Of a stretch of DNA of 64,000 bases, positions 1-64,000 are shown in pieces. How positions within the stretch are numbered: position 1 is the stretch's first letter; every line of letters starts with the position of its first letter. The position numbers and the translations under genes were made by a program. The DNA lies in NCBI GenBank assembly GCA_041395245.1, contig JAWLAY010000023.1, forward strand, positions 7,351 to 71,350, written 5' to 3'. The notes below the pieces were generated by a model. It was not told the DNA's origin and made no database searches. It saw nothing but the letters and a program-made list of their open reading frames with translations. The DNA comes from Lysobacteraceae bacterium (GTDB lineage: Bacteria; Pseudomonadota; Gammaproteobacteria; Xanthomonadales; Xanthomonadaceae).

Positions 1-119
1 CCGCCGCCAGCGCAGCCAGCCGCGCCATGCACGACACCAACATGGCGATTCTGGACGGCATGCGCGCTGATGCCTGCACCGAGCACTACGACGGCGTGTA
101 CTACCTCGGCTGCTGGTGA
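1..119 (+). CDS. 3' end of an unidentified gene running in from the left edge (...AMHDTNMAILDGMRADACTEHYDGVYYLGCW*)
   Basis: Open frame from position 3 to TGA at 117-119, with GC-rich codon usage and a strong hairpin 10 nt downstream; no family recognised. Confidence 0.5.
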   Translation, partial: AASAASRAMHDTNMAILDGMRADACTEHYDGVYYLGCW

Positions 120-128
120 TGCCTCGTA

Positions 129-159
129 CAGAACGGCCCGGAAAATCCGGGCCGTTCTG
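129..159. terminator. Hairpin between convergent genes (probable bidirectional terminator)
   Basis: cagaacggcccgga-aaa-tccgggccgttctg is a perfect 14-bp inverted repeat between two converging stop codons. Confidence 0.7.
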
Positions 160-183
160 CGCAGCGAAACCGATGATCAACCT

Positions 184-696
184 TCAGGCCATGCGAATCC
201 AGCGGACCAGCGTGGCAAAGTTGGGCGGCTTGCCGTGCATCAGCAGGCCAACGCGGAAGATCTTGCCGGCCATCCACACGGTGGCGAAGACCGCGGCAAT
301 GCCGATGGCGATGGACGCGGCGATCTGCCAGGCCGGCGGTGGCACGCTGGACGAGAGCCGCAGCACCATCACGAACGGACTGACCGGCGGAACCAGGCTG
401 GCCACGGTGGCCAGGGTGCCGTTGGGATCACGGCTGATCGGCTGCCACAGCATCATCGGCAGCACCATGGTCAGCATCACCGGCGTCAGCAGCGCCTGCG
501 CCTCGCGCAGCTCGTTCACCGCAGCACCAATCGCCGCCATCAACGCCGCCATGGTGACGAAGGCGATCAGGAAGTAGATCGCCATCCACAGCAACATCAG
601 CGGATCGATGAAACCGGCGCTGGCCAGCGTGACCAGGACGAGGATGCCGAGACCGGCGTAGACGGTCAGCGTGAGCGTGCCCACCGCCAGCGCGCC
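184..696 (-). pseudogene. C-terminal fragment of an ABC-2-type transporter permease (NatB/YhaP-like), 5' part replaced by ISCR DNA
   Basis: Hydrophobic helices with ...AAIGAAVNELREAQALLTPV... and ...GKIFRVGLLMHGKPP...; the upstream frame switches to ISCR leader sequence at about 696. Confidence 0.8.
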
Positions 697-1073
697 GCGG
701 CAATGTCTGACGCGAAGATCAGAACGCACCGATACGAACGTGCGAACACAGGCGCAACACTGAGCAGCCGTCCCCGCACCGGAGCGCTGCGTGCCGCGCC
801 TCGCCACATCCCGGCGGCAAGCCGCGGGATGCGCGCCACTGCCGTCCGCCCACACCGGTTCGCGGTACGCGCGCCACGCGCCCGAGCGCACGCTGCTGTA
901 CGCGTTGGTAGAGGCGCACTACCCGGACTTCATTGCACGGATCGAAGCGGAGGGCCGCTCGCTGCCCGGGTATGTCCGCGAGGCGTTCGATGCCTACCTG
1001 CGTTGCGGCGTGCTCGAGCACGGCTTCCTGCGGGTGGTGTGCGAGCACTGCCGTGCAGAGAGGCTGGTGGCCT
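696..1073 (+). mobile_element. Truncated ISCR3-group (IS91-family) element: leader plus transposase 5' end (GTG 791 to about 1073)
   Basis: MPRLATSRR...PERTLLYALVEAHYPDF...YLRCGVLEHGFLRVVCEHCRAERLVA is homologous to the N-terminal zinc-binding region of the intact transposase at 1330-2871; it breaks off just before the SCKKRG.CPSC motif. Confidence 0.9.
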
Positions 1074-1094
1074 GGGTATAGGAAGTTCAACCGC
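1074..1094 (-). other. oriIS end of the intact ISCR element
   Basis: Minus strand reads GCGGTTGAACTTCCTATACCC, matching the ISCR oriIS pattern (...AACTTCCTATACCC), about 240 bp downstream of the transposase stop. Confidence 0.85.
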
Positions 1095-1329
1095 CCTTTT
1101 TGGCGAGTCTGGCGGGTAGGAAGCGGCCGCGCAAGCGCCGCTTTGGGCACAGATCGGGCACAGATCGGGGGTTCATGCGTGGGTTTTCGACATCGCGGGG
1201 CCACGCAGCGGCTCAGTGCGTAGCCATTTCTCACCGAATCCCGGCACAGGGCCGAGCGCAGCCCTGCGGGGTCGTGGCCGCATCGGATCGGACTCTGGCT
1301 TGGCTGCCGGCTGTGTGGCCGGCACCTCG

Positions 1330-2871
1330 TCACGCGGCCGGCGGCGGCGCGCGCGCTGCGGGCCGGTAGTGCGCTTGCTCCAGCGCGCCGTGCTTCTCGA
1401 AGTGGGCGAGGATGGCGCGGATGGCGGTGGGTTCCTCGATGCTGGCGACGATCCGTACCGCGCCGCCGCAGTGGGCGCAGGTGGTGATGTCGATGGAAAA
1501 GACCCGCTTGAGCCGTTGCGCCCAGCTCATCGCACGGCGCTTCTGCTCGGGGCTGCGCGGCTCGTCGTGGGCGCTGACGTCCACTGGCGCCGCATCGCCC
1601 GCAGGCCGCTTGCCGCGCCCCGAGGGCGTCAGCTGCGCACGCAGGTTTGCATTCGGGGCGAATACGCCGTGGAAGCGGGTGAGATGCGCGCGAGGTGGCG
1701 GGACCAGTGCCGCCAGCTTGGCGATGAAGTCCACCGCATCCCATTCGACATGCGTGGTCCCATTTCGCCACGGCGTCTTGAGCTGATACCGCACCCTGCC
1801 CTGCGGTGAGATCGACAGCCGCTGCTCGCTGATCGCCGGGCGCGTGATGTAGCGGCACAGCTTTTCGAGCTTGTGGCTTTCGTGTGCTTCCGCGGCCACG
1901 CCGGCATGCAGCGAGAAGCCGCCGACCTTGCCGGCATCGCCCTCCAGCGAGCCTGCGTCACCGGGCAATGTTTGCAGCGTGACGACCTTGCGGCCAGCGT
2001 CGCGACCGGTGGCGATGCGGTAGGTCATCGAACTCATCCGCAGCCCATCCATGCCGTCGTCGCTACCCGCGCTGTCGGACAGGAACACGGATTCGTCTTC
2101 GCCTTCGAGCCAGCCGCGGCGCGACAGGTGCCGGCACACGCGATGCGCGATGGTGTTGGCGAGCTGCGTCAGTTGCGCAGAGGTGGGGGCACGGGCGCGG
2201 CGCAGGCGCGGCTTGCGCCGCGGGGGCTCGACGTTCGCGTCGTACACGCCGTCGAGCCACAGCATGTGGAAGTGAACATTCAGGTTCAGCGCGCTGCCGA
2301 AGCGCTGGATCAGGGTCACCGCACCGCATTGCGCCGTATCCCGCGGCACGCCGGCCTGATCGGCAAGCCAACCGGCGATCACACGATGCACGATGCCCAG
2401 CACCGGGCTGATGGCATCCGGTTTGCCGGCGAACAGGAAGCGCAACGGGTACGGGAAACTCAGCACCCATTGCCGCACCGGCCGCGGGCCGAACACCTCG
2501 TCCACCAGATGCCGCGCCGACTCGGCCATGCGCCGCGCGCCGCAGCTCGGGCACAGCCCGCGCTTCTTGCAGGAATACGCCACCAGCCTCTCGGCACGAC
2601 AGTGCTCGCAGACCACGCGCAGGAAGCCGTGCTCGAGCACGCCGCAGCGCAGGTAGGTCTCGAACTCCTCGCGCACATACTCGGGCAGCGGGCGGTCTTC
2701 TACCTCACGGCGCGCGAGAAAGTCCGGCCAATGCGCCTGCACCAGCGAATACAGCAGCGTGCGCTCGGGACGGTGAGGCGCATAGCGAGCCGTGGGCAGA
2801 TGCGCTGCCGGCGACGTTGCGTGCGCCACGGCATCCTGCAGCTGCGACACGGTCGCGGCGAGGCGCGGCAC
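1330..2871 (-). CDS. IS91/ISCR-family rolling-circle transposase (513 aa)
   Basis: Zinc-binding CEHC...CKKRGLCPSC, HUH motif NVHFHML, Y2 region KLCRYITRP and C-terminal CAHCGG. Confidence 0.95.
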   Translation of the reverse strand: MPRLAATVSQLQDAVAHATSPAAHLPTARYAPHRPERTLLYSLVQAHWPDFLARREVEDRPLPEYVREEFETYLRCGVLEHGFLRVVCEHCRAERLVAYSCKKRGLCPSCGARRMAESARHLVDEVFGPRPVRQWVLSFPYPLRFLFAGKPDAISPVLGIVHRVIAGWLADQAGVPRDTAQCGAVTLIQRFGSALNLNVHFHMLWLDGVYDANVEPPRRKPRLRRARAPTSAQLTQLANTIAHRVCRHLSRRGWLEGEDESVFLSDSAGSDDGMDGLRMSSMTYRIATGRDAGRKVVTLQTLPGDAGSLEGDAGKVGGFSLHAGVAAEAHESHKLEKLCRYITRPAISEQRLSISPQGRVRYQLKTPWRNGTTHVEWDAVDFIAKLAALVPPPRAHLTRFHGVFAPNANLRAQLTPSGRGKRPAGDAAPVDVSAHDEPRSPEQKRRAMSWAQRLKRVFSIDITTCAHCGGAVRIVASIEEPTAIRAILAHFEKHGALEQAHYRPAARAPPPAA

Positions 2872-3005
2872 GAAACACTCCGGTGCAGGGAATGGCTGCT
2901 CAAGCTTGCGCCCGCCCCGGCCGGTTCATATCGGCCTTTTCCGGTTTTCGTATCGGACATCGCCGCGCTTAAGACAGGGCGTTTCCCACGTCGGACGCCA
3001 GAAAG

Positions 3006-3036
3006 CACGAAGCCCGGCAAAAGGCCGGGCTTCGTG
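3006..3036 (-). terminator. Terminator of the captured groEL fragment
   Basis: cacgaagcccggc-aaaag-gccgggcttcgtg, a 13-bp inverted repeat about 80 nt after the groEL stop. Confidence 0.75.
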
Positions 3037-3114
3037 GTCACGCTTGCTTGCTGGAGGGCGCGGTTCGCCCGCCGCGCGGACGCCTTCGCTCCACCACTGG
3101 CGCGATGGGCGGAC

Positions 3115-3325
3115 TTAGAAGTCCATACCGCCCATGCCACCCATGCCGCCACCACCGTGGTCGTGGGCCGGGGCTTCCTTCTTCGGCAGCTCGGCGACCA
3201 TGGCTTCGGTGGTGATCATCAGGCCGGCGATCGAGGCGGCGTTCTGCAGGGCAGAACGGGTCACCTTGGTCGGGTCGAGGATACCCATGGCGATCATGTC
3301 GCCGAATTCGCCGGTGGCGGCGTTG
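3115..3325 (-). pseudogene. groEL: groEL 3' fragment (about 69 codons) carried by the ISCR element
   Basis: [50 protein letters not shown]...[11 protein letters not shown]. Confidence 0.95.
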
Positions 3326-4011
3326 GCACGGTGCGGCAGTCGGCCGACTCGGCGCAGCAGGCTAGCCGGCTCTCGGCCGAGACGCAGGTCATTGCCGACC
3401 GCGGCAGAGTGGCGGTGGACGAGGTGGGTAGCACCATGCGCGTCATCCAGGAGTCGTCGCAGCGCATTAGCGAGATCACCCAGGTCATCGATAGCATCGC
3501 GTTTCAGACTAACATCCTTGCGCTGAACGCGGCGGTGGAGGCTGCACGCGCAGGCGAACAGGGGCGGGGGTTCGCGGTGGTGGCGGCCGAGGTACGGGCA
3601 CTGGCGCAGCGCAGTGCCGGGGCGGCCAAAGAAATCAAACAACTCATCGATGACTCAGTTTCCAAGGTGGAAACCGGCCACGAGAAGACTGAGGTGGCAC
3701 GCAAGACCATGGGCGAGGTGGTGGACAGCGTGCGCCGCGTCAACGCGCTGGTCGACGAGATCAGTCACGCCGCGCGTGAACAGCTCAGCGGCATCTCGCA
3801 GGTCAACGATGCGGTGATGCAGCTCGACACCATCACGCAGCAGAACGCGGCGCTGGTGGAGCAGATCGCGGCTTCGGCGCGTTCGCTGGAGGGCGTGGCG
3901 CACAACACCACCGAGACGGTGCAAGTGTTCCGTATCGACAGCGGCGCCAGCTCCATCACCGACGCGGTGGCGCTCAGGCGTCAGTTCAAAGAACCGAAGC
4001 CAATGCTCTGA
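3325..4011 (+). pseudogene. C-terminal signalling domain of a methyl-accepting chemotaxis protein, 5'-truncated
   Basis: MCP hairpin motif [40 protein letters not shown]; no start, abuts the groEL fragment at 3325. Confidence 0.9.
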
Positions 4012-4051
4012 CAAGAGTCAGCAAGCTTCACTTCCGATTCCCGGGTGACCG

Positions 4052-4332
4052 ATGCAGCTTTACAAACGGATATTCGAAGCGACGCCCGATGGTATGCTGG
4101 TTGTCGGGCGGGATGGTGTTGTCATTGATGCCAATGCTCAGGCCAGCGCCATGTTCGGCTACGCGCCACGCGAACTGATCGGACAGCCGGTCGAGCTGTT
4201 GGTGCCGGATCACTTCAAGCCTGGCCACGTCGAACACCGCACCGGCTATGCGAGCGACCCCCGCGCGCGCCGCATGGGCGAGCGCATGACGCTGGCCGGG
4301 CGGCGCAAGGACGGTAGCGAGCTTCCCATTGA
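4052..4332 (+). pseudogene. N-terminal PAS domain of a sensor protein, interrupted by the ISL3 element
   Basis: IFEATPDGMLVV...ANAQASAMFGYAPRELIGQPVELLVP...GRRKDGSELPIE, ending at the IS left end. Confidence 0.85.
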
Positions 4333-5656
4333 GCCTCCTTTGAACTTCGAGTGGGTAGCCGGCGACAATCCGCGGCGGGTTCATTGACTCGCGAGAGGAA
4401 TGCGTGGCGGAGAGCAAGCTGTTCGAGGCGGCGCTGGGCGTCGAGGCGCCTTGGTTTGTCAGCGGGACGGAATTCGATGGTGGTCGCAGGCAGCTGACGA
4501 TCAAGATCGACTTCGTGGCAGGCAGCCGGTTCACGCATCCTGATGTGCCAGGCGCGCACCCGGTTCACGACACGCAGACCAAGCGTTATCGGCATCTGAA
4601 CTTCTTTCAGCACGACTGTTTCCTGGAAGTGCGAGTGCCTCGCCTGAAACTGCCGGACGGACGCGTGGCGCTGATTCAGCCGGACTGGGCGGGAAAGCTG
4701 TCCGGCTTCACCCTGTTGTTCGAAGCGCTCGTGCTGACGCTCTGCCAGCAGATGCCGTTCGCCGCTGTCGCGCGGCTCGTCGGCGAGAGCTGGCATCGCG
4801 TTCACGCGATTTGCTCGCGCTATGTCGACCTCGCGGTGGACGCTGTGGACCTATCCTCGGTAACGGCTCTGGCGATCGATGAGACGTCCTACCGTCGTGG
4901 TCACCACTATCTGACGCTGGCGGCCGACGCGAACCGCCGCAGCGTGGTGTTCGTCACGCCCGGGCGCGGCAGCGACACGCTGGGCAGACTGGCTGAGCAT
5001 CTGGAAGCCCATCAGGCGTCACCCGAGCAGATCGAGTCGGTAAGCATCGACATGTCGCCTGCTTATATTCGAGGCGTCGCCGAGCACCTGCCCGAAGCCC
5101 GCATCACCTTCGACAAGTTCCACGTGATCGCCCAGGCCTCCACTGCGCTCGACCGGGTCCGTCGGCAGGAGCAGCGCGCCGATCCCGATCTCAAGGGGCT
5201 GCGCTGGTCGCTGCTCAAGGATCGAGACCGCCTGAGTACCGCACAGCGCGGTGATCTGGATGCGCTGATTGCCAAGGCTGCCACGAAGCGCACCGCACGC
5301 GCCTGGCTCTATCGAGAACACCTGCGCGAGATCCTGGAGCGCAAACAGATCAATGTCGTGTCGAGCATGCTGCGGCAGTGGTGCACCAACGTCATGCGCT
5401 CCAAGGTCGAGCCCATGAAGGATGTCGCGAGGATGATTCGTCGCCACTTCGACGGCATCGTCGCCTGGACGCAGACCCGACAGACCAATGGCTTCCTCGA
5501 AGCGCTCAACGGCCTGTTCCAAGCCGCCAAGCGCAAGGCTCGGGGATACGGCCGCTTCGAGACCATGCGCACCGTCCTGTTCCTGATCGCGGGCAAGCTC
5601 GATTTCAGGAGCATCAATCCTCACGTGGCGTAACCCACTCGGATTTCAGAAGAGCC
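4333..5656 (+). mobile_element. ISL3-family insertion sequence
   Basis: Imperfect terminal IRs: left GCCTCCTTTGAACTTCGAGTGGGT versus reverse complement of right GGCTCTTCTGAAATCCGAGTGGGT; no target duplication (cccattga versus gaaaaggt). Confidence 0.88.
4404..5633 (+). CDS. ISL3-family DDE transposase (409 aa)
   Basis: AIDETSYRRGHHYLT, SIDMSPAYIRGV...FDKFHV and TNGFLEALNGLFQAAKRKARGY motifs. Confidence 0.95.
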   Translation: MAESKLFEAALGVEAPWFVSGTEFDGGRRQLTIKIDFVAGSRFTHPDVPGAHPVHDTQTKRYRHLNFFQHDCFLEVRVPRLKLPDGRVALIQPDWAGKLSGFTLLFEALVLTLCQQMPFAAVARLVGESWHRVHAICSRYVDLAVDAVDLSSVTALAIDETSYRRGHHYLTLAADANRRSVVFVTPGRGSDTLGRLAEHLEAHQASPEQIESVSIDMSPAYIRGVAEHLPEARITFDKFHVIAQASTALDRVRRQEQRADPDLKGLRWSLLKDRDRLSTAQRGDLDALIAKAATKRTARAWLYREHLREILERKQINVVSSMLRQWCTNVMRSKVEPMKDVARMIRRHFDGIVAWTQTRQTNGFLEALNGLFQAAKRKARGYGRFETMRTVLFLIAGKLDFRSINPHVA

Positions 5657-6046
5657 GAAAAGGTGATGTATCGGCTGCTCGATCCCGAACAGTATTGCGG
5701 GCGCGACGTGCTGGTGGTCGGCGGCGGTGACAGCGCCGTCGAAGCAGCGCTTGCCTGCGCCGCCGCCGGTGCCCGCGTGACGCTCAGTTATCGCGGCGAC
5801 GCCTTCAATCGGGTCAAGCGCAAGAACCGCGAGCGTCTCGAAGCGGCCGTCGCCCAGCAAGCGCTTTCCCTGCGACTGCGCAGTGAAGTCGCAGCGATCC
5901 ATCCCGAGCGCGTTACGCTGAGCGGTGACGGGTCGACCAAAGATATTCCCAACGACTTCGTGGTGGTCTGCGCGGGCGGCGTACTTCCGATGGATTTGCT
6001 GCGCGCCATCGGTATCCAGTTCGAGACCAAGTTCGGCACCGCCTAA
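5657..6046 (+). pseudogene. C-terminal fragment of an FAD/NAD(P)-dependent oxidoreductase (thioredoxin-reductase-like)
   Basis: KVMYRLLDPEQY.GRDVLVVGGGDSAVEAA (NAD(P)H-binding GGGDSA); starts abruptly at the IS right end. Confidence 0.85.
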
Positions 6047-6194
6047 GGCATGCACCGCGCCGCCCAAATAGGAGGCGCCTTCGTGCGGGAGAATCCTTTC
6101 CTCGACTCCCCTCGCCAGTTTCCGCAGCACAGGCGACGCCAGCCAACCGCCGTGCAACGGGCTTGCGGCGATGTCGCCAAGGCGTGACAGATGC

Positions 6195-7850
6195 TTATCC
6201 ATTGCCACTGCCGTCCGCTTTCGGCGCAGACGGATCGATCACGATGGCGCGCCCGGCGATCAGTTCCTGCGCGCTGATCGCCAACCATTCAGCGCGCTTG
6301 TAGCGGGTCCGCGCTTCCACCTTGGCATCGGGCAGCAAGCGGACGCGCTTGCTGCGCATCATCAATACGGCTTGCGGATGCTCAACGCTCCACGCCAGCG
6401 CATGACGGGCGGAAACCGGCTCGACGCGCTGGCGCAGACGACCTGCGAAGTGCAGCTCACCCTGATAGATCCCGACGTAGGCAACCGTGCGACCTTGCGC
6501 CTGTTGCGCGGCGGCAAAGGCCGCGATGGACCGCAGATCGTAGTCGTCACGCAGCGTTGGCATGACTCCCAATAGCAGCGCCGCAACGGCCAGCAGATTG
6601 GCCAGCGCGAGACGCGGCGCAACCCGACTGGCAAGCCCACGACCCAACGCTAGCATGGCGACCGCACTGACCACCGCCATCGACACCGCCAACCAATGCA
6701 CGATCCCCGGAGGCTGGGCACCTGGCCAGCGACTGGGCAGCAGCAGAATGAGCGCTGGAAATACGACGCCACCGAGCAAGGCCGGTGGAATCATCTGCCA
6801 TCGTGTCGTCTGAACCTCATGACGCAGCAGTGCCGCCGCCACCGGCAGGGCCAGTGCCGCGAAGATCGGGATCAGGTAGTGCACTTGTTTACCCGACACC
6901 AGCATCAAGGCCAGCAGCGCAGGCAAAGCCACCCACAGCATCATCACGTCGCGTTTCTGCGCGGCCTGTTTCCAGCTACCCCAGAGTACTCGCCAGAGTG
7001 GCCACCACAGCAGCCAGGGCAGACCCAGCAGGAACAGAAAGGGCAGGTACCAGTAGAACGGCCGCGGGTGACCCATGGCGCCCTGCACGCGATGCGCGGT
7101 CTGCCCGATCACCAGATCGTGGAAGTACTGATCGCCGCCCTGCAATCCGGCCGCAAGCGCCCACAAGGCCACCGGAACAAACATGCCCAGCAGCGCCAGC
7201 ACGGCGCGCCCGACTCGAATGGGTGGCACGCCCGCAGGACGCCAGAAGCGCACAAACAGCAGCGCGGGCAGCACGTACAGCAAAGTCACCGGGCCTTTGG
7301 TCAGCATGCCGAGTGCGCCGCCCAACGCGAACAGTCCCCAATCCCGCCATCGACCGTCCACCACGGCGGCATGCAGACCCAGCCAGGCCAGGCAAAGCGT
7401 GGCCAGCAACAAGGCATCAAACATGATGCCGGTCTGGTAGATCGCGAGGTAGGTCGTGCTGACCAACAACAACGCCGCATAGGCACCCGCTCGCGCCTGC
7501 TGGGGGTACAGCCGCTGACCGAGTCGCCGCAGGGCGAGCGCCGCACCGACCAGTGCGAGCGGACCAATCAGTCGTGGCCACCAGTCATTGACGCCGAACA
7601 CGCTCCAGCCGAGGTGGATCAGCCAGAACAGCAGCGGTGGCTTGTGATCGTAGGGGTGTCCGTTGATCCAGGGCAGGACGAAATCATCCTTCCACCACAT
7701 TTCCCAGGCCACCGCCAGGTAGCGGGTTTCGTCAACCGGAAAGGCAAACGGCCTCGCCAACAGCCCTGTCAGTGCGACCAGGGCGATGCCCGCCAGCATG
7801 GCGGCGAACGGCGTGACGAGCACGCTGGGTTGGGAACGGAACTGAGACAT
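6195..7850 (-). CDS. ArnT-like GT39 family glycosyltransferase
   Basis: DETRYLAVAWEM, Y.HKPPLLFWLI, LTKGPV and GHPRPFYWY motifs; polytopic membrane protein. Confidence 0.9.
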   Translation of the reverse strand: MSQFRSQPSVLVTPFAAMLAGIALVALTGLLARPFAFPVDETRYLAVAWEMWWKDDFVLPWINGHPYDHKPPLLFWLIHLGWSVFGVNDWWPRLIGPLALVGAALALRRLGQRLYPQQARAGAYAALLLVSTTYLAIYQTGIMFDALLLATLCLAWLGLHAAVVDGRWRDWGLFALGGALGMLTKGPVTLLYVLPALLFVRFWRPAGVPPIRVGRAVLALLGMFVPVALWALAAGLQGGDQYFHDLVIGQTAHRVQGAMGHPRPFYWYLPFLFLLGLPWLLWWPLWRVLWGSWKQAAQKRDVMMLWVALPALLALMLVSGKQVHYLIPIFAALALPVAAALLRHEVQTTRWQMIPPALLGGVVFPALILLLPSRWPGAQPPGIVHWLAVSMAVVSAVAMLALGRGLASRVAPRLALANLLAVAALLLGVMPTLRDDYDLRSIAAFAAAQQAQGRTVAYVGIYQGELHFAGRLRQRVEPVSARHALAWSVEHPQAVLMMRSKRVRLLPDAKVEARTRYKRAEWLAISAQELIAGRAIVIDPSAPKADGSGNG

Positions 7851-7908
7851 CGATCACACTGTAAAAATATGTCGATGCCCAGCTTGCCAAGCGAGTGTTA
7901 AGACTTCC

Positions 7909-9141
7909 TCAAGAAGGCGGCAAACGGTTGCAACGCGTGTCCAGCTCGACCGAGAACAACTGGCTGCTATCCAGGCCGCAGCGTACCCGCCAGCCCAGCA
8001 CGGATGCCATGCGCTCGACCATCGTGATCCCGATGCCCTGATCGCTGCGGCTGGGCATCCAGTGCTGCACCGCGTCGCCGAGTCGTAGACAGCCATCGGC
8101 AACATGCAGTGGCAACAGGCCGGGTGGACGTTGATCCACCACCGCTCGAAGCAGATTCGACAGCATGGTCTCCAGCCAACGTCGTGGCGCGGTCACCAAC
8201 GCGTCCTCGGTGCATTGAATATCGAGCGTCACGCCACGGTGCGTGAGCCGCGATGCCATGCGGTCCGCCGCCACCTCGAGCTGCGACTTGAAACGCAATG
8301 ACTCGCCCTCGCCTGGCCCTCGCGCGATCGAGATCAACGCATCCAGCAGCCAATGCAGATGAACGACGGATCGCTCCACACGCTCCAGACGTCGCCGCTG
8401 CGGTGCACTGGCCGACGGGTCGTCCAACAGCACCTCCACCGCACCGCGCAGCGCCGTGATCGGTGATCGCAGCTCGTGGCTGGCATTGGCGAAAAAGATC
8501 TTCTGCGCACTCGCTGCCTCAGCCAGACGCAATTGGTAGTGATCGATGGCGCTCGCCAGTCGACCCAATCCATCGGACGGCAAGCTGGCCGCCAGCGCGG
8601 TCGGAACCGGCTCGGTTGGCAGGGACGCGACCGCCTTTGCGAGGGTGTCCACGGGCCCCAGGGCGCGACCCGCCAGCCACCACCCGATTGCCGTCGTCAC
8701 ACCGGCACTGAGCAGCACCAGCATCCTGATCCAGAATTGCAGGGCTTCTTCCAGCTCTTCGATCTGACCGATGTCGATCCGGTAAACCAGCATTCCTTCG
8801 GCGGCTTCAAACACGCCGACGTGCGGCTCCTCGCCTGCCTCGGTGCGGTACTCGTGGATGCCCGGACGTAGCCCACGCAGCGCCTCCGGAAGGCGGGGCG
8901 AATCCATGTCCGGCACCAGCCATCCCTCAAGATGGCGCGTTTGCGGCATTCGCGGAATCAGTCCATCGGCGATGTCGGCCCGCGCCGCATCGGCCTCAGC
9001 GGAAAGCACCGTGCGGAGGATGATGTGCTCGTAGCGCTCGGCGGTCTGCATCAAGGTGTAAGAAAACGTCGAACCCAGCGCGAGTCCAAGCACGCCAATG
9101 GTGATCGCCACACGCGCTCGAATGGACCATTGCCGCCTCAT
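7909..9141 (-). CDS. ColS-like membrane sensor histidine kinase with a degenerate ATPase domain
   Basis: Two TM segments, HAMP, H-box ASHELRSPI; N-box reads SNLLRAVVD and no DxGxG G1 box. Confidence 0.8.
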   Translation of the reverse strand: MRRQWSIRARVAITIGVLGLALGSTFSYTLMQTAERYEHIILRTVLSAEADAARADIADGLIPRMPQTRHLEGWLVPDMDSPRLPEALRGLRPGIHEYRTEAGEEPHVGVFEAAEGMLVYRIDIGQIEELEEALQFWIRMLVLLSAGVTTAIGWWLAGRALGPVDTLAKAVASLPTEPVPTALAASLPSDGLGRLASAIDHYQLRLAEAASAQKIFFANASHELRSPITALRGAVEVLLDDPSASAPQRRRLERVERSVVHLHWLLDALISIARGPGEGESLRFKSQLEVAADRMASRLTHRGVTLDIQCTEDALVTAPRRWLETMLSNLLRAVVDQRPPGLLPLHVADGCLRLGDAVQHWMPSRSDQGIGITMVERMASVLGWRVRCGLDSSQLFSVELDTRCNRLPPS

Positions 9142-9280
9142 GTTCCATCACCCCGAGAATTGACTGCCGGATACCTTACACCAGTGATTCCGCTCGACCT
9201 TACGGCAGCAAAGGGGATCGCACATCGCGAAACAAGGCCAGTTGCGCCAAACTAGCGGTTCTCCGAATGACTGACGATGC

Positions 9281-10990
9281 ATGGTCAACCAGCGCGCCAC
9301 CCGCCTTCCCCTCGCCCGCTCACCCAACGCGCCACGCGATCTCTGGTGGCTGTTCGGTCTCGCCCTGCTGGTGCTCGGTGTCGGCTACGGCTTGCGCGAT
9401 CCCTGGCCGGCCGACGAACCGCGCTTCGCACTGATCGGGCGCGACATCTGGGAAGGTGGTCAGTGGTTCCTGCCGCATCGCGGTCCCGAGCTGTATGCCG
9501 AGAAACCGCCGATCTTTCTCTGGTTGCAGGCGCTGGCTTACGGACTGACCGGCTCGGTTCGCTGGGGCTTTCTGTTGCCGTCCATGCTCGCGGCGCTGGG
9601 GATGTTGGCTCTGCATTTCGATCTGGCGCGTCGCCTGTGGACCCGCAAGGCGGCGTTCTGGAGCAGTCTGGCGCTGTTGTTCTGCGTGCAGTTCAGTCTG
9701 CAGGGTCGGACCGCGCAGATCGATGCAGTCCTCGCCTTCTGCACCACGCTCGGGCTGTACGGGCTGCTGCGCCATCTGTTGCTCGGTCCCGCCTGGGGTT
9801 GGTACGTGATCGGCGGTCTCGCGACCGGCGTTGGCGTGATTACCAAAGGCACGGGCTTTTTGCCCTGGCTGCTGCTCGTTCCTTATCTGTTTGCGCGCTG
9901 GCGCCAGTGGCCCGGTTTGCCACGTTTCGCGGGCGGCTGGCGTTGGCCGCTCGGCCCGCTCGCCCTGTTGTTGCCGATCCTGCTGTGGTTGCTGCCGCTG
10001 CTGTGGCTGTCGATCACCGCTCCCACACCCGAACTGCTGGCCTACCGCGATGATCTGCTGCTGCGCCAGACGGTGACGCGCTATGCCAATGCCTGGCATC
10101 ACCACAAGCCGCTCTGGTACTTCGTGGTCGAAGTAATCCCGGTGTTCTGGCTGCCGTTCTCCGCACTGGCGGTGTGGGCAGTGCCTGCATGGCGGCGACG
10201 TTTGCAACGACGCGATGCGCGACTGCTGCTGTTGCTGTCCTGGATCGCGCTGGTGGTGCTGTTCTTCTCACTGTCGCCCGGCAAGCGTCATGTCTACATC
10301 CTGCCCGCACTGCCCGCACTGGCGCTGGCCTTCACGCCGCTGTTGCCCGGGCTGCTTCGGCGCGTGACGGTGCAACGCGCTGGCACCCTCGTAACCTTGC
10401 TGCTGGGCCTGATCATTGCCGCCGCTGCCGCGACCGCACTATTCGCCCGACCCGGATTCGCGCTCAGGGTGGAAACCGACAACGGCGTCGCGCCCTGGGA
10501 CTGGCTGCTGGCAGTGGGCATGGTTGGCGTCATCGTCAGCCTGATCCTGTGGCGTCGAGGCTGGACTGCCTTTGCCGTCTTCATGCTGGCGGTCTGGTCA
10601 GGCTACGGTCTGTTCGGCTTTCCGCAAATGACCGACGCCCGCTCGGGGAGATCCCTGATGCAGGGCGTGGCACGTCAACTGTCTCCCGAGGTGTCACTCG
10701 GGTTGATCGGTGCGCCCGAACAGATGCTGCTGCAGGCACAAGGCGACGTCCGCGCGTTTGGCTTCAAACGCCCGCTGGACGAACAGAAGGCACTGGCTTA
10801 TGCCTGGCTGAAGGAAAACTCAACACACTGGCTGTTAATGTCGCGCGCCGCCCTGGACCCCTGTATCGAGCGCGAGTGGACGCTGGATGTCGGCATGTCA
10901 AACCGCCGGCACTGGTTCCTGATTCCCCCGCTGGCGGTGGACAGGGACTGCGTCGATGCCAAACGCTATCTCGCCCCCGCAACACCCTGA
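9281..10990 (+). CDS. Second ArnT-like GT39 family glycosyltransferase
   Basis: DPWPADEPRFALI, YAEKPPIFLWL, ITKGTG and HHKPLWYF motifs. Confidence 0.9.
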   Translation: MVNQRATRLPLARSPNAPRDLWWLFGLALLVLGVGYGLRDPWPADEPRFALIGRDIWEGGQWFLPHRGPELYAEKPPIFLWLQALAYGLTGSVRWGFLLPSMLAALGMLALHFDLARRLWTRKAAFWSSLALLFCVQFSLQGRTAQIDAVLAFCTTLGLYGLLRHLLLGPAWGWYVIGGLATGVGVITKGTGFLPWLLLVPYLFARWRQWPGLPRFAGGWRWPLGPLALLLPILLWLLPLLWLSITAPTPELLAYRDDLLLRQTVTRYANAWHHHKPLWYFVVEVIPVFWLPFSALAVWAVPAWRRRLQRRDARLLLLLSWIALVVLFFSLSPGKRHVYILPALPALALAFTPLLPGLLRRVTVQRAGTLVTLLLGLIIAAAAATALFARPGFALRVETDNGVAPWDWLLAVGMVGVIVSLILWRRGWTAFAVFMLAVWSGYGLFGFPQMTDARSGRSLMQGVARQLSPEVSLGLIGAPEQMLLQAQGDVRAFGFKRPLDEQKALAYAWLKENSTHWLLMSRAALDPCIEREWTLDVGMSNRRHWFLIPPLAVDRDCVDAKRYLAPATP

Positions 10991-10998
10991 GTATTGTC

Positions 10999-11742
10999 AT
11001 GTCGACCGCCACCGTACTGAATCTCTCTGTCGTTGTCCCCGCGCACAACGAATCCGGCAATCTGCCCGATCTGATCATGGAAATCGTCACCGCGCTGGCG
11101 GATCGCAGCGATTACGAAATCGTCATCGTCGACGACTGCAGCAGTGACGAAACCCCGCAGGTGCTGAGCGCATTGCAATCGCAATTGCCGCAACTGCGCG
11201 TCCTGCGCCATCTGAAAAACGCGGGGCAGAGCGCGGCGCTGCGCAACGGCGTCCGCCACGCGCGCGGCCTCTGGATCGCCACCCTTGATGGCGACGCGCA
11301 AAACGTGCCTGCGGACATTCCGCGTCTGTGGGACGAGATGCAACGCCGCGGCAATCCGAAACTCAAGCTGATCCAGGGCTGGCGCACCACCCGCCGCGAT
11401 ACCGGACTGAAGCGTCTGTCCTCGAAGATCGCCAATGGCGTGCGTTCGCGCATGCTGCGCGATGCCACGCCCGACAGCGGATGCGGCATTCGACTGGTCG
11501 AGCGTGAAGCCCTGCTCAACGTGCCCAATTTCAATCACATGCATCGCTTCATTCCGGCACTGATCCGCCAGGCAGGATGGGATGTCGACACCCTGTCGGT
11601 GAGCCATCGGCCGCGCGGCGCAGGCAGCTCGCACTATGGCCTGTGGAATCGGCTTTGGGTCGGCATCGTCGACCTGTTCGGCGTGGCCTGGCTAGGCCGA
11701 CGTTCGCGCCCGACCACCGTGCAGGAACAGCCCCGTCCATGA
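10999..11742 (+). CDS. GT2 polyprenol-phosphate glycosyltransferase (ArnC/DPM1-like)
   Basis: LSVVVPAHNE, IVIVDDCSSD, GQSAAL, TLDGDAQNVP and PDSGCG motifs; start placed at ATG 10999. Confidence 0.9.
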   Translation: MSTATVLNLSVVVPAHNESGNLPDLIMEIVTALADRSDYEIVIVDDCSSDETPQVLSALQSQLPQLRVLRHLKNAGQSAALRNGVRHARGLWIATLDGDAQNVPADIPRLWDEMQRRGNPKLKLIQGWRTTRRDTGLKRLSSKIANGVRSRMLRDATPDSGCGIRLVEREALLNVPNFNHMHRFIPALIRQAGWDVDTLSVSHRPRGAGSSHYGLWNRLWVGIVDLFGVAWLGRRSRPTTVQEQPRP

Positions 11743-12497
11743 CCGAAACCAATCCGCTCTGGATCGGCATCGGCCTGACTGCGCAGATCGCCTTTTCCGC
11801 ACGCTTTCTGGTGCAGTGGCTGCTATCGGAACGCGCCCGCCGCAGCCTGATGCCGATTCACTTCTGGTATTTCAGCCTGGCGGGATCAGCCTTGCTGCTC
11901 GCCTATGCCGCGCATCAGCGTGACCTGATCATTGCGCTGGGCCAGATGGCAGGGCTTGCCATCTACCTGCGCAATCTGGAACTCATCCAGCGCCACGAGG
12001 GCCGCCGCCACCTGTTCTTCCTGTGGCCCTGGCTTGGCCTCAGCCTGATCGCGCTCGCGGCGGGATGGTTCAGCCACGCGGCGCCCGTCACGCACGCGAT
12101 CGGCAAGGTCGCGATGTTCTGGATCGTGATCGGCATGGTGGGACAGGTCCTGTTTACCGGCCGCTTCGTCGTGCAGTTGTACTTCTCCGAACGCGCCCAG
12201 CGCTCGGTCAATCCGATCCACTTCTGGTATCTGTCGATGAGCGGCAGCTTGCTGCTGCTCGCCTACGCCATCGCCCAGCGCGACCCGGTGATCATCCTCG
12301 GTCAGAGCTTCGGCATCGTGGTCTATCTGCGCAATCTGAAACTGATCCAGCATCACGAACGCGGCGACCAGCACGGCGAAGAAGAAACCCTCGGCGAAAC
12401 CTTGCAGGCGGACGCGTCGGATGCCGAAGACGCCGAACCGATTTCACCGGAGTCCGAACCGGTCGCCGTGCCGCGCACACCTACGCAGGGTCTGTAG
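11739..12497 (+). CDS. Lipid-A-disaccharide synthase N-terminal (LAB_N) domain protein, two tandem domains
   Basis: Two repeats of F..RF.VQ...SERA.RS..PIHFWY.S..GS.LLLAYA...RD; ATGA overlap with the GT2 stop. Confidence 0.85.
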   Translation: MTETNPLWIGIGLTAQIAFSARFLVQWLLSERARRSLMPIHFWYFSLAGSALLLAYAAHQRDLIIALGQMAGLAIYLRNLELIQRHEGRRHLFFLWPWLGLSLIALAAGWFSHAAPVTHAIGKVAMFWIVIGMVGQVLFTGRFVVQLYFSERAQRSVNPIHFWYLSMSGSLLLLAYAIAQRDPVIILGQSFGIVVYLRNLKLIQHHERGDQHGEEETLGETLQADASDAEDAEPISPESEPVAVPRTPTQGL

Positions 12498-13164
12498 TTC
12501 CCTGCCAGCGGAAACCTACTCCGTACACCGACTGGATGGGTTCACCGGGGAAGACTTCGAGCTTGCGGCGCAGGTTGCGGATGTGGCTGTCGACGGTGCG
12601 ATCGCTGACGATCCGGTGGTCTTCGTAGAGCGCGCGCATGAGCTGGGGCCGTGAGAACACCCGCCCCGGCTTGCCCATCAGTTGCTGCAACAGGCGAAAT
12701 TCCACCGGTGTGAGTGGCACGGACTGGCCGCCAAGACGCAACGCCCAGCCTTCGACATCGAGCTGCCATTGACCACCGGACTCGCCGTTGCTGTCGGGTC
12801 GGCAGCGACGCAGCACGGCACGTAGGCGCGCAGCCAACTCGCGCAGGCTGAAGGGTTTGCAGAGATAGTCGTCCGCACCAAGATCCAGACCCAGCAGCCT
12901 GTCCACTTCCTCGACCCGCGCGGTCAACATCAGGATCGGCAACGCCGAAAATGTCCGTAGCTCGCGGCAGATCGCCATGCCGTCCTTGCCCGGCAACATG
13001 AGGTCCAGCAACACCGCATCCGGCGTGTGATCGCGCACCCAGGCCACCACCTCGCTACCATCGCACAGGACCGACACCGTGTAGCCCTCGGCAGCAAGGA
13101 ACTCGCGCAATCCCTGCGCGATCTTCGGCTCGTCCTCGACAATCAGAATGTGCAATGCCGTCAT
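12481..13164 (-). CDS. OmpR-family response regulator (BaeR-like)
   Basis: ILIVEDEPKI, LLDLMLPGKDG, GADDYLCKPF and winged helix DRTVDSHIRNLRRKL. Confidence 0.92.
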   Translation of the reverse strand: MTALHILIVEDEPKIAQGLREFLAAEGYTVSVLCDGSEVVAWVRDHTPDAVLLDLMLPGKDGMAICRELRTFSALPILMLTARVEEVDRLLGLDLGADDYLCKPFSLRELAARLRAVLRRCRPDSNGESGGQWQLDVEGWALRLGGQSVPLTPVEFRLLQQLMGKPGRVFSRPQLMRALYEDHRIVSDRTVDSHIRNLRRKLEVFPGEPIQSVYGVGFRWQGTTDPA

Positions 13165-14615
13165 GTTGGTGCCGCCATGGCCGGAAGCTGGATATGCATG
13201 CACAAGCCGCCCAGCGTCGCTGGCCGGGCCTGCACCGTGCCGTGATGTGCTCGAATGATGGCCTCGACGATGGACAGGCCCAGACCGGAACCACCCGACG
13301 CGCGATTGCGCGAGCGTTCGCCCCGAAACAGACGATCAAACAGCTTGGGCAGGTCGACCTCCGCCACGCCGGGCGAACTGTCCTGCCATTGCACATGCAC
13401 GCCGGCGGAATCCGTCCACAACTGCAGTTCAATGGTGCCTGGCACATCGGTGTAGCGACAGGCATTCAGAAACAGATTGTCCAGCGCCTGCGCGAAGCGG
13501 CGCTCATCGATGGCGGCCCACACCGGCTGCTGTGGACAGTGCATCTGAAAGCGATGTCCATACGCCTGCGCAGTACCTTGCCATGATGCCGCACGCTCGC
13601 GTAGCCACTCGCACAGATCCTCGGTACGAAGCACGCATTGGAGTTCGCCGGCATCGGCCAACGACAGTTGGTACAGATCTTCGATCAATGCAGACAGACG
13701 GTTGCCTTCGCTGATCAGCGACTCCACCGCCTCGGACGTGAGCGGGCGGATGCCCTCGCGCAGCAGCTGCAGCTCGGTCTGCAGGATCGTCAAGGGCGTG
13801 CGCAATTCATGCGCGATATCGGCACCCCAACGCTGGCGCTCCTTTCGATGCCGCTCCAAGGCCTCGGCCATGCGGTTGAACTGCTCGGCCAGCTTGCCGA
13901 GCTCGTCGTGACGCGCGACGCGAGCGCGCTGACTGTAGTCTCCGTCAGCCAATGCCCTGGCCGCCGCACCCAGCATTGACAGCGGTCGCGACAACTGGCG
14001 CGCCAACGCAAACGAAAGCAGCAAGGACAGAATCAGGACCACACCCGCTGCGAACAGGCCATGGCGCCATTGGGAGCGCAGGAAATCCTGCTCCGCCCCC
14101 ATCGGCAGGGCATCGGGCGGCGCGATGCGCAGCTCGCCGAAGACCTGCGATCCGGACGCCACCGCCACGCTCACCGCGGCGGAATCCAAGCCGCCACGCC
14201 CGGCCACGTAGTTGCCCTCGGCATCATGCAAGGCCCAGCGGGTATCGCCCCAAGCCTGCATGGGAGGTGGCTGTCGTCCTGCATGGGGAGGCGCACCCTG
14301 CATGTTGCGCTGTGGTGGTGGCGGGCCAACCGCCCCACCCATGACGGGAGGTGGGGCACGCTCATCCGGCGGAGCACCACCACGGGCGTAGCGACCGAAC
14401 AACATCGGGTCGCGCCGCAACCACTCCCAGTCGCCGTGCAGCTGGAAATCCTCCGCAAGAACCCCGGCCACCTGTTCGGCGCGTACCCGCATGGCGGCCT
14501 CAAGATAGGCCTTGAAACCGCGCGAGAACGCCTGCTGCTGCCACCACACGACAGCCAGCAGACCGAGGGTGCTCAGCAGGGCGAAGCTCAGGAAAAACCG
14601 CAACCACAGGCGCAT
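13161..14615 (-). CDS. Sensor histidine kinase (BaeS-like)
   Basis: HAMP, H-box IAHELRTPL, NLFLNACRY, GGSGLGLSIV; GGAG ribosome-binding site before ATG 14615; overlaps the regulator start. Confidence 0.92.
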   Translation of the reverse strand: MRLWLRFFLSFALLSTLGLLAVVWWQQQAFSRGFKAYLEAAMRVRAEQVAGVLAEDFQLHGDWEWLRRDPMLFGRYARGGAPPDERAPPPVMGGAVGPPPPQRNMQGAPPHAGRQPPPMQAWGDTRWALHDAEGNYVAGRGGLDSAAVSVAVASGSQVFGELRIAPPDALPMGAEQDFLRSQWRHGLFAAGVVLILSLLLSFALARQLSRPLSMLGAAARALADGDYSQRARVARHDELGKLAEQFNRMAEALERHRKERQRWGADIAHELRTPLTILQTELQLLREGIRPLTSEAVESLISEGNRLSALIEDLYQLSLADAGELQCVLRTEDLCEWLRERAASWQGTAQAYGHRFQMHCPQQPVWAAIDERRFAQALDNLFLNACRYTDVPGTIELQLWTDSAGVHVQWQDSSPGVAEVDLPKLFDRLFRGERSRNRASGGSGLGLSIVEAIIRAHHGTVQARPATLGGLCMHIQLPAMAAPT

Positions 14616-14730
14616 GTTGATCTCCACCGACCGGATCGCCCGAGAGATCACATTCATGGCGCCCACCGACCTTGCGTGGAGTCTATCCAATGCATCGCCC
14701 ACACCGTCTGCTCATCTGCATCAAGCCCCA

Positions 14731-16341
14731 TCAACCGCCACGCACGCCCACCGTCAACGTGGCCGCATAGCCCGCACTGGGACTGCCCGCCACACTGGCC
14801 ATCTGGTAGGCGGTGCCGTCGCTGAACACGTTGTCCTGGGCAAAGCTGGTGACCGAGGTGTTCTGGCCGCGTGAGGCATACAGGCTGCTGGCGTAGACCG
14901 CCTGCGTCACCGCTTGTGGGAAAGCCACCTGCGAAGTGACCGTCGCGCTGCCGCTGAGGGTGCTCAGGTAAACCTGAAAATGGATGTGGGTGATCCGTCC
15001 GGCGTACCAACCCGGATAGATCGTCTGGAACACCACCTGCCCGCGTGAATTGGTACGCTGGATGCCACGCAGGAAGACTTGTCCCGTGGCGTTCACGCCA
15101 CCGGTCTGATTGCTGTAGCCGGAATACACGCCGTCCTTGTCGCAGTGCCAGGCATAGATCCAGGCATCCGCAATCGGGCTGCAACCGTCGTTGATATCGA
15201 CCAGATTCAGAATCAAGGTCAGTGGCACACCCGACTTGCCCTCGGTGATGTCACTGCGCTGCAACGCAGTGTTCGACAGCACGCTCAACAGCGGATACGG
15301 GCCTTGGGTCTCGCTGGGAATCAGCGCGCAACTACTGCCGAAGCTGCAGGCCGCGGGCGAAGCGCCCAGGCGCTGCAGATTGATGGTCCCTGACAGACCA
15401 GTGAGCTCGCCCGCATCGAATCGATAGGTCAGCGTCGCCAGCTCGCAACTGCTGAAACTCAACACCACCGATCCCACCGCTGCAGTCGTCACGCTGTCTG
15501 CCGCATCAAAGCGTCCGCCGATGGTGGCATACAGGGTCAGACTCGCTGATCGGGCACCGTCTTCAAAGTCCCCCTCGGCGGTGAACCAACGCAGACCTTG
15601 CGCACCAGCCGATTGCCCTTGCACGGCGTAGGTGAACCAACCGAAGGCCAGCTTGCCTGCGACCGGGTTCACTTCGACCATCAACCCCTGCCCTGAGGTC
15701 GCCGGGTCGTACCATGCGCCGGAAAATGCATAGTCCGCTTGCACGCTGCTGCTGGCGCCGCCCGCGCAGGTGTTGTCACTCATCACACGTTGCAGGGGAA
15801 TACTGCCGCTGCGGCCGTCATCGAAGGTGTAGTCGAGCGTCGCCGTAGTGCAGTCGGTGAAACGGATCTGCGCACTGCCGACCGTGGTGGAAAAGGTCAC
15901 CGGCTGGGCGTCGAAATTGCCGCCCGTGTTCATCAGAATGCTCAGGTCGGCCTGCGATTGATTGTTCGTCAAGGCACCGTTGAAGGTGTACCAACGCTGG
16001 GCACTGGTGCCGCCTGGCGTGGTGTCGAAGGTGAACCAGGCCCCGGCGACAACGCCAAGATCCTCGCCCAGCAAATCCGGATAGACCTCCAGAAAAATCC
16101 CCTGACCACTGGTGGAAGGGTTGTACCAGGCACCACCGAGTCCCTGACGATCGCTGAGGGCGGCCTTGCTGGTGGCACCGAAGACCGATTGGGCACGCGT
16201 GGTTGTCGCACTCGCCGCCGCCAGACTGGCCACACTCATCGCCCCGAGCTGGGTCAGCGCGCGGCGACGTGCGGGCACCGTCTCCGGCACCGGAGTATGC
16301 ATACGACGCAGACGAAACAGATTGGCGATGGACATGAGCAC
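14731..16341 (-). CDS. Tat-exported protein: two GAWY.P..SGQG repeat domains fused to an intradiol-dioxygenase-like domain
   Basis: RRRALTQL...ATTTRA signal; repeats GAWYNPSTSGQG and GAWYDPATSGQG; C-terminal ETQGPYP...WHCDKDGVYSGY...TIYPGWYAGRITHIHF. Confidence 0.8.
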   Translation of the reverse strand: MLMSIANLFRLRRMHTPVPETVPARRRALTQLGAMSVASLAAASATTTRAQSVFGATSKAALSDRQGLGGAWYNPSTSGQGIFLEVYPDLLGEDLGVVAGAWFTFDTTPGGTSAQRWYTFNGALTNNQSQADLSILMNTGGNFDAQPVTFSTTVGSAQIRFTDCTTATLDYTFDDGRSGSIPLQRVMSDNTCAGGASSSVQADYAFSGAWYDPATSGQGLMVEVNPVAGKLAFGWFTYAVQGQSAGAQGLRWFTAEGDFEDGARSASLTLYATIGGRFDAADSVTTAAVGSVVLSFSSCELATLTYRFDAGELTGLSGTINLQRLGASPAACSFGSSCALIPSETQGPYPLLSVLSNTALQRSDITEGKSGVPLTLILNLVDINDGCSPIADAWIYAWHCDKDGVYSGYSNQTGGVNATGQVFLRGIQRTNSRGQVVFQTIYPGWYAGRITHIHFQVYLSTLSGSATVTSQVAFPQAVTQAVYASSLYASRGQNTSVTSFAQDNVFSDGTAYQMASVAGSPSAGYAATLTVGVRGG

Positions 16342-16463
16342 TCCGACCGTTGGCTAAGGTGGGTTCAGTGTTGCCAACGCGGTGCCGCCAACGATGCAGA
16401 AAATGCGCAGATGAGGTTAGCGCGGCGTTGCGTTTTCCCGCGCTTCAGTGTTGCAAGCAAAGG

Positions 16464-17948
16464 TCACTCGGCAGTGCGCAGGGCGCTTCGGTAGACACCA
16501 GCGTATTGCTCCGCCGCCGATTCCCAATCATGGCGCTGCGCCATGCCGGTCTGCTGCAGTTGCCGCCAGAGCGTCGGTTGGCCGTACAACAGCTCGGCGC
16601 GACGCAGGGCGGCGTCCATGGCTTCGGGGCTGAAGTCGTGGAAGACGAATCCGCTGGCGCGTTGTTCCTGCAGTGCTTCCAGACTGCAATCGACCACGGT
16701 GTCGGCCAAGCCGCCGACGTGGCGCACCAGGGGCAAGGTGCCGTAAGCCAAACCATAGAGTTGGGTGAGACCACAGGGCTCGAACAACGACGGCACGAGG
16801 ATCACGTCCGCGCCCGCGATCAATCGATGCGCGAAGGCCTCGTCATAGCCCAGCCGCACGGCGATCTGCGCGGGATGCGCCTCCGCCATCGCGGAAAACG
16901 CGCGCTCCAGTTCGGCATCGCCGCTACCCAGCATCGCAATCTGCACGCCTCGCTGGATGAGCGCGGGCAAGTTGGCCAGCAACAAGGGCAGGCCCTTCTG
17001 TTCGGTCAGGCGACTGACTACGCTGAGCAACAGTCGATCCGGCGCCGCCTGCAATCCCGTTTCGGCTTGCAGGGCGGCTTTGCAGGCGGACTTTCCTTCC
17101 ATTCGTTGCGCCGAGTACGTCGCGGCCAATGCCTTGTCGTGGGCCGGATTCCACACCTCGGCATCGACGCCGTTGAGGATGCCGCTGAGTCGCTCCGCAC
17201 GCGAACGCAACAGGCCGTCCAGACCCATGCCCTGTTCGCAGGTCTGGATCTCGCGGGCATAGCGCGGACTGACGGTGGTGATCGCGTCGGCCACCTGCAA
17301 CGCCGCTTTCATGAAGCTGACCTGGCCATAGAACTCGACGCCATCCATCGAAAAACAGGCGGCTGGCAATCCCAGCGAGTCAAAGGTCGCAGCGGGAAAC
17401 AATCCCTGGTAAGCCAGATTGTGGATGGTGAATACCGACCGCGCAGAGACACCGAGCTGGCGCATGCAAAGCGGCGTCAGACCCGCGTGCCAATCGTGCG
17501 CATGCACGACATCCGGCGACCATTGCGGATCGATGGCGTTGGCGATCTCCGCCGCCGCCCAGCCCAGTCGCGCAAAGCGCAGATGGTTGTCGGCAAAAGG
17601 ACGCTGCTGCGCATCGGCATAGGGACCACCCGGACGCTGATACAACTCGGGGGCATCGATGACATAGGCGTCGGCGTCGCATGCAGGCAAACGCCCCGCC
17701 AACAGTCGCGCTGCAGGAACATCGCCGCGCGCAGGCAGCCGCGCCACCACACGCGGCGTGGACAAGCCCGCCAGAATCGGCGCGAAGCCGGGCAGCAGAA
17801 CCCGCATCTCGACGCCCTGCGAGCGCAGCGCTGCGGGCAAGGCACCGGCCACATCAGCCAGCCCGCCGGTCTTCAACAACGGAAAGATCTCCGCACACAC
17901 CTGCAACACCGGCAGCGGCGTGGATTTCTTGCGGGCCACCGGACTCAC
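16464..17948 (-). CDS. glgA: Glycogen synthase
   Basis: [27 protein letters not shown] and [13 protein letters not shown] motifs; GTG start overlapping the glgC stop. Confidence 0.95.
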
Positions 17949-19219
17949 AGCCGAGCCAGCATGCCGCGGGTCACCAGCACCACACCGTTCGGGCTGCGAT
18001 AGAAACGCTGCGCATCGAGTTCGGCGTCTTCGCCGATCACCAATCCTTCCGGCAGCTTGCAACGCCGGTCGATCACCGCGTTGCGAATCCGGCAATGCCG
18101 GTTGATCTGCACGTCAGGCAGCACCACGCTTTTTTCCACGCTGGAGTACGAGCGCACCAACACATTCGAGAACAGCACCGAATCCTTGATCAACGCGCCG
18201 GAGACGATGCAGCCGCCGGACACCAGGCTGTCGATGGCATGACCGACCCGGCCGTTTGCCGCCTCGTCGTGGACGAACTTGGCCGGTGGCAACTGCTCCT
18301 GATAGGTCCAGATCGGCCAGTTCTTGTCGTACATGTTCAGCTCGGGCGTGACCGAAGCGAGATCCAGGTTGGCCGCCCAGTAGGCTTCAACCGTTCCCAC
18401 ATCGCGCCAGTACGGACGCGAGTAGGGCGCATTGGCAATCGCCGATAGCGAGAATGGATGGGCAAATGCCTGACCCTCCCTCACCGCCTTGGGGATCAGA
18501 TCCTTGCCGAAGTCATGACTGGAACCGGAGGTGATGGCGTCTTCCTCGAGCAGTCGAAACAGATAGTCGGCACTGAACACGTAAATGCCCATGCTCGCCA
18601 GCGCCGTATCAGGCTTGTCCGGCATGGCCGGCGGGTCAGCGGGCTTTTCGACAAAATCGATGATGTGGCGTTCTGCATTGATCGCCATCACACCAAAGCC
18701 ACTCGCCTCGGCGCGAGGTACTTCGATGCACCCCACGGTGACGCCACGTCCGCTGGCGATGTGGTCTTCCAACATCACCGAATAGTCCATCTTGTAGATG
18801 TGGTCACCGGCCAGGATCACCACGTAATCAGGCGGTGTCGAATTGCGGATGATGTCCAGGTTTTGCCAGATGGCATCCGCCGTACCGCGATACCAGTGTT
18901 CCTCGTCGACGCGCTGCTGGGCGGGAAGCAAGTCGACGAACTCGTTCATTTCGTTGCGCATGAAACTCCAGCCGCGCTGCAAATGGCGCAGCAGGGAGTG
19001 CGACTTGTACTGGGTAATGACCCCGATGCGCCGCAAGCCCGAATTGAGGCAGTTGGACAGCGCGAAATCGATGATGCGGAACTTGCCGCCAAAGTGCACC
19101 GCAGGCTTGGATCGATTGTTGGTGAGGTCCATCAGACGTGAACCCCGTCCGCCCGCCAGAACCAGGGCCAACGTGCGCCGCGCCAAGCCGCGACTTCCCG
19201 GATTTCTTAGCACACCCAT
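17945..19219 (-). CDS. glgC: Glucose-1-phosphate adenylyltransferase
   Basis: [38 protein letters not shown] and YWRDVGT motifs. Confidence 0.97.
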
Positions 19220-19342
19220 CGCTTGCCTCCCCCTTGATCCGCCATCGACCCGGTCGAGTCTGGCGCATGCCATCGACGCGACCTTTGCGCGAACGCAAAG
19301 CGATCACCGTCAATCGTCGGCGGAGCATACGCGAGGCCGCGA

Positions 19343-20089
19343 TCAGGGCGTCAAACCAAAGGCGCGCAAAGTGGAATCGGCCATATCGCGCGCCATGCCA
19401 CGCATGGCGGGATCGTTCTGTTCGGCCAGTCCTGCCATCAGCCCGCCAGTGATGACCAGGGTGTCGTAGGCGCGGGTCAGTTCGGTGCTGGACGCATCCC
19501 GCCAGCCATCCGCCTCGCCGAGCGCATCATTGATCGAGCGCAGCAATGCCTCTTCGGCCGCATCGCCCATCTCGCCGCCATAGCGCACCTGGATCGCGAC
19601 ACCGAGCGCCAGCGTCATGGCGTAGGCCAGATTGTTGCGTCGGAAGTCGGGCATGGCTTCGACCGCTTGCTGCAGCGTCAGCGCGGCATCGATCCACTGC
19701 TCCCGCGGGGCACCGCGCAGGCCCGCCGCATCGGCCATCTCGGCCGGTACACGCGCGCGATCACCGCGCGCACTGAAGTCGGTGGTACTCAGCTCGTACT
19801 GCCAGCCGCGTCGGGGCGGTGTCGTGACGCGCTCCGGCATGCTGACCGAGCGTCCCGCCGCGGCCTCGCGCTGCACCTGCTGCATGCTCAGCATGCGCAT
19901 CTGGAAGCTGCTGTTCTGGATCGCCTGCGACATCAGGAAATCTGCATTGGCGGCGTAAACGTTGCTGAACTGTCGGCCGTTCAGAATGTTGGTGTACGGC
20001 ATGTCTTGCGCATGCACGCTGCTAACCAGAAACAACAGACTCGCGACGAGGCGACGCGTGAACCGACCGATCAAATTGCAAGGCGACAT
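19343..20089 (-). CDS. Exported hypothetical protein, helical C-terminal half (possibly DUF6683-like)
   Basis: GGAG ribosome-binding site, signal peptide ending VHA|Q, ...RRNNLAYAMTLAL...; family only tentative. Confidence 0.6.
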   Translation of the reverse strand: MSPCNLIGRFTRRLVASLLFLVSSVHAQDMPYTNILNGRQFSNVYAANADFLMSQAIQNSSFQMRMLSMQQVQREAAAGRSVSMPERVTTPPRRGWQYELSTTDFSARGDRARVPAEMADAAGLRGAPREQWIDAALTLQQAVEAMPDFRRNNLAYAMTLALGVAIQVRYGGEMGDAAEEALLRSINDALGEADGWRDASSTELTRAYDTLVITGGLMAGLAEQNDPAMRGMARDMADSTLRAFGLTP

Positions 20090-20221
20090 GGCGAAGCACT
20101 CCTGAGGACGACACGCCCTACAACGAAACGGCGTCGCCGTTCGTGTCGTCAGCATCCCTGCGCCAGCGCGATCCGCTGAATCACCGGACGATGCCATGCC
20201 ACATCGCGCGCCAAGCAGCAA

Positions 20222-20698
20222 TCAGGGCGTCAGACTGATCGCAGGCTTGCCCGCCTTGTAGGTGATCTTGACGTTGCGATAGCTGTCCAGCTTCTCAGGC
20301 ATCATCGCCACCGGGTCGTATTCGATCTCCAGTTCGGTGTCGGATATCCAGCGGAACGACAGCGGCGGCGCGCCCGCATCGGTCAGCTTGACCACGCCCA
20401 TGTCGACTTGCTGGCGGGTTGCAAACAAGGTGGCAATCCGCGTGTGCTGGCCGCCGTTGAAGGGCATGCCACCCAGCGGATACATGACGATGGACGCGGT
20501 GTAGGGCTTGTCGTCACCACACTCGAAGACGATCAGCGCGGCCTCCAGCGGGGCGCGATAGGACTCGTACTGCACGTAGTTCTGCACACAGCCCGCAATA
20601 CGCGGACCTTCTTCGCGCTCGCAGGCGGTCAAGGCAAACAGCATGGCTGTGAAAAAAACCAATCGGATGGGAACAACGCCAGGCACGGGCCACCTCAC
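20222..20698 (-). CDS. Hypothetical lipoprotein
   Basis: Hydrophobic stretch then lipobox ALTA|C; mature region about 130 aa; start uncertain. Confidence 0.6.
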   Translation of the reverse strand: MRWPVPGVVPIRLVFFTAMLFALTACEREEGPRIAGCVQNYVQYESYRAPLEAALIVFECGDDKPYTASIVMYPLGGMPFNGGQHTRIATLFATRQQVDMGVVKLTDAGAPPLSFRWISDTELEIEYDPVAMMPEKLDSYRNVKITYKAGKPAISLTP

Positions 20699-20762
20699 CC
20701 ACGGATCGAGACGGCCAGTGTACGTAGTTGGACTGGCATTCGTCTGACCGTCTCGCGCTGTC

Positions 20763-23558
20763 TCAACGCGTTATCGGACAGCGCTGGATGCCCAATGCCG
20801 CAGTGCTCAATTCCTGTCCAGACTCGACGGCACCCTTCCACCAGCCACCGGAGAGCGTCTGGCGCAGTGGTCCCAGTGTGTCCGCCGAAAACAGGGCTTG
20901 CTCTGCTTGCCGAGCCGCGACGCAAAGCGACGGATCACCACTCCAGTCACGCCCTCGCGTCAGCAAGCTCAGTGTCGCGGGCTTGTTCTGGCTGAGGTTG
21001 TCCGGGTCAGGAATCACGCTGCAATTCAGCACGCTATCGAACGCCGCCCCACCCAAGGTGCACAGCGAAACGTTCGGCCAGACGGCATCGACATCGACCT
21101 CGCCGCTGCCAGTGCGCGGCAGGCTCGCAAGCACTTGCTGCGGCGTTTCGCGCAAGGCGCGCAGCAGAAGGTCGGCCTGTGCCACGGGCAGGCTGTGGCG
21201 ATAGTTGAGGTAGAGCCTGTCGAGTATCGGGTAGTACCACGCGTACAGCATGAAGTACTGACCCATCGCACAACTGGCGTCGGCCTGCAGCTGCAACTCG
21301 CAGATCAGGCCTGCACTCAGGGAATTGGTGATCAAGTGACCCAGCACCTCACGCAGACGACTGTCGCAGGTCTCGCCGATCGCTCCGGGGACGAACTCGG
21401 CGCATGTCGCCAGGCTTTGCACGTATTGCAGGTTCAGCCGACCCACGGCTGACCATGAGGTGTCGTCCTGCGGATCGTTGGTGAACCGCAAGCCCGCCGC
21501 GATGCCCGCCTCCGCCAGGCGGTCCTGATGTGCCGCGCTCGGCCACAGCACATAGGCCAGAGACTGATGCCGGTTGTAGGTGTAGTCGGCGGACCCCGAG
21601 GCCGAACGGTGCCAGAGCCCGTCGCCGCTGCCACCTGAGCCGAAACTGTGTCCGGCAATATTGCTAGTACTGCCGGCGGCGTTCGGCCATCGCCCGAAGT
21701 TGTAGTAGGCGGTGTAGGCCATCAGCCAGGACTGCGGCAACGCAAATTCCCACACCCAACGCGGATCGCCGCCGCGCAGAAATTCCGTCAATTCGATCTG
21801 AACCGGATCCCAGTAGTTGAGCTTCACCTCGTTGCTCGCCGGGTCCGGGTTTTCGGTGAATCCGAATTGCTCGTTGAATTGGATATCCGGCCAGATCTGC
21901 TGTCCGTAGGTCTTCGCGCAGGACCATTGCGAACCGATGCCGTTCTGCGCGTCCGTGCAGGCGCGATCCGCCACGGTCGCGCGATGTTTGTCCAGCACAT
22001 AGCTCGCGTAGGCGTTCCAGAGCTGGGACGGATTGTTCCCCAGCAGGGGCGGCATCACCCCCGCCGCATCCAGATCCTCCACCTGTTGGCGAACGAGCAG
22101 CGGCCGCTCCAGGCGAAAGTGCGCCTGGTACGCCAGTGCGGTCAGACCATTGATCGCGTCAAAGACGCTGTCGAAGGCGCGCAGGGTCAAGCCACTGCGA
22201 AACCAGAGTGATTTCGCCTTGCCGACCTTTACCGGCTCGCTGACCCAGCCCAAGGTCAATGCCCCACCCTGCACGGATAGCGACTGCGGCTCGCGGAACG
22301 ACATCCATGCATGGGCAATGCTCGCAATCAGCGTTCGTCCCGATGGCAGATCGATGCGGGTACCGATGGCGGGCCGATCAAATCGCTCGGCCGACTGCAC
22401 CACGGCGCCGTTGTGTCGGTAGCTCACATCGCGTCGCCAAGGGCTGCCGCTGCCACGGGCTTGCCGGATCTCATGGTGCTCTGCTGCACCGGCCGCAACA
22501 AAGCGGGGATTCCCGATGGTGGCCACGATCGGCACGGCGGCCGCTTCGCCACCTCTGGCCAAGGGCAAGGTCAAAGCCAGCTCCTGCACAAGCAGGGAAT
22601 CGCTGTCTGGCGCGGACTGCGGTGTCCCACAGGCGTTGCCCAACTGCACTTCCATGTCGATATCGGCCTGACCCCGGACAAAGCTCAGGGCGATGCTGTA
22701 AGGCAGGCGTCGACCGCCTGACGCGCCGCTGCAAGTGGTGCCGACCGGTGCGTCCAGCCAGCCATCAATTTGCACCTGCGCCGCGACGGGCCCCAAGCCA
22801 CCGAACCAACGTGTTTGCTGCGGCTGCAAACGGCCAAGACCGGCCTGCAGATCCACCAATGGGCTGCCATCCGTTTCAGCGACCCGCAATCGCCAACCCT
22901 CGCTGGCACTGGCGGCAACATACAGCGCGTCCAGACCGCCCTGATCGTCGCGCAGATGTATGGACCGTATCGGTTGGGCTTGCGTCCCGTCGATCTCGAA
23001 CACAGCGGCCCCGGTATCGATCTGGAATCGCTGAGCGCCGAGCGTCTGCACGCTCAATGCCGCACTATCGGCCGCATCCAAGGGCGCATCCTGGGACATG
23101 ACTGCGACCACCGCCTGCGGATTCACGCCAACCGACAATTGAAGTCGGAGCCAACGAATCGGCGCCGATGTATCACTCAAGGGTCGCCCCCAACGCGAGA
23201 GAACCTGCCATTGCACGGGACGCCGCTGGCCTTGCGCATCCACCACCCACCAGCGCAGCAGATCACTGTCTTGCACGTTCAAGCCGTGCGGCAAGGCCAT
23301 CACCCCATTGGCGCGCTGCACCTCCCGAGTCGTCAGGTCATTGGTGATCTGCACGCAGCTCACCAACGTGGCATCCAGAATGGGCGGAGGCGGCAAGCTA
23401 TCGCCACTTACCCCGCCACTGACACACGCCGGCAAGCCACCCTCAAAGCCATTGGCGAACAGTGCCGCCTGCGCCGCGGCGTCACGCGACTTGCCCAGGC
23501 AGAGAAAGGCGAGGATCACCAGTGCAACCCACCGAATCCGAAGGCTCATCGGTTTCAT
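20763..23558 (-). CDS. Large exported protein (931 aa), YetA/exo-rhamnogalacturonan-lyase-like architecture, with LFANGFE just after the signal peptide
   Basis: Signal ...DAAA|QAALFANGFE; N-terminal V.DAQG..RPVQWQVLSRW...IRWLRL and later NYWDP..ELTEFLRGGDPRW resemble RIFT-barrel plus alpha-toroid proteins (recognised by eye). Confidence 0.6.
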   Translation of the reverse strand: MKPMSLRIRWVALVILAFLCLGKSRDAAAQAALFANGFEGGLPACVSGGVSGDSLPPPPILDATLVSCVQITNDLTTREVQRANGVMALPHGLNVQDSDLLRWWVVDAQGQRRPVQWQVLSRWGRPLSDTSAPIRWLRLQLSVGVNPQAVVAVMSQDAPLDAADSAALSVQTLGAQRFQIDTGAAVFEIDGTQAQPIRSIHLRDDQGGLDALYVAASASEGWRLRVAETDGSPLVDLQAGLGRLQPQQTRWFGGLGPVAAQVQIDGWLDAPVGTTCSGASGGRRLPYSIALSFVRGQADIDMEVQLGNACGTPQSAPDSDSLLVQELALTLPLARGGEAAAVPIVATIGNPRFVAAGAAEHHEIRQARGSGSPWRRDVSYRHNGAVVQSAERFDRPAIGTRIDLPSGRTLIASIAHAWMSFREPQSLSVQGGALTLGWVSEPVKVGKAKSLWFRSGLTLRAFDSVFDAINGLTALAYQAHFRLERPLLVRQQVEDLDAAGVMPPLLGNNPSQLWNAYASYVLDKHRATVADRACTDAQNGIGSQWSCAKTYGQQIWPDIQFNEQFGFTENPDPASNEVKLNYWDPVQIELTEFLRGGDPRWVWEFALPQSWLMAYTAYYNFGRWPNAAGSTSNIAGHSFGSGGSGDGLWHRSASGSADYTYNRHQSLAYVLWPSAAHQDRLAEAGIAAGLRFTNDPQDDTSWSAVGRLNLQYVQSLATCAEFVPGAIGETCDSRLREVLGHLITNSLSAGLICELQLQADASCAMGQYFMLYAWYYPILDRLYLNYRHSLPVAQADLLLRALRETPQQVLASLPRTGSGEVDVDAVWPNVSLCTLGGAAFDSVLNCSVIPDPDNLSQNKPATLSLLTRGRDWSGDPSLCVAARQAEQALFSADTLGPLRQTLSGGWWKGAVESGQELSTAALGIQRCPITR

Positions 23559-23578
23559 TCCTAGGTCAGTTGTATCGC

Positions 23579-23881
23579 TCAGGGCTCGAAGCCATCGCGA
23601 AAGATGCTCCCGGACACCGGTGCCCCCAGTCGGAAACCCTCCGCCATCCGGAGAATCGGTCGTGCACCTTCTACCGGCGCCGTGACGTTCCCGCCTTCCA
23701 GCCCGAACGGTTGTCCGATCAGCTCCCGCATCGCCCAGCGACCGTCAGCCGACGTCACCGACGCTCCAGGCGCCCACGTCCACTGCTTCAGTTCCCATGT
23801 CCCACCCGCTCTGAGCGGGGCCGACGGCATGCCGAGCAAGGCAAGGAGACATGCGGCATGACGCATCCCACGGCGGCTCAT
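23579..23881 (-). CDS. Small exported protein (100 aa) ending IFRDGFEP
   Basis: Signal peptide ...APLRA|GG, Gly/aromatic beta-rich core with IGQP; overlaps the upstream gene stop (ATGA). Confidence 0.7.
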   Translation of the reverse strand: MSRRGMRHAACLLALLGMPSAPLRAGGTWELKQWTWAPGASVTSADGRWAMRELIGQPFGLEGGNVTAPVEGARPILRMAEGFRLGAPVSGSIFRDGFEP

Positions 23882-25758
23882 AACTCACCGCAGTCGCTGT
23901 ACTGACAGCGCTGATAGCGGAGGTCCTGCGCGCTGGCGTCGTAATAGACGACGCCAACGCCGCCAGAACGCAGGCGCTTGGCGTCCAATCGCGTCGGCGT
24001 CACGGAAACCGGCACCGTGATCGGTGATGAACTGGCGAACGTGTCGATGTCGGACAGGCTCCACACGCGCAAGGGAAAACTTGCGTCCGTGATGCTGCTG
24101 ACAATGATCGGCGCCCCTTCCAGGCGGGGTACGACCGCCGTCCCATTGGCAAGCAATCCACCCAGCGAGACGGCAGCAGATCGTTGCGCGCACGACTCGT
24201 CGTAACAGGTGACGAACTTGCGTGAACTAGTCGCCAGATCGGAGAACGTGATCCACCGGCGTTGCTCGCCGCCGACCACCCAGGTGCCGGTGGCGAGCTG
24301 CGATCCAAATTGTCCTTGTGCAATGGTGTGCGTCGAGCGGGTTGCACAACTGGCGTCCTGACATTGAACCGCCTGAACCCGACCGTCCGCGTTTTGTCCG
24401 GTCGCGTTAGTAAGCACGACAAAGAAGGGCAACGTACTGCTGTCATCCAGATCCCGTGCCGCGGCAACAGCGCCGGTCGGCGCGCCGACGAGGGGCAAAT
24501 TGTCAAGCGCAGTAATCGGCGCACCCAGACACTGCGGGTCGGCACAGCGGGCGTACTTGTAGCGTTGGTTGGTGACATCCAGATAGACCACGGCATAGTT
24601 GCTGCCGTAGCGCACGATCTCGGCGAATCGCCCAACGTCGCCCGTGCTGTCGATGGTGCGAATCGTCGCCCCGCCCGTGCAGTCCTGATTACCACAGGAG
24701 GCGACCTGAAGGTCATCTTGCGCCGTGTCGTAGTAGACCATCACGGGCAGGTTCTGGCTGTTGTGCATGAGGCTGACGTACTCACCTACGCCGCCGGTCG
24801 CGATCTCCACGGTGGTCGGCGCCGGTGACGCACAGGCTTCATTGGCGCACCGAACGAACTTCAGCGAGCCGCCGTTGGCGGTGTCGAAATACGCCACTTC
24901 GATCGAACTCGTACTCGAACGACGACTGATGGACAGGTGCGAGCCGACATTGCCCGCACTGGCCAAGATCACCGATGCGGCAGGCGTCACCGTATCGATA
25001 TAGACGCATTGCACCGACCCGTCGGCGTTGATCTTGCGAATCGAGGCCCGCGGAGAGGTTGGACACTCACCGCTGATCGGCAATTGCCCAGCTGTGCCGG
25101 GCGCTGCGGCTGACAGGGTGACGACGCCACCGCTCTGTTGCACCACGATTCCCGATCCGGGTGTGGCGGTCACGCTGCTGACGACCGATTGGCAGCTTGG
25201 CTGACCCGTGCTCGAGATATTGCTCAACGCGGATCCGGCCGGACATCCCGCTGCGAGGCGGCGCTGGATGCCCCAGCTGATGTCGGTGCTGTTCACGTCG
25301 CGCGCGTCGAGTGTCCCGTCGGCAACGCCAGCACCGGTGACGCTGCCGCCGGCCACCGAGATCGCTCGCGCAGCGTAGGGAACCGGCACGGGAACGCCCG
25401 CCATGGAAAGCACCTCGTAACCGCCCAGCGTCCCCGCGTCACCGAAGTCGCCGTCCCGGACACTGACCTCGAAGGTGACAAAGCCGTCACTGGCGAAGAT
25501 ATTGCCCAGGTCGATTGCCACCTGAAACAGGCCATTGGCGACCTCGACATCGTCCTCCACATGAAGCGCGCCGAAGACGACGCCATCAAGCATCGGTTGA
25601 AAAGCCAAATCGACCGTGCCGTTGTAAGGCGCACCATCACGGGTCAGATACCCGTGGTAGTGAAACGCGGTCGGTGCCTGCGCATGCGCGCACGGGATGG
25701 TCAGGGTTGCCAGTGCTGCAACCAGCAGTGCAAGAATGGATCTGATAGCAAGGTGCAT
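23878..25758 (-). CDS. Exported fibre/adhesin-like protein with Cys-flanked neck repeats and a C-terminal beta-propeller
   Basis: Signal AHA|Q; FHYHGYL..G.P..G..DL...V..GLF.V.ID head domain; PYAA.A; CPAGS..SNISSTGQPSC and CP...IRKINADGSVQC; repeats G.VG.Y.S...YYD....L...C...C. Confidence 0.7.
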   Translation of the reverse strand: MHLAIRSILALLVAALATLTIPCAHAQAPTAFHYHGYLTRDGAPYNGTVDLAFQPMLDGVVFGALHVEDDVEVANGLFQVAIDLGNIFASDGFVTFEVSVRDGDFGDAGTLGGYEVLSMAGVPVPVPYAARAISVAGGSVTGAGVADGTLDARDVNSTDISWGIQRRLAAGCPAGSALSNISSTGQPSCQSVVSSVTATPGSGIVVQQSGGVVTLSAAAPGTAGQLPISGECPTSPRASIRKINADGSVQCVYIDTVTPAASVILASAGNVGSHLSISRRSSTSSIEVAYFDTANGGSLKFVRCANEACASPAPTTVEIATGGVGEYVSLMHNSQNLPVMVYYDTAQDDLQVASCGNQDCTGGATIRTIDSTGDVGRFAEIVRYGSNYAVVYLDVTNQRYKYARCADPQCLGAPITALDNLPLVGAPTGAVAAARDLDDSSTLPFFVVLTNATGQNADGRVQAVQCQDASCATRSTHTIAQGQFGSQLATGTWVVGGEQRRWITFSDLATSSRKFVTCYDESCAQRSAAVSLGGLLANGTAVVPRLEGAPIIVSSITDASFPLRVWSLSDIDTFASSSPITVPVSVTPTRLDAKRLRSGGVGVVYYDASAQDLRYQRCQYSDCGEL

Positions 25759-25970
25759 AGCGTCTTCCTCCGGCATTGCGTGGTATGACGCAGCAGAGCA
25801 CGTTCATTCTCATCACCACCCCATTCCTCCTTGGGTTGACAGGAACGGATGCGTTCGCTATCCGTAGCGCGCGCAAGCATTCGGAAGCCGTTGTCAAGCC
25901 GGAAGTGCGGGTAGACGACGCCTGAACTGCGCCGCAGTCTGGCGATGTCCTGCTCCTCATCCGGTGCCTT

Positions 25971-26657
25971 ATGAACGATCCAGCTCGGCCTGCTCCACGT
26001 ATTGCGCTTGTCGAAGACGACATCGACACTCGACGCGCCGTGTTGAACCGCTTGTTCAGTGAACGAGATATCCATCTGGCCTTTGAAGCCGGGTCCATCG
26101 CGCAGGCCAGGCAGTGCTGGGAGGAGTTGGACTTTGATGTGCTGTTGGTGGATTTGGGTCTGCCCGATGGCTCAGGCCTCGACCTGATCAGCGAAGCGCG
26201 CCAGCGCTTCCCTTCCGCGTTGATCATGGTGCTCAGCGTGTTCGGCGACGAACAGAAGCTGATCGCGGCGATCGAGCGTGGCGCCAAGGGATATCTGTTG
26301 AAGGACGAAACTTCGATCGGCCTAACGCAGGCAATCGATGATCTGTGGGCCGGTGGCTCACCGATCAGTCCCGCCATTGCACGACATCTGGTCAGGCGGC
26401 TGGCACGTGTTGATCCAGTCCCCGGTGCCAGAACGGACAACGCGGCCATCAACAACATGCTGACCGGGCGCGAACGCGAGGTGCTGCAATTGTCGGCCAA
26501 GGGATTCAACCACGCCGAAGTGGCGCTGCTGCTTGGCCTCAGCAAGAACACCATTGCCTCGTATACGCGAACCATCTACGAGAAGCTGGAAGTGCATTCG
26601 CGACAGGAAGCGCTGTTCGAAGCAGATCGTCTTGGCTTGTTGTCTCCGACGAACTGA
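25971..26657 (+). CDS. NarL/LuxR-family response regulator
   Basis: ALVEDD, LVDLGLPDGSG, GYLLK and HTH LTGREREVL...TIASYTRTIYEKLEV. Confidence 0.93.
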   Translation: MNDPARPAPRIALVEDDIDTRRAVLNRLFSERDIHLAFEAGSIAQARQCWEELDFDVLLVDLGLPDGSGLDLISEARQRFPSALIMVLSVFGDEQKLIAAIERGAKGYLLKDETSIGLTQAIDDLWAGGSPISPAIARHLVRRLARVDPVPGARTDNAAINNMLTGREREVLQLSAKGFNHAEVALLLGLSKNTIASYTRTIYEKLEVHSRQEALFEADRLGLLSPTN

Positions 26658-26663
26658 ACGCCC

Positions 26664-28559
26664 ATGCGCAAGGCTCTGGCACTCGTTTGCGGCGGTGCAG
26701 CCATTGCACTGGCACTGATCCTTGGCCTGAATCATCTGACCACCACGCCATTGCCCGACAGCGCCGTTCGAGTCCTCGACGCGGAACGCAGCCTCGACCC
26801 GGCGCTCGACCCCCATGCCATCGACGCAGCAAGCTGGACGCCAATTCCGCTTCCGGACGATGCCCCCTTCGTCGCGGCAGCACCACGGCAACGGGCGTGG
26901 TATCGACTACGGATCCCGGCGCCTGCCACGCCAGATCGACTTCACTCTCTGCTGTTTGCCACGCCCTATGCGGCACTGAAGATCTGGATCAATGGGCAAC
27001 TGATCGCGGACGCCGGCATCGCTCGCTCGCCGGTTCCGGAATATCGACACGCCCTCCGTTACACGATTGCGCCGAGCCTGTGGCATGCAGGAAGCAATGA
27101 AGTCACGATCCTCAGTGTCGCGCAGACCCGCGAAACCGGCCTGGGCCAGGTATGGCTCGGGGATGCCGCGCAGATGGCGCGTTACAAGTCACAACGCAAT
27201 CTGATCGAGAAGCGCTGGCCCACCACCTCGATCCAGATCATCCTCGTACTCGCCGTGGTCCTGCTCGCGTTCTTTTCCGTTCGTCCCGGCGACACCGCAT
27301 TTGCCTGGTTCGCCGCGTCCCTGGGGAGTTGGGCCCTTCATGCCTCGCTCCAACAACGCAGTACGCCGCTACCCTGGTGGCCCAACTTCACCTATCCACT
27401 GACACTGATCGCTCTGGTCTGGTTCGCGCTGTTCGGTTTGATGTTCGTGCGCGCACTTTGCCAGCGCCCGCAACGAGCCTGGCTGATCGCCGCCTGGAGC
27501 TTTGCATTGCTCGTCAGCGCATTACTGACCGCCATTACCCTCGCTGGAAGTGGCACAACACCCCGGTCCGGCGGACTGATTCTAGTCGTCCCCGGCGTGT
27601 TGCTCATTGGCATGGGCATCGTCGGAACGCTTTGGCAATCGGTGAATGCACAGCCAAGCAACCGCGAGACCTCCGCATTGCTTTTGCTCGCCAGCCTGTT
27701 GCTGACCATCGGGCTACGTGACTGGATGCGCGATCTCGGGTTGATCGCCAATGCCGGCGAGATCGCCTATCTGCCCTTCGCGGTGCCTGCCGTATTTCTG
27801 GTGTTTGGCGGCATGCTGCTGCATCGCCATGCCGCCGCCCTGCGAGCCGTGGAGCAGGCCAATCTGAACCTGGAGCGCAAGGTCGAGGAGAAAACCCGCG
27901 ACCTCGAAACCAACTACAAGCGGCTTGCCGAATTTGAAGGCCAGCGCGCTCGCGCGGAAGAGCGTGATCGCCTGGTGCGTGAAATGCATGATGGCGTCGG
28001 GGGACACCTGGTCCATGCGCTTGCCCTGTCAGAGCGCCTCGACGACGCCAAACCGCTGAGTGACGCCATTCGCGATTGTCTCGACGACCTTCGCGTTGTC
28101 ATGGATACCGCCAACATCGAAAACGAGCGACTCAACGACGCTCTGGCGACGTTCCGCGAGCGCATTGATCGCCGCCTCCACGCGCTGGGCATCGCGCTGC
28201 ACTGGGACTTCACCCGTATGCCCGAGCTGCCATGCGTCGGTCCGCAGGCAACGTTACACATCCTTCGCATGCTGCAGGAGTTGATCACCAACGTCATCAA
28301 ACATGCGGCCGCCCAGCGATTGCTCATTTCGATTGATCTCTGCGACGCGAATGGAAAGGACGAACCGGCGGCACTGCAGATGCACCTCGAGGATGACGGG
28401 TGCGGCTTCTCAGTGCAGGAAAAGGCCCGCGGCCGCGGTCTTGGCAATGTCAGAAAGCGAGTAGAGGAATGGGGCGGGTCGATGCAAGTCAGCACCCAGC
28501 CCGGCAAAGGCACCCGTGTTCAAATCGCCTTCCCCATGCCGCAGCGGCAGCAGGCGTGA
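26664..28559 (+). CDS. 7TM sensor histidine kinase (HisKA_3) with a periplasmic sugar-binding-like domain
   Basis: Periplasmic WYRLRI...KIWINGQLI...GSNEVTI, seven hydrophobic segments, H-box REMHDGVGGHL, NVIKHA, DDGCGF, GRGLGN. Confidence 0.85.
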   Translation: MRKALALVCGGAAIALALILGLNHLTTTPLPDSAVRVLDAERSLDPALDPHAIDAASWTPIPLPDDAPFVAAAPRQRAWYRLRIPAPATPDRLHSLLFATPYAALKIWINGQLIADAGIARSPVPEYRHALRYTIAPSLWHAGSNEVTILSVAQTRETGLGQVWLGDAAQMARYKSQRNLIEKRWPTTSIQIILVLAVVLLAFFSVRPGDTAFAWFAASLGSWALHASLQQRSTPLPWWPNFTYPLTLIALVWFALFGLMFVRALCQRPQRAWLIAAWSFALLVSALLTAITLAGSGTTPRSGGLILVVPGVLLIGMGIVGTLWQSVNAQPSNRETSALLLLASLLLTIGLRDWMRDLGLIANAGEIAYLPFAVPAVFLVFGGMLLHRHAAALRAVEQANLNLERKVEEKTRDLETNYKRLAEFEGQRARAEERDRLVREMHDGVGGHLVHALALSERLDDAKPLSDAIRDCLDDLRVVMDTANIENERLNDALATFRERIDRRLHALGIALHWDFTRMPELPCVGPQATLHILRMLQELITNVIKHAAAQRLLISIDLCDANGKDEPAALQMHLEDDGCGFSVQEKARGRGLGNVRKRVEEWGGSMQVSTQPGKGTRVQIAFPMPQRQQA

Positions 28560-28566
28560 GCCTCGC

Positions 28567-30354
28567 CTATTCGAAACCGTCAGCGAACACCCCCGCTGCG
28601 CCGCCCACTATGTACTCGAACGCACCGACATCCGGCAGCACATCGCGGGGGTTGCCCATGACATCCGCGCTGCTGCTCAGCAGTGGATCACCGGCATCGC
28701 GTGCCGCGCTGTTCTCCAACAACCGGAACCCCTCGAGAACACCCGAAGCCGGATCGGCGAATCCCGGATCAACCATTGCCGAGTGCAGATCCCAGGCCGA
28801 CAGGGATTGCCAAGCGGCGAGCGCCCCGGCCCCATCATTCCACTCAGCAAGCGATGCGCGCGTGGTGTCGCACAGATTGTGGTCTATCGCGACATAGCCA
28901 GACCAGGGCACGCCCAAGTCGAAGCAATTGAAGCCACTGTCCCCACCTTCGAACCGAACGGCGTTGGAGACCACCACGGCCCCTTGACCCGAACCGGCAC
29001 GCACATCCACCCCCGAATGGGCCTGGTTCGAGGCGAAATAGAGCGAGTTGTTGCGAACGATGACGTCGACATCCACCAGGTCTTCAGGTGTCGGGGTCAG
29101 CGGTGATACGGCAATACCGCGTGTCGCCATCTGCTGGGTCTGGACCACCAGATTGTCTTCGACGACGCACTGTTGGCAGGCGCCAACACTGATCGCGACA
29201 TTGCCAACATCGAAAATGCGATTTCCGCGAAGGATGAGCCCCTGGAACCCTTCGACACCCCAACTGCCCGTATAACCCGGCACAACCGATATTCCCCAAC
29301 ATCCAGCGTTGGCGAGGCCCGGCAGCTCACGCACCTCGTTGTCCTCGATACGCAGGTCGACGTGATAGCCATGCACGACCAGCGAGGTGGCACTGCACGA
29401 ACCCGCACCATCCAGGGTTGATTGCAGCAAGGAGTTGCCTCGGATGCGCATGCCTTGAGTGTGACCTGAGGCGTAGATGTTGTGGTCGAACGTGGCAACA
29501 GAGCCGTTCCTTGCAAACGAGTTGCGAACGATCTGCGATCCACTGGAGCCGCCGAGCCAGCCATGTTGATGATTGTCATGGATGGCGGAGTCTTGCAGGA
29601 TGATTCGCTCATTGCGCCCATCGCAGAGCGGATCCGCTGCATCACACGCGTTGCTGCCCGCCACGTGCACTGCAATCTGGAAACCAGCGATATCCAGTCG
29701 CAGCAGGCTCACGTCATCGACATCGTTATACGCAAAAACGCCGAAGCCACCGACTCCCTGCAGCACCAGGTCTTCGAACTGGTAGCCCTCCTCATGGTTG
29801 GCGGATCCACCGTCCGCCAGATCAAACATGGCATCGGCATTGGTTCTCTGCAGTAACGGTCTACCCTCGTCGCCATCCGACCAGTCCGCCTGGTACATGC
29901 CGACCTTGCACGGCAGTGCCGCCGTGCATTGGGCGTTGGTCCAACGACTGGGCGACTGGGCATCAATCTGCCAATGCCCACCCGCGCAGAAGCGCACGGC
30001 GTCGCCTGCGGCAAGACTGGAGAACGCCAGCCGCGCCTTGTCATAGGTTCGCCAAGGCTGACCCATCTGACCCGTCGCCGCGTCATTGCCGGCGACGCAA
30101 TTGGCATCGGCTGCCGGCCCGCAGTCGCACACATGAAAATCGGTGGCCTGTGCGCCGGTTTGCACAAGTAGCCCGACGAGGCCCGCCAAGGCCACTCGCA
30201 CCCGAATATCGTGATGGACAGAAAAGCCACCACTCGATCGACGCCAGACCAAGACCGCGCTGCCCACGGTACGGATCCCGACCTCGCGATCTTCCTCGAG
30301 AATCCTGTGCATGCGCGCGCCCTCGTGTCGTCTGCAAGCGTCGATGATCGCCAC
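28567..30354 (-). CDS. Exported right-handed beta-helix protein with a choice-of-anchor-Q-like C-terminal domain, ending VFADGFE (true start probably nearer GTG 30201)
   Basis: Repeating I.dN.i.dn beta-helix turns; DPGF.DP....FRL..NSAARDAG...D..GNPR...PDVGAFEY; signal ...GAQA|TDF. Confidence 0.75.
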   Translation of the reverse strand: MAIIDACRRHEGARMHRILEEDREVGIRTVGSAVLVWRRSSGGFSVHHDIRVRVALAGLVGLLVQTGAQATDFHVCDCGPAADANCVAGNDAATGQMGQPWRTYDKARLAFSSLAAGDAVRFCAGGHWQIDAQSPSRWTNAQCTAALPCKVGMYQADWSDGDEGRPLLQRTNADAMFDLADGGSANHEEGYQFEDLVLQGVGGFGVFAYNDVDDVSLLRLDIAGFQIAVHVAGSNACDAADPLCDGRNERIILQDSAIHDNHQHGWLGGSSGSQIVRNSFARNGSVATFDHNIYASGHTQGMRIRGNSLLQSTLDGAGSCSATSLVVHGYHVDLRIEDNEVRELPGLANAGCWGISVVPGYTGSWGVEGFQGLILRGNRIFDVGNVAISVGACQQCVVEDNLVVQTQQMATRGIAVSPLTPTPEDLVDVDVIVRNNSLYFASNQAHSGVDVRAGSGQGAVVVSNAVRFEGGDSGFNCFDLGVPWSGYVAIDHNLCDTTRASLAEWNDGAGALAAWQSLSAWDLHSAMVDPGFADPASGVLEGFRLLENSAARDAGDPLLSSSADVMGNPRDVLPDVGAFEYIVGGAAGVFADGFE

Positions 30355-30628
30355 TGACCGTCCGGCTGTCTCCCCGCACTCAGAGGTTGACCGCGCTCAC
30401 GGCACGCGATAGCGCCCGTAACAGGGTGTTGAAAACCACCCCGTTACGGCGAGTCACGGATCGCTCGCACCAAGATCAAGCGTGTCAATTGCTTGATCTT
30501 CCGTGTCTGTCGCGGGCACGCACCTTGACGAGACCTGTTGAAAACGGGCAGCAGAACCCTCTTCACATCCTGATATGCGGTCACCCTGCGGACAGATCCG
30601 ACTTATCCTCGAGCCACAACATCCGGAT

Positions 30629-31222
30629 CTACAGTCTGCCGGGACTTCGTCGCCGTGCGTGCGCAGGCATACGCGATGCGGGGCGCTGATCCAACCAACG
30701 CCATTGGCCCGGCGCAAGATCGCCGAGTGCATGGTCACCGATCCGTTCGCGAATCAGTCTCAGGGTGGGAAAGCCCACCGCCGCGGTCATGCGCCGCACC
30801 TGCCGATTCCGGCCTTCGCGCAACACCAGTCGCAGCCAGCGAGTCGGTATCGATTGGCGTTGGCGGATCGGCGGCACACGCGGCCAGAGCCAGTCGGGCT
30901 CGGCGTCGAGAAGATCGGCCTCGCAAGGCAAGGTCGGACCATCCTTCAACAAAACGCCCCGGCGCAAGGACTGCAGGGCGGATTCGTTCGGCACGCCCTC
31001 GACCTGAACCAGATAGGTCTTGGGCCATTTGAAGCGCGGACTGCTGATCTGTGCGATCAGCGGGCCGTCATCGCTCAGCAACAACAGCCCTTCCGAATCG
31101 TGATCAAGGCGCCCGGCGGGATACACGCCGGGCACGTCGAGATGATTCGCCAGCGTCGGCCGTCCCTCCGGATCGGTGAACTGGCAGAGCACGCCAAACG
31201 GCTTGTTGAAGGCGATCAACAT
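30629..31222 (-). CDS. rluE: 23S rRNA pseudouridine synthase E
   Basis: [34 protein letters not shown] and [23 protein letters not shown]. Confidence 0.88.
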
Positions 31223-31263
31223 GCGCTTCGTGGCAGCGGACCGAAGCGGTCCACACCGCTGCC

Positions 31264-32187
31264 TTACTGCTGTGCCGGTGCCGGCTCTGCAGCGGACTCA
31301 CCGGCAGGCGCATCCGTGCTCGCGGCGGGCTTGGTGAAGCGCAGCGTCATGCGATTGGATTCGCCGATGTCGATGAACTTCTGCCGATCCTGATCGCCAC
31401 CACGCAAGGTCGGCGGCAGCGACCAGACGCCGTTGGCGTAATCGGTCGTGTCCTTCGGATTGGCATTGATGTCACTGCGCTCGGCCAGCACGAAACCCGC
31501 GCCGGTTGCCAAATCGATGATCTGCTGCTCGGTCATGTAACCGGAGTCCGCTTTCGGCGTAACACCTGCCGCCGCGCTGTGTTCCACCACACCCAAGGTA
31601 CCGCCCGGCTTCAACGCATCGAAAAAGCCTTTGAAGTACAACGGTGCCTTGTCCTGCCCCAGCCAGTTGTGCACGTTGCGGAAGGTCAGCACGACATCGG
31701 CACTGGCCGGTTCAGCCACCACCGGCGCGGCAGGATCGAACTGCACGATCTGCGCTTCGCCGAACTGGTCCGGCGAGGCCGCGAACTTGTCCTGCAACTC
31801 TTTGAGCGCGCCACCGTAATACTCCGCCGCGCGCGCGTTGGTGGTCTTGGCCGGATCAATTACCGCCGCGATGTAGCGACCCTTGCCCTTCACCAGCGGT
31901 GCCAGAATCTCGCTGTACCAGCCGCCGCCGGGTGTCATTTCAACCACGACCTGTTCGGGTTTGACGCCGAAAAAACTCAGTGTTTCCTTCGGGTGTCGAT
32001 AGACGTCGCGGGCGACGTTTTCCGCAATACGCCATGCACCGGAAGTGGCGGCATCCAGCGGACTGAGGACCGGCTCCGAATCGACCACCGCGTCGGTCTT
32101 GGGTGCCGTCGCCGGTTGCGGGTCCGGGGCCTGTGAGCAAGCTGTCAGTGCCAACAGCGCAGTGATCGCAATCGGTGAGAGACGCAT
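31264..32187 (-). CDS. Lipoprotein class I SAM-dependent methyltransferase-like protein (COG4798 type)
   Basis: Lipobox LTA|C; [42 protein letters not shown]. Confidence 0.8.
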
Positions 32188-32298
32188 TGGGTGAATCTCG
32201 CAAAACTAGAGGGAGTCGGAAAATAGCACAGGGATTGTTCATGACATGTCTGCATTCCGCCCCGGCCGTGCATATCCACACGGCGTTCCTGCCGACGC

Positions 32299-33672
32299 TC
32301 AATCGAGGGAAGATTCGAATCCATCCGAAAACAGCCCAGACGAGGCAAACAGAGCGACAAACCCCACTTCTGAAGCAAGCTCCACATCATCAGTCGGCGC
32401 TGCGACAACCGCCTGCTCTCCCTGCAACGCGACCACTCGGGCATACGAGTACCAAGGCGCTGCCGCCGGACCCTGCTGATGCAACGAGGCCTTGTAATGC
32501 GGATCGCCCAACCCCGCGGCCTCGAACACCAGGGCGCGACTGCCAGGGCTGCCCGGCACTGGCTGACCGATGAGCCAGCGCGGACCGTATACAGCGATGT
32601 CGTAGCCGAACTGGAGTGTTTCCCCACCGGCCGGGGATTGCAGCGGTGGGCGAGAAGTCCAGCCGCTCAAGTCCCGCTGCTCGACCAGCACGCGGCTCGC
32701 ATTCAGCCCACCCACCATCACGTGTCGACCATTCAGTGCTACGGCGTGACCAAAGGCATAGCCAATCTCATTCTCGGATGCAGCGATAAGGCGGCCAAGC
32801 GACCAGACCCCGTGCCCCGTGTCGTACTCGTAGACCCATGCCAGCCCCTTGGGCGGCGCACCAACGCCCGCGCCCGCCTCGCCGATGACCAGGCGATCAG
32901 GCAGCAATGACATGATCGGCTCGACGCGGATGGCGACATCGAACCCAAAGTAGCCACCCGCCGTCGGGTTCGGCGACACCAACGTGTGCTGATTGGTGAA
33001 AGGCACCAACGATGACACACGCGCAAAGGTGACAACTCGACCACTGAATGGCTGGGCGGGATCGATGGTGGCGTTGGGGGCACCCGCCGTCGCGCGATTG
33101 CCATTCAAACTGACTGAATAGCCGAGGGACTCACTGCCAAATGAAGCCAAGTTGCCATCGAACGCACTGCTTCGATCCCACGCGCCGTCGCCGGTCGAAT
33201 AGTTCCAGAACTCCACTCTCCCTGCGCTGTTGCCATGCCCTGGCATGCCAATCATCAGGGTTGACCCGTCGATCGCGAGCGCAAAACCGAAATGGGCGTT
33301 GTTGGCAAGTTGATCTGAACGAATGATCTGGGTCGCGACAGTCGGAATTCGCCCATCTGCATCACGCTGATACAGGTAAACCGCACCGGTGTCCTGCCAG
33401 GTGACAGGGCCGAGTGTCAGATCGGTGTAGGGCACACCAACGGCCAACCACTCTGGAGATAGCGCCAAGGCCGTTCCGAAGTAGGGCGGCAAGCCTTCAG
33501 TCTGCGAGGCCAGCGCTGTCGCCGCCTCGCGAACGCCCTGATACTGCCAGACCTGCGCCAATGCGGGCGTCGCGAAATCCAGTGCAACGACAAGCAACAG
33601 CCCGAAGGGCCCTGACTGGCGCATCACGCCCGCAGCAAGACCACACCTGCGGTTCACCCCAACCCGGTTCAT
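32299..33672 (-). CDS. Exported FG-GAP-repeat beta-propeller protein ending LFSDGFESSLD
   Basis: Repeats FGTALAL, FGFALAI, LGYSVSL, FGFDVAI, FGHAVAL, FGYDIAV; signal ...PALA|Q. Confidence 0.8.
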   Translation of the reverse strand: MNRVGVNRRCGLAAGVMRQSGPFGLLLVVALDFATPALAQVWQYQGVREAATALASQTEGLPPYFGTALALSPEWLAVGVPYTDLTLGPVTWQDTGAVYLYQRDADGRIPTVATQIIRSDQLANNAHFGFALAIDGSTLMIGMPGHGNSAGRVEFWNYSTGDGAWDRSSAFDGNLASFGSESLGYSVSLNGNRATAGAPNATIDPAQPFSGRVVTFARVSSLVPFTNQHTLVSPNPTAGGYFGFDVAIRVEPIMSLLPDRLVIGEAGAGVGAPPKGLAWVYEYDTGHGVWSLGRLIAASENEIGYAFGHAVALNGRHVMVGGLNASRVLVEQRDLSGWTSRPPLQSPAGGETLQFGYDIAVYGPRWLIGQPVPGSPGSRALVFEAAGLGDPHYKASLHQQGPAAAPWYSYARVVALQGEQAVVAAPTDDVELASEVGFVALFASSGLFSDGFESSLD

Positions 33673-34817
33673 AACTCGAACCCACTGCTAAAGATCCACT
33701 GTGGCGGAAACGGCGCAATCTCGACATCCACCAAGGCGCCATTCCCCAAGCCCGGCAGATCCCGCACATTGCCCACGGGCGCGAGGGTCTGACTGTCGAA
33801 CAGTCGAGTGCCACTGCCACCGGTGACAATCAGGCGACTGCCATCATCGCTCGCTACCATTGGCCCCTGTGAATACCCTGCACCGTCACCGACGACCTCG
33901 CTCGCGAGGATGCGCCGATTGCCGGTGGCAGGCGCCTGCTGCAGTTCGCCCCACGACGCCAGACCAAACACCTGGGCGAACCCGAGTGCACCACCCGGGC
34001 CGAACAGAACGATGGGCGCCGGTTCGTTCAACGGATCCGCGGGACGCTGCACCCACAGCAAGCGGCGCGGATAGGACGACATCTGCGGGTAAGGATCACC
34101 CGAGGGCATGGCGTACGCGAAACGCTGATCCTGCCCAGTGGCAATATCCAGCGAGGTCAAGCGCGACTGCGCCGCATTGACCGGTGTGCGCAAATCCGCC
34201 AGGTAAAGTTCGCTGCCATCCGGTGAAAAACCCAACAGCTCGCTACCCCACACATCGCCGGGCACATCTTCCAGCAAGCCGGTGGCGGGATCGAACCACT
34301 TCACCCCGCTGGCGCAACCCAGCAAGAAGACGCGACCGTCGGGATGCACACGCATGTTGTTGTAGAGCGTGTTGCGGCAATCCGGCAATGGCAATGCCGT
34401 GCTGTCGATGACCGTCAGATCTTGTGCATGCAGTCGAACCAGCGCACGTTCGTCCGTGCCGGTCAAGGCCCAGGCGTAGACCACCAAGCCGTCCGGCGAC
34501 ATGGCAATGGCACGCGCCTGGTTCTGGCCAAGCTCACGCTCCGCCACGACTCGGCGACTTCGCGTGTCGATGGCGTAGATCAAGCCGGCATTGCTGCCGC
34601 CCGATTGAAATCGCCAGCTGGACAAATACAGATGGGTACGATCCGGGCTCAGCACCATGTCGGAAGGTTCGTCGGCCAAGCCCGTGATGCTCTGCTCCAG
34701 ACTGAAGTCAGCGAGGTTCACCACATGGACCGCAGAACCCTGCGGCGCACTGATGAAGGCATAGGGTTGAGCACCGGCATTCACCGCCACGACGCCGCCG
34801 AACAGCAGCGCGCTCAT
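33669..34817 (-). CDS. Exported YncE/YVTN-like beta-propeller protein ending IFSSGFEL
   Basis: V.LSPD.THLY, IAMSPDG..VY, FSPDGSELY repeats; translationally coupled to the next gene; start may be TTG 34847. Confidence 0.75.
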   Translation of the reverse strand: MSALLFGGVVAVNAGAQPYAFISAPQGSAVHVVNLADFSLEQSITGLADEPSDMVLSPDRTHLYLSSWRFQSGGSNAGLIYAIDTRSRRVVAERELGQNQARAIAMSPDGLVVYAWALTGTDERALVRLHAQDLTVIDSTALPLPDCRNTLYNNMRVHPDGRVFLLGCASGVKWFDPATGLLEDVPGDVWGSELLGFSPDGSELYLADLRTPVNAAQSRLTSLDIATGQDQRFAYAMPSGDPYPQMSSYPRRLLWVQRPADPLNEPAPIVLFGPGGALGFAQVFGLASWGELQQAPATGNRRILASEVVGDGAGYSQGPMVASDDGSRLIVTGGSGTRLFDSQTLAPVGNVRDLPGLGNGALVDVEIAPFPPQWIFSSGFEL

Positions 34818-35214
34818 CCGAACGAGCCTCCCGAAGCCCGTCTTCAATGTTATGGAGAAAGCACGCAAGCCTAGGAGCCTGCGCGGCAGAAACGATCGAG
34901 GCGAAAAGTCCGCTGCGCGAGGACAGATTTTCGACGATTCGCCGGTCCATAGCACGACTATGGGCCAAGAATCGGCGGAAATAATGGACCTCGCAGACGG
35001 CTTTGCGGACCGGTCGGCTTCTGTCGCGCAGGCTCCTGGCAGCATGGCAAGTCCCCACTCATGGTGCAGCGCGCCGAAATGACGTGCTCAACCAGTTGAA
35101 TGCCAGACGAAGGCGAAACTCCACACTCGGACTTGAGCAACGCGATGCAGCGTGATGGCTGTGGTGTTCGGATGCTGATTGGCATTGATCCGATGACACA
35201 CCGGAGAAACCACC

Positions 35215-37629
35215 ATGCCGCCTGCTCCGTATTTCACGCCGAAGTCTGCATTTGTCCGCCCATGGGTATTGGGCATGTTGTTGCTTGGTTCGTTGGTCAA
35301 TGCGACCCCGCTAGGCTTCCGAGGCGTCATCGAGCCGCCAGACGTCGGTGAAGGTGACGATGGCGACCTGTTTGGAAGTACTGTAGCGATTGGCGGCCCC
35401 ACATTGGCGGTGGTCGCGCCCGGCGACATCGATGGCGCGTTGGGCGAGCGGACGATCTCGCTGTTCCGCCGCGTGGATGGAAGTTACCTGATTGACGGCA
35501 AGATCCAGGGCGGTATCCATTCCTGGGGGTCGGTGGCGGTGTCACCTGACGGTTCTTCTGTCGTGAGCCTGCTGATCGACGCCGACAACCACTGGCGGGT
35601 TCGCCTGTATCGCCGACGCAACGATGGACTTGGCTGGGATCTCGCGCAAACCATCCACTCTCCCGCAGGCTTCAGCACGCCCACGGACGCCTTCGGTCAG
35701 AATCTTGCGTGGGACGGCAACACCCTGGTTGTCAGTGCAGACGAGTACTCGCAGCCGCTGAAAGGCCAAGGTCGGGTCCACGTGTATCCGACGGACGGCG
35801 ATGGCACGCTGCAGTTGCGCGATACCCTGCTGCCCTCCAATCCAGTGACGCTGGGTCGATTCGGCTTTTCGGTCGCCTTACTCGGTGATCGGATTGCCGT
35901 GGGTGCGGTCGGCGAATCGACGCCGAACGGGCCCGGCACGGTCTATGTCTTCACTCGCCATCCTACGCTGCTGGATTGGTCGCAGAGCGCACGAATCACC
36001 GCCCCCCAGAGCAGTTCAAGCCTGAACTTCGGCGAGAAGGTCCAGCTCACCACACTGCCTGCCACGGGCAGTCTTGCTGAAACGCCGACCTTGTATGTCA
36101 GTGCACCGGGCTTCGACAGCAACGCGGGTCGAGTTTTTCGATTTGAACCCGGACAAGGAGGATCGTGGGCGTGGATGGATACGTTCACGGCACCGACATC
36201 GGCGCCACGCAGGCATGGCGCCCTGCTTGCGGCGCATGAAGACACGCTGGCGATCGGATCGTCCCCGTACCTCAGCACACCCAACGAGATCCAAGTGCAT
36301 GAGCGCCAGAGCAATGGTGCGTTCTCGCTGACGCACACCTACAACCAGAGTGCCTTTCCTCAACCTGTCCCGGCCACCTCCCTCGGCCTGAGTCGCGAGC
36401 GCAACGCAACTCGATTGATCGTCGGATTTCCCAATGCCGACATCGGTAGTCGTATCGACCAAGGCAGCGTCGTGGTAGCGACGCGCGGATCGACAGCCTG
36501 GCCGACGCCCCTGAGCGAACAGATCGATACCGGGCCCTCAGCGGCCGACTCGAATTTTGGCAACAGCGTCGCCGTTTCAGGAGACGATGCGGCCATCGGT
36601 GCCGAGTTCCACCATGTAGGGTTCAATGCGCAACAGGGAGCCGTGTACCTGTTCCACAAATCAGCCACTGGCGAATGGAGTGCGGACACACGCATCGTCG
36701 CACCGGATGGTTCCGCCGGTGACTATTTTGGCTCGCGCGTTGCCCTGCAGGGCGACACACTGGCTGTTTCCGCACCCGGCGATGATTTCGGCTCCACCAG
36801 TAACCTCGGCGCGGTCTACGTATTCCAGCGCAAGGGCGCATCGTGGACTCTGCAAGGCAAACTCCAGACCTGCTTTGGTATCGGCAGCGACGCCATGGTG
36901 GGATACATGGGGCTATCGCTCGGCGGTGACCGACTGGTGTTTTCCAGCCCTCCACCCCAGGGTGCCTGCGTCTACCGACGCGAAAATGGCGTGTGGTCAC
37001 TGGAACAATCCTTTGGCGGAAACGACTACAGCGCGTTGGCGCTGCTGTCGGCCGATGGGCAGCGCTTGCTTTTGGGGCAAAGCGCGAGCTACGCACTGCG
37101 GGTGTTCCGCCACGACGGAAATACGTGGACTACCGAGGCGGAAATCCCGATGGATGGCCCAGCCACTATCTGCTGCAACCAGATTGCCTTCGATGGCCAG
37201 CGCATGGCGGTCAATGCGACTCAGACGCAACCCAGCCTCTCGCCATCAGTAAGGACTTTTTACCGCCATGGCGGCCTCTGGCTACCCGAGGCGACGCTGA
37301 CACCTTCGATGCCCGAAAGCAGTTTCGGCGCAGCGGTCGCCATGCACCAGGACACTATCACCGTCTCCGCACCTGGGCTCGCTCCAGCCGGTGGCTTCTA
37401 CCGTTTCCTGCGCGAAGGCAGCCAGTGGGTCGAGGAAGGTCGTTATCTGCTTCCGGAACCCGTTGCCTACAACGGTTTTGGATACGCGCTGGCCTCTGAT
37501 GCGGGCAGCGTGCTGATCGGCGCATATGTTCGCGATGGAAGCAGCTTGTTCAGCAACCCGCGCGAAGGCGGCGTCTACGTGTACGACGTTCCCGGCCCAC
37601 AGATTTTTGCGGATGGATTCGAGGACTGA
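35215..37629 (+). CDS. Exported double FG-GAP-repeat propeller protein (804 aa) ending IFADGFED
   Basis: Many FG.sVAl.Gd.laVgA...G.VYVF repeats; GGAG ribosome-binding site; signal ...LVNA|TP. Confidence 0.85.
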   Translation: MPPAPYFTPKSAFVRPWVLGMLLLGSLVNATPLGFRGVIEPPDVGEGDDGDLFGSTVAIGGPTLAVVAPGDIDGALGERTISLFRRVDGSYLIDGKIQGGIHSWGSVAVSPDGSSVVSLLIDADNHWRVRLYRRRNDGLGWDLAQTIHSPAGFSTPTDAFGQNLAWDGNTLVVSADEYSQPLKGQGRVHVYPTDGDGTLQLRDTLLPSNPVTLGRFGFSVALLGDRIAVGAVGESTPNGPGTVYVFTRHPTLLDWSQSARITAPQSSSSLNFGEKVQLTTLPATGSLAETPTLYVSAPGFDSNAGRVFRFEPGQGGSWAWMDTFTAPTSAPRRHGALLAAHEDTLAIGSSPYLSTPNEIQVHERQSNGAFSLTHTYNQSAFPQPVPATSLGLSRERNATRLIVGFPNADIGSRIDQGSVVVATRGSTAWPTPLSEQIDTGPSAADSNFGNSVAVSGDDAAIGAEFHHVGFNAQQGAVYLFHKSATGEWSADTRIVAPDGSAGDYFGSRVALQGDTLAVSAPGDDFGSTSNLGAVYVFQRKGASWTLQGKLQTCFGIGSDAMVGYMGLSLGGDRLVFSSPPPQGACVYRRENGVWSLEQSFGGNDYSALALLSADGQRLLLGQSASYALRVFRHDGNTWTTEAEIPMDGPATICCNQIAFDGQRMAVNATQTQPSLSPSVRTFYRHGGLWLPEATLTPSMPESSFGAAVAMHQDTITVSAPGLAPAGGFYRFLREGSQWVEEGRYLLPEPVAYNGFGYALASDAGSVLIGAYVRDGSSLFSNPREGGVYVYDVPGPQIFADGFED

Positions 37630-37645
37630 TTCAGCGGCACATCGA

Positions 37646-39841
37646 TCACTCCATGCAGCGTTGAACCAGGACATGCTCGGAACCCAAGGCCACCTCACCC
37701 GACTGTCGGCAGTCGAGCCGCAGTTCGGCCGCCTCGGCGGACTGCCCCAGGTGGTCGAGCGTCTTGGCCAGTTCACGGCTGACGTGCAGGTATTGACGTG
37801 ATGCCTGACGCCCGTCCCGTTGCAGACGACCCCGCAACTCGCGCAGCAAGGCGAGCGCTGCCTGCCACTGCTGCGTGCTCAACAGGGCATGCGACAGGGT
37901 CAGTCCGGCATCAATGGTGCTGCGGTGATCTGGACCGAAGATACGGTTGGCCGCCTGCCAGGCGGCGGTCGCCATGCTCTCTGCCTCCGCACTCCTATCC
38001 GCAACCAACAAGGCATAGGCGAGTCCGATGCGGTCATCGATCATGGGGGGACTATCGGCACCGAGCTTGGTTTCGTGCAGGCTCAGGTTGGTCTCGAACT
38101 GGCGAATGGCAAGCGGGCTTGGTTCCTTGTTGACCAGCGACCAGCCGTAGACGCGCCGCGCCAGTGCCGTCAACGGGTGCTCATTGCCCAGGCGCTGCAC
38201 TGACCGCGCCACCGCCTGCGCTGCGATCCGTTGTGCGGCAGGAAAGTCATCGGCTTCCATGCGCAGGGTGGCAAGACGACGTAACGCGACCGACTCGGTC
38301 GCCGCATCCAGTAGCTCGGGTTCGCGCAGCAACTGGGTGATTCGCTTCTCGATGCGCGCCTGCCGTTCCGGCGATGCGTGTTGCAGCGACAAGCGGACTT
38401 CTGCCTCAACCAGACAGAAGGTCGCGTAGGCCAGCAATGAAGGGGATACGCCGTCCTGCTGCAAGCGCTGCAGCATCGCTTCGCCTTCGCGGACCGCCGT
38501 TTCTGCTTCGCCCGCCATCGCGCGCCAGCGAAGCGCATCGGCAGCCAGTCGCGATGCCATCTCCGAATCCGGCGCAGCACGCGCGGCCAGATCGGCGGCG
38601 TTCCGCGCCAGATGTGCGGCCTTGGCATCATTGCCGAGGTCGCCTTCGAGTCCTGCCAGCGCGCTGAGCAAGTCCGCGCGATCCAGCAGGGACAGTTCGG
38701 TTCGATGCTCGGCGAGCACCGGTGCGGCGTCGAGCAACTGGCGAAGAGTTGCCTGAGGACCCAGGCTGGCCTGTGAAGCCTGACCAAGCAGTTCGCGCAG
38801 GAAGTCACTGACGCGTTCAGCACGGCGCTGTGCTGTCTCAGCTCGTTGTCTTGCCTCCTGCGCGCGCCAGTAGCTGACGCTGCTGACGACGCTGATGGCG
38901 ATCAATGTGATGACCAGAAGCCAGCGCACGCGGCGGCGGGCACGCTGTAGGGGCGCCCGCTGCAGTTGCGCGATGCGCGCGACCAGCACATCGGCACTGG
39001 GTCGTTTCAGCGGATCAGCGGCGAGCAGATCCTTGATCAACTGTCGCCAGTCATTTCCCAGTTGCGCTGGCAAGGTGGCTTCGCCCGGAAAGGCGCCACT
39101 TGCTGCGCGATACAACAGGACGCCCAGTGCATAAAGGTCAATCGCAGCGCTGACCGACTCACCGTTCATCGCTTCGGGCGCGAGATAGCGCGGTGTTCCC
39201 GCAGTCAGTCTCGATCGCTCGTCGTCCGAAGAAAACCCTGCGCCAAAATCCATCAGGATCGCGTGCCCAACGGCATCGAGCATGACGTTGGAAGCCTTGA
39301 TATCCGCGTGCACGATGCCCGCCGCGTGTACCGCCTGCAGCGCGCCCGCCAATTCTGCAGCGATCATCTGCAGGGCTTCGGCCTCCAGGCAGCCATCCCT
39401 CAGCAATCGCGCCTGCAGGGTTTCGCCATCGATCCAGTCGGCCCACAGACCAGCGCGATCCTGGTGAAAGCTCGCACCATGCACAGCCAGCACATGCGGG
39501 TGCCGAACGCTTGCCAGACGCCTGGCTTCGGCAACGAAATCGCGGCCACTGACAAGACCGGAAGGCGCGTCATCGCGCTTGAGCTTCAAGGCAACATAAC
39601 GCCCAAGGGTTGGGTCCCAGGCGCGAAACACCTCACCAAAGGAACCGTGATCGATCCGCTGCAATCGCTGCAGGTGCCCCCAGGATTCGCCCAAGACCCG
39701 ACCCCCAGCCAATGCGCGTCCAATCTGGGCCAGGCGAGACAGGCCGCGCGCGATTTTCGGGTCGGGCACCGACTGCGTGTCGATCTGCTCGCCCGATGCA
39801 ATCCGCTGCGCTGCCTCCAGCACCGGATCGAACGTTTTCAT
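37646..39841 (-). CDS. Membrane Ser/Thr protein kinase with a C-terminal TPR-like region
   Basis: GSFGEVF, VALK, HADIKASNVML, DFG, GTPRYLAPE, one TM helix, then helical repeats (LGNEHPLT, FGPDHRST). Confidence 0.92.
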   Translation of the reverse strand: MKTFDPVLEAAQRIASGEQIDTQSVPDPKIARGLSRLAQIGRALAGGRVLGESWGHLQRLQRIDHGSFGEVFRAWDPTLGRYVALKLKRDDAPSGLVSGRDFVAEARRLASVRHPHVLAVHGASFHQDRAGLWADWIDGETLQARLLRDGCLEAEALQMIAAELAGALQAVHAAGIVHADIKASNVMLDAVGHAILMDFGAGFSSDDERSRLTAGTPRYLAPEAMNGESVSAAIDLYALGVLLYRAASGAFPGEATLPAQLGNDWRQLIKDLLAADPLKRPSADVLVARIAQLQRAPLQRARRRVRWLLVITLIAISVVSSVSYWRAQEARQRAETAQRRAERVSDFLRELLGQASQASLGPQATLRQLLDAAPVLAEHRTELSLLDRADLLSALAGLEGDLGNDAKAAHLARNAADLAARAAPDSEMASRLAADALRWRAMAGEAETAVREGEAMLQRLQQDGVSPSLLAYATFCLVEAEVRLSLQHASPERQARIEKRITQLLREPELLDAATESVALRRLATLRMEADDFPAAQRIAAQAVARSVQRLGNEHPLTALARRVYGWSLVNKEPSPLAIRQFETNLSLHETKLGADSPPMIDDRIGLAYALLVADRSAEAESMATAAWQAANRIFGPDHRSTIDAGLTLSHALLSTQQWQAALALLRELRGRLQRDGRQASRQYLHVSRELAKTLDHLGQSAEAAELRLDCRQSGEVALGSEHVLVQRCME

Positions 39842-40389
39842 CCCAGCTCTCGTGCCAGATCTACGAGCGCCCGGGAAACCAACATGTGTGCCGCGTTGGC
39901 CGTCGGACGGTGCAGCGCTTCGGCAATTTCGGCGTAGTCCATGCCGAACTCGAAACGCAGAATGACGGCTTCACGCCGCAGCGGCGACAACTTTGCCAAG
40001 GCGGCCTCGTAATCGAGGTAGTCATCCACGGCCAATGGCGGATTCTCGATGGCGAGGCTCGATTCGTCCTCGGGCAAACGCTCGTCCAACCCGTGACGCC
40101 CAACACGCCGCAATTCCATGCGAACGGCATTCATCAAACTGGTGCGCAGATAGGCCAGAAACGCTCCCTCACGTTGCGGACGGAAAGCCGTTACACCCTT
40201 CAATGCCGAAAGCAGGGTGATCTGCACAAGGTCATGCGTGTCATTCAGATCACGCGCATGGGCGGGTAAACGGCCGCGTGCCCAACGCCGCAGCAAGGGC
40301 AGATAGCGTGCGATCAACCGCTCGCGCGCCGCGGCGTCACCATCGCGGACTCTATCGAGCAAGGTGGCTGTGGATTCGGATGAGAGCAC
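39838..40389 (-). CDS. ECF sigma factor coupled to the kinase gene
   Basis: STATLLDRVRDGDAAARERL..RY region 2 and LSPLRREAVILRFEFGMDYAEIA region 4; AGGAGG before GTG 40389; ATGA overlap with the kinase. Confidence 0.9.
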   Translation of the reverse strand: MLSSESTATLLDRVRDGDAAARERLIARYLPLLRRWARGRLPAHARDLNDTHDLVQITLLSALKGVTAFRPQREGAFLAYLRTSLMNAVRMELRRVGRHGLDERLPEDESSLAIENPPLAVDDYLDYEAALAKLSPLRREAVILRFEFGMDYAEIAEALHRPTANAAHMLVSRALVDLARELG

Positions 40390-40505
40390 AAATCCCTCCT
40401 GTGCGGACACACGCGAGGTCGCACCGCTTTCGATACGCCAGTGTGGCGATCACCGCCGCGGTCGCGCAAGCCGGCGACGCAATCAAGGCCCGCAGGTGGT
40501 CCGGC

Positions 40506-42236
40506 TCAACTTCCCGGACGCAGCCGCATCCGCTGCGGATACGGCGGTACATCGGCAAAGCGCCCAGCGTTCAGGCCCTGCTGCAGATCCAGCCACCACT
40601 GCACATCGAAGATATCGCCGTGGGCTTCCATCAATGCCTGCCGCAAGCCCGCGTCCAAGCCGAGGAACTGCGGGAACTGTTCGGGAAAGACATCGTTTTC
40701 GCCAACATAGAACCAGGCACCGCTGTGCATCTCTTCATCGTCATCGCGTGCCTCGGGCAGGGCGCGGAAGTGGCAGTCGGTGACGAAGCACAGTTCGTCG
40801 TAGTCGTAGAAGATTGCGCGTCCGTTGCGGCTCATACCGAAGTTCTTCAGCAACAGGTCGCCGGGGAAAATATTGCTGCGCGCCAGATCCTTGATCGACT
40901 GACCATAGTCGACGATGGCGGCGACGGCCTTGTCGCGCTCGACTTCACGCAGGTACAGATTGAGCGGACGCAGGCGCCGTTCGACATAGCAATGCCGCAC
41001 GATCAGGTCATCGCCGTCCTCGTGCACGCTTTCGCTGCAGCCTTCCACCAGCTCGGTCAGCAACTCGGGCGCGAACTGGCGCTTGGGGAAACGCAGATGG
41101 CGGAACTGCTGCGCATCGACCAAGCGCCCGGCGCGGTCGTGGTTGAACACCAGGCGGTACTTCTCCTCGACTTCCGCGCGAGCCACGTTCTTCGGGTAGG
41201 CGAACTTGTCGCGAATCAGCTTGAACACCACCGGATACGAGGGCAGTGTGAATACCGCCATCACCATGCCGCGTTCGCCCGGCGCGTTGACCAGCAACTC
41301 CTCGGGCTGGCGCTGCAGGTGGGCGAAGAAGTGCCGATAGCGCTCCGTCTTGCCCTGCTTGGCGCGTCCCAGCACGGTATAGATTTCGTCGACCGGCTTG
41401 TGCGGCACCAAGGTGCGCAGAAACACCACGGCATCGCCGACCGTCTCCAGATCGGCATGGAAGTAGCTGCGCGTGTAGCCGAACAGCACGCTGACCTGTT
41501 CGCGCTGGGTAATCACCGCATCGGCACGAATGCCGTCGTCGGTATTCATCAGCGCGATCACCAGCGGCGAGAAGCGGAACTCACCGAACACCCGCCCAAC
41601 CAGATACGCACGCCGCTCGCGATAGAACACCGTCTGCATCAACTCGATGGCCCGCACTGCCGGGGCATCCCAATGCGCCAGGTGGGCGCGCAGCGCGTCG
41701 GCAATCTGTTGCGCGCAGGCGGTCGGATTCACATGCGGCACACGGAACGCGTAATCCTGCAGGATGCGTTCGACCACGCCTTCCAGATTGTTGATCGCGG
41801 TGTAACTGCGGCGTGCCACCGGATGCGAAATGCGCTCGGTCGGCTCGATCTCCAGCGCCACGAACTCCACATCCGCATCCACGCCCTGGGTACCGAAAAA
41901 ACGTCGCGTCAGGGTGTTGAAAAAGGTCTTGTACAACTCGCCATCGACCAGTGGCTCGATCAGTTCGGCGAAGCGCCGTCGTACTGCCTTCCACAAGGCC
42001 CGGTCCTGCGCCTGCGCACCCAACTGCACCACCAGACGTGCGCGAATGGCGGCGATGCACTGGTCGTACAACTCGATGCGCTCCACCGCATCGCTTTTCG
42101 CCGCCAGCCACGCGCGCTGCTCAAATCGCGACTTGGCGCGCTGGGTGATCTCGCGAAAGCGCGCGTGGTAGTCCTCGAAGGCATCATGAATCGCCTGCGC
42201 CACGTTGTCCGCCAGCGGTGGCGGCGGCGAAGTCAT
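40506..42236 (-). CDS. aceK: Isocitrate dehydrogenase kinase/phosphatase
   Basis: APGERGMVMAVF, VFKLIRDKF, HDRAGRLVDAQ and IFPGDLLLKNFG...YDYDE. Confidence 0.95.
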   Translation of the reverse strand: MTSPPPPLADNVAQAIHDAFEDYHARFREITQRAKSRFEQRAWLAAKSDAVERIELYDQCIAAIRARLVVQLGAQAQDRALWKAVRRRFAELIEPLVDGELYKTFFNTLTRRFFGTQGVDADVEFVALEIEPTERISHPVARRSYTAINNLEGVVERILQDYAFRVPHVNPTACAQQIADALRAHLAHWDAPAVRAIELMQTVFYRERRAYLVGRVFGEFRFSPLVIALMNTDDGIRADAVITQREQVSVLFGYTRSYFHADLETVGDAVVFLRTLVPHKPVDEIYTVLGRAKQGKTERYRHFFAHLQRQPEELLVNAPGERGMVMAVFTLPSYPVVFKLIRDKFAYPKNVARAEVEEKYRLVFNHDRAGRLVDAQQFRHLRFPKRQFAPELLTELVEGCSESVHEDGDDLIVRHCYVERRLRPLNLYLREVERDKAVAAIVDYGQSIKDLARSNIFPGDLLLKNFGMSRNGRAIFYDYDELCFVTDCHFRALPEARDDDEEMHSGAWFYVGENDVFPEQFPQFLGLDAGLRQALMEAHGDIFDVQWWLDLQQGLNAGRFADVPPYPQRMRLRPGS

Positions 42237-42331
42237 CTGAGTTTCCACTGGCAAGCTCCCGCAATCTGACCGAGCCAGCATAACGATCACGGATGCACTG
42301 CCAAGATGGGTTGGATCAAAGTCGTGGGCGA

Positions 42332-43294
42332 CTAGCGTGGAACGTTGGCCCCAAACACGATGTGCACCAAGTATTCACCAGCACTGCCAAGCGCGGCAGG
42401 AACTTCCTCCGCGCTAGAAAAGAAGTGGTGTTGGCTCCCTCTCACGCCTTCAAACACCCACGCTCGCGTGTCCAGGCCATGACCCCAACCAAAGTAGTAT
42501 CGAGTCCAGAACTCGCCCATCTCGATCAACCGACGAAACACATTCACCTGGCGGCGTGAAATATGGCGTTGCGTGATTTTGGGCGTCGAACTCAGCTCGT
42601 GATCCCACGGCACCTCATACGCAGTAACGTCAGCATCGCCGCCTTGCAGCAGACGAACGTCGATCAGGATCGAACGAGAAAACGCAGGGATGACCTCAAC
42701 CCGAAATTGCTCTGACCCAAAGCTCGTTGACAGAGGTTCCAATCCCAGCCTGGTGACGTCTTGAACGTACTCGTCGACGAAGTTCCCTTCCGCCGAGATC
42801 TTCGACAGTTGGTCCAACAACTTCGATTCAATTAAATCCACCTCAATCTGCCTGGCGTCGGTCACATTGACCTGCGTTTGGTAGTAATACTGGCCCGTAG
42901 GCTTCCCGTTGGCATAGAAGTGGATCGTCGTGCGGATAGCGCTGCCACGCACGCGAATGGTCTTGTCCTTGAGCGAAATCCTTGGATGATCGCCGAAACG
43001 CTCGGTGAGCTGCCTTGCCGCGTCGGGTGTAATGGTTACCGTGAGATTGCGCTGATCGCGATAGTCGAGTTCGGAGTTCAGATAGGTCAGCTGACCTTGC
43101 GTACCGGTCGCCTGTACCCGCATCGCAAACACCCCATCGACACTGGCCGGTGCAACGCTGGCGGCCATGAAGATCGCCTGCTGCGGGGTAAGCAGGTCCT
43201 GCCCGGACCCGGCCGTCTGGCGGCTGGTGGGGACGTTCGCGCAACCCACAAGACTCATGAGTACTAAAAAAATCGTTGCAACCTGTCCTTTCAC
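42332..43294 (-). CDS. Two-domain hypothetical lipoprotein
   Basis: Lipobox LVG|C; N-terminal YLNSELDYRDQRNLTV...YYYQTQVNV..A.QIEV domain plus about 170 unrelated residues; start GTG 43294 inferred. Confidence 0.6.
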   Translation of the reverse strand: MKGQVATIFLVLMSLVGCANVPTSRQTAGSGQDLLTPQQAIFMAASVAPASVDGVFAMRVQATGTQGQLTYLNSELDYRDQRNLTVTITPDAARQLTERFGDHPRISLKDKTIRVRGSAIRTTIHFYANGKPTGQYYYQTQVNVTDARQIEVDLIESKLLDQLSKISAEGNFVDEYVQDVTRLGLEPLSTSFGSEQFRVEVIPAFSRSILIDVRLLQGGDADVTAYEVPWDHELSSTPKITQRHISRRQVNVFRRLIEMGEFWTRYYFGWGHGLDTRAWVFEGVRGSQHHFFSSAEEVPAALGSAGEYLVHIVFGANVPR

Positions 43295-43520
43295 GGCGCG
43301 GATTCCGCATCTCGAGGTCAATCTTGATCGTACTGCACCCGCACCCAGCTCAGGCACCTGAGTTCACTGGGCGAACCTTGAGGCTTGTCAGGCTGCGATG
43401 GCTGACTTGGCTTCACCGGGCATCGCGGCAAGGACATCCCGGGCTTACACGTGCATAGGTTCGGTTTCGTGTGGCATGCAAGCAGGGTGCGATAATGCGT
43501 TTTTCTTGTTGGAACCGTTC

Positions 43521-43865
43521 ATGAGCACGCTACCGCCCTGCCCCAAATGCCAATCCGAATACACCTACGAAGACGCTGGTCAGTTGATCTGCCCCGAGTG
43601 CGGGCATGAGTGGAAGCCTGGCGCGGAAGCAGAGTCGGCAGCGGAAGAGTCCCGGATCATCAAGGATGCCAACGGCGCCGTCCTCACTGACGGCGACACG
43701 GTCACAGTGATCAAGGATCTGAAGGTCAAGGGTTCTTCGCTGGTGGTCAAGGTCGGCACCAAGGTGCGCAATATTCGTCTGGTCGATGGCGATCACGATA
43801 TCGACTGCAAGATCGATGGCATTGGTGCCATGAAGCTGAAATCGGAGTTCGTCAAAAAGGCTTGA
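43521..43865 (+). CDS. phnA: PhnA/YjdM zinc-ribbon domain protein
   Basis: [25 protein letters not shown]...[21 protein letters not shown]. Confidence 0.9.
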
Positions 43866-43915
43866 TACGGTCGGACCGCCCGCGCGCCATGCGTGGCGGT
43901 CCGTACGGCCTGCAC

Positions 43916-44788
43916 TCAACTGGATTGGTTGAGCACCGCCGGCAACAGATCCAGCGCCTGCAGGATGCGCTTGCCCAGTTCAGTGCGCTGCGGGCCCTGA
44001 GTCCAGTCCTGCACATCGATATTCAGTGCGAAGGCGAATACTTGCCCGTCGCGCTCAACCCAGCCGACCCACCAACCAATGCCCTGGCCGTCGTCCGGCA
44101 GGGACATCCCGGTCTTGGCGTGCAGCGCCCAGTCGCGCCCTAGCGCATCACTACCCTCAGCCTGGCGCGTGATCTCGACCACGGCGTCCTGCGCTGATCG
44201 CGTCACGGGCAGCTCACGCCGAGCCAGTCGCGTCAGGAATCGGGTTTGCTCGATGGCGCTGATCTGCAGGGGACCGCGCAACCAGAATTGATCGACAACG
44301 TCTCCAATCTCGCGGTTGCCGTAGTCGAACAACCTCACCATGGCCTGCATGCGCTCCAGGCCCACGCGACGCGCCAGTTCCTGATAGATCGGCACATTGG
44401 AGACGATGATCGCCTCGCGCAAACCCATGTCTTTTTCCCAGCTCGGCAGAAAGGCCTTGCCTCCGCCCCAGGGCAGCACTTCATCCACACTGCTGATCGC
44501 ACCGGTCGCCAGTCCGATCACACTGCTGGGAATCTTGAACGTGGAGGCGGGCAGAAAGCGGGTCGCCGCGCGTTCGGCGTTGTGGCCGAGATAGACGCCG
44601 GTCTGCGCATTGAACAACACGAAGCAGCCGTGCAATCCGGCCTGCTCAAAGGCGCGCGCGACGCGGGCATCTTCGACAAACACCGCATCCGCCGCATCGG
44701 CGGCGACGCAAGCGGTGGCAGTGAGGGCGAGCACGAGACGCGCACCGAGTGCAAACAATCGACGCCGGGGCAGACTCAGATCCGACAT
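43916..44788 (-). CDS. blaOXA: Class D (OXA-type) serine beta-lactamase
   Basis: STFK (ASTFKIP), SxV (SNV), YGN, FWL.GPL.IS and KTG motifs in correct order; N-terminal export signal. Confidence 0.9.
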   Translation of the reverse strand: MSDLSLPRRRLFALGARLVLALTATACVAADAADAVFVEDARVARAFEQAGLHGCFVLFNAQTGVYLGHNAERAATRFLPASTFKIPSSVIGLATGAISSVDEVLPWGGGKAFLPSWEKDMGLREAIIVSNVPIYQELARRVGLERMQAMVRLFDYGNREIGDVVDQFWLRGPLQISAIEQTRFLTRLARRELPVTRSAQDAVVEITRQAEGSDALGRDWALHAKTGMSLPDDGQGIGWWVGWVERDGQVFAFALNIDVQDWTQGPQRTELGKRILQALDLLPAVLNQSS

Positions 44789-44930
44789 GGTGAACTTCCT
44801 GGGTGAGGGAGTTGCCATGCTCAACAAGGATGATGCAAAAACGCGGGCAACTCGCAGGCAATCCGCTGATGGCCCCTGGCGGCATCGACGTTATCGATGC
44901 CGCCATGCAGCTCTAGGCAACCGGCGGCCA

Positions 44931-47456
44931 TCACGCCGCGCTTTGCAGGCCTTCGGCAGGTGGACGCGGTCCGGTGGTCTTCTTCCACAGCAGGACGCGC
45001 AGGATGGCGGGCATCAGCACCACGGCGCCGATCATGTTCATGACGAACATGAAGGTCAGCATCAAGCCCATGTCCGCCTGGAACTTGAGGTCGGAGAACA
45101 CCCAGGTGCCTACGCCCGCCGCCAGCGTCAGCGCGGTATAGAAGATCGCGATACCGGTGGTCTTGAGCGCAATGAAGTAGGAATCGGTGAGTGAGTGGCC
45201 CGCTTTCATGGCTTCTGCCATGCGCGCATAGATGTAAATGCCGTAGTCGACACCGATGCCAACGCCCAGGGCGACGACGCAAAGCGTGTTGACCTTCATG
45301 CCGATGCCCAGATGCACCATCAGGCTATGGCCCAGTTCGGTCACCAGAACCAATGGCAACAGGATGCACAGCGCTGCCAGCAGGCTGCGGAAGCTGATCA
45401 GGCACATCACGAACACAGCGGCGTAGAGCAGATACAGGATGGTGTGCTCGGACGCACGCACGGTGTCGTTGATTGCCGCCATCACGCCGATGTTGCCGGT
45501 TCCGAGGCGCAGGTTGACCGCATCGGTATGCCATTCCTCGCCCGTTTCGCTGGCGGCGGCGATGGCCTTGTCACGCTCGACGCGGAAGTTCACGTCATAG
45601 GCCTTGTTGTCCTCGCGGAACTGCTTCACCGCAGCGACGATGCGATCGATCGTGGTCGCCTTGTGATCACTGAGGAACATCATGATCGACATCGCGCTGC
45701 AGTCGGAATTGAGCAGACCGGAGTCGGTCTCGAAGCTCTGCGTCGCCAGCCGCAACGAGTCGCCATCGCGAGGCAACGTGCGCCAGCGCACATTGCCCTC
45801 GTTATAGCCCGCATATACCAGCTTGGCCGCAATCGGCAGGGTCATGATCTGTTCGACCCCTTCGACGTTGCGCATGTGCCAGGCAAAGCGGTCAATGGTT
45901 TCCATCGCCGGATAGCTGGTGGTGCAGGCGGACGGACCCGCCTCGGCGATCACATTGAGAATGTCGACGCCCAGCGCGAACTTGCTGCTGATCATCTCGG
46001 CATCGCGGTTGTAGCGCGCATCCGGCCACAGCTCGGCCACGCCCGCCTGGGCGTCACCGGTCATCACCTTATCGCCTTCGCGTTCGGCAAAGAACCACAG
46101 CGTGGTGGCCGCAGTGACCAGAATGATGGCGGGAACCGGACGGCTGCCCTTCGCAAGGAACGCCCAGATGCGGTCGAACTGGGTCAACTGGCGCAGGCGG
46201 TATTCGCGCTTGCGGTCGAGGTTGCGCAGACGCGTATAGCTCAGCAGCACCGGCAACAAAACCAGATCGGTAAGAATCGTCAGGGCGACGCCGACGGTGG
46301 CCGTGATGGCCAGTTCGCGCACCATGTCGATGGGAATGACCAGAATCGCGCCAAAGCCGATGCAACCCGCCAGCAAGGCCACGGTGCCCGGAATCAGCAG
46401 CATGCGGAATGACGAGCGTGCGGCTTCCAACGGACCGACCGCATCCTTGGCACGCGCACGCAGCTCTTCGACCGAACCTTCCTCAAGCCCACCGAAGAAG
46501 ATCTCGCCACGGAAACGGTTGATCATCTGCTCGCCATGGCTGACCGCGATGGCAAAGATCAGGAAAGGCGTCAGCATGTTCATTGGATCGATGCCAAAGC
46601 CCATCAGGCGCAGTGCGCCCAACATCCACACCACCGAGATCAAGGCCGCGAACACGGTGAGACTGGCCAGCTTGCCGGATGTCGAATACAGGAACAGCAA
46701 CAGCCAGGTCATGCCGATGGTGAGGAAGAAGAATCCCACCACCGAACGCGCCCCATCGGCGATGTCGCCGACCATCTTGGCGAAGCCGATGATGTGCACC
46801 GTGACCTGATCGTTCTCGTAGTTCTGTCGGATCGCTTCGAACTGCGCCGCAACGGCCTGGTAGTCGAGCTTCTTACCGGAATCTTCGGGAATCAGGTCAG
46901 CCCAGACCATCGCGCCGCTGAAGTCCTTCGACACCAATCGTCCGACAATCCCGGCCTTGACGATGTTGCCGCGCACGGTCGCGAAATCATCCTCGGTCGC
47001 CGTCCAGCCTTCGAGGTTGGGGGTGAACTCGGGTGGAATCACGTTGCCGCCGGCGAAGCCGTCTTCCACCACTTCGACGAACCGGACGTTCGGGGTAAAG
47101 ATCGAACGCACCCGCGCGTCATCGGTTTCTTCGATGGCAATGACATCCGCCGTCACCTTCTCCATGGTCTGGAAGAAGGGTTGGGTGAACATGTTGCCGT
47201 CCTTGGCCACCACGGCCAGCAGCACACGATTGGCACCGCCGAAATCCTGCTCGTACTGCAGGAAGGTCTGCATGTATTCGTGGTCACGCGGAATCTGCTT
47301 CTTGAAGCCCGCGTCGACCTTCAACTGGGTGGCGAAATACAGCATCACCACGGTGACCACCGCAAACAGCGCGAGCACGATGGGGCGCGAACCAAACACC
47401 AGTGACTCAGCGAAACGATGGAAGGCGGTGGGCTTGAAGTTGGAGCTGATGGCCAT
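44931..47456 (-). CDS. RND/MMPL-family membrane transporter
   Basis: Duplicated architecture with FAIAVSHG and LGVGIGVDYGIY helices and two large periplasmic loops. Confidence 0.9.
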   Translation of the reverse strand: MAISSNFKPTAFHRFAESLVFGSRPIVLALFAVVTVVMLYFATQLKVDAGFKKQIPRDHEYMQTFLQYEQDFGGANRVLLAVVAKDGNMFTQPFFQTMEKVTADVIAIEETDDARVRSIFTPNVRFVEVVEDGFAGGNVIPPEFTPNLEGWTATEDDFATVRGNIVKAGIVGRLVSKDFSGAMVWADLIPEDSGKKLDYQAVAAQFEAIRQNYENDQVTVHIIGFAKMVGDIADGARSVVGFFFLTIGMTWLLLFLYSTSGKLASLTVFAALISVVWMLGALRLMGFGIDPMNMLTPFLIFAIAVSHGEQMINRFRGEIFFGGLEEGSVEELRARAKDAVGPLEAARSSFRMLLIPGTVALLAGCIGFGAILVIPIDMVRELAITATVGVALTILTDLVLLPVLLSYTRLRNLDRKREYRLRQLTQFDRIWAFLAKGSRPVPAIILVTAATTLWFFAEREGDKVMTGDAQAGVAELWPDARYNRDAEMISSKFALGVDILNVIAEAGPSACTTSYPAMETIDRFAWHMRNVEGVEQIMTLPIAAKLVYAGYNEGNVRWRTLPRDGDSLRLATQSFETDSGLLNSDCSAMSIMMFLSDHKATTIDRIVAAVKQFREDNKAYDVNFRVERDKAIAAASETGEEWHTDAVNLRLGTGNIGVMAAINDTVRASEHTILYLLYAAVFVMCLISFRSLLAALCILLPLVLVTELGHSLMVHLGIGMKVNTLCVVALGVGIGVDYGIYIYARMAEAMKAGHSLTDSYFIALKTTGIAIFYTALTLAAGVGTWVFSDLKFQADMGLMLTFMFVMNMIGAVVLMPAILRVLLWKKTTGPRPPAEGLQSAA

Positions 47457-47474
47457 GGTCTATGTCGTCCCTGA

Positions 47475-48620
47475 TCAGTTCAGTTGGAATCGGCCGAGGC
47501 CTTTTTCACCCGCCACGATGACCGCGCGGTTTTCCAGTGCCAGCGCGTTCGACAGTACCGGCGACTCCTGCTCCGTATCGCTGTAGGTCTGCAATACGAA
47601 TTGCCCGGCTCCCGCCGCGCGATACAACACCGTTCCGTTGTTACCGACGAGGAAGACGCTACCGTCCGGCGTCAGCGCCCCGCCCTGCAAGGTCGCCTCG
47701 GTCGCGGTATCCAGCTCGACCCAGGTGTCCCCGAAATCCATCGTTTCCTGCACATGACCGCGCAGACCGTAGGCCAGAAAATGACCTTCACCGAGCGCCA
47801 GAACTCCGAACATGGAACCGTCGTAAGGCAGACTCAAACGCTCCCAGCTCTGACCACCATCGCGAGAACGGAACGCGGCAGCGCGTTCACCGACCACCAT
47901 CAACTGACCCGCCGCATCGCGGGCAATGCCGTTCAGGTGTGGATCGTCTTCCTCGTCCAGCACCAGGGCATCGGCGTCCATCGTCCAGTCATCGCTGGCC
48001 TGATCCTCGCCACCGTCCGCAGCCAGCGCCGCAGCATCCGATTCTTCGGCTTCTGGTTCAGCCTCACCGGCGGGCTTGGCATTGGGATCGATCTTGATCC
48101 AGGTCTGTCCACCATCGTCCGATCGAAGCATGAGACTGTAGGCACCGACGGCAATCACCTGCTGCGCGTTCAATGCCAGCACATCCAGCAGCGGTGCGCC
48201 CTGGGTGGGATCGAAGGCGTCCCAGTCGGCGTCATCGGGCATCGGTTTCCAGACATCCTGACGCTGCACGGTCCAGGTCAGACCACCGTCTGCGCTGAAC
48301 AGGATGAGGCCATCATGCCCCACCGCCCAAGCCGACTCTCCGGCGGTGGTGACGGCGGTCAGATTGGAACGCGAAGGCACCTTTTCCACCTGCCGCCAAT
48401 CGCTGCGCGACTCGGACACCAGCACATGGCCGCGCTCTCCGACGGCGATGGCGCGACTGTCTCCATTGGTCAGATCCAGCACGAGCGCACGCGATGTGGC
48501 AAGCGGCATGGGTTCCGCCATCAGTAGGGGCGCGGAGTCGTCCTGCGCGGTGACGCCCAAGGTCGCCGCCGTCAATGTCACCGCGACGAGTATCGAAAGC
48601 TTGCTGGCGAGTGTCTTCAT
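47475..48620 (-). CDS. YCF48/BNR-repeat beta-propeller protein
   Basis: AVGERGHVL.S, AVGHDGLIL.SADGG.TW, S.DGGQSW repeats; signal peptide; acidic insert. Confidence 0.88.
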   Translation of the reverse strand: MKTLASKLSILVAVTLTAATLGVTAQDDSAPLLMAEPMPLATSRALVLDLTNGDSRAIAVGERGHVLVSESRSDWRQVEKVPSRSNLTAVTTAGESAWAVGHDGLILFSADGGLTWTVQRQDVWKPMPDDADWDAFDPTQGAPLLDVLALNAQQVIAVGAYSLMLRSDDGGQTWIKIDPNAKPAGEAEPEAEESDAAALAADGGEDQASDDWTMDADALVLDEEDDPHLNGIARDAAGQLMVVGERAAAFRSRDGGQSWERLSLPYDGSMFGVLALGEGHFLAYGLRGHVQETMDFGDTWVELDTATEATLQGGALTPDGSVFLVGNNGTVLYRAAGAGQFVLQTYSDTEQESPVLSNALALENRAVIVAGEKGLGRFQLN

Positions 48621-48677
48621 GCCTGTCCTGAACAATCATGGAAATCGGTGAATCTGCATCGACATGATGCCTGCGGC

Positions 48678-48711
48678 AAAAAAACAGCCGCGACGCGAGC
48701 GTCGCGGCTGT
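48678..48711 (-). terminator. Intrinsic terminator inside the operon, after DUF1329
   Basis: acagccgcgacgc-ga-gcgtcgcggctgt hairpin followed on the minus strand by a T7 run. Confidence 0.8.
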
Positions 48712-48768
48712 CGATCCATCCTATTGCGGGCCTGGCCCGCGCAACTCGCTCACGCGAGCCGATCAGGA

Positions 48769-50124
48769 TCAGCGAACGCCACGTCCGCGAAGGTTCTGCG
48801 GGTTGTAATCGTCGGGCCCACTCTGGTGCGAGAAGTCAACGATTTCGTCCTGATTGTCGAGGCCGCTGGCCATGTAGCGACCAGACTTCAGATCATGATG
48901 GTTTTCCATCGTGGTCCAGAACACCGGCACTTCGTAGTACGTGATGGAGGGCGCTTCCGAATACCGCCACAGATTGCCCTGACTATCGTAGTGATCCATG
49001 GTCAGAATCTGCCAGCTGTCTTCGTCAACATAGAAGGTGCGGCGCGGATTGATGTGGCGCTTGCCTTCCTTGAGCGTGGCTTCCACCACCCAGACGCGAT
49101 GCAACTCGTAACGCAGGTAGTCGGGGTTGAGGTGGTTCGGCGTCAGCATGTCGGCCAGCACCGACTTGTCGCTGTGCGCCTTGTAGGAGTTGTACGGCAC
49201 GTACATTTCCTGCTTGCCCACCAGTTTCCAGTCGTAACGATCCAGCGCACCGTTGAACATGTCGGTCATGTCATTGGTACGCAGACCGTCCGAGGCAGTG
49301 CCGGGGTTGTCGTAGGCCACGTTCGGCGCACGACGCACACGGCGCTGACCTGGGTTGTAGACCCAAGCCTGTCGCATCTGTGCCTGCTGGTTCAGGGTTT
49401 CATGCACCAGCAAGACCTGACCGGCCAGACGCGCCGGGCTCTCAACGACCTGATAGAAATACAGCAGGATGTTGTTGATGTCGGCGATGGTGTTGCCCGG
49501 CTTGTAGTAGAGGCCGAGGAACTCTTCACGCAGGCGAACCAGGTTGTACTGCCCACCCGGTGCGACAGCGGCCTGATTGTTCCAGCGCGCACTCGACACG
49601 CCCTTGAACTTCATCTTGTGATTCCAGATGACTTCCTGGCCGTTTTGCGGAATCGGGAAAGGCACACCCTCCGCTGCGTTCTCGACGCCGTCGCCACCGG
49701 CGGTCAGATTGGCCGTGGTCGCATTCTTGATCGAGAAGTCATAGGTACGCTGCGGGAACGCCGCCGTCCGGTGGGTGGGATAGATGTCCATCCGGAAGGT
49801 CGGGTAGCGCGCAAACATCGCCTCCTGCCCGGCGGTCAACTGGTCGGCGTACTGTTTGTAGTTCGCCGGTGTGATGCTCAGGACCGGCTTTTCCGCCGCG
49901 AACGGATCGGGATGGTGATCACCAACCTTGTAGCCGGCAGGCGGCGTGGTCAAACCGCCGTCCCATGCCGGAATCGTCCCAGCGGCATTGCCCGCCTTCT
50001 CCGCACCCATGGGCGTCAGATCCTTGCCCAGGCGAGCAGCCTGATCGGCGCCGACTGCCGCGATGGCACCACTGCCAAAGGTCAGCCCAGCCAGCGCCAG
50101 TGCGAGATAGTTGAAGTTACGCAT
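48769..50124 (-). CDS. DUF1329 family periplasmic protein (LolA-like C-terminus)
   Basis: LTPMGAEKAGNAAGTIPAWDGG, PFPIPQNG.EVIWNH, RQAWVYNPGQRRVRRAP and RYELHRVWVVEATLK. Confidence 0.92.
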   Translation of the reverse strand: MRNFNYLALALAGLTFGSGAIAAVGADQAARLGKDLTPMGAEKAGNAAGTIPAWDGGLTTPPAGYKVGDHHPDPFAAEKPVLSITPANYKQYADQLTAGQEAMFARYPTFRMDIYPTHRTAAFPQRTYDFSIKNATTANLTAGGDGVENAAEGVPFPIPQNGQEVIWNHKMKFKGVSSARWNNQAAVAPGGQYNLVRLREEFLGLYYKPGNTIADINNILLYFYQVVESPARLAGQVLLVHETLNQQAQMRQAWVYNPGQRRVRRAPNVAYDNPGTASDGLRTNDMTDMFNGALDRYDWKLVGKQEMYVPYNSYKAHSDKSVLADMLTPNHLNPDYLRYELHRVWVVEATLKEGKRHINPRRTFYVDEDSWQILTMDHYDSQGNLWRYSEAPSITYYEVPVFWTTMENHHDLKSGRYMASGLDNQDEIVDFSHQSGPDDYNPQNLRGRGVR

Positions 50125-50144
50125 GCTGATGTCTCCCTCGGGCC

Positions 50145-52010
50145 TTAGAACGAGTATTTGGCAGTGACGGCAAAGAAGTCGCGATCACTGGTGAGGTTGT
50201 AGATGCCGCCACCCATGAAGGCCGTGTAGGAGACATCGAACACCCAGCGATTCAGGTAATTGGCTTCGACACCCAAGGTGGCCGACTTGCGATCTTCAAT
50301 GAAGTTGCCGCCGGGTCCGGGCGAGGTGCCATTCACGTCATGATTGAAGGCGATGCGCGGCGAGAGGTTGATGGCCTTGCCTGCAACGCTGTTGTAGTCC
50401 GCCTTGGCGGCAAGACGATAGCCCCAAGAGAACTGCGTCGGGAAGCCGAAGCAGGAGGTGTAGGGATTGCGTCCGTTACCGGTCGCCGCATCCGGACCAC
50501 AGCCTGTATCGGTGCCGTCGCCCTGATAGCGCAAGACATCCAGTGTCGGCAGATCCCACACCTTGGTGGCACCAAACTCCGCCACGGTGGAGATCTGGTC
50601 TGCAGCGAGGAAATTGCCGGGGCCGATCACCTTGGTAAAGGTGAACTGCAACTGGCTCACTTCATGGCGCTCATAGCCACGCAGATATTGTTCCGGCGTC
50701 GCCTGACCCAACTGGCTGACAAAGCGCAGGTAGGGCTCCGCGATCAGCACGTTGAGCGGGCTCAGACCAGCAAACAGGATTTCCTCGGCGTCGATCTGCA
50801 GCGGCATGTTGTCGCGGTAGCTCAGTTCACCCTGGAAGGCGACACCGGCCGGCAACATCGTGTTCCAGCTCAAGCCGTAGAGGTTGATGTCTTCCGGGTA
50901 TTCGATGAAATAGCGACCCGACGTCGTGGACGCGTTGGCCACGGCAGTACCGGAGATGTAGGGCAAACGACTGTGGTAGCGCAGGTAGTACAGACCGAAC
51001 TCGGTATCGTTCAGCTCCGAAGCGAAATAGCGCATCGCCAGACCGTACTGACCGCTGTCACTGGCCTCGTTGTCGGCGGCCCGTGGGAACGCGGCCGCAC
51101 AGCGCGGATCCGCCGCAGGGTTGGTGCGGCAAACGTTGTAGTCCGCCGGCTCATCGACCAGGCCGAAGTTCAGCATAACGAACTCGCCACCCGTCAAACC
51201 GAAGTCGTTGTTGGCGAAGTAGGTACCTGATGGCTCCACTTCCGTGGACTTCCACTCGAACATGTACAGCGCCTCGACAGCCAGATTGTCGGTCAGATTG
51301 AACGAGGCCCAAGCCGAGTTGATCGGGAGGAACGCTTCTTTCAACTCCGCGCCTGCCACGCGCAGACGTGACACGTCCACCGGGTTGATGGCGTTGATGC
51401 CGCCCTGGATGAAGGTACTTTCGCCCCAGCTCACCACCTGTTTACCCACGCGGAAGTTACCCGTCACCGCATCGCCGAAAGCGAAGTCGCGGAAGACGAA
51501 TGCATCCAGCAGGCGAACGCGATTGCCAATCTGGTCCTTGGCCACATCGGTGATGTCGTCACGATCCATGGTTTCGAAGTCGTAGAAACCCGTACCGCGG
51601 ACGAACGCCCCCCAGCCACGCCAGTCCAGGCTCAGTTCAGTCGTCAGACCGATGGCGTTGGAAATCAGATCGCCCTTGTCGTACTTCAGGTTGCCGTCGT
51701 CCGAGTTGACCGAAAAACGACCAGGCGCCGCCAAGGCAAGCGCCTGCGCTTCGACATAGCGCCCTTGTGCCTGCAGCGCAGAAACCTGTGCGCCAATGGT
51801 CGGGTCCAGATTGACCTTGCCGATCAAACGGTCATCGCGATCCTGCGCACGCACGGAGGCGCCCCAGGTGATGGTGGTATCGATGGAGCCCGTCAGGTCG
51901 CCACGGCTGAACTCGACGGCGAATGCATTCTGGGCGAGCAATGCCGCAGACACCGCGAAACTGAGTGGAGCGATGCGGCGCAAGCGGAGATTCAATGGTT
52001 TGCTGATCAT
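50145..52010 (-). CDS. DUF1302 family outer-membrane protein
   Basis: NSDDGNL.YDKGD, RVGKQVVSWGES.F, YHSRLP, Y.EDI.LYG.S and C-terminal DRDF..VTAKYSF. Confidence 0.92.
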   Translation of the reverse strand: MISKPLNLRLRRIAPLSFAVSAALLAQNAFAVEFSRGDLTGSIDTTITWGASVRAQDRDDRLIGKVNLDPTIGAQVSALQAQGRYVEAQALALAAPGRFSVNSDDGNLKYDKGDLISNAIGLTTELSLDWRGWGAFVRGTGFYDFETMDRDDITDVAKDQIGNRVRLLDAFVFRDFAFGDAVTGNFRVGKQVVSWGESTFIQGGINAINPVDVSRLRVAGAELKEAFLPINSAWASFNLTDNLAVEALYMFEWKSTEVEPSGTYFANNDFGLTGGEFVMLNFGLVDEPADYNVCRTNPAADPRCAAAFPRAADNEASDSGQYGLAMRYFASELNDTEFGLYYLRYHSRLPYISGTAVANASTTSGRYFIEYPEDINLYGLSWNTMLPAGVAFQGELSYRDNMPLQIDAEEILFAGLSPLNVLIAEPYLRFVSQLGQATPEQYLRGYERHEVSQLQFTFTKVIGPGNFLAADQISTVAEFGATKVWDLPTLDVLRYQGDGTDTGCGPDAATGNGRNPYTSCFGFPTQFSWGYRLAAKADYNSVAGKAINLSPRIAFNHDVNGTSPGPGGNFIEDRKSATLGVEANYLNRWVFDVSYTAFMGGGIYNLTSDRDFFAVTAKYSF

Positions 52011-52031
52011 GTGTCTTTCCTTGATGTCGGC

Positions 52032-54179
52032 TTACTGCGCGCGGATAACGGCGGGGTTCTGGATAAGCACCGTGGTGCCGCCGGAGGCGAGGAAGCTGGC
52101 CATTTGACCCTGCATTTCCATCGTTGCCGCCAGTGAGGCGGCAGGCGACAGAAGGGACCCATGATCACCCGCCACGAAACGCACCACGCCGCGAACGCCG
52201 GTCGCCGACTGCGTGGTGGCAGTCAAGGGTGACAGGCCCAGTGCGCGAATCAGTGGCTCGGTGCCGGACAGGGGCGCACCGGCTACCGCGTTCGGAATCA
52301 CCTGATCGGGCAACACGTCGCTTCCGTTTCCGACCACTTCGTGCAACAGGATCGACTTCAGCGGCGTCGCAAACGCGTAGTTGATCGGATCTGCCGAGTC
52401 GATGACCTGCTGGGTTGCGCCGAAGAAGCTGTCATAGGTCGCGGTGCCGGGCTGCAGACCCGCCGAGGCAGCCAGACCAGCGCGGATGCGCGGACCGAAG
52501 GTGGGCGAGGCTTCGAGCAAGCGCGCGATGCCGCCGCCGGGCACCGACAAGACTGCCTGATTGACGGTCGGCTCCAAGGCCACGAACTGGGTTCCCACGA
52601 TGGAGCCCAGCGACTGCCCGGTAAAGGCAATGCGCGAACCGTCGAAGTCGGCACCATTGCCGTCGAAATCAATGCTGGGGATGGTCTTGGCCAGAACGAA
52701 CAGGTCCGCCACGCCCTGACGCACGTTGTCACGCGAAGTCAGCAGTGAGGACAGATTGATGAAGTGCGTGCCGGAATCGTCCGCGTTGCCGTCGGGACCG
52801 GCGGCACCGGTGCTGTTGTCGACGTAATCGACCGCAAAGGTGCGTTCATTGGCGACCGGACCGAACGGCGAATTCTCGATATTGAACGGGCTGCTCGTGG
52901 GCAGGCCGTGCAAGGGCAGATCGATGGCAACGACCGCGAACCCTTGTGCCGCGAGGGTGGCAGAAATGGCCAACGCATCCGAACGATTGCGGGTGATGCC
53001 GTGCTGGAAGATCACCACGGGCCAGCCCGCTTCAGGCTTGGTACGACCCGAACTGGCGTTCGGCACCGTCGCAATTACCGGGACCGTCTGCGTGCCGGTC
53101 GGCACCGGAATCGGATTGGCAAATGTGATGTTGGTGGACGTTGGATCGAGCCCGGCATTCGCCAGCGCTTCGATGTAGGCCCCAGGAGCGGCCTTCCAGA
53201 ATCCGTTCAAGGGCGCGATGGGATTCTCTGCACTCGGTGCAGACAGGTAATAAGGAACCGTCAGCGTACCGATGTAGATGTCCGCAATCGGCGGCAATCC
53301 GGCAGCCGAGGTGTTCATGCCCGTCGGCACCAACGTGGCGGCGCCGGGCTGGGTGATCGCACGGACCGTCTGCATGACCGGCGTTACGCTCTGCGTGGTG
53401 GCAACCCACGACACGACCACTTCACTGCTGGGAATACCCGCTGCAGCGGCCACGGCGAGATGCGAATTGGTCAGCTGACGCAAGGGCTCCAGCGCACAGG
53501 CGGTGGCCGTCGGCAACATCGGCTCGGTGCTGGCCCCGCCGGAGCAGAGCGGCGCGGTGCGCTTGGTGAGGAAGTAGGTCTGCTCGGGGGTGGCGTCGTT
53601 GCCACGCGCATCGCGCACGTCGTCGGTCACCACCACCATGTAGGAAGTGAGCTGTGCCAGCGGCTTGAGCGGAACAATGGCGAAGGTGCGACCCGTCGCA
53701 TCGGTGGACACCGGCGCCGTGACGAAATCGACACCCGCCGTCAGTTCGCGGGTTAGCCCCGTGGTGCCGCCGCCTGGTCCGGACAGAGTTACCTGGAACA
53801 TGCGGACCGACTGGCCCGGAACCACGGTTGCGGGATTGGGCGCCGCGCTGAACGAGAAGGTCCACGGCGTGGTGGTGCTCCAGCCGTCGAGGCTGTTCAG
53901 CGCCACCTGCGGATTGCTGAAATCGGCCGGATTGGCCGTTCCCAGTGGAATGTTCAAGGTCAAGTCACGCGTACCTGACAACAGCAGGTTGTTCGGCAGG
54001 GGAATGACGCCCGCTGAAGGATTGAAGCGTGCGGTGATGACGCCATTGACGGCGCTTCCACTGTCATTGGTGGCGGGTGCGGTGGCGACGGCGCGTGGGC
54101 TGTTGCTGGAGCTGCTGCAAGCAGAGAGCAGCAACGCCGACAGGGCCATCGACAGGGTCAATCGAGCCTGCATGTTCAT
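52032..54179 (-). CDS. Lipoprotein lipase/phospholipase, VolA/Pla-1-like
   Basis: Lipobox LLSA|C; PLPNNLL, NSLDGWST, IFQHGIT, nucleophile GQSLG and GDHGSLL. Confidence 0.88.
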   Translation of the reverse strand: MNMQARLTLSMALSALLLSACSSSSNSPRAVATAPATNDSGSAVNGVITARFNPSAGVIPLPNNLLLSGTRDLTLNIPLGTANPADFSNPQVALNSLDGWSTTTPWTFSFSAAPNPATVVPGQSVRMFQVTLSGPGGGTTGLTRELTAGVDFVTAPVSTDATGRTFAIVPLKPLAQLTSYMVVVTDDVRDARGNDATPEQTYFLTKRTAPLCSGGASTEPMLPTATACALEPLRQLTNSHLAVAAAAGIPSSEVVVSWVATTQSVTPVMQTVRAITQPGAATLVPTGMNTSAAGLPPIADIYIGTLTVPYYLSAPSAENPIAPLNGFWKAAPGAYIEALANAGLDPTSTNITFANPIPVPTGTQTVPVIATVPNASSGRTKPEAGWPVVIFQHGITRNRSDALAISATLAAQGFAVVAIDLPLHGLPTSSPFNIENSPFGPVANERTFAVDYVDNSTGAAGPDGNADDSGTHFINLSSLLTSRDNVRQGVADLFVLAKTIPSIDFDGNGADFDGSRIAFTGQSLGSIVGTQFVALEPTVNQAVLSVPGGGIARLLEASPTFGPRIRAGLAASAGLQPGTATYDSFFGATQQVIDSADPINYAFATPLKSILLHEVVGNGSDVLPDQVIPNAVAGAPLSGTEPLIRALGLSPLTATTQSATGVRGVVRFVAGDHGSLLSPAASLAATMEMQGQMASFLASGGTTVLIQNPAVIRAQ

Positions 54180-54221
54180 GTCCTTCTGGTGACCGGGGTG
54201 ATGAATCAGGCGTTAATGTAA

Positions 54222-54290
54222 CCAGCGCTTGCAAGCGCTGGCAATTCTCTGCCGTATGGTCACAGGCATCACTAATGTTGCTTTGCAACA
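54222..54290. promoter_or_regulatory. Two palindromes upstream of the lipase operon (candidate operators)
   Basis: Perfect 20-bp palindrome ccagcgcttgcaagcgctgg (54222-54241) and tgttgc-ttt-gcaaca (54276-54290). Confidence 0.45.
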
Positions 54291-54397
54291 GTTGCCTTGA
54301 AATGTCACTGCACAGCACCCGGCGAGCCCGTGGAGGGTTGCTGGCGAAAGCATACGACGCGATGGGCCGATAACCTCCTTAAGCCGTTGATTTGGAG

Positions 54398-55318
54398 TCA
54401 TGCCGGCCCGTCGCCGAAGTCCTCTGCGGTCGGATGGAAGCAACGCGGCGCGACCGAAAAGGACTGCCAGTCGCCGCCATCGGCGACCTGATCTTCGTAA
54501 ACGCGCTGCAACATCGATAGTTTTGATGCCCACGGCTCACCGCGCCTCACCAGCCACATCAGAAGCGCTTTCAGCGCAGGATCGGGAATCCGGACAACAC
54601 GCGGTGACGGTCGCAGCGTTCGCAGTACGCGTTGCCAGATTTCGATCCAGTCGACGGCCTCCGGACCGGGCAACCGATGGATGCCGGTCGACGCGCGTTC
54701 GGCGGTCGTGGCATGGAGGATCACCCGAGCGATATCCGCCGCATGCACGGGCTGGCGCAAGCCCTGCGCACGCGCGGGCCACGGCAGCACACGCCACCGT
54801 GCCGCCAGACGACGCATCGGTGTCAGGGTGCGATCCACACCCGCGCCATAGATCAACCCGCAGCGCAGGATGCAGCAGTCGGCACCGAGTGCCTCGGCAC
54901 GCGCAAGCACGCGCTGCTCCGCCGCCTGCAGGCGTATCGCGAGTGCCGCATCGACGGCATTCACCGAGGCCCATTTCCATTGCGCACTCAACGAGGACAG
55001 GCAGACGATTCGTAGCCCAGACGGGACGAGCGTGCGCTCCAGCAGATCCACGAAGTGATCAAGCGGACCCGCGCAGATCAGGCTGCCCGGCGTCGCGTCT
55101 GGCCAGTTCAGATCCACGCTCTGCAGGTCGGCCTGCTGCCACACCAGGTCGTCCGTTGTGGTCGCGGGCTGCGGCTGTCGACTGTAGGCCACCACGCGCA
55201 TCCCGCTCGACCGCAGCAGCGGCAGAAGGAAACGTCCGACTGCACCGGTCGCGCCCCACACGTGTGCGATGCCGTGTGCGTCGGCAGGGCGTGCGTCCTG
55301 ATGTCTGCATTGCTCCAT
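54398..55318 (-). CDS. NAD-dependent epimerase/dehydratase (SDR) family protein
   Basis: GATGAVG Rossmann motif, LSSLS, ILRCGLIYG, RQPVHAADIA. Confidence 0.8.
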   Translation of the reverse strand: MEQCRHQDARPADAHGIAHVWGATGAVGRFLLPLLRSSGMRVVAYSRQPQPATTTDDLVWQQADLQSVDLNWPDATPGSLICAGPLDHFVDLLERTLVPSGLRIVCLSSLSAQWKWASVNAVDAALAIRLQAAEQRVLARAEALGADCCILRCGLIYGAGVDRTLTPMRRLAARWRVLPWPARAQGLRQPVHAADIARVILHATTAERASTGIHRLPGPEAVDWIEIWQRVLRTLRPSPRVVRIPDPALKALLMWLVRRGEPWASKLSMLQRVYEDQVADGGDWQSFSVAPRCFHPTAEDFGDGPA

Positions 55319-55400
55319 CCGCTATCCCGATCCACGATGGCAAGATCACATGATGCGCATCCCGCCCGAGGCGTGCCAAGCACGAAGGACCCAAGCACCG

Positions 55401-55778
55401 GTGAGTAATCCCAACCCAACCACGCCGATTGCCGATACAGCGCCAGATCACCACGCCAGACACCTGTGCCTGCGCATGATGGTCGATGCCGTCAACCAGA
55501 CTGCCGCCGAACACCTGGCTGCCACGCTCGCTTCGACACTCTGCTTGGGCACGACGAGCGACGTTGAATCGATCGAGCGCTACCCCAAGTTCGATGCCTG
55601 CTACGAGATCACCCTCGAATTGCCGGGCGGTGCCGCCACTGATGTTCTCGCCATCAGCCCCGAAGGCTGGACCGACGCGGATTTCGCAGGCGATGGTTCG
55701 GCGGTGTGGAATCGCGAGGAAGGCCGATATTTCCTGCTTACCCAGGTCCGCTGGGCCGAGCTCTACTGGAGGCAGTGA
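55401..55778 (+). CDS. Small hypothetical protein
   Basis: Open frame with plausible globular C-terminal half (ERYPKFDACYEI...VRWAELYWRQ) filling the gap between two minus-strand genes; start uncertain. Confidence 0.45.
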   Translation: MSNPNPTTPIADTAPDHHARHLCLRMMVDAVNQTAAEHLAATLASTLCLGTTSDVESIERYPKFDACYEITLELPGGAATDVLAISPEGWTDADFAGDGSAVWNREEGRYFLLTQVRWAELYWRQ

Positions 55779-55889
55779 CCCCGCGTCTACTTCGCAGCGT
55801 CAAGGGAAACGACCTCAGCGCGGGCGATAGGCGTTTCTTCAGATCGCGAGATGGAAACGACGCTGTCGGCATTCCGCTTCGACAGACTC

Positions 55890-57143
55890 CTAGACACCCA
55901 GCACCAGATCTTCGGCAACCACCTGATCGATGCGAATCTGGTTGGCGAACAGGGAAAACGCCAGAAATCCCGCCAGTCCGTTGGCACGCTGTGCCCAGGG
56001 CGGCAGATACAAGGGTTCGGCGATGGTGCCGTCCTCGAACAAGGGCTCGAGCGTGAACACGTCATGCAAGGCCATCTTGCCCGCAAACAGCAGATGGGTC
56101 AGCCGCGGGCGACGGTGTTTCAAGGCCCAGCGAAAGAAAGTGTGCACGCTCAACATGCCATGCAGGTAGACCGCATCCTTGGTGAACGCGGCACCGCCAC
56201 TGGTGGGACAACCGCGAAACACGCGCTGCGCGGATGAAAAGCTCTCGGCTTCGCTCTGCCCCTGTTCGAGGAAGTAACGAAACACGTCGATGAAGTCCGC
56301 GCCGTTCAGCGCCATGTCGATGGCGAGGATGCGCAAGGACAAACGCTTCAGTCGCGGCAGGTCGATGGCGCCGGTGATCAGCTCGGCGAAGGTCGCCAGC
56401 CCTTCCTGCGTGGCGATCACTCGCGGCGCGGTGCGCGACAGACTGCGCACATGCGGCTGCTCGCGACCATTCAGTCCGGTCAGCGAGTGCACGAAGGCTT
56501 CGTGCTCCAGCAACTGGCGCAGATCGTATTCGGTGAATGCGGTATCGGCGCGCAGACGAATGCGGGTTGGCCCGGCCGCCGCCTTCGCAATCAGGTCGGG
56601 ATCGATCTCGACAGTCACCCGATGGCCGACAAAGAACCGGTCCAGTGCGGTCTGTAACTCATCGCGCATGACCTCGGCGGACAGCACGTAGTCCGGTTCA
56701 CTGATCGATGCCTCACCGTCCACCCCATCGGCAATCGCAATGAAGTGTCGGGCCGCATCGACATTGGTCAGCGTCGATCCCGGCAAGCGGTCGCCGGGTC
56801 GCCCGAACAGACGCTGCGAATGCAGACTCACTTCGGCATCGCCAACGCTCTGGATCAGCTCGGCGGCCACCAGCCAACTGTCGGCGGTTCGACAGAGGTA
56901 CTCGCCCATCGGGCATGCGGGATCGGACTGCGCATGAATGGCCTGAAGAACCGAGATGGTGTCGCTCAGGTCACGTCGCAGGTAATCCGGCATCGGCAGA
57001 CGCGGCTGTCCGGCACGCCAGTTCTGCAGAAACGTCGCCTGCGTCGCCATCGGCCAACTCACCGCCGACAGCAAGCGAATTCGCTGCACGGCGTCGAGCA
57101 AACGGGCATCCAGTGCCAAGTGGTGTTGCAACGACGGCGTCAT
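55890..57143 (-). CDS. DUF1704 / QEGLA-motif metallopeptidase-like protein (MATCAP-like)
   Basis: HEAFVH (HExxxH), ATQEGLA and FTKDAVYL.G. Confidence 0.85.
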   Translation of the reverse strand: MTPSLQHHLALDARLLDAVQRIRLLSAVSWPMATQATFLQNWRAGQPRLPMPDYLRRDLSDTISVLQAIHAQSDPACPMGEYLCRTADSWLVAAELIQSVGDAEVSLHSQRLFGRPGDRLPGSTLTNVDAARHFIAIADGVDGEASISEPDYVLSAEVMRDELQTALDRFFVGHRVTVEIDPDLIAKAAAGPTRIRLRADTAFTEYDLRQLLEHEAFVHSLTGLNGREQPHVRSLSRTAPRVIATQEGLATFAELITGAIDLPRLKRLSLRILAIDMALNGADFIDVFRYFLEQGQSEAESFSSAQRVFRGCPTSGGAAFTKDAVYLHGMLSVHTFFRWALKHRRPRLTHLLFAGKMALHDVFTLEPLFEDGTIAEPLYLPPWAQRANGLAGFLAFSLFANQIRIDQVVAEDLVLGV

Positions 57144-57287
57144 CCTCCCTCCCGGGAAGCGGTGCAGAGGTCGATGGTAGCCGCGTTGGTCATTTTTCTG
57201 CTGCCCTCTTGAAACGCCCGACAGGCCGCCCCACATCGCGGAGACCCCGACGACCGCTGTTCACTGCGGTCTTTTCGTCGGCTAAAC

Positions 57288-57314
57288 TTGGCACTCACCC
57301 AAGGCGAGTGCTAA
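57288..57314 (+). promoter_or_regulatory. CIRCE element (HrcA operator) upstream of groESL
   Basis: TTGGCACTC-N9-GAGTGCTAA, one mismatch to the consensus TTAGCACTC-N9-GAGTGCTAA. Confidence 0.9.
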
Positions 57315-57360
57315 CAACCCTTGGACCTTTCAATCCAATCAGTGACTTAACGAGGATCCC

Positions 57361-57648
57361 ATGAACCTGAAACCCCTGCATGATCGCGTCGTCATCAAGC
57401 GCATGGAAGAAGAGCGCCTGTCCGCTGGCGGCATCGTGATCCCCGACAGCGCCACCGAAAAACCCATCCGCGGTGAAGTGCTGGCCGTCGGCGCGGGCAA
57501 GCCGCTCGACAATGGCAGCGTGCGCGCACCCGCCGTGAAGGTCGGTGACAAGGTGCTGTTCGGCAAGTACAGCGGTACCGAAGTGAAGCTCGACGGCACC
57601 GAATATCTGGTGGTTCGCGAAGACGACATCTTTGCCGTGATCGGTTGA
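57361..57648 (+). CDS. groES: Co-chaperonin GroES
   Basis: [14 protein letters not shown]...[21 protein letters not shown]. Confidence 0.98.
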
Positions 57649-57705
57649 TCCGCTGGATCACGCCGCGCCGCACGCAGCGATCACCGCTTGCGCGCAGCGC
57701 GCTGA

Positions 57706-59394
<1,689 letters not shown>

Positions 59395-59425
59395 GTCCGG
59401 CCACACCAAGCGTCATGCGTTGAAC

Positions 59426-59452
59426 AGAAGCCCCGCCTTGTGCGGGGCTTCT
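59426..59452 (+). terminator. groESL terminator
   Basis: agaagccccgc-cttgt-gcggggcttct followed by acttt. Confidence 0.8.
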
Positions 59453-59541
59453 ACTTTGGTCCCTGTCGCAGCACGAACCGTGTTGGATGACCCCGCACCT
59501 TGGCATACTCCTGCCTGATCCCAACGCACCCAGGCGTTTAG

Positions 59542-62436
59542 ATGTCCTCACTGGCCGCCTCTCAGCACGGCAAGGCCGGCCCCAGCGCTTATTCTGGGGC
59601 GCCTCGCTATACCCACCACCAAGGCAAGTTCTTCGCGCACTGGCTCACATTGAAAAGCCGGGACGAAGAGGCGATGACTCGTGCCCTGTCGACGGCCCGC
59701 GTCGACATGAACCCGCATCAAGTCGACGCGGCCCTGTTCGCCCTGAAGTCACCGGTAGAGGCAGGCGTTCTGCTCGCCGATGAAGTGGGTCTTGGCAAGA
59801 CGATCGAAGCAGGCCTCGTGCTCGCCCAATACTGGGCTCAGCGTCGGCGACGACTGCTGCTGGTGGTGCCTGCCACACTGCGCAAGCAGTGGCGGCAAGA
59901 ACTGGAAGAGAAGTTCCAGCTCCCGGCCACGATTCTCGAAAGCAAGTCCTTCAACGATGCGCGCCGCACGGGTGGGCCCAACCCCTTCGAACCCGCGGAC
60001 AGCATCGTCATCACCTCTTACGAGTTCGCTGCCTCCAAGCAGGCCGCGCTGCAGGCGGTGCCCTGGGACCTCGTGGTGCTCGACGAAGCCCACAAGCTGC
60101 GCAATCTCTACAAGGGCAAGGGCGCCAAACGTGCGGCAGCCCTCAATGAGGCGCTGCGTGGCCGTCGCAAGGTGTTGCTCACCGCCACACCCTTTCAGAA
60201 CTCACTGATGGAGCTGTACGGGCTGGTGTCCTTCATCAGCGAGGAGTTCTTCGGCAGCCAGCAGGCATTCCAGATCCAGTACGCCGCTGGCCGCAGCTCG
60301 GAAGCGCGGCTCAACGAGCTGAGGCGTCGCCTGCAGCCGATCTGCCACCGCACCTTGCGCCGTCAGGTGCAGATGGAAGGCGGTATCAACTTCACCAAGC
60401 GCTTCTCGATCACCCAGGACTTCACGCCCTCGGATCAGGAATTCGAGCTGTACGAAAAGGTCTCGGCCTATCTACAGGATCCGTCGATCATGGCGATCAA
60501 GCCGACCGCCCGTCACCTGGTGACCCTGGTGGTGCGCAAGATCCTCGCCTCGTCCACCTTCGCGATCGCCGACACGCTCGACACCATTGTTCAGCGCCTC
60601 GAAAGTCGCCAAGCGCTGACGGCGCAGCTGATCGAAGACTACGACACCGTCGACGAACTCAGTGACGAGTTGGACTCCGACGACAGCGAAATCGAGCCAC
60701 CGAGCAGCGAAGCTCTGCAGGCCGAGCTGCTGTGTCGAGCGCAGGAGATTGAGCGCCTCAGCGGCTATCGCGACCTCGCGCGCCAGATCCACACCAACCG
60801 CAAGGGCGAAGCCCTGCTGCAGGTGCTGGATCGCGCTTTTGTCATGACGGAGCGCCTGGGCGGCCAGCGCAAGGCCGTGATCTTTACCGAGTCGCGCCGC
60901 ACTCAGGACTATCTGCGCGAGCTGCTGGAGTCCAACGGCTTCGCTGGCCGCACCGTGCTTCTGAACGGCAGCAATGACGATGCCGACTCCAAGACGCTGT
61001 ACACCGACTGGTGCAAACGTCACGCGGGCACGGCGCTGGTCTCGGGCTCCAAGACCGCCGACATGAAGGCGGCTGTGGTCGAGGCCTTTCGCGACACGCG
61101 GGACATTTTGATCACCACAGAAGCAGGCGGCGAAGGCATCAACCTGCAGTTCTGCTCTGTGCTGATCAACTACGACCTGCCCTGGAACCCGCAGCGCGTC
61201 GAGCAGCGCATCGGCCGCGTGCATCGTTATGGCCAGAAGAACGATGTCGTCGTGGTCAACTTCGTCAACCGCCGCAACCGGGCGGATGAGCTGGTCTACG
61301 ACCTGCTGGCAAAGAAGTTCAAGTTGTTCGATGGCGTGTTCGGCGCCAGCGACGAGATACTCGGCGCCATCGAATCGGGTGTGAGCATCGAACAGCGCAT
61401 CCATGCGATCTACCAGGGCTGCCGCGACCGCGCTCAAATCGACGCCGAGTTCGAGGCGTTGCAAAAAGAACTCGACGAAGGCATCAGCCGCCGTGAGGAA
61501 GACGCCCGCCGCGCCCTGCTGGAAAACGTCGACGAAGACGTGATCCGCAAGCTGCGCTCGCGCCGCACCGGCATGCTGCACAGGATCAACGACTACGAGC
61601 AGCAGTTCATCCGCTTGATCGAAGCCGAGCGGCCGCAGGCGGTGGTGGAAGACAAGCTAGTCTTGCTGGACGAAGGCCGCTACGCCGTCAGCTGGCCACC
61701 GGCTCGCGACGCCCACGCTGGCCTGTTGCGACCCGATCAAGGCCTCGGCGAAGCGCTCTGCGAAGCCGCCAAGCACCGACCCACGCCCGGCGGCACCCTG
61801 CACTTCAACTATGCGGCGCTAAGCACCCAGCTCACCGACGTGCGCGAGCACCTGGGCCAGCGTGGCCAGCTGCGCGTGGCGGTGGTGCGCATCGAAGCCG
61901 CTGGCGAAGTGATCGAGGAACTTGTCTGCAGTGCCGTGCGCGAAGATAGCCTCGCACTCTCGGACGAAACCGCAGCCAGGCTGCTGGCGGTGCCCGCGCG
62001 CTTCGTGCCGCAGCATCGCATTGCCGAAGAGGCTCGCCTGCCGGCGTTTGAAGCGGCGCTCGCGCGCGTGCTCGGTGCAGCCAACAAGCGCAACGAGCGT
62101 TGGTTCATGGAAGAGTCCGAGCGACTAGACCGCTGGGCCGAAGATCAGCGCCTGCTGCTGAAGCAACAGGTGGACGCGCTCGACCTCGTCATTCGCGACG
62201 CCAAGCGCGAGCTGCGCCAGCTGGAGACCCTGGAAGACAAGGCCAAGCTCAAACGCGAGATCAAGCGCGTCGAGCAGCAGCGCGACGATGCCATGCTCGG
62301 CTTCTACGAGAACAAGAAAAAGATCGACCAGCGCCAGGACGAGCTGCTAGACGCCATCGAAGCAGCCCTGCGCCTGCGGCACCACGTGGAAGTGCTGTTC
62401 GCTGTGGAATGGACGCTGGAGGACATCAACGAATGA
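59542..62436 (+). CDS. SNF2-family helicase/ATPase with a C-terminal coiled coil
   Basis: LLADEVGLGKT, LDEAHKL, LTATPFQN, TEAGGEGINLQ, YDLPWNPQRVEQRIGR. Confidence 0.93.
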   Translation: MSSLAASQHGKAGPSAYSGAPRYTHHQGKFFAHWLTLKSRDEEAMTRALSTARVDMNPHQVDAALFALKSPVEAGVLLADEVGLGKTIEAGLVLAQYWAQRRRRLLLVVPATLRKQWRQELEEKFQLPATILESKSFNDARRTGGPNPFEPADSIVITSYEFAASKQAALQAVPWDLVVLDEAHKLRNLYKGKGAKRAAALNEALRGRRKVLLTATPFQNSLMELYGLVSFISEEFFGSQQAFQIQYAAGRSSEARLNELRRRLQPICHRTLRRQVQMEGGINFTKRFSITQDFTPSDQEFELYEKVSAYLQDPSIMAIKPTARHLVTLVVRKILASSTFAIADTLDTIVQRLESRQALTAQLIEDYDTVDELSDELDSDDSEIEPPSSEALQAELLCRAQEIERLSGYRDLARQIHTNRKGEALLQVLDRAFVMTERLGGQRKAVIFTESRRTQDYLRELLESNGFAGRTVLLNGSNDDADSKTLYTDWCKRHAGTALVSGSKTADMKAAVVEAFRDTRDILITTEAGGEGINLQFCSVLINYDLPWNPQRVEQRIGRVHRYGQKNDVVVVNFVNRRNRADELVYDLLAKKFKLFDGVFGASDEILGAIESGVSIEQRIHAIYQGCRDRAQIDAEFEALQKELDEGISRREEDARRALLENVDEDVIRKLRSRRTGMLHRINDYEQQFIRLIEAERPQAVVEDKLVLLDEGRYAVSWPPARDAHAGLLRPDQGLGEALCEAAKHRPTPGGTLHFNYAALSTQLTDVREHLGQRGQLRVAVVRIEAAGEVIEELVCSAVREDSLALSDETAARLLAVPARFVPQHRIAEEARLPAFEAALARVLGAANKRNERWFMEESERLDRWAEDQRLLLKQQVDALDLVIRDAKRELRQLETLEDKAKLKREIKRVEQQRDDAMLGFYENKKKIDQRQDELLDAIEAALRLRHHVEVLFAVEWTLEDINE

Positions 62437-63743
62437 GCGCGGGGCAGGAACTCAATGAGCTGCTCAGCCAGATCCGGCTGGGCGAGGATTCACGCGTCGA
62501 GTTCAAGCGGGTGATCGTCGAGCAGGGCAGGGTCAAGGCGCCGAACGCCGACAGCCTGTGTCAGGAGATCGCAGCACTCGCCAACTCGATGGGCGGGCGC
62601 CTGATCCTGGGCGTGGATGACAAGACCCGCGAGGTGCTGGGCATCGATCACGAAAGCCTGGATATCGTTGGCACCTGGGTAGAGCACAACGTGCATTCGC
62701 GCATCGAGCCCGAACCGGGCATCGAGCTTCGGCGCATGCAGGTGCCCGACAGCCGCGGCGAAGACCGGGCGGTTCTGGTGGTCGACGTGATGCGATCGAT
62801 CTACGTGCATCGCGCGCCGGGCGGCTATTTCCGCCGTCAGGGCAGCTCCAAGTACGAGTTGTCGCCCAATGAGCTGTTCCGCCTGCTGCAGTCGCGGCAG
62901 CGCGCGGGCACCCTGGGCTTTGACGAAACCCCGGTATTCGGCTGCAGCCCCGCCAACCTGGAGCCCGAACTGTACGAGCGCTTCATTGGCCGCACCGATG
63001 AGCCGGCAGAATTGCGCCTGCGCAAGATGAAGCTGCGCGTCAGTGCCGAGGACGGCGAGGAATGGGCCAGCGTCGCCGGCGTACTGATGGCCACATCGCA
63101 GCCCAGCACCTGGCTGCGTAGTGCCTACATCCAGTGCGTGCACTATGCAGGCACCGAGAAGAACGCCCAGGACCAGCTGGACGCCCAGGACTACGTGGGC
63201 CCGCTGGATGCGCAGATTCTGGAGGCCACCGCCTTCGTGCTGCGCGGCATGCGCATCGCCGCGCGCAAGCAGCTGGGCCGTATCGATGTGCCGCAGTTCG
63301 ACAGCGACGCGGTGTTCGAAGCCATCGCCAATGCCGGCGCCCACCGCGACTACTCGCAAGTCGGCGCGCCGGTGCAGGTGCATCTGTTTGCGGATCGGCT
63401 TGAGATCACCTCGCCCGGCGCCCTGCCGAACTCGCAGTCGGTCGACTCCATCGCCCTGCGCACCGCCACCCGCAACGAACTGCTGACCAACCTGCTGGCG
63501 CGCTGCCCGGTGAAGCTCGACGGCGTGGCGCGCGCGCGCGTCATGGAACAACGCGGCGAAGGCGTGCCGCAGATCCTGAGCCGCAGCGAGCGCCTGTCTG
63601 GTCGCCGACCCAAGTTCGAACTGCTGGGCGAGAACGCCCTGCGCGTCACCCTGTACGCCGCCGACCCGCAGACCAGCCCGATGGTGCGCGAAGCCGAATC
63701 CATCCGCTATGGCCTGCCGCGCGGCGGCCCCGACCAAGATTGA
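62433..63743 (+). CDS. AlbA_2 (Schlafen-like) domain plus HATPase_c_4 domain protein
   Basis: GEDSRVEFK...IAALANSMGGRLILGVDD; EAIANAGAHRDYS, DRLEITSPG.L, RNELL..LL, MEQRGEGV. Confidence 0.88.
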   Translation: MSAGQELNELLSQIRLGEDSRVEFKRVIVEQGRVKAPNADSLCQEIAALANSMGGRLILGVDDKTREVLGIDHESLDIVGTWVEHNVHSRIEPEPGIELRRMQVPDSRGEDRAVLVVDVMRSIYVHRAPGGYFRRQGSSKYELSPNELFRLLQSRQRAGTLGFDETPVFGCSPANLEPELYERFIGRTDEPAELRLRKMKLRVSAEDGEEWASVAGVLMATSQPSTWLRSAYIQCVHYAGTEKNAQDQLDAQDYVGPLDAQILEATAFVLRGMRIAARKQLGRIDVPQFDSDAVFEAIANAGAHRDYSQVGAPVQVHLFADRLEITSPGALPNSQSVDSIALRTATRNELLTNLLARCPVKLDGVARARVMEQRGEGVPQILSRSERLSGRRPKFELLGENALRVTLYAADPQTSPMVREAESIRYGLPRGGPDQD

Positions 63744-63749
63744 GACCCG

Positions 63750-64000
63750 ATGAGCCGTAAACCCAAGCTGGAGCTGACCTGGGTCGGCAAGGACGAACGC
63801 CCGCGGCTGGAGCCGCGCATCCTGCTGGAGCAGTCGGAGCTGAGCTACCACGCGAAGCACCGCGTCAGCGAAGCCGACCGCTTCGACAATCTGCTGATCC
63901 ACGGCGACAACCTGCTGGCACTCAAAGCCCTGGAGCAGGAGTTCCGCGGCCAGGTGAAGTGCATTTTCATCGACCCGCCCTACAACACCGGCAGCGCGTT
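63750..64000 (+). CDS. Type III Mod-like site-specific DNA methyltransferase, 5' part (runs off the window)
   Basis: KLELTWVGK, NLLIHGDNLLALKAL and catalytic IFIDPPYNTG. Confidence 0.88.
   Translation, partial: MSRKPKLELTWVGKDERPRLEPRILLEQSELSYHAKHRVSEADRFDNLLIHGDNLLALKALEQEFRGQVKCIFIDPPYNTGSA

Follow-up and report, generated by a model that had tools for sequence, protein, structure and literature searches.

A seven-residue terminal tag on six unrelated exported proteins, a candidate docking or retention handle

Tagged genes and their neighbourhood

The window analysed here is a 64,000-nucleotide stretch of DNA from a Xanthomonadales-like diderm, for which one orthologue of 78% identity is named Aquimonas sp. 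A regular-expression search of its six-frame translation for [ILVM]F..GFE returned exactly six matches, all in named open reading frames (ORFs). Five of the tags sit 0-4 residues before a stop codon, and the sixth lies directly behind a signal peptide. This short form can be written [ILV]-F-x-[DNS]-G-F-E plus 0-4 residues. The tags, their passengers and the neighbouring genes are as follows.

23442..23462, minus strand: LFANGFE, N-terminal short tag behind the signal peptide of a 931-aa protein (20763-23558)
23585..23605, minus strand: IFRDGFE, followed by P and the stop, C-terminal short tag of a 100-aa exported protein (23579-23881)
23878..25776, minus strand: exported 632-aa protein without a tag, containing six C-x4-5-C repeats and encoded by the first gene of the apparent operon 632aa-100aa-931aa
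25971-26657, plus strand: LuxR/GerE-type response regulator, syntenic with tagged genes in relatives
26664-28559, plus strand: 7TMR-DISM histidine kinase, kinase domains by Pfam/NCBIfam, likewise syntenic with tagged genes in relatives
28570..28590, minus strand: VFADGFE, followed by the stop, C-terminal short tag of a right-handed beta-helix protein (28567-30354)
32314..32334, minus strand: LFSDGFE, followed by SSLD and the stop, C-terminal short tag of a 457-aa FG-GAP protein (32299-33672)
33675..33695, minus strand: IFSSGFE, followed by L and the stop, C-terminal short tag of a YVTN/YncE-like beta-propeller protein (33669-34817)
35215..37629, plus strand: 804-aa passenger of FG-GAP_2 repeats with a signal-peptide-like N-terminus (PF14312, E=2.8e-50, seven stretches)
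37603..37623, plus strand: IFADGFE, followed by D and the stop, C-terminal short tag of the 804-aa FG-GAP protein

The initial annotation had proposed that six unrelated exported proteins share a terminal tag, and the search together with shuffled controls upholds this. Composition predicts 0.018 matches against the 6 observed, and shuffling the residues of ORFs of at least 100 aa gave a mean of 0.044 matches (maximum 2) and 0.001 terminal ones, compared with 6 and 5 observed. Among ORFs of at least 80 aa, GF[ED] occurs within the last 8 residues of these five window ORFs only, in agreement with the earlier remark that no cytoplasmic or membrane protein of the window carries the motif at a terminus. 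The six copies differ in synonymous codons (TTT/TTC, GAT/GAC, GGA/GGC/GGT/GGG, GAG/GAA), which shows that the tag is not a DNA repeat, and orthologues retain the peptide in genomes of 38-68% GC; on these grounds a DNA-level repeat or an overlap with a terminator was ruled out. Selection on the tag acts at the level of the protein, not the DNA. A horizontally acquired island likewise found no support, the GC and GC3 of the tag cluster not being atypical.

By inspection, all carriers in the window (6/6) have signal-peptide-like N-termini, as the apparent Sec signals first ascribed to them would have it. A signal-peptide heuristic was positive for 40/54 tagged ORFs against 196/709 untagged ones (p=1.5e-11), an enrichment of the tag in signal-peptide proteins. 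The window also encodes exported proteins without the tag, among them a likely secreted lipase (52032-54212).

The passengers differ in fold. Both FG-GAP proteins score as members of PF14312 against a cutoff of 23, the 804-aa protein with 168.7 bits and the 457-aa protein with 70.9 bits (E=9.8e-20). The IFADGFE of the former is retained in orthologues P0002-P0005 and P0007, and the tag is also kept in distant FG-GAP homologues (P0038, P0074, P0084 and P0091). The 33669-34817 protein matches the YVTN beta-propeller of PDB 1L0Q (E=3.8e-7); its longest ORF spans 33669-35045, and the likely Met at 34817 puts the true start further downstream. For the beta-helix gene, too, the longest ORF begins upstream of the likely start Met (30312). 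Its product contains Beta_helix and choice_anch_Q domains, the latter (NF041518, 29.1 bits against a cutoff of 25) covering aa 537-581 just before the tag, and the enzymes closest to it in fold are GH136, pectate lyase, AlgE4 and PL6. The folds assigned at the outset hold in part: FG-GAP and beta-helix are confirmed and the YncE-like propeller matches a YVTN propeller, but the lyase-like character given to the 931-aa protein is unsupported, as this protein has no match in Pfam, NCBIfam or PDB.

In that 931-aa protein LFANGFE forms residues 33-39 of the ORF, right behind ...AAAQAA. The N-terminal tag stands at the same place in 17/17 orthologues (46-90% identity), is followed in this family by a Gly/Pro-rich linker, and is missing in one distant homologue (P0258). 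The 632-aa gene, whose product has no family or PDB match, overlaps the 100-aa gene by 4 bp. In a relative (locus L185), a homologue of the 632-aa protein adjoins a small tagged protein, the 95-aa product that comes after it and ends in VIFANGFE at the stop. The regulator and kinase of loci L185-L187 are 46-65% identical to those of the window (tblastn), and in the relatives tagged proteins and two-component system form a conserved neighbourhood module.

No candidate for partner machinery emerged from these neighbourhoods. All-versus-all clustering of 1,148 ORFs from at least 120 loci gave no recurrent untagged neighbour gene family, no protease gene co-occurs with tagged genes across at least 120 loci, and annotating the remainder of the window with Pfam revealed no obvious secretion machinery. 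No receptor, scaffold or sorting enzyme was found in the window and at least 120 loci.

The longer module and its likeness to a jelly-roll hairpin

Judged by sequence comparison, the heptad of the window is a lineage-specific truncation of a longer module found across several bacterial phyla. The full module has about 19-21 residues and reads phi-F-x-D-G-F-E-S-G-D-T-S-x-W-S-x-x-x-P-COOH. A scan for IF.DGFE in one set of codons only gave at least 122 matches in at least 120 loci; among the matches listed, 21 end 0-4 aa past the Glu, 37 end exactly 12 aa past it, and in 32 the distance to the stop exceeds 50 aa. The 12-aa class is conserved at positions that the pattern does not force, with W+14 in 37/37, G9 in 34/37 and a terminal P in 32/37. 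A 19-position profile of the long form matches 4,577 protein clusters at E<=0.001; full-length matches with a single copy stop precisely at the C-terminus, and some proteins carry C-terminal copies in tandem. Intermediate endings also occur (IFRDGFESTLR, IFSDGFESH and VIFANGFESN, each followed by the stop). The original notion of a 7-residue handle holds in that the element is real, terminal and independent of passenger fold, but the heptad is a truncated form rather than the whole unit. Having lost the half with the invariant Trp, the short form may act differently from the long form.

As a control, the reverse peptide gave a similar raw number of DNA matches in viral contigs (27 versus 32), but a single control match lay close to the terminus of an ORF of 100 aa or more, and the extended motif was absent from all of them. 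The near absence of terminal matches in this control indicates that the terminal class is specific to the forward peptide.

Among the matches listed, the short form occurs in 17/20 Lysobacterales/Xanthomonadales loci and the long form in Acidobacteriota and Polyangiaceae loci. The short form is dominant in Dokdonella, Aquimonas, Chiayiivirga and other Lysobacterales, and the similar endings mentioned at the outset for other Xanthomonadales were indeed recovered, in Dokdonella, Aquimonas voraii, Chiayiivirga flava and Rhodanobacteraceae. No Xanthomonas, Stenotrophomonas or Lysobacter genome is among the matches listed. Several MAGs gave at least 3-4 matches each, which in a codon-restricted scan implies many carriers per genome. 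Carriers belong mostly to diderm lineages; a C-terminal tag apparently present in Chloroflexota (L047) turned out to be a full domain interrupted by a frameshift or stop. The passengers are very diverse, with dozens of unrelated proteins, many of them glycan-active or adhesin-like, and in some a PT-rich linker stands before the tag.

The module is similar in sequence to the first beta-hairpin of CBM4_9/polysaccharide-lyase-like jelly-roll domains, which show the same pattern, phi-F-x-D-G-F-E-x-G-x-x-x-x-W, and are often the C-terminal domain in the same kinds of proteins as the tag carriers. Internal copies of the motif begin C-terminal jelly-roll domains of about 175-190 aa and give weak Pfam matches to PF02018 (CBM_4_9) and PF14099 (Polysacc_lyase), starting at profile positions 1-4. 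In the tag, by contrast, the remaining 170-190 domain residues are missing, and the protein ends 12 aa (long form) or 0-4 aa (short form) past the Glu. A complete CBM_4_9 domain is a beta-sandwich of about 130-190 aa; the window has 7 residues of the hairpin and the long form 19, and tblastn found no jelly-roll sequence anywhere in the window. Without the rest of the domain, the tag is ruled out as an ordinary carbohydrate-binding module. An element of a folded domain, the first jelly-roll hairpin, may have been turned into a stand-alone linear motif. A split jelly-roll, with an acceptor that lacks its own hairpin, found no support: every jelly-roll in the fetched loci has its own hairpin, which leaves strand complementation without direct support, and the window contains none.

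AlphaFold2 models predict the tag to be a flexible, low-confidence tail. Its pLDDT is 53-65 in the beta-helix protein, where the rest averages 94, and 41-67 for short and long tags against about 94 for the rest of the models; these are values from monomer models and are compatible with packing in cis. A PDB profile search with the tag returned SWD1 (GFESGNVYVWSVVIP) only, a chance match that we take to lie in the hairpin of a WD40 blade and that weakly hints that such a sequence can form a hairpin.

The C-terminal slot and known sorting signals

Terminal sorting and docking tags determine where bacterial exoproteins end up, and LPXTG, PEP-CTERM, the T9SS CTD and MYXO-CTERM each led to new envelope machinery. 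The strongest new support for the tag as a sorting or docking handle is that it shares a slot with known signals of this kind. Within one orthologous beta-helix family, the slot behind the conserved ...PDIGAYEW end varies in content: it can hold the short or the long form of the tag, MYXO-CTERM, a T9SS-CTD-like domain or another short tail, or be empty. The MYXO-CTERM of homologue P0173 matches TIGR03901 with 23.6 bits against a cutoff of 20, P0106 has PF18962 and P0184 a T9SS-like domain in the same C-terminal slot, and 24/98 close homologues are without any tag.

No NCBIfam or Pfam model matches the tag, whether in whole proteins, 22-33-aa termini, 37 long tags or carriers from viral contigs, and no description of it was found in Pfam, NCBIfam, PDB or the searched literature. 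Like the signals of sortase, exosortase, rhombosortase and myxosortase, the tag is short and modular and forms the very end of many unrelated Sec-exported proteins in each genome. Like those of other small C-terminal sorting signals, its carriers are dispersed in the genome and unlinked to machinery, and it comes behind a 'choice-of-anchor' domain; MYXO-CTERM even fills the same slot in orthologues (P0173). Unlike these signals, it lacks the combination of signature motif, transmembrane helix and basic tail, has no Cys, is acidic, and can stand at the mature N-terminus or in tandem.

The initial annotation had set the tag apart from LPXTG, PEP-CTERM, GlyGly-CTERM and the T9SS CTD, and the termini and model scans agree. 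An LPXTG signal combines its motif with a hydrophobic segment and a charged tail and belongs to Gram-positive hosts; here the motif is absent and the host is a Xanthomonadales-like diderm. The tags have no PEP motif, transmembrane segment or basic tail, and no TIGR02595-type match at E<=10. Cys, transmembrane segment, Arg tail and TIGR03901 match, as in MYXO-CTERM, are all lacking in the window tags, and the six termini show neither the Gly-Gly, transmembrane helix and basic tail of GlyGly-CTERM nor an NCBIfam match. The beta-signal of outer-membrane proteins is the terminal strand of a beta-barrel with an aromatic last residue (Phe/Trp); the last residues here are E, D, P, L and D, and the passengers have soluble propeller and beta-helix folds, not beta-barrels.

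The T9SS CTD (Por_Secre_tail, TIGR04183/PF18962), a folded beta-sandwich of about 70-100 aa, has some features in common with the tag. Both are C-terminal without a membrane anchor on exported beta-rich hydrolases or adhesins, both occur in the same homologue slot (P0106, P0184), and the T9SS CTD is read after Sec export, as the tag would be. However, the tag is a predicted flexible peptide of 7-21 aa (7 aa of low pLDDT in the window), PF18962 and TIGR04183 match none of the six proteins, and the tag is carried by Gammaproteobacteria, Acidobacteriota and Myxococcota, not by Bacteroidota. With dockerin-cohesin pairs and the chaperone-usher Nte there is a functional analogy only, that of a small terminal module on diverse secreted enzymes; placement at either end, duplication, a common partner and possibly strand addition would extend it to the tag. 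Dockerins are Ca-binding modules of about 70 aa, and the tag has no sequence or structural homology to either system, nor was a cohesin-like scaffold or acceptor groove found.

A proposed docking role and its alternatives

The best explanation, in which we place about even confidence, is that the tag is a docking or retention handle, recognised in trans, on Sec-exported, largely glycan-active proteins. The module would derive from the first beta-hairpin of a jelly-roll domain and now be a stand-alone tail, carried by Sec-exported proteins at the extreme C-terminus or just behind the signal peptide, sometimes in tandem. Once the protein has been exported by Sec, this amphipathic, aromatic and acidic strand would lie exposed and attach to a common partner in the envelope or matrix. 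The partner would be a glycan, or a protein that offers a groove or a sheet edge for beta-strand addition, and its binding would give unrelated exoproteins a shared location or assembly. The analysis shows a tag that is real, under selection, modular and terminal, goes with export, is predicted to be flexible and fills the slot of known sorting signals in homologues; binding in trans, the partner and the final location of the proteins are what we infer. The earlier interpretation as a sorting or docking handle is partly supported.

The tag marks many glycan-active or adhesin-like proteins in lineages that are abundant in soil and wastewater but little studied (Thermoanaerobaculia, Holophagae, Polyangiaceae, and Lysobacterales such as Dokdonella and Aquimonas). 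Its sequence gives an easy means of predicting a sub-secretome, its regular expression or HMM could serve as bait for phylogenetic profiling toward the partner, and, should a receptor be found, so small a peptide might be used as a display or docking tag. A broader version, which we regard as doubtful, makes the tag the ligand of an unrecognised multi-phylum system that organises the exoproteome by capturing dozens of Sec-exported proteins per cell, the captor possibly being an envelope or matrix receptor, a jelly-roll-type acceptor in trans, or the tag itself through tag-tag zippering. If true, this would be a dockerin-like assembly without a folded docking domain in Acidobacteriota, Myxococcota and Xanthomonadales.

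It is unlikely that the tag is instead an outer-membrane translocation signal, read in the periplasm by a T2SS variant or another secretion apparatus. Such a role would account for its restriction to signal-peptide proteins by the heuristic (40/54 versus 196/709), the slot shared with the T9SS CTD and MYXO-CTERM, the many carriers per genome implied by at least 3-4 matches in several MAGs, and the mostly diderm distribution, with the Chloroflexota case a frameshift artefact. Yet known translocation signals do not typically occur at either end of a protein or in tandem, as the tag does, and both traits fit a docking handle better; the likely secreted lipase and other exported proteins are untagged; no secretion genes lie near tagged genes in the window and at least 120 loci; and Xanthomonas, Stenotrophomonas and Lysobacter are absent among the matches listed although, to our knowledge, T2SS is universal in the order Xanthomonadales. 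We consider it more improbable that the tag works in cis as a structural or folding element, an edge-strand cap or a solubility tail against edge-to-edge aggregation that needs no partner in trans. AlphaFold2 does not pack it on the fold (pLDDT 41-67 against about 94), PT-rich linkers separate it from the passenger in some proteins, a Gly/Pro-rich linker follows the N-terminal copy in the 931-aa family, tandem copies exist, and 24/98 close homologues fold untagged. These points stand against the all-beta folds of most window passengers (propellers and beta-helices), the character of the motif as an amphipathic strand with charged residues and Gly, and the weak hint of hairpin formation from SWD1.

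Very little probability attaches to the tag being a processing or quality-control determinant for an envelope protease or modifying enzyme, cleaved for example after GFE; on this reading, the end left by processing (the 'mature' one) would be what Xanthomonadales encode from the start. In its favour, proteolysis removes the known C-terminal sorting signals of the sortase, exosortase, rhombosortase and myxosortase systems, the short form stops at or just past the Glu that stands before SGD in the long form, and intermediate endings exist. Against this, no protease gene co-occurs with tagged genes in at least 120 loci, the data analysed hold no sign of cleavage, the tag has no transmembrane segment for presentation to intramembrane sorting enzymes, and the short-form residues past the E vary. 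Least probable of all is that the tag is a relic, largely or wholly without function, of a C-terminal jelly-roll domain that was lost. The internal copies that begin such domains, with their weak Pfam matches from profile positions 1-4, and the L047 domain broken by a frameshift or stop speak for this, but no jelly-roll remains lie downstream of the window tags, and the module occurs independently on dozens of unrelated passengers, in tandem and at N-termini. Its length class is fixed at exactly 12 aa past the E with a conserved terminal Pro, and orthologues of as little as 46% identity still have the tag.

A terminal peptide on exported proteins

The initial annotation had proposed that six exported proteins share a short terminal tag, [ILV]-F-x-[DNS]-G-F-E, as a handle for a secretion, anchoring or scaffold component. 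A scan of the six-frame translation of the 64-kb window for [ILVM]F..GFE returned exactly six matches, each within one of the open reading frames (ORFs) it had named, where amino-acid composition predicts 0.018. Six were observed, five of them terminal; when residues were shuffled within all ORFs of at least 100 aa, the means were 0.044 overall and 0.001 at termini. Five tags lie 0-4 residues before the stop codon and one follows a signal peptide:

20763-23558, 931-aa protein, LFANGFE at residues 33-39, immediately past ...AAAQAA
23579-23881, 100-aa protein, ending IFRDGFEP
28567-30354, right-handed beta-helix protein, NCBIfam choice-of-anchor Q domain immediately N-terminal of the tag, ending VFADGFE
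32299-33672, 457-aa FG-GAP_2 protein, ending LFSDGFESSLD
33669-34817, YVTN-type propeller protein, ending IFSSGFEL
35215-37629, 804-aa FG-GAP_2 protein, ending IFADGFED

No further ORF of at least 80 aa in the window has GF[ED] in its last eight residues. The apparent Sec signals ascribed to these proteins were borne out by inspection, as all six N-termini are signal-peptide-like. Synonymous codons vary among the six copies: what is conserved is the peptide, which rules out a DNA element. The different folds assigned to the passengers held for the two FG-GAP_2 proteins, the beta-helix, the propeller and the 100-aa protein, but 'lyase-like' is unsupported for the 931-aa protein, since Pfam, NCBIfam and PDB yielded no relatives of known function. 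The structures nearest to the AF2 model of the beta-helix protein are GH136, pectate lyase, AlgE4 and PL6 enzymes.

Sequence comparison shows the tag retained even as its passengers diverge. FG-GAP orthologues of 51-78% identity end in VFSNGFED, VFSDGFED and VFAHGFEP (one orthologue of the 804-aa protein, 78% identical, is named Aquimonas sp., and the source organism is close to Aquimonas, Xanthomonadales), and distant homologues from genomes of 38%, 47.5% and 64% GC end in IFENGFE, IFADGFED and LFRDGFEP. At the N-terminus, 17 of 17 orthologues of the 931-aa protein (46-90% identity) retain the tag just past the signal peptide, for example AVFVDGFESVLPDC after AQD, and QTLFADGFEPTLLAC; it is absent from one more distant homologue. 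Retention in both the C-tagged and the N-tagged families indicates selection at either mature end. AF2 models of the beta-helix passenger, built on a 63-sequence alignment, were confident (mean pLDDT 94), with pLDDT falling to 53-65 over the short tag and 41-67 over the long form described below, and with strand pairing in neither. Together with the PT-rich linkers that precede the tag in some proteins, this points to a flexible appendage outside the fold.

Short and long forms of the tag

We scanned public collections with a codon-restricted DNA pattern encoding IF.DGFE, which in the genome collection gave at least 122 in-frame matches in at least 120 loci. Many unrelated signal-peptide proteins end in IFADGFESGDTSAWSxxxP.

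Residues from the tag's Glu to the stop codon, among the matches listed from the genome-collection scan
0-4 residues: 21
exactly 12 residues: 37
6-14 residues other than 12: 25
15-50 residues: 7
more than 50 residues: 32

Among the matches listed, positions that the pattern does not force are strongly conserved in the 12-residue class: Trp at +14 in 37/37, Gly9 in 34/37, Ser8 in 29/37 and a terminal Pro in 32/37. The seven-residue peptide of the initial annotation is real, but it is half of a larger unit, the long form with its conserved Trp. The long form is ancestral and the short one is that of Xanthomonadales; among the matches listed the two split cleanly by taxon. The short form occurs in 17 of the 20 Lysobacterales/Xanthomonadales loci listed (Dokdonella, Aquimonas including A. 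voraii DSM 16957, Chiayiivirga flava, Rhodanobacteraceae and Lysobacterales MAGs), in line with the similar endings in other Xanthomonadales secretomes that the initial annotation mentioned; the long-form carriers listed are Acidobacteriota (Thermoanaerobaculia, Holophagae, Sulfomarinibacteraceae) and Polyangiaceae. Endings such as IFRDGFESTLR, IFSDGFESH and VIFANGFESN bridge the two. The short form is present in low-GC homologues too, whose neighbour genes (YcgL, GlmS, GlnS) look gammaproteobacterial.

A 19-position long-form profile, searched against 1.84 billion representative proteins, matched 4,577 at E ≤ 0.001. Full-length matches with a single copy stop precisely at the C-terminus, and several proteins carry two tandem C-terminal tags, the repeated unit being about 21 aa long. 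The small proteins P0269, P0271, P0280, P0285 and P0310, of about 140-240 aa, form a family whose N-termini resemble one another (M.Y.VLFT.G.LAL...P.F..GECFRV...). All but P0310, in which the two copies lie further from the end, finish in a tandem double long tag. Seven contigs classed as viral in IMG/VR (L008, L012, L016, L029, L032, L033, L037) encode signal-peptide- or lipoprotein-like proteins ending in the long tag; these may be true phage genes, or else DNA of the host or flanking a prophage.

Where a copy lies far from the stop codon, a domain of about 175-190 aa comes after it and ends ...FD.FES.R. Pfam alignments of this domain to CBM_4_9 and Polysacc_lyase are weak and begin at profile positions 1-4. 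By an HMM of this domain, which is usually C-terminal, every copy has the hairpin in cis. Because internal copies start jelly-roll domains in this way, the tag corresponds to the first beta-hairpin of a CBM-like jelly-roll, used alone; it is akin in sequence to that hairpin of CBM4_9-type domains, yet is not itself such a domain. In a Roseiflexaceae MAG (L047, 7416-8003), what looks like a C-terminal tag is really a full jelly-roll domain with a frameshift or stop after the hairpin, a caution for motif-based censuses. That case aside, the terminal tags listed are mostly from diderm lineages. Complementation of a hairpin-less jelly-roll acceptor by the tag strand is an attractive idea; the window and the fetched loci gave it no support.

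Alternative endings and the proposed role of the tag

Across the 120 loci listed the tag is enriched among signal-peptide proteins: 40/54 tagged against 196/709 untagged ORFs are signal-peptide-like (Fisher p=1.5e-11); several of the negative tagged ORFs are visibly over-extended at the start codon. Tagged passengers in these loci are highly diverse, and the largest cluster reaches only 10 loci. Clustering of the neighbours found no family of untagged genes that recurs beside them.

For the beta-helix protein of the window we compared 98 homologues, which share a common end, ...PD[IV]GA[YWF]E[WYH].

What follows the common end in 98 beta-helix homologues
nothing: about 24
short tag: about 24-26
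long tag: 14
Cys, TM and Arg-rich tail: curated MYXO-CTERM model above cutoff in P0173
T9SS-CTD-like domain: P0184
YLPLILK-type tail: 6
endings of other kinds: also present

FG-GAP homologues have an equal variety of endings, including PF18962 T9SS tails. Such variety is the 'choice of anchor' pattern by which sorting and anchoring signals are defined, and it is the best in-silico support for the sorting or docking role that the initial annotation proposed.

Other short endings recur in this slot. Unrelated passengers end in ..[FV]YLP[LT]I[LF][KR] or ..FLPL[AV]VR, in both the beta-helix family (P0153, P0172, P0174, P0176, P0215, P0231) and the FG-GAP family (P0046, P0048, P0050, P0053, P0060, P0061, P0064, P0082, P0100, P0116). 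NCBIfam gave no match on P0153 and P0172; this may be another uncatalogued terminal tag, and our guess is a Chloroflexota origin. Two more endings, ..FFRLE[PT]R (with Luteolibacter as the name of one carrier) and ..D[VL].GYF[EQ], occur on FG-GAP homologues P0094, P0103, P0105, P0111, P0119 and P0120, and on P0056, P0063 and P0211.

The tag is a real, selected, modular, terminal and flexible peptide on Sec-exported proteins, and no description of it was found in the databases or literature searched. We infer that it is read in trans, and at about even confidence we favour a docking or retention handle over a translocation signal, since the tag works at either terminus, can be tandem, as avidity would predict, and is missing from at least one likely secreted enzyme of the window. 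The same three observations make a translocation signal unlikely. Several observations likewise conflict with a peptide that acts in cis as a cap, which we consider very unlikely, with a processing determinant, for which we see little prospect, and with a functionless relic of a lost jelly-roll, the least probable of these readings.

In behaviour the tag resembles small C-terminal sorting signals and the T9SS CTD, yet it lacks the TM helix, basic tail, Cys, PEP or GG motif of the former and the folded CTD of the latter; the initial annotation was right to separate it from them. We file it among terminal sorting or docking tags; should a receptor come to light, it could prove to be a docking system of a new kind.

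Genomic neighbourhood

No secretion system is encoded in the 64 kb by Pfam annotation. In three relatives' loci (L185-L187), the 931-aa orthologue once more has tagged genes and a regulatory pair as its neighbours:

25971-28559 (+), LuxR-type response regulator and 7TMR-DISM histidine kinase, syntenic with tagged genes in 3/3 of these loci
L185 and L187, tagged beta-helix protein, LLMRDGFEN
L185, L186 and L187, tagged FG-GAP_3 protein, LFANGFD, VHADGFE, LFADSFE

By this synteny the window cluster is a conserved module of tagged exoproteins, probably co-regulated. A Ser/Thr kinase with TPR repeats (37646-39841, -) also recurs in the relatives, accompanied in L185 by an ECF sigma factor.

An exported, untagged 632-aa protein with six C-x4-5-C repeats (23878-25776, -) is apparently co-transcribed with the tagged 100-aa and 931-aa proteins; Pfam, NCBIfam and PDB gave no match. 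L185 has a homologue of it, then a 95-aa protein ending VIFANGFE. We regard the Cys-repeat protein as a candidate tag partner.

Elsewhere in the window, a cluster at 44931-52031 (-) carries genes for an MMPL/RND-type transporter, a YCF48-like BNR protein, DUF1329 (LolA-like) and DUF1302, with a Lipase_bact_N lipase upstream (52032-54212). The protein encoded beside groES-groEL at 55890-57260 (-) is a bacterial MATCAP/DUF1704 carboxypeptidase-family homologue (E=1.5e-109). At 3166-3378 (-), a 73-aa fragment with 74% identity to residues 477-549 of the intact GroEL (57706-59394) is apparently what remains of a second groEL copy.
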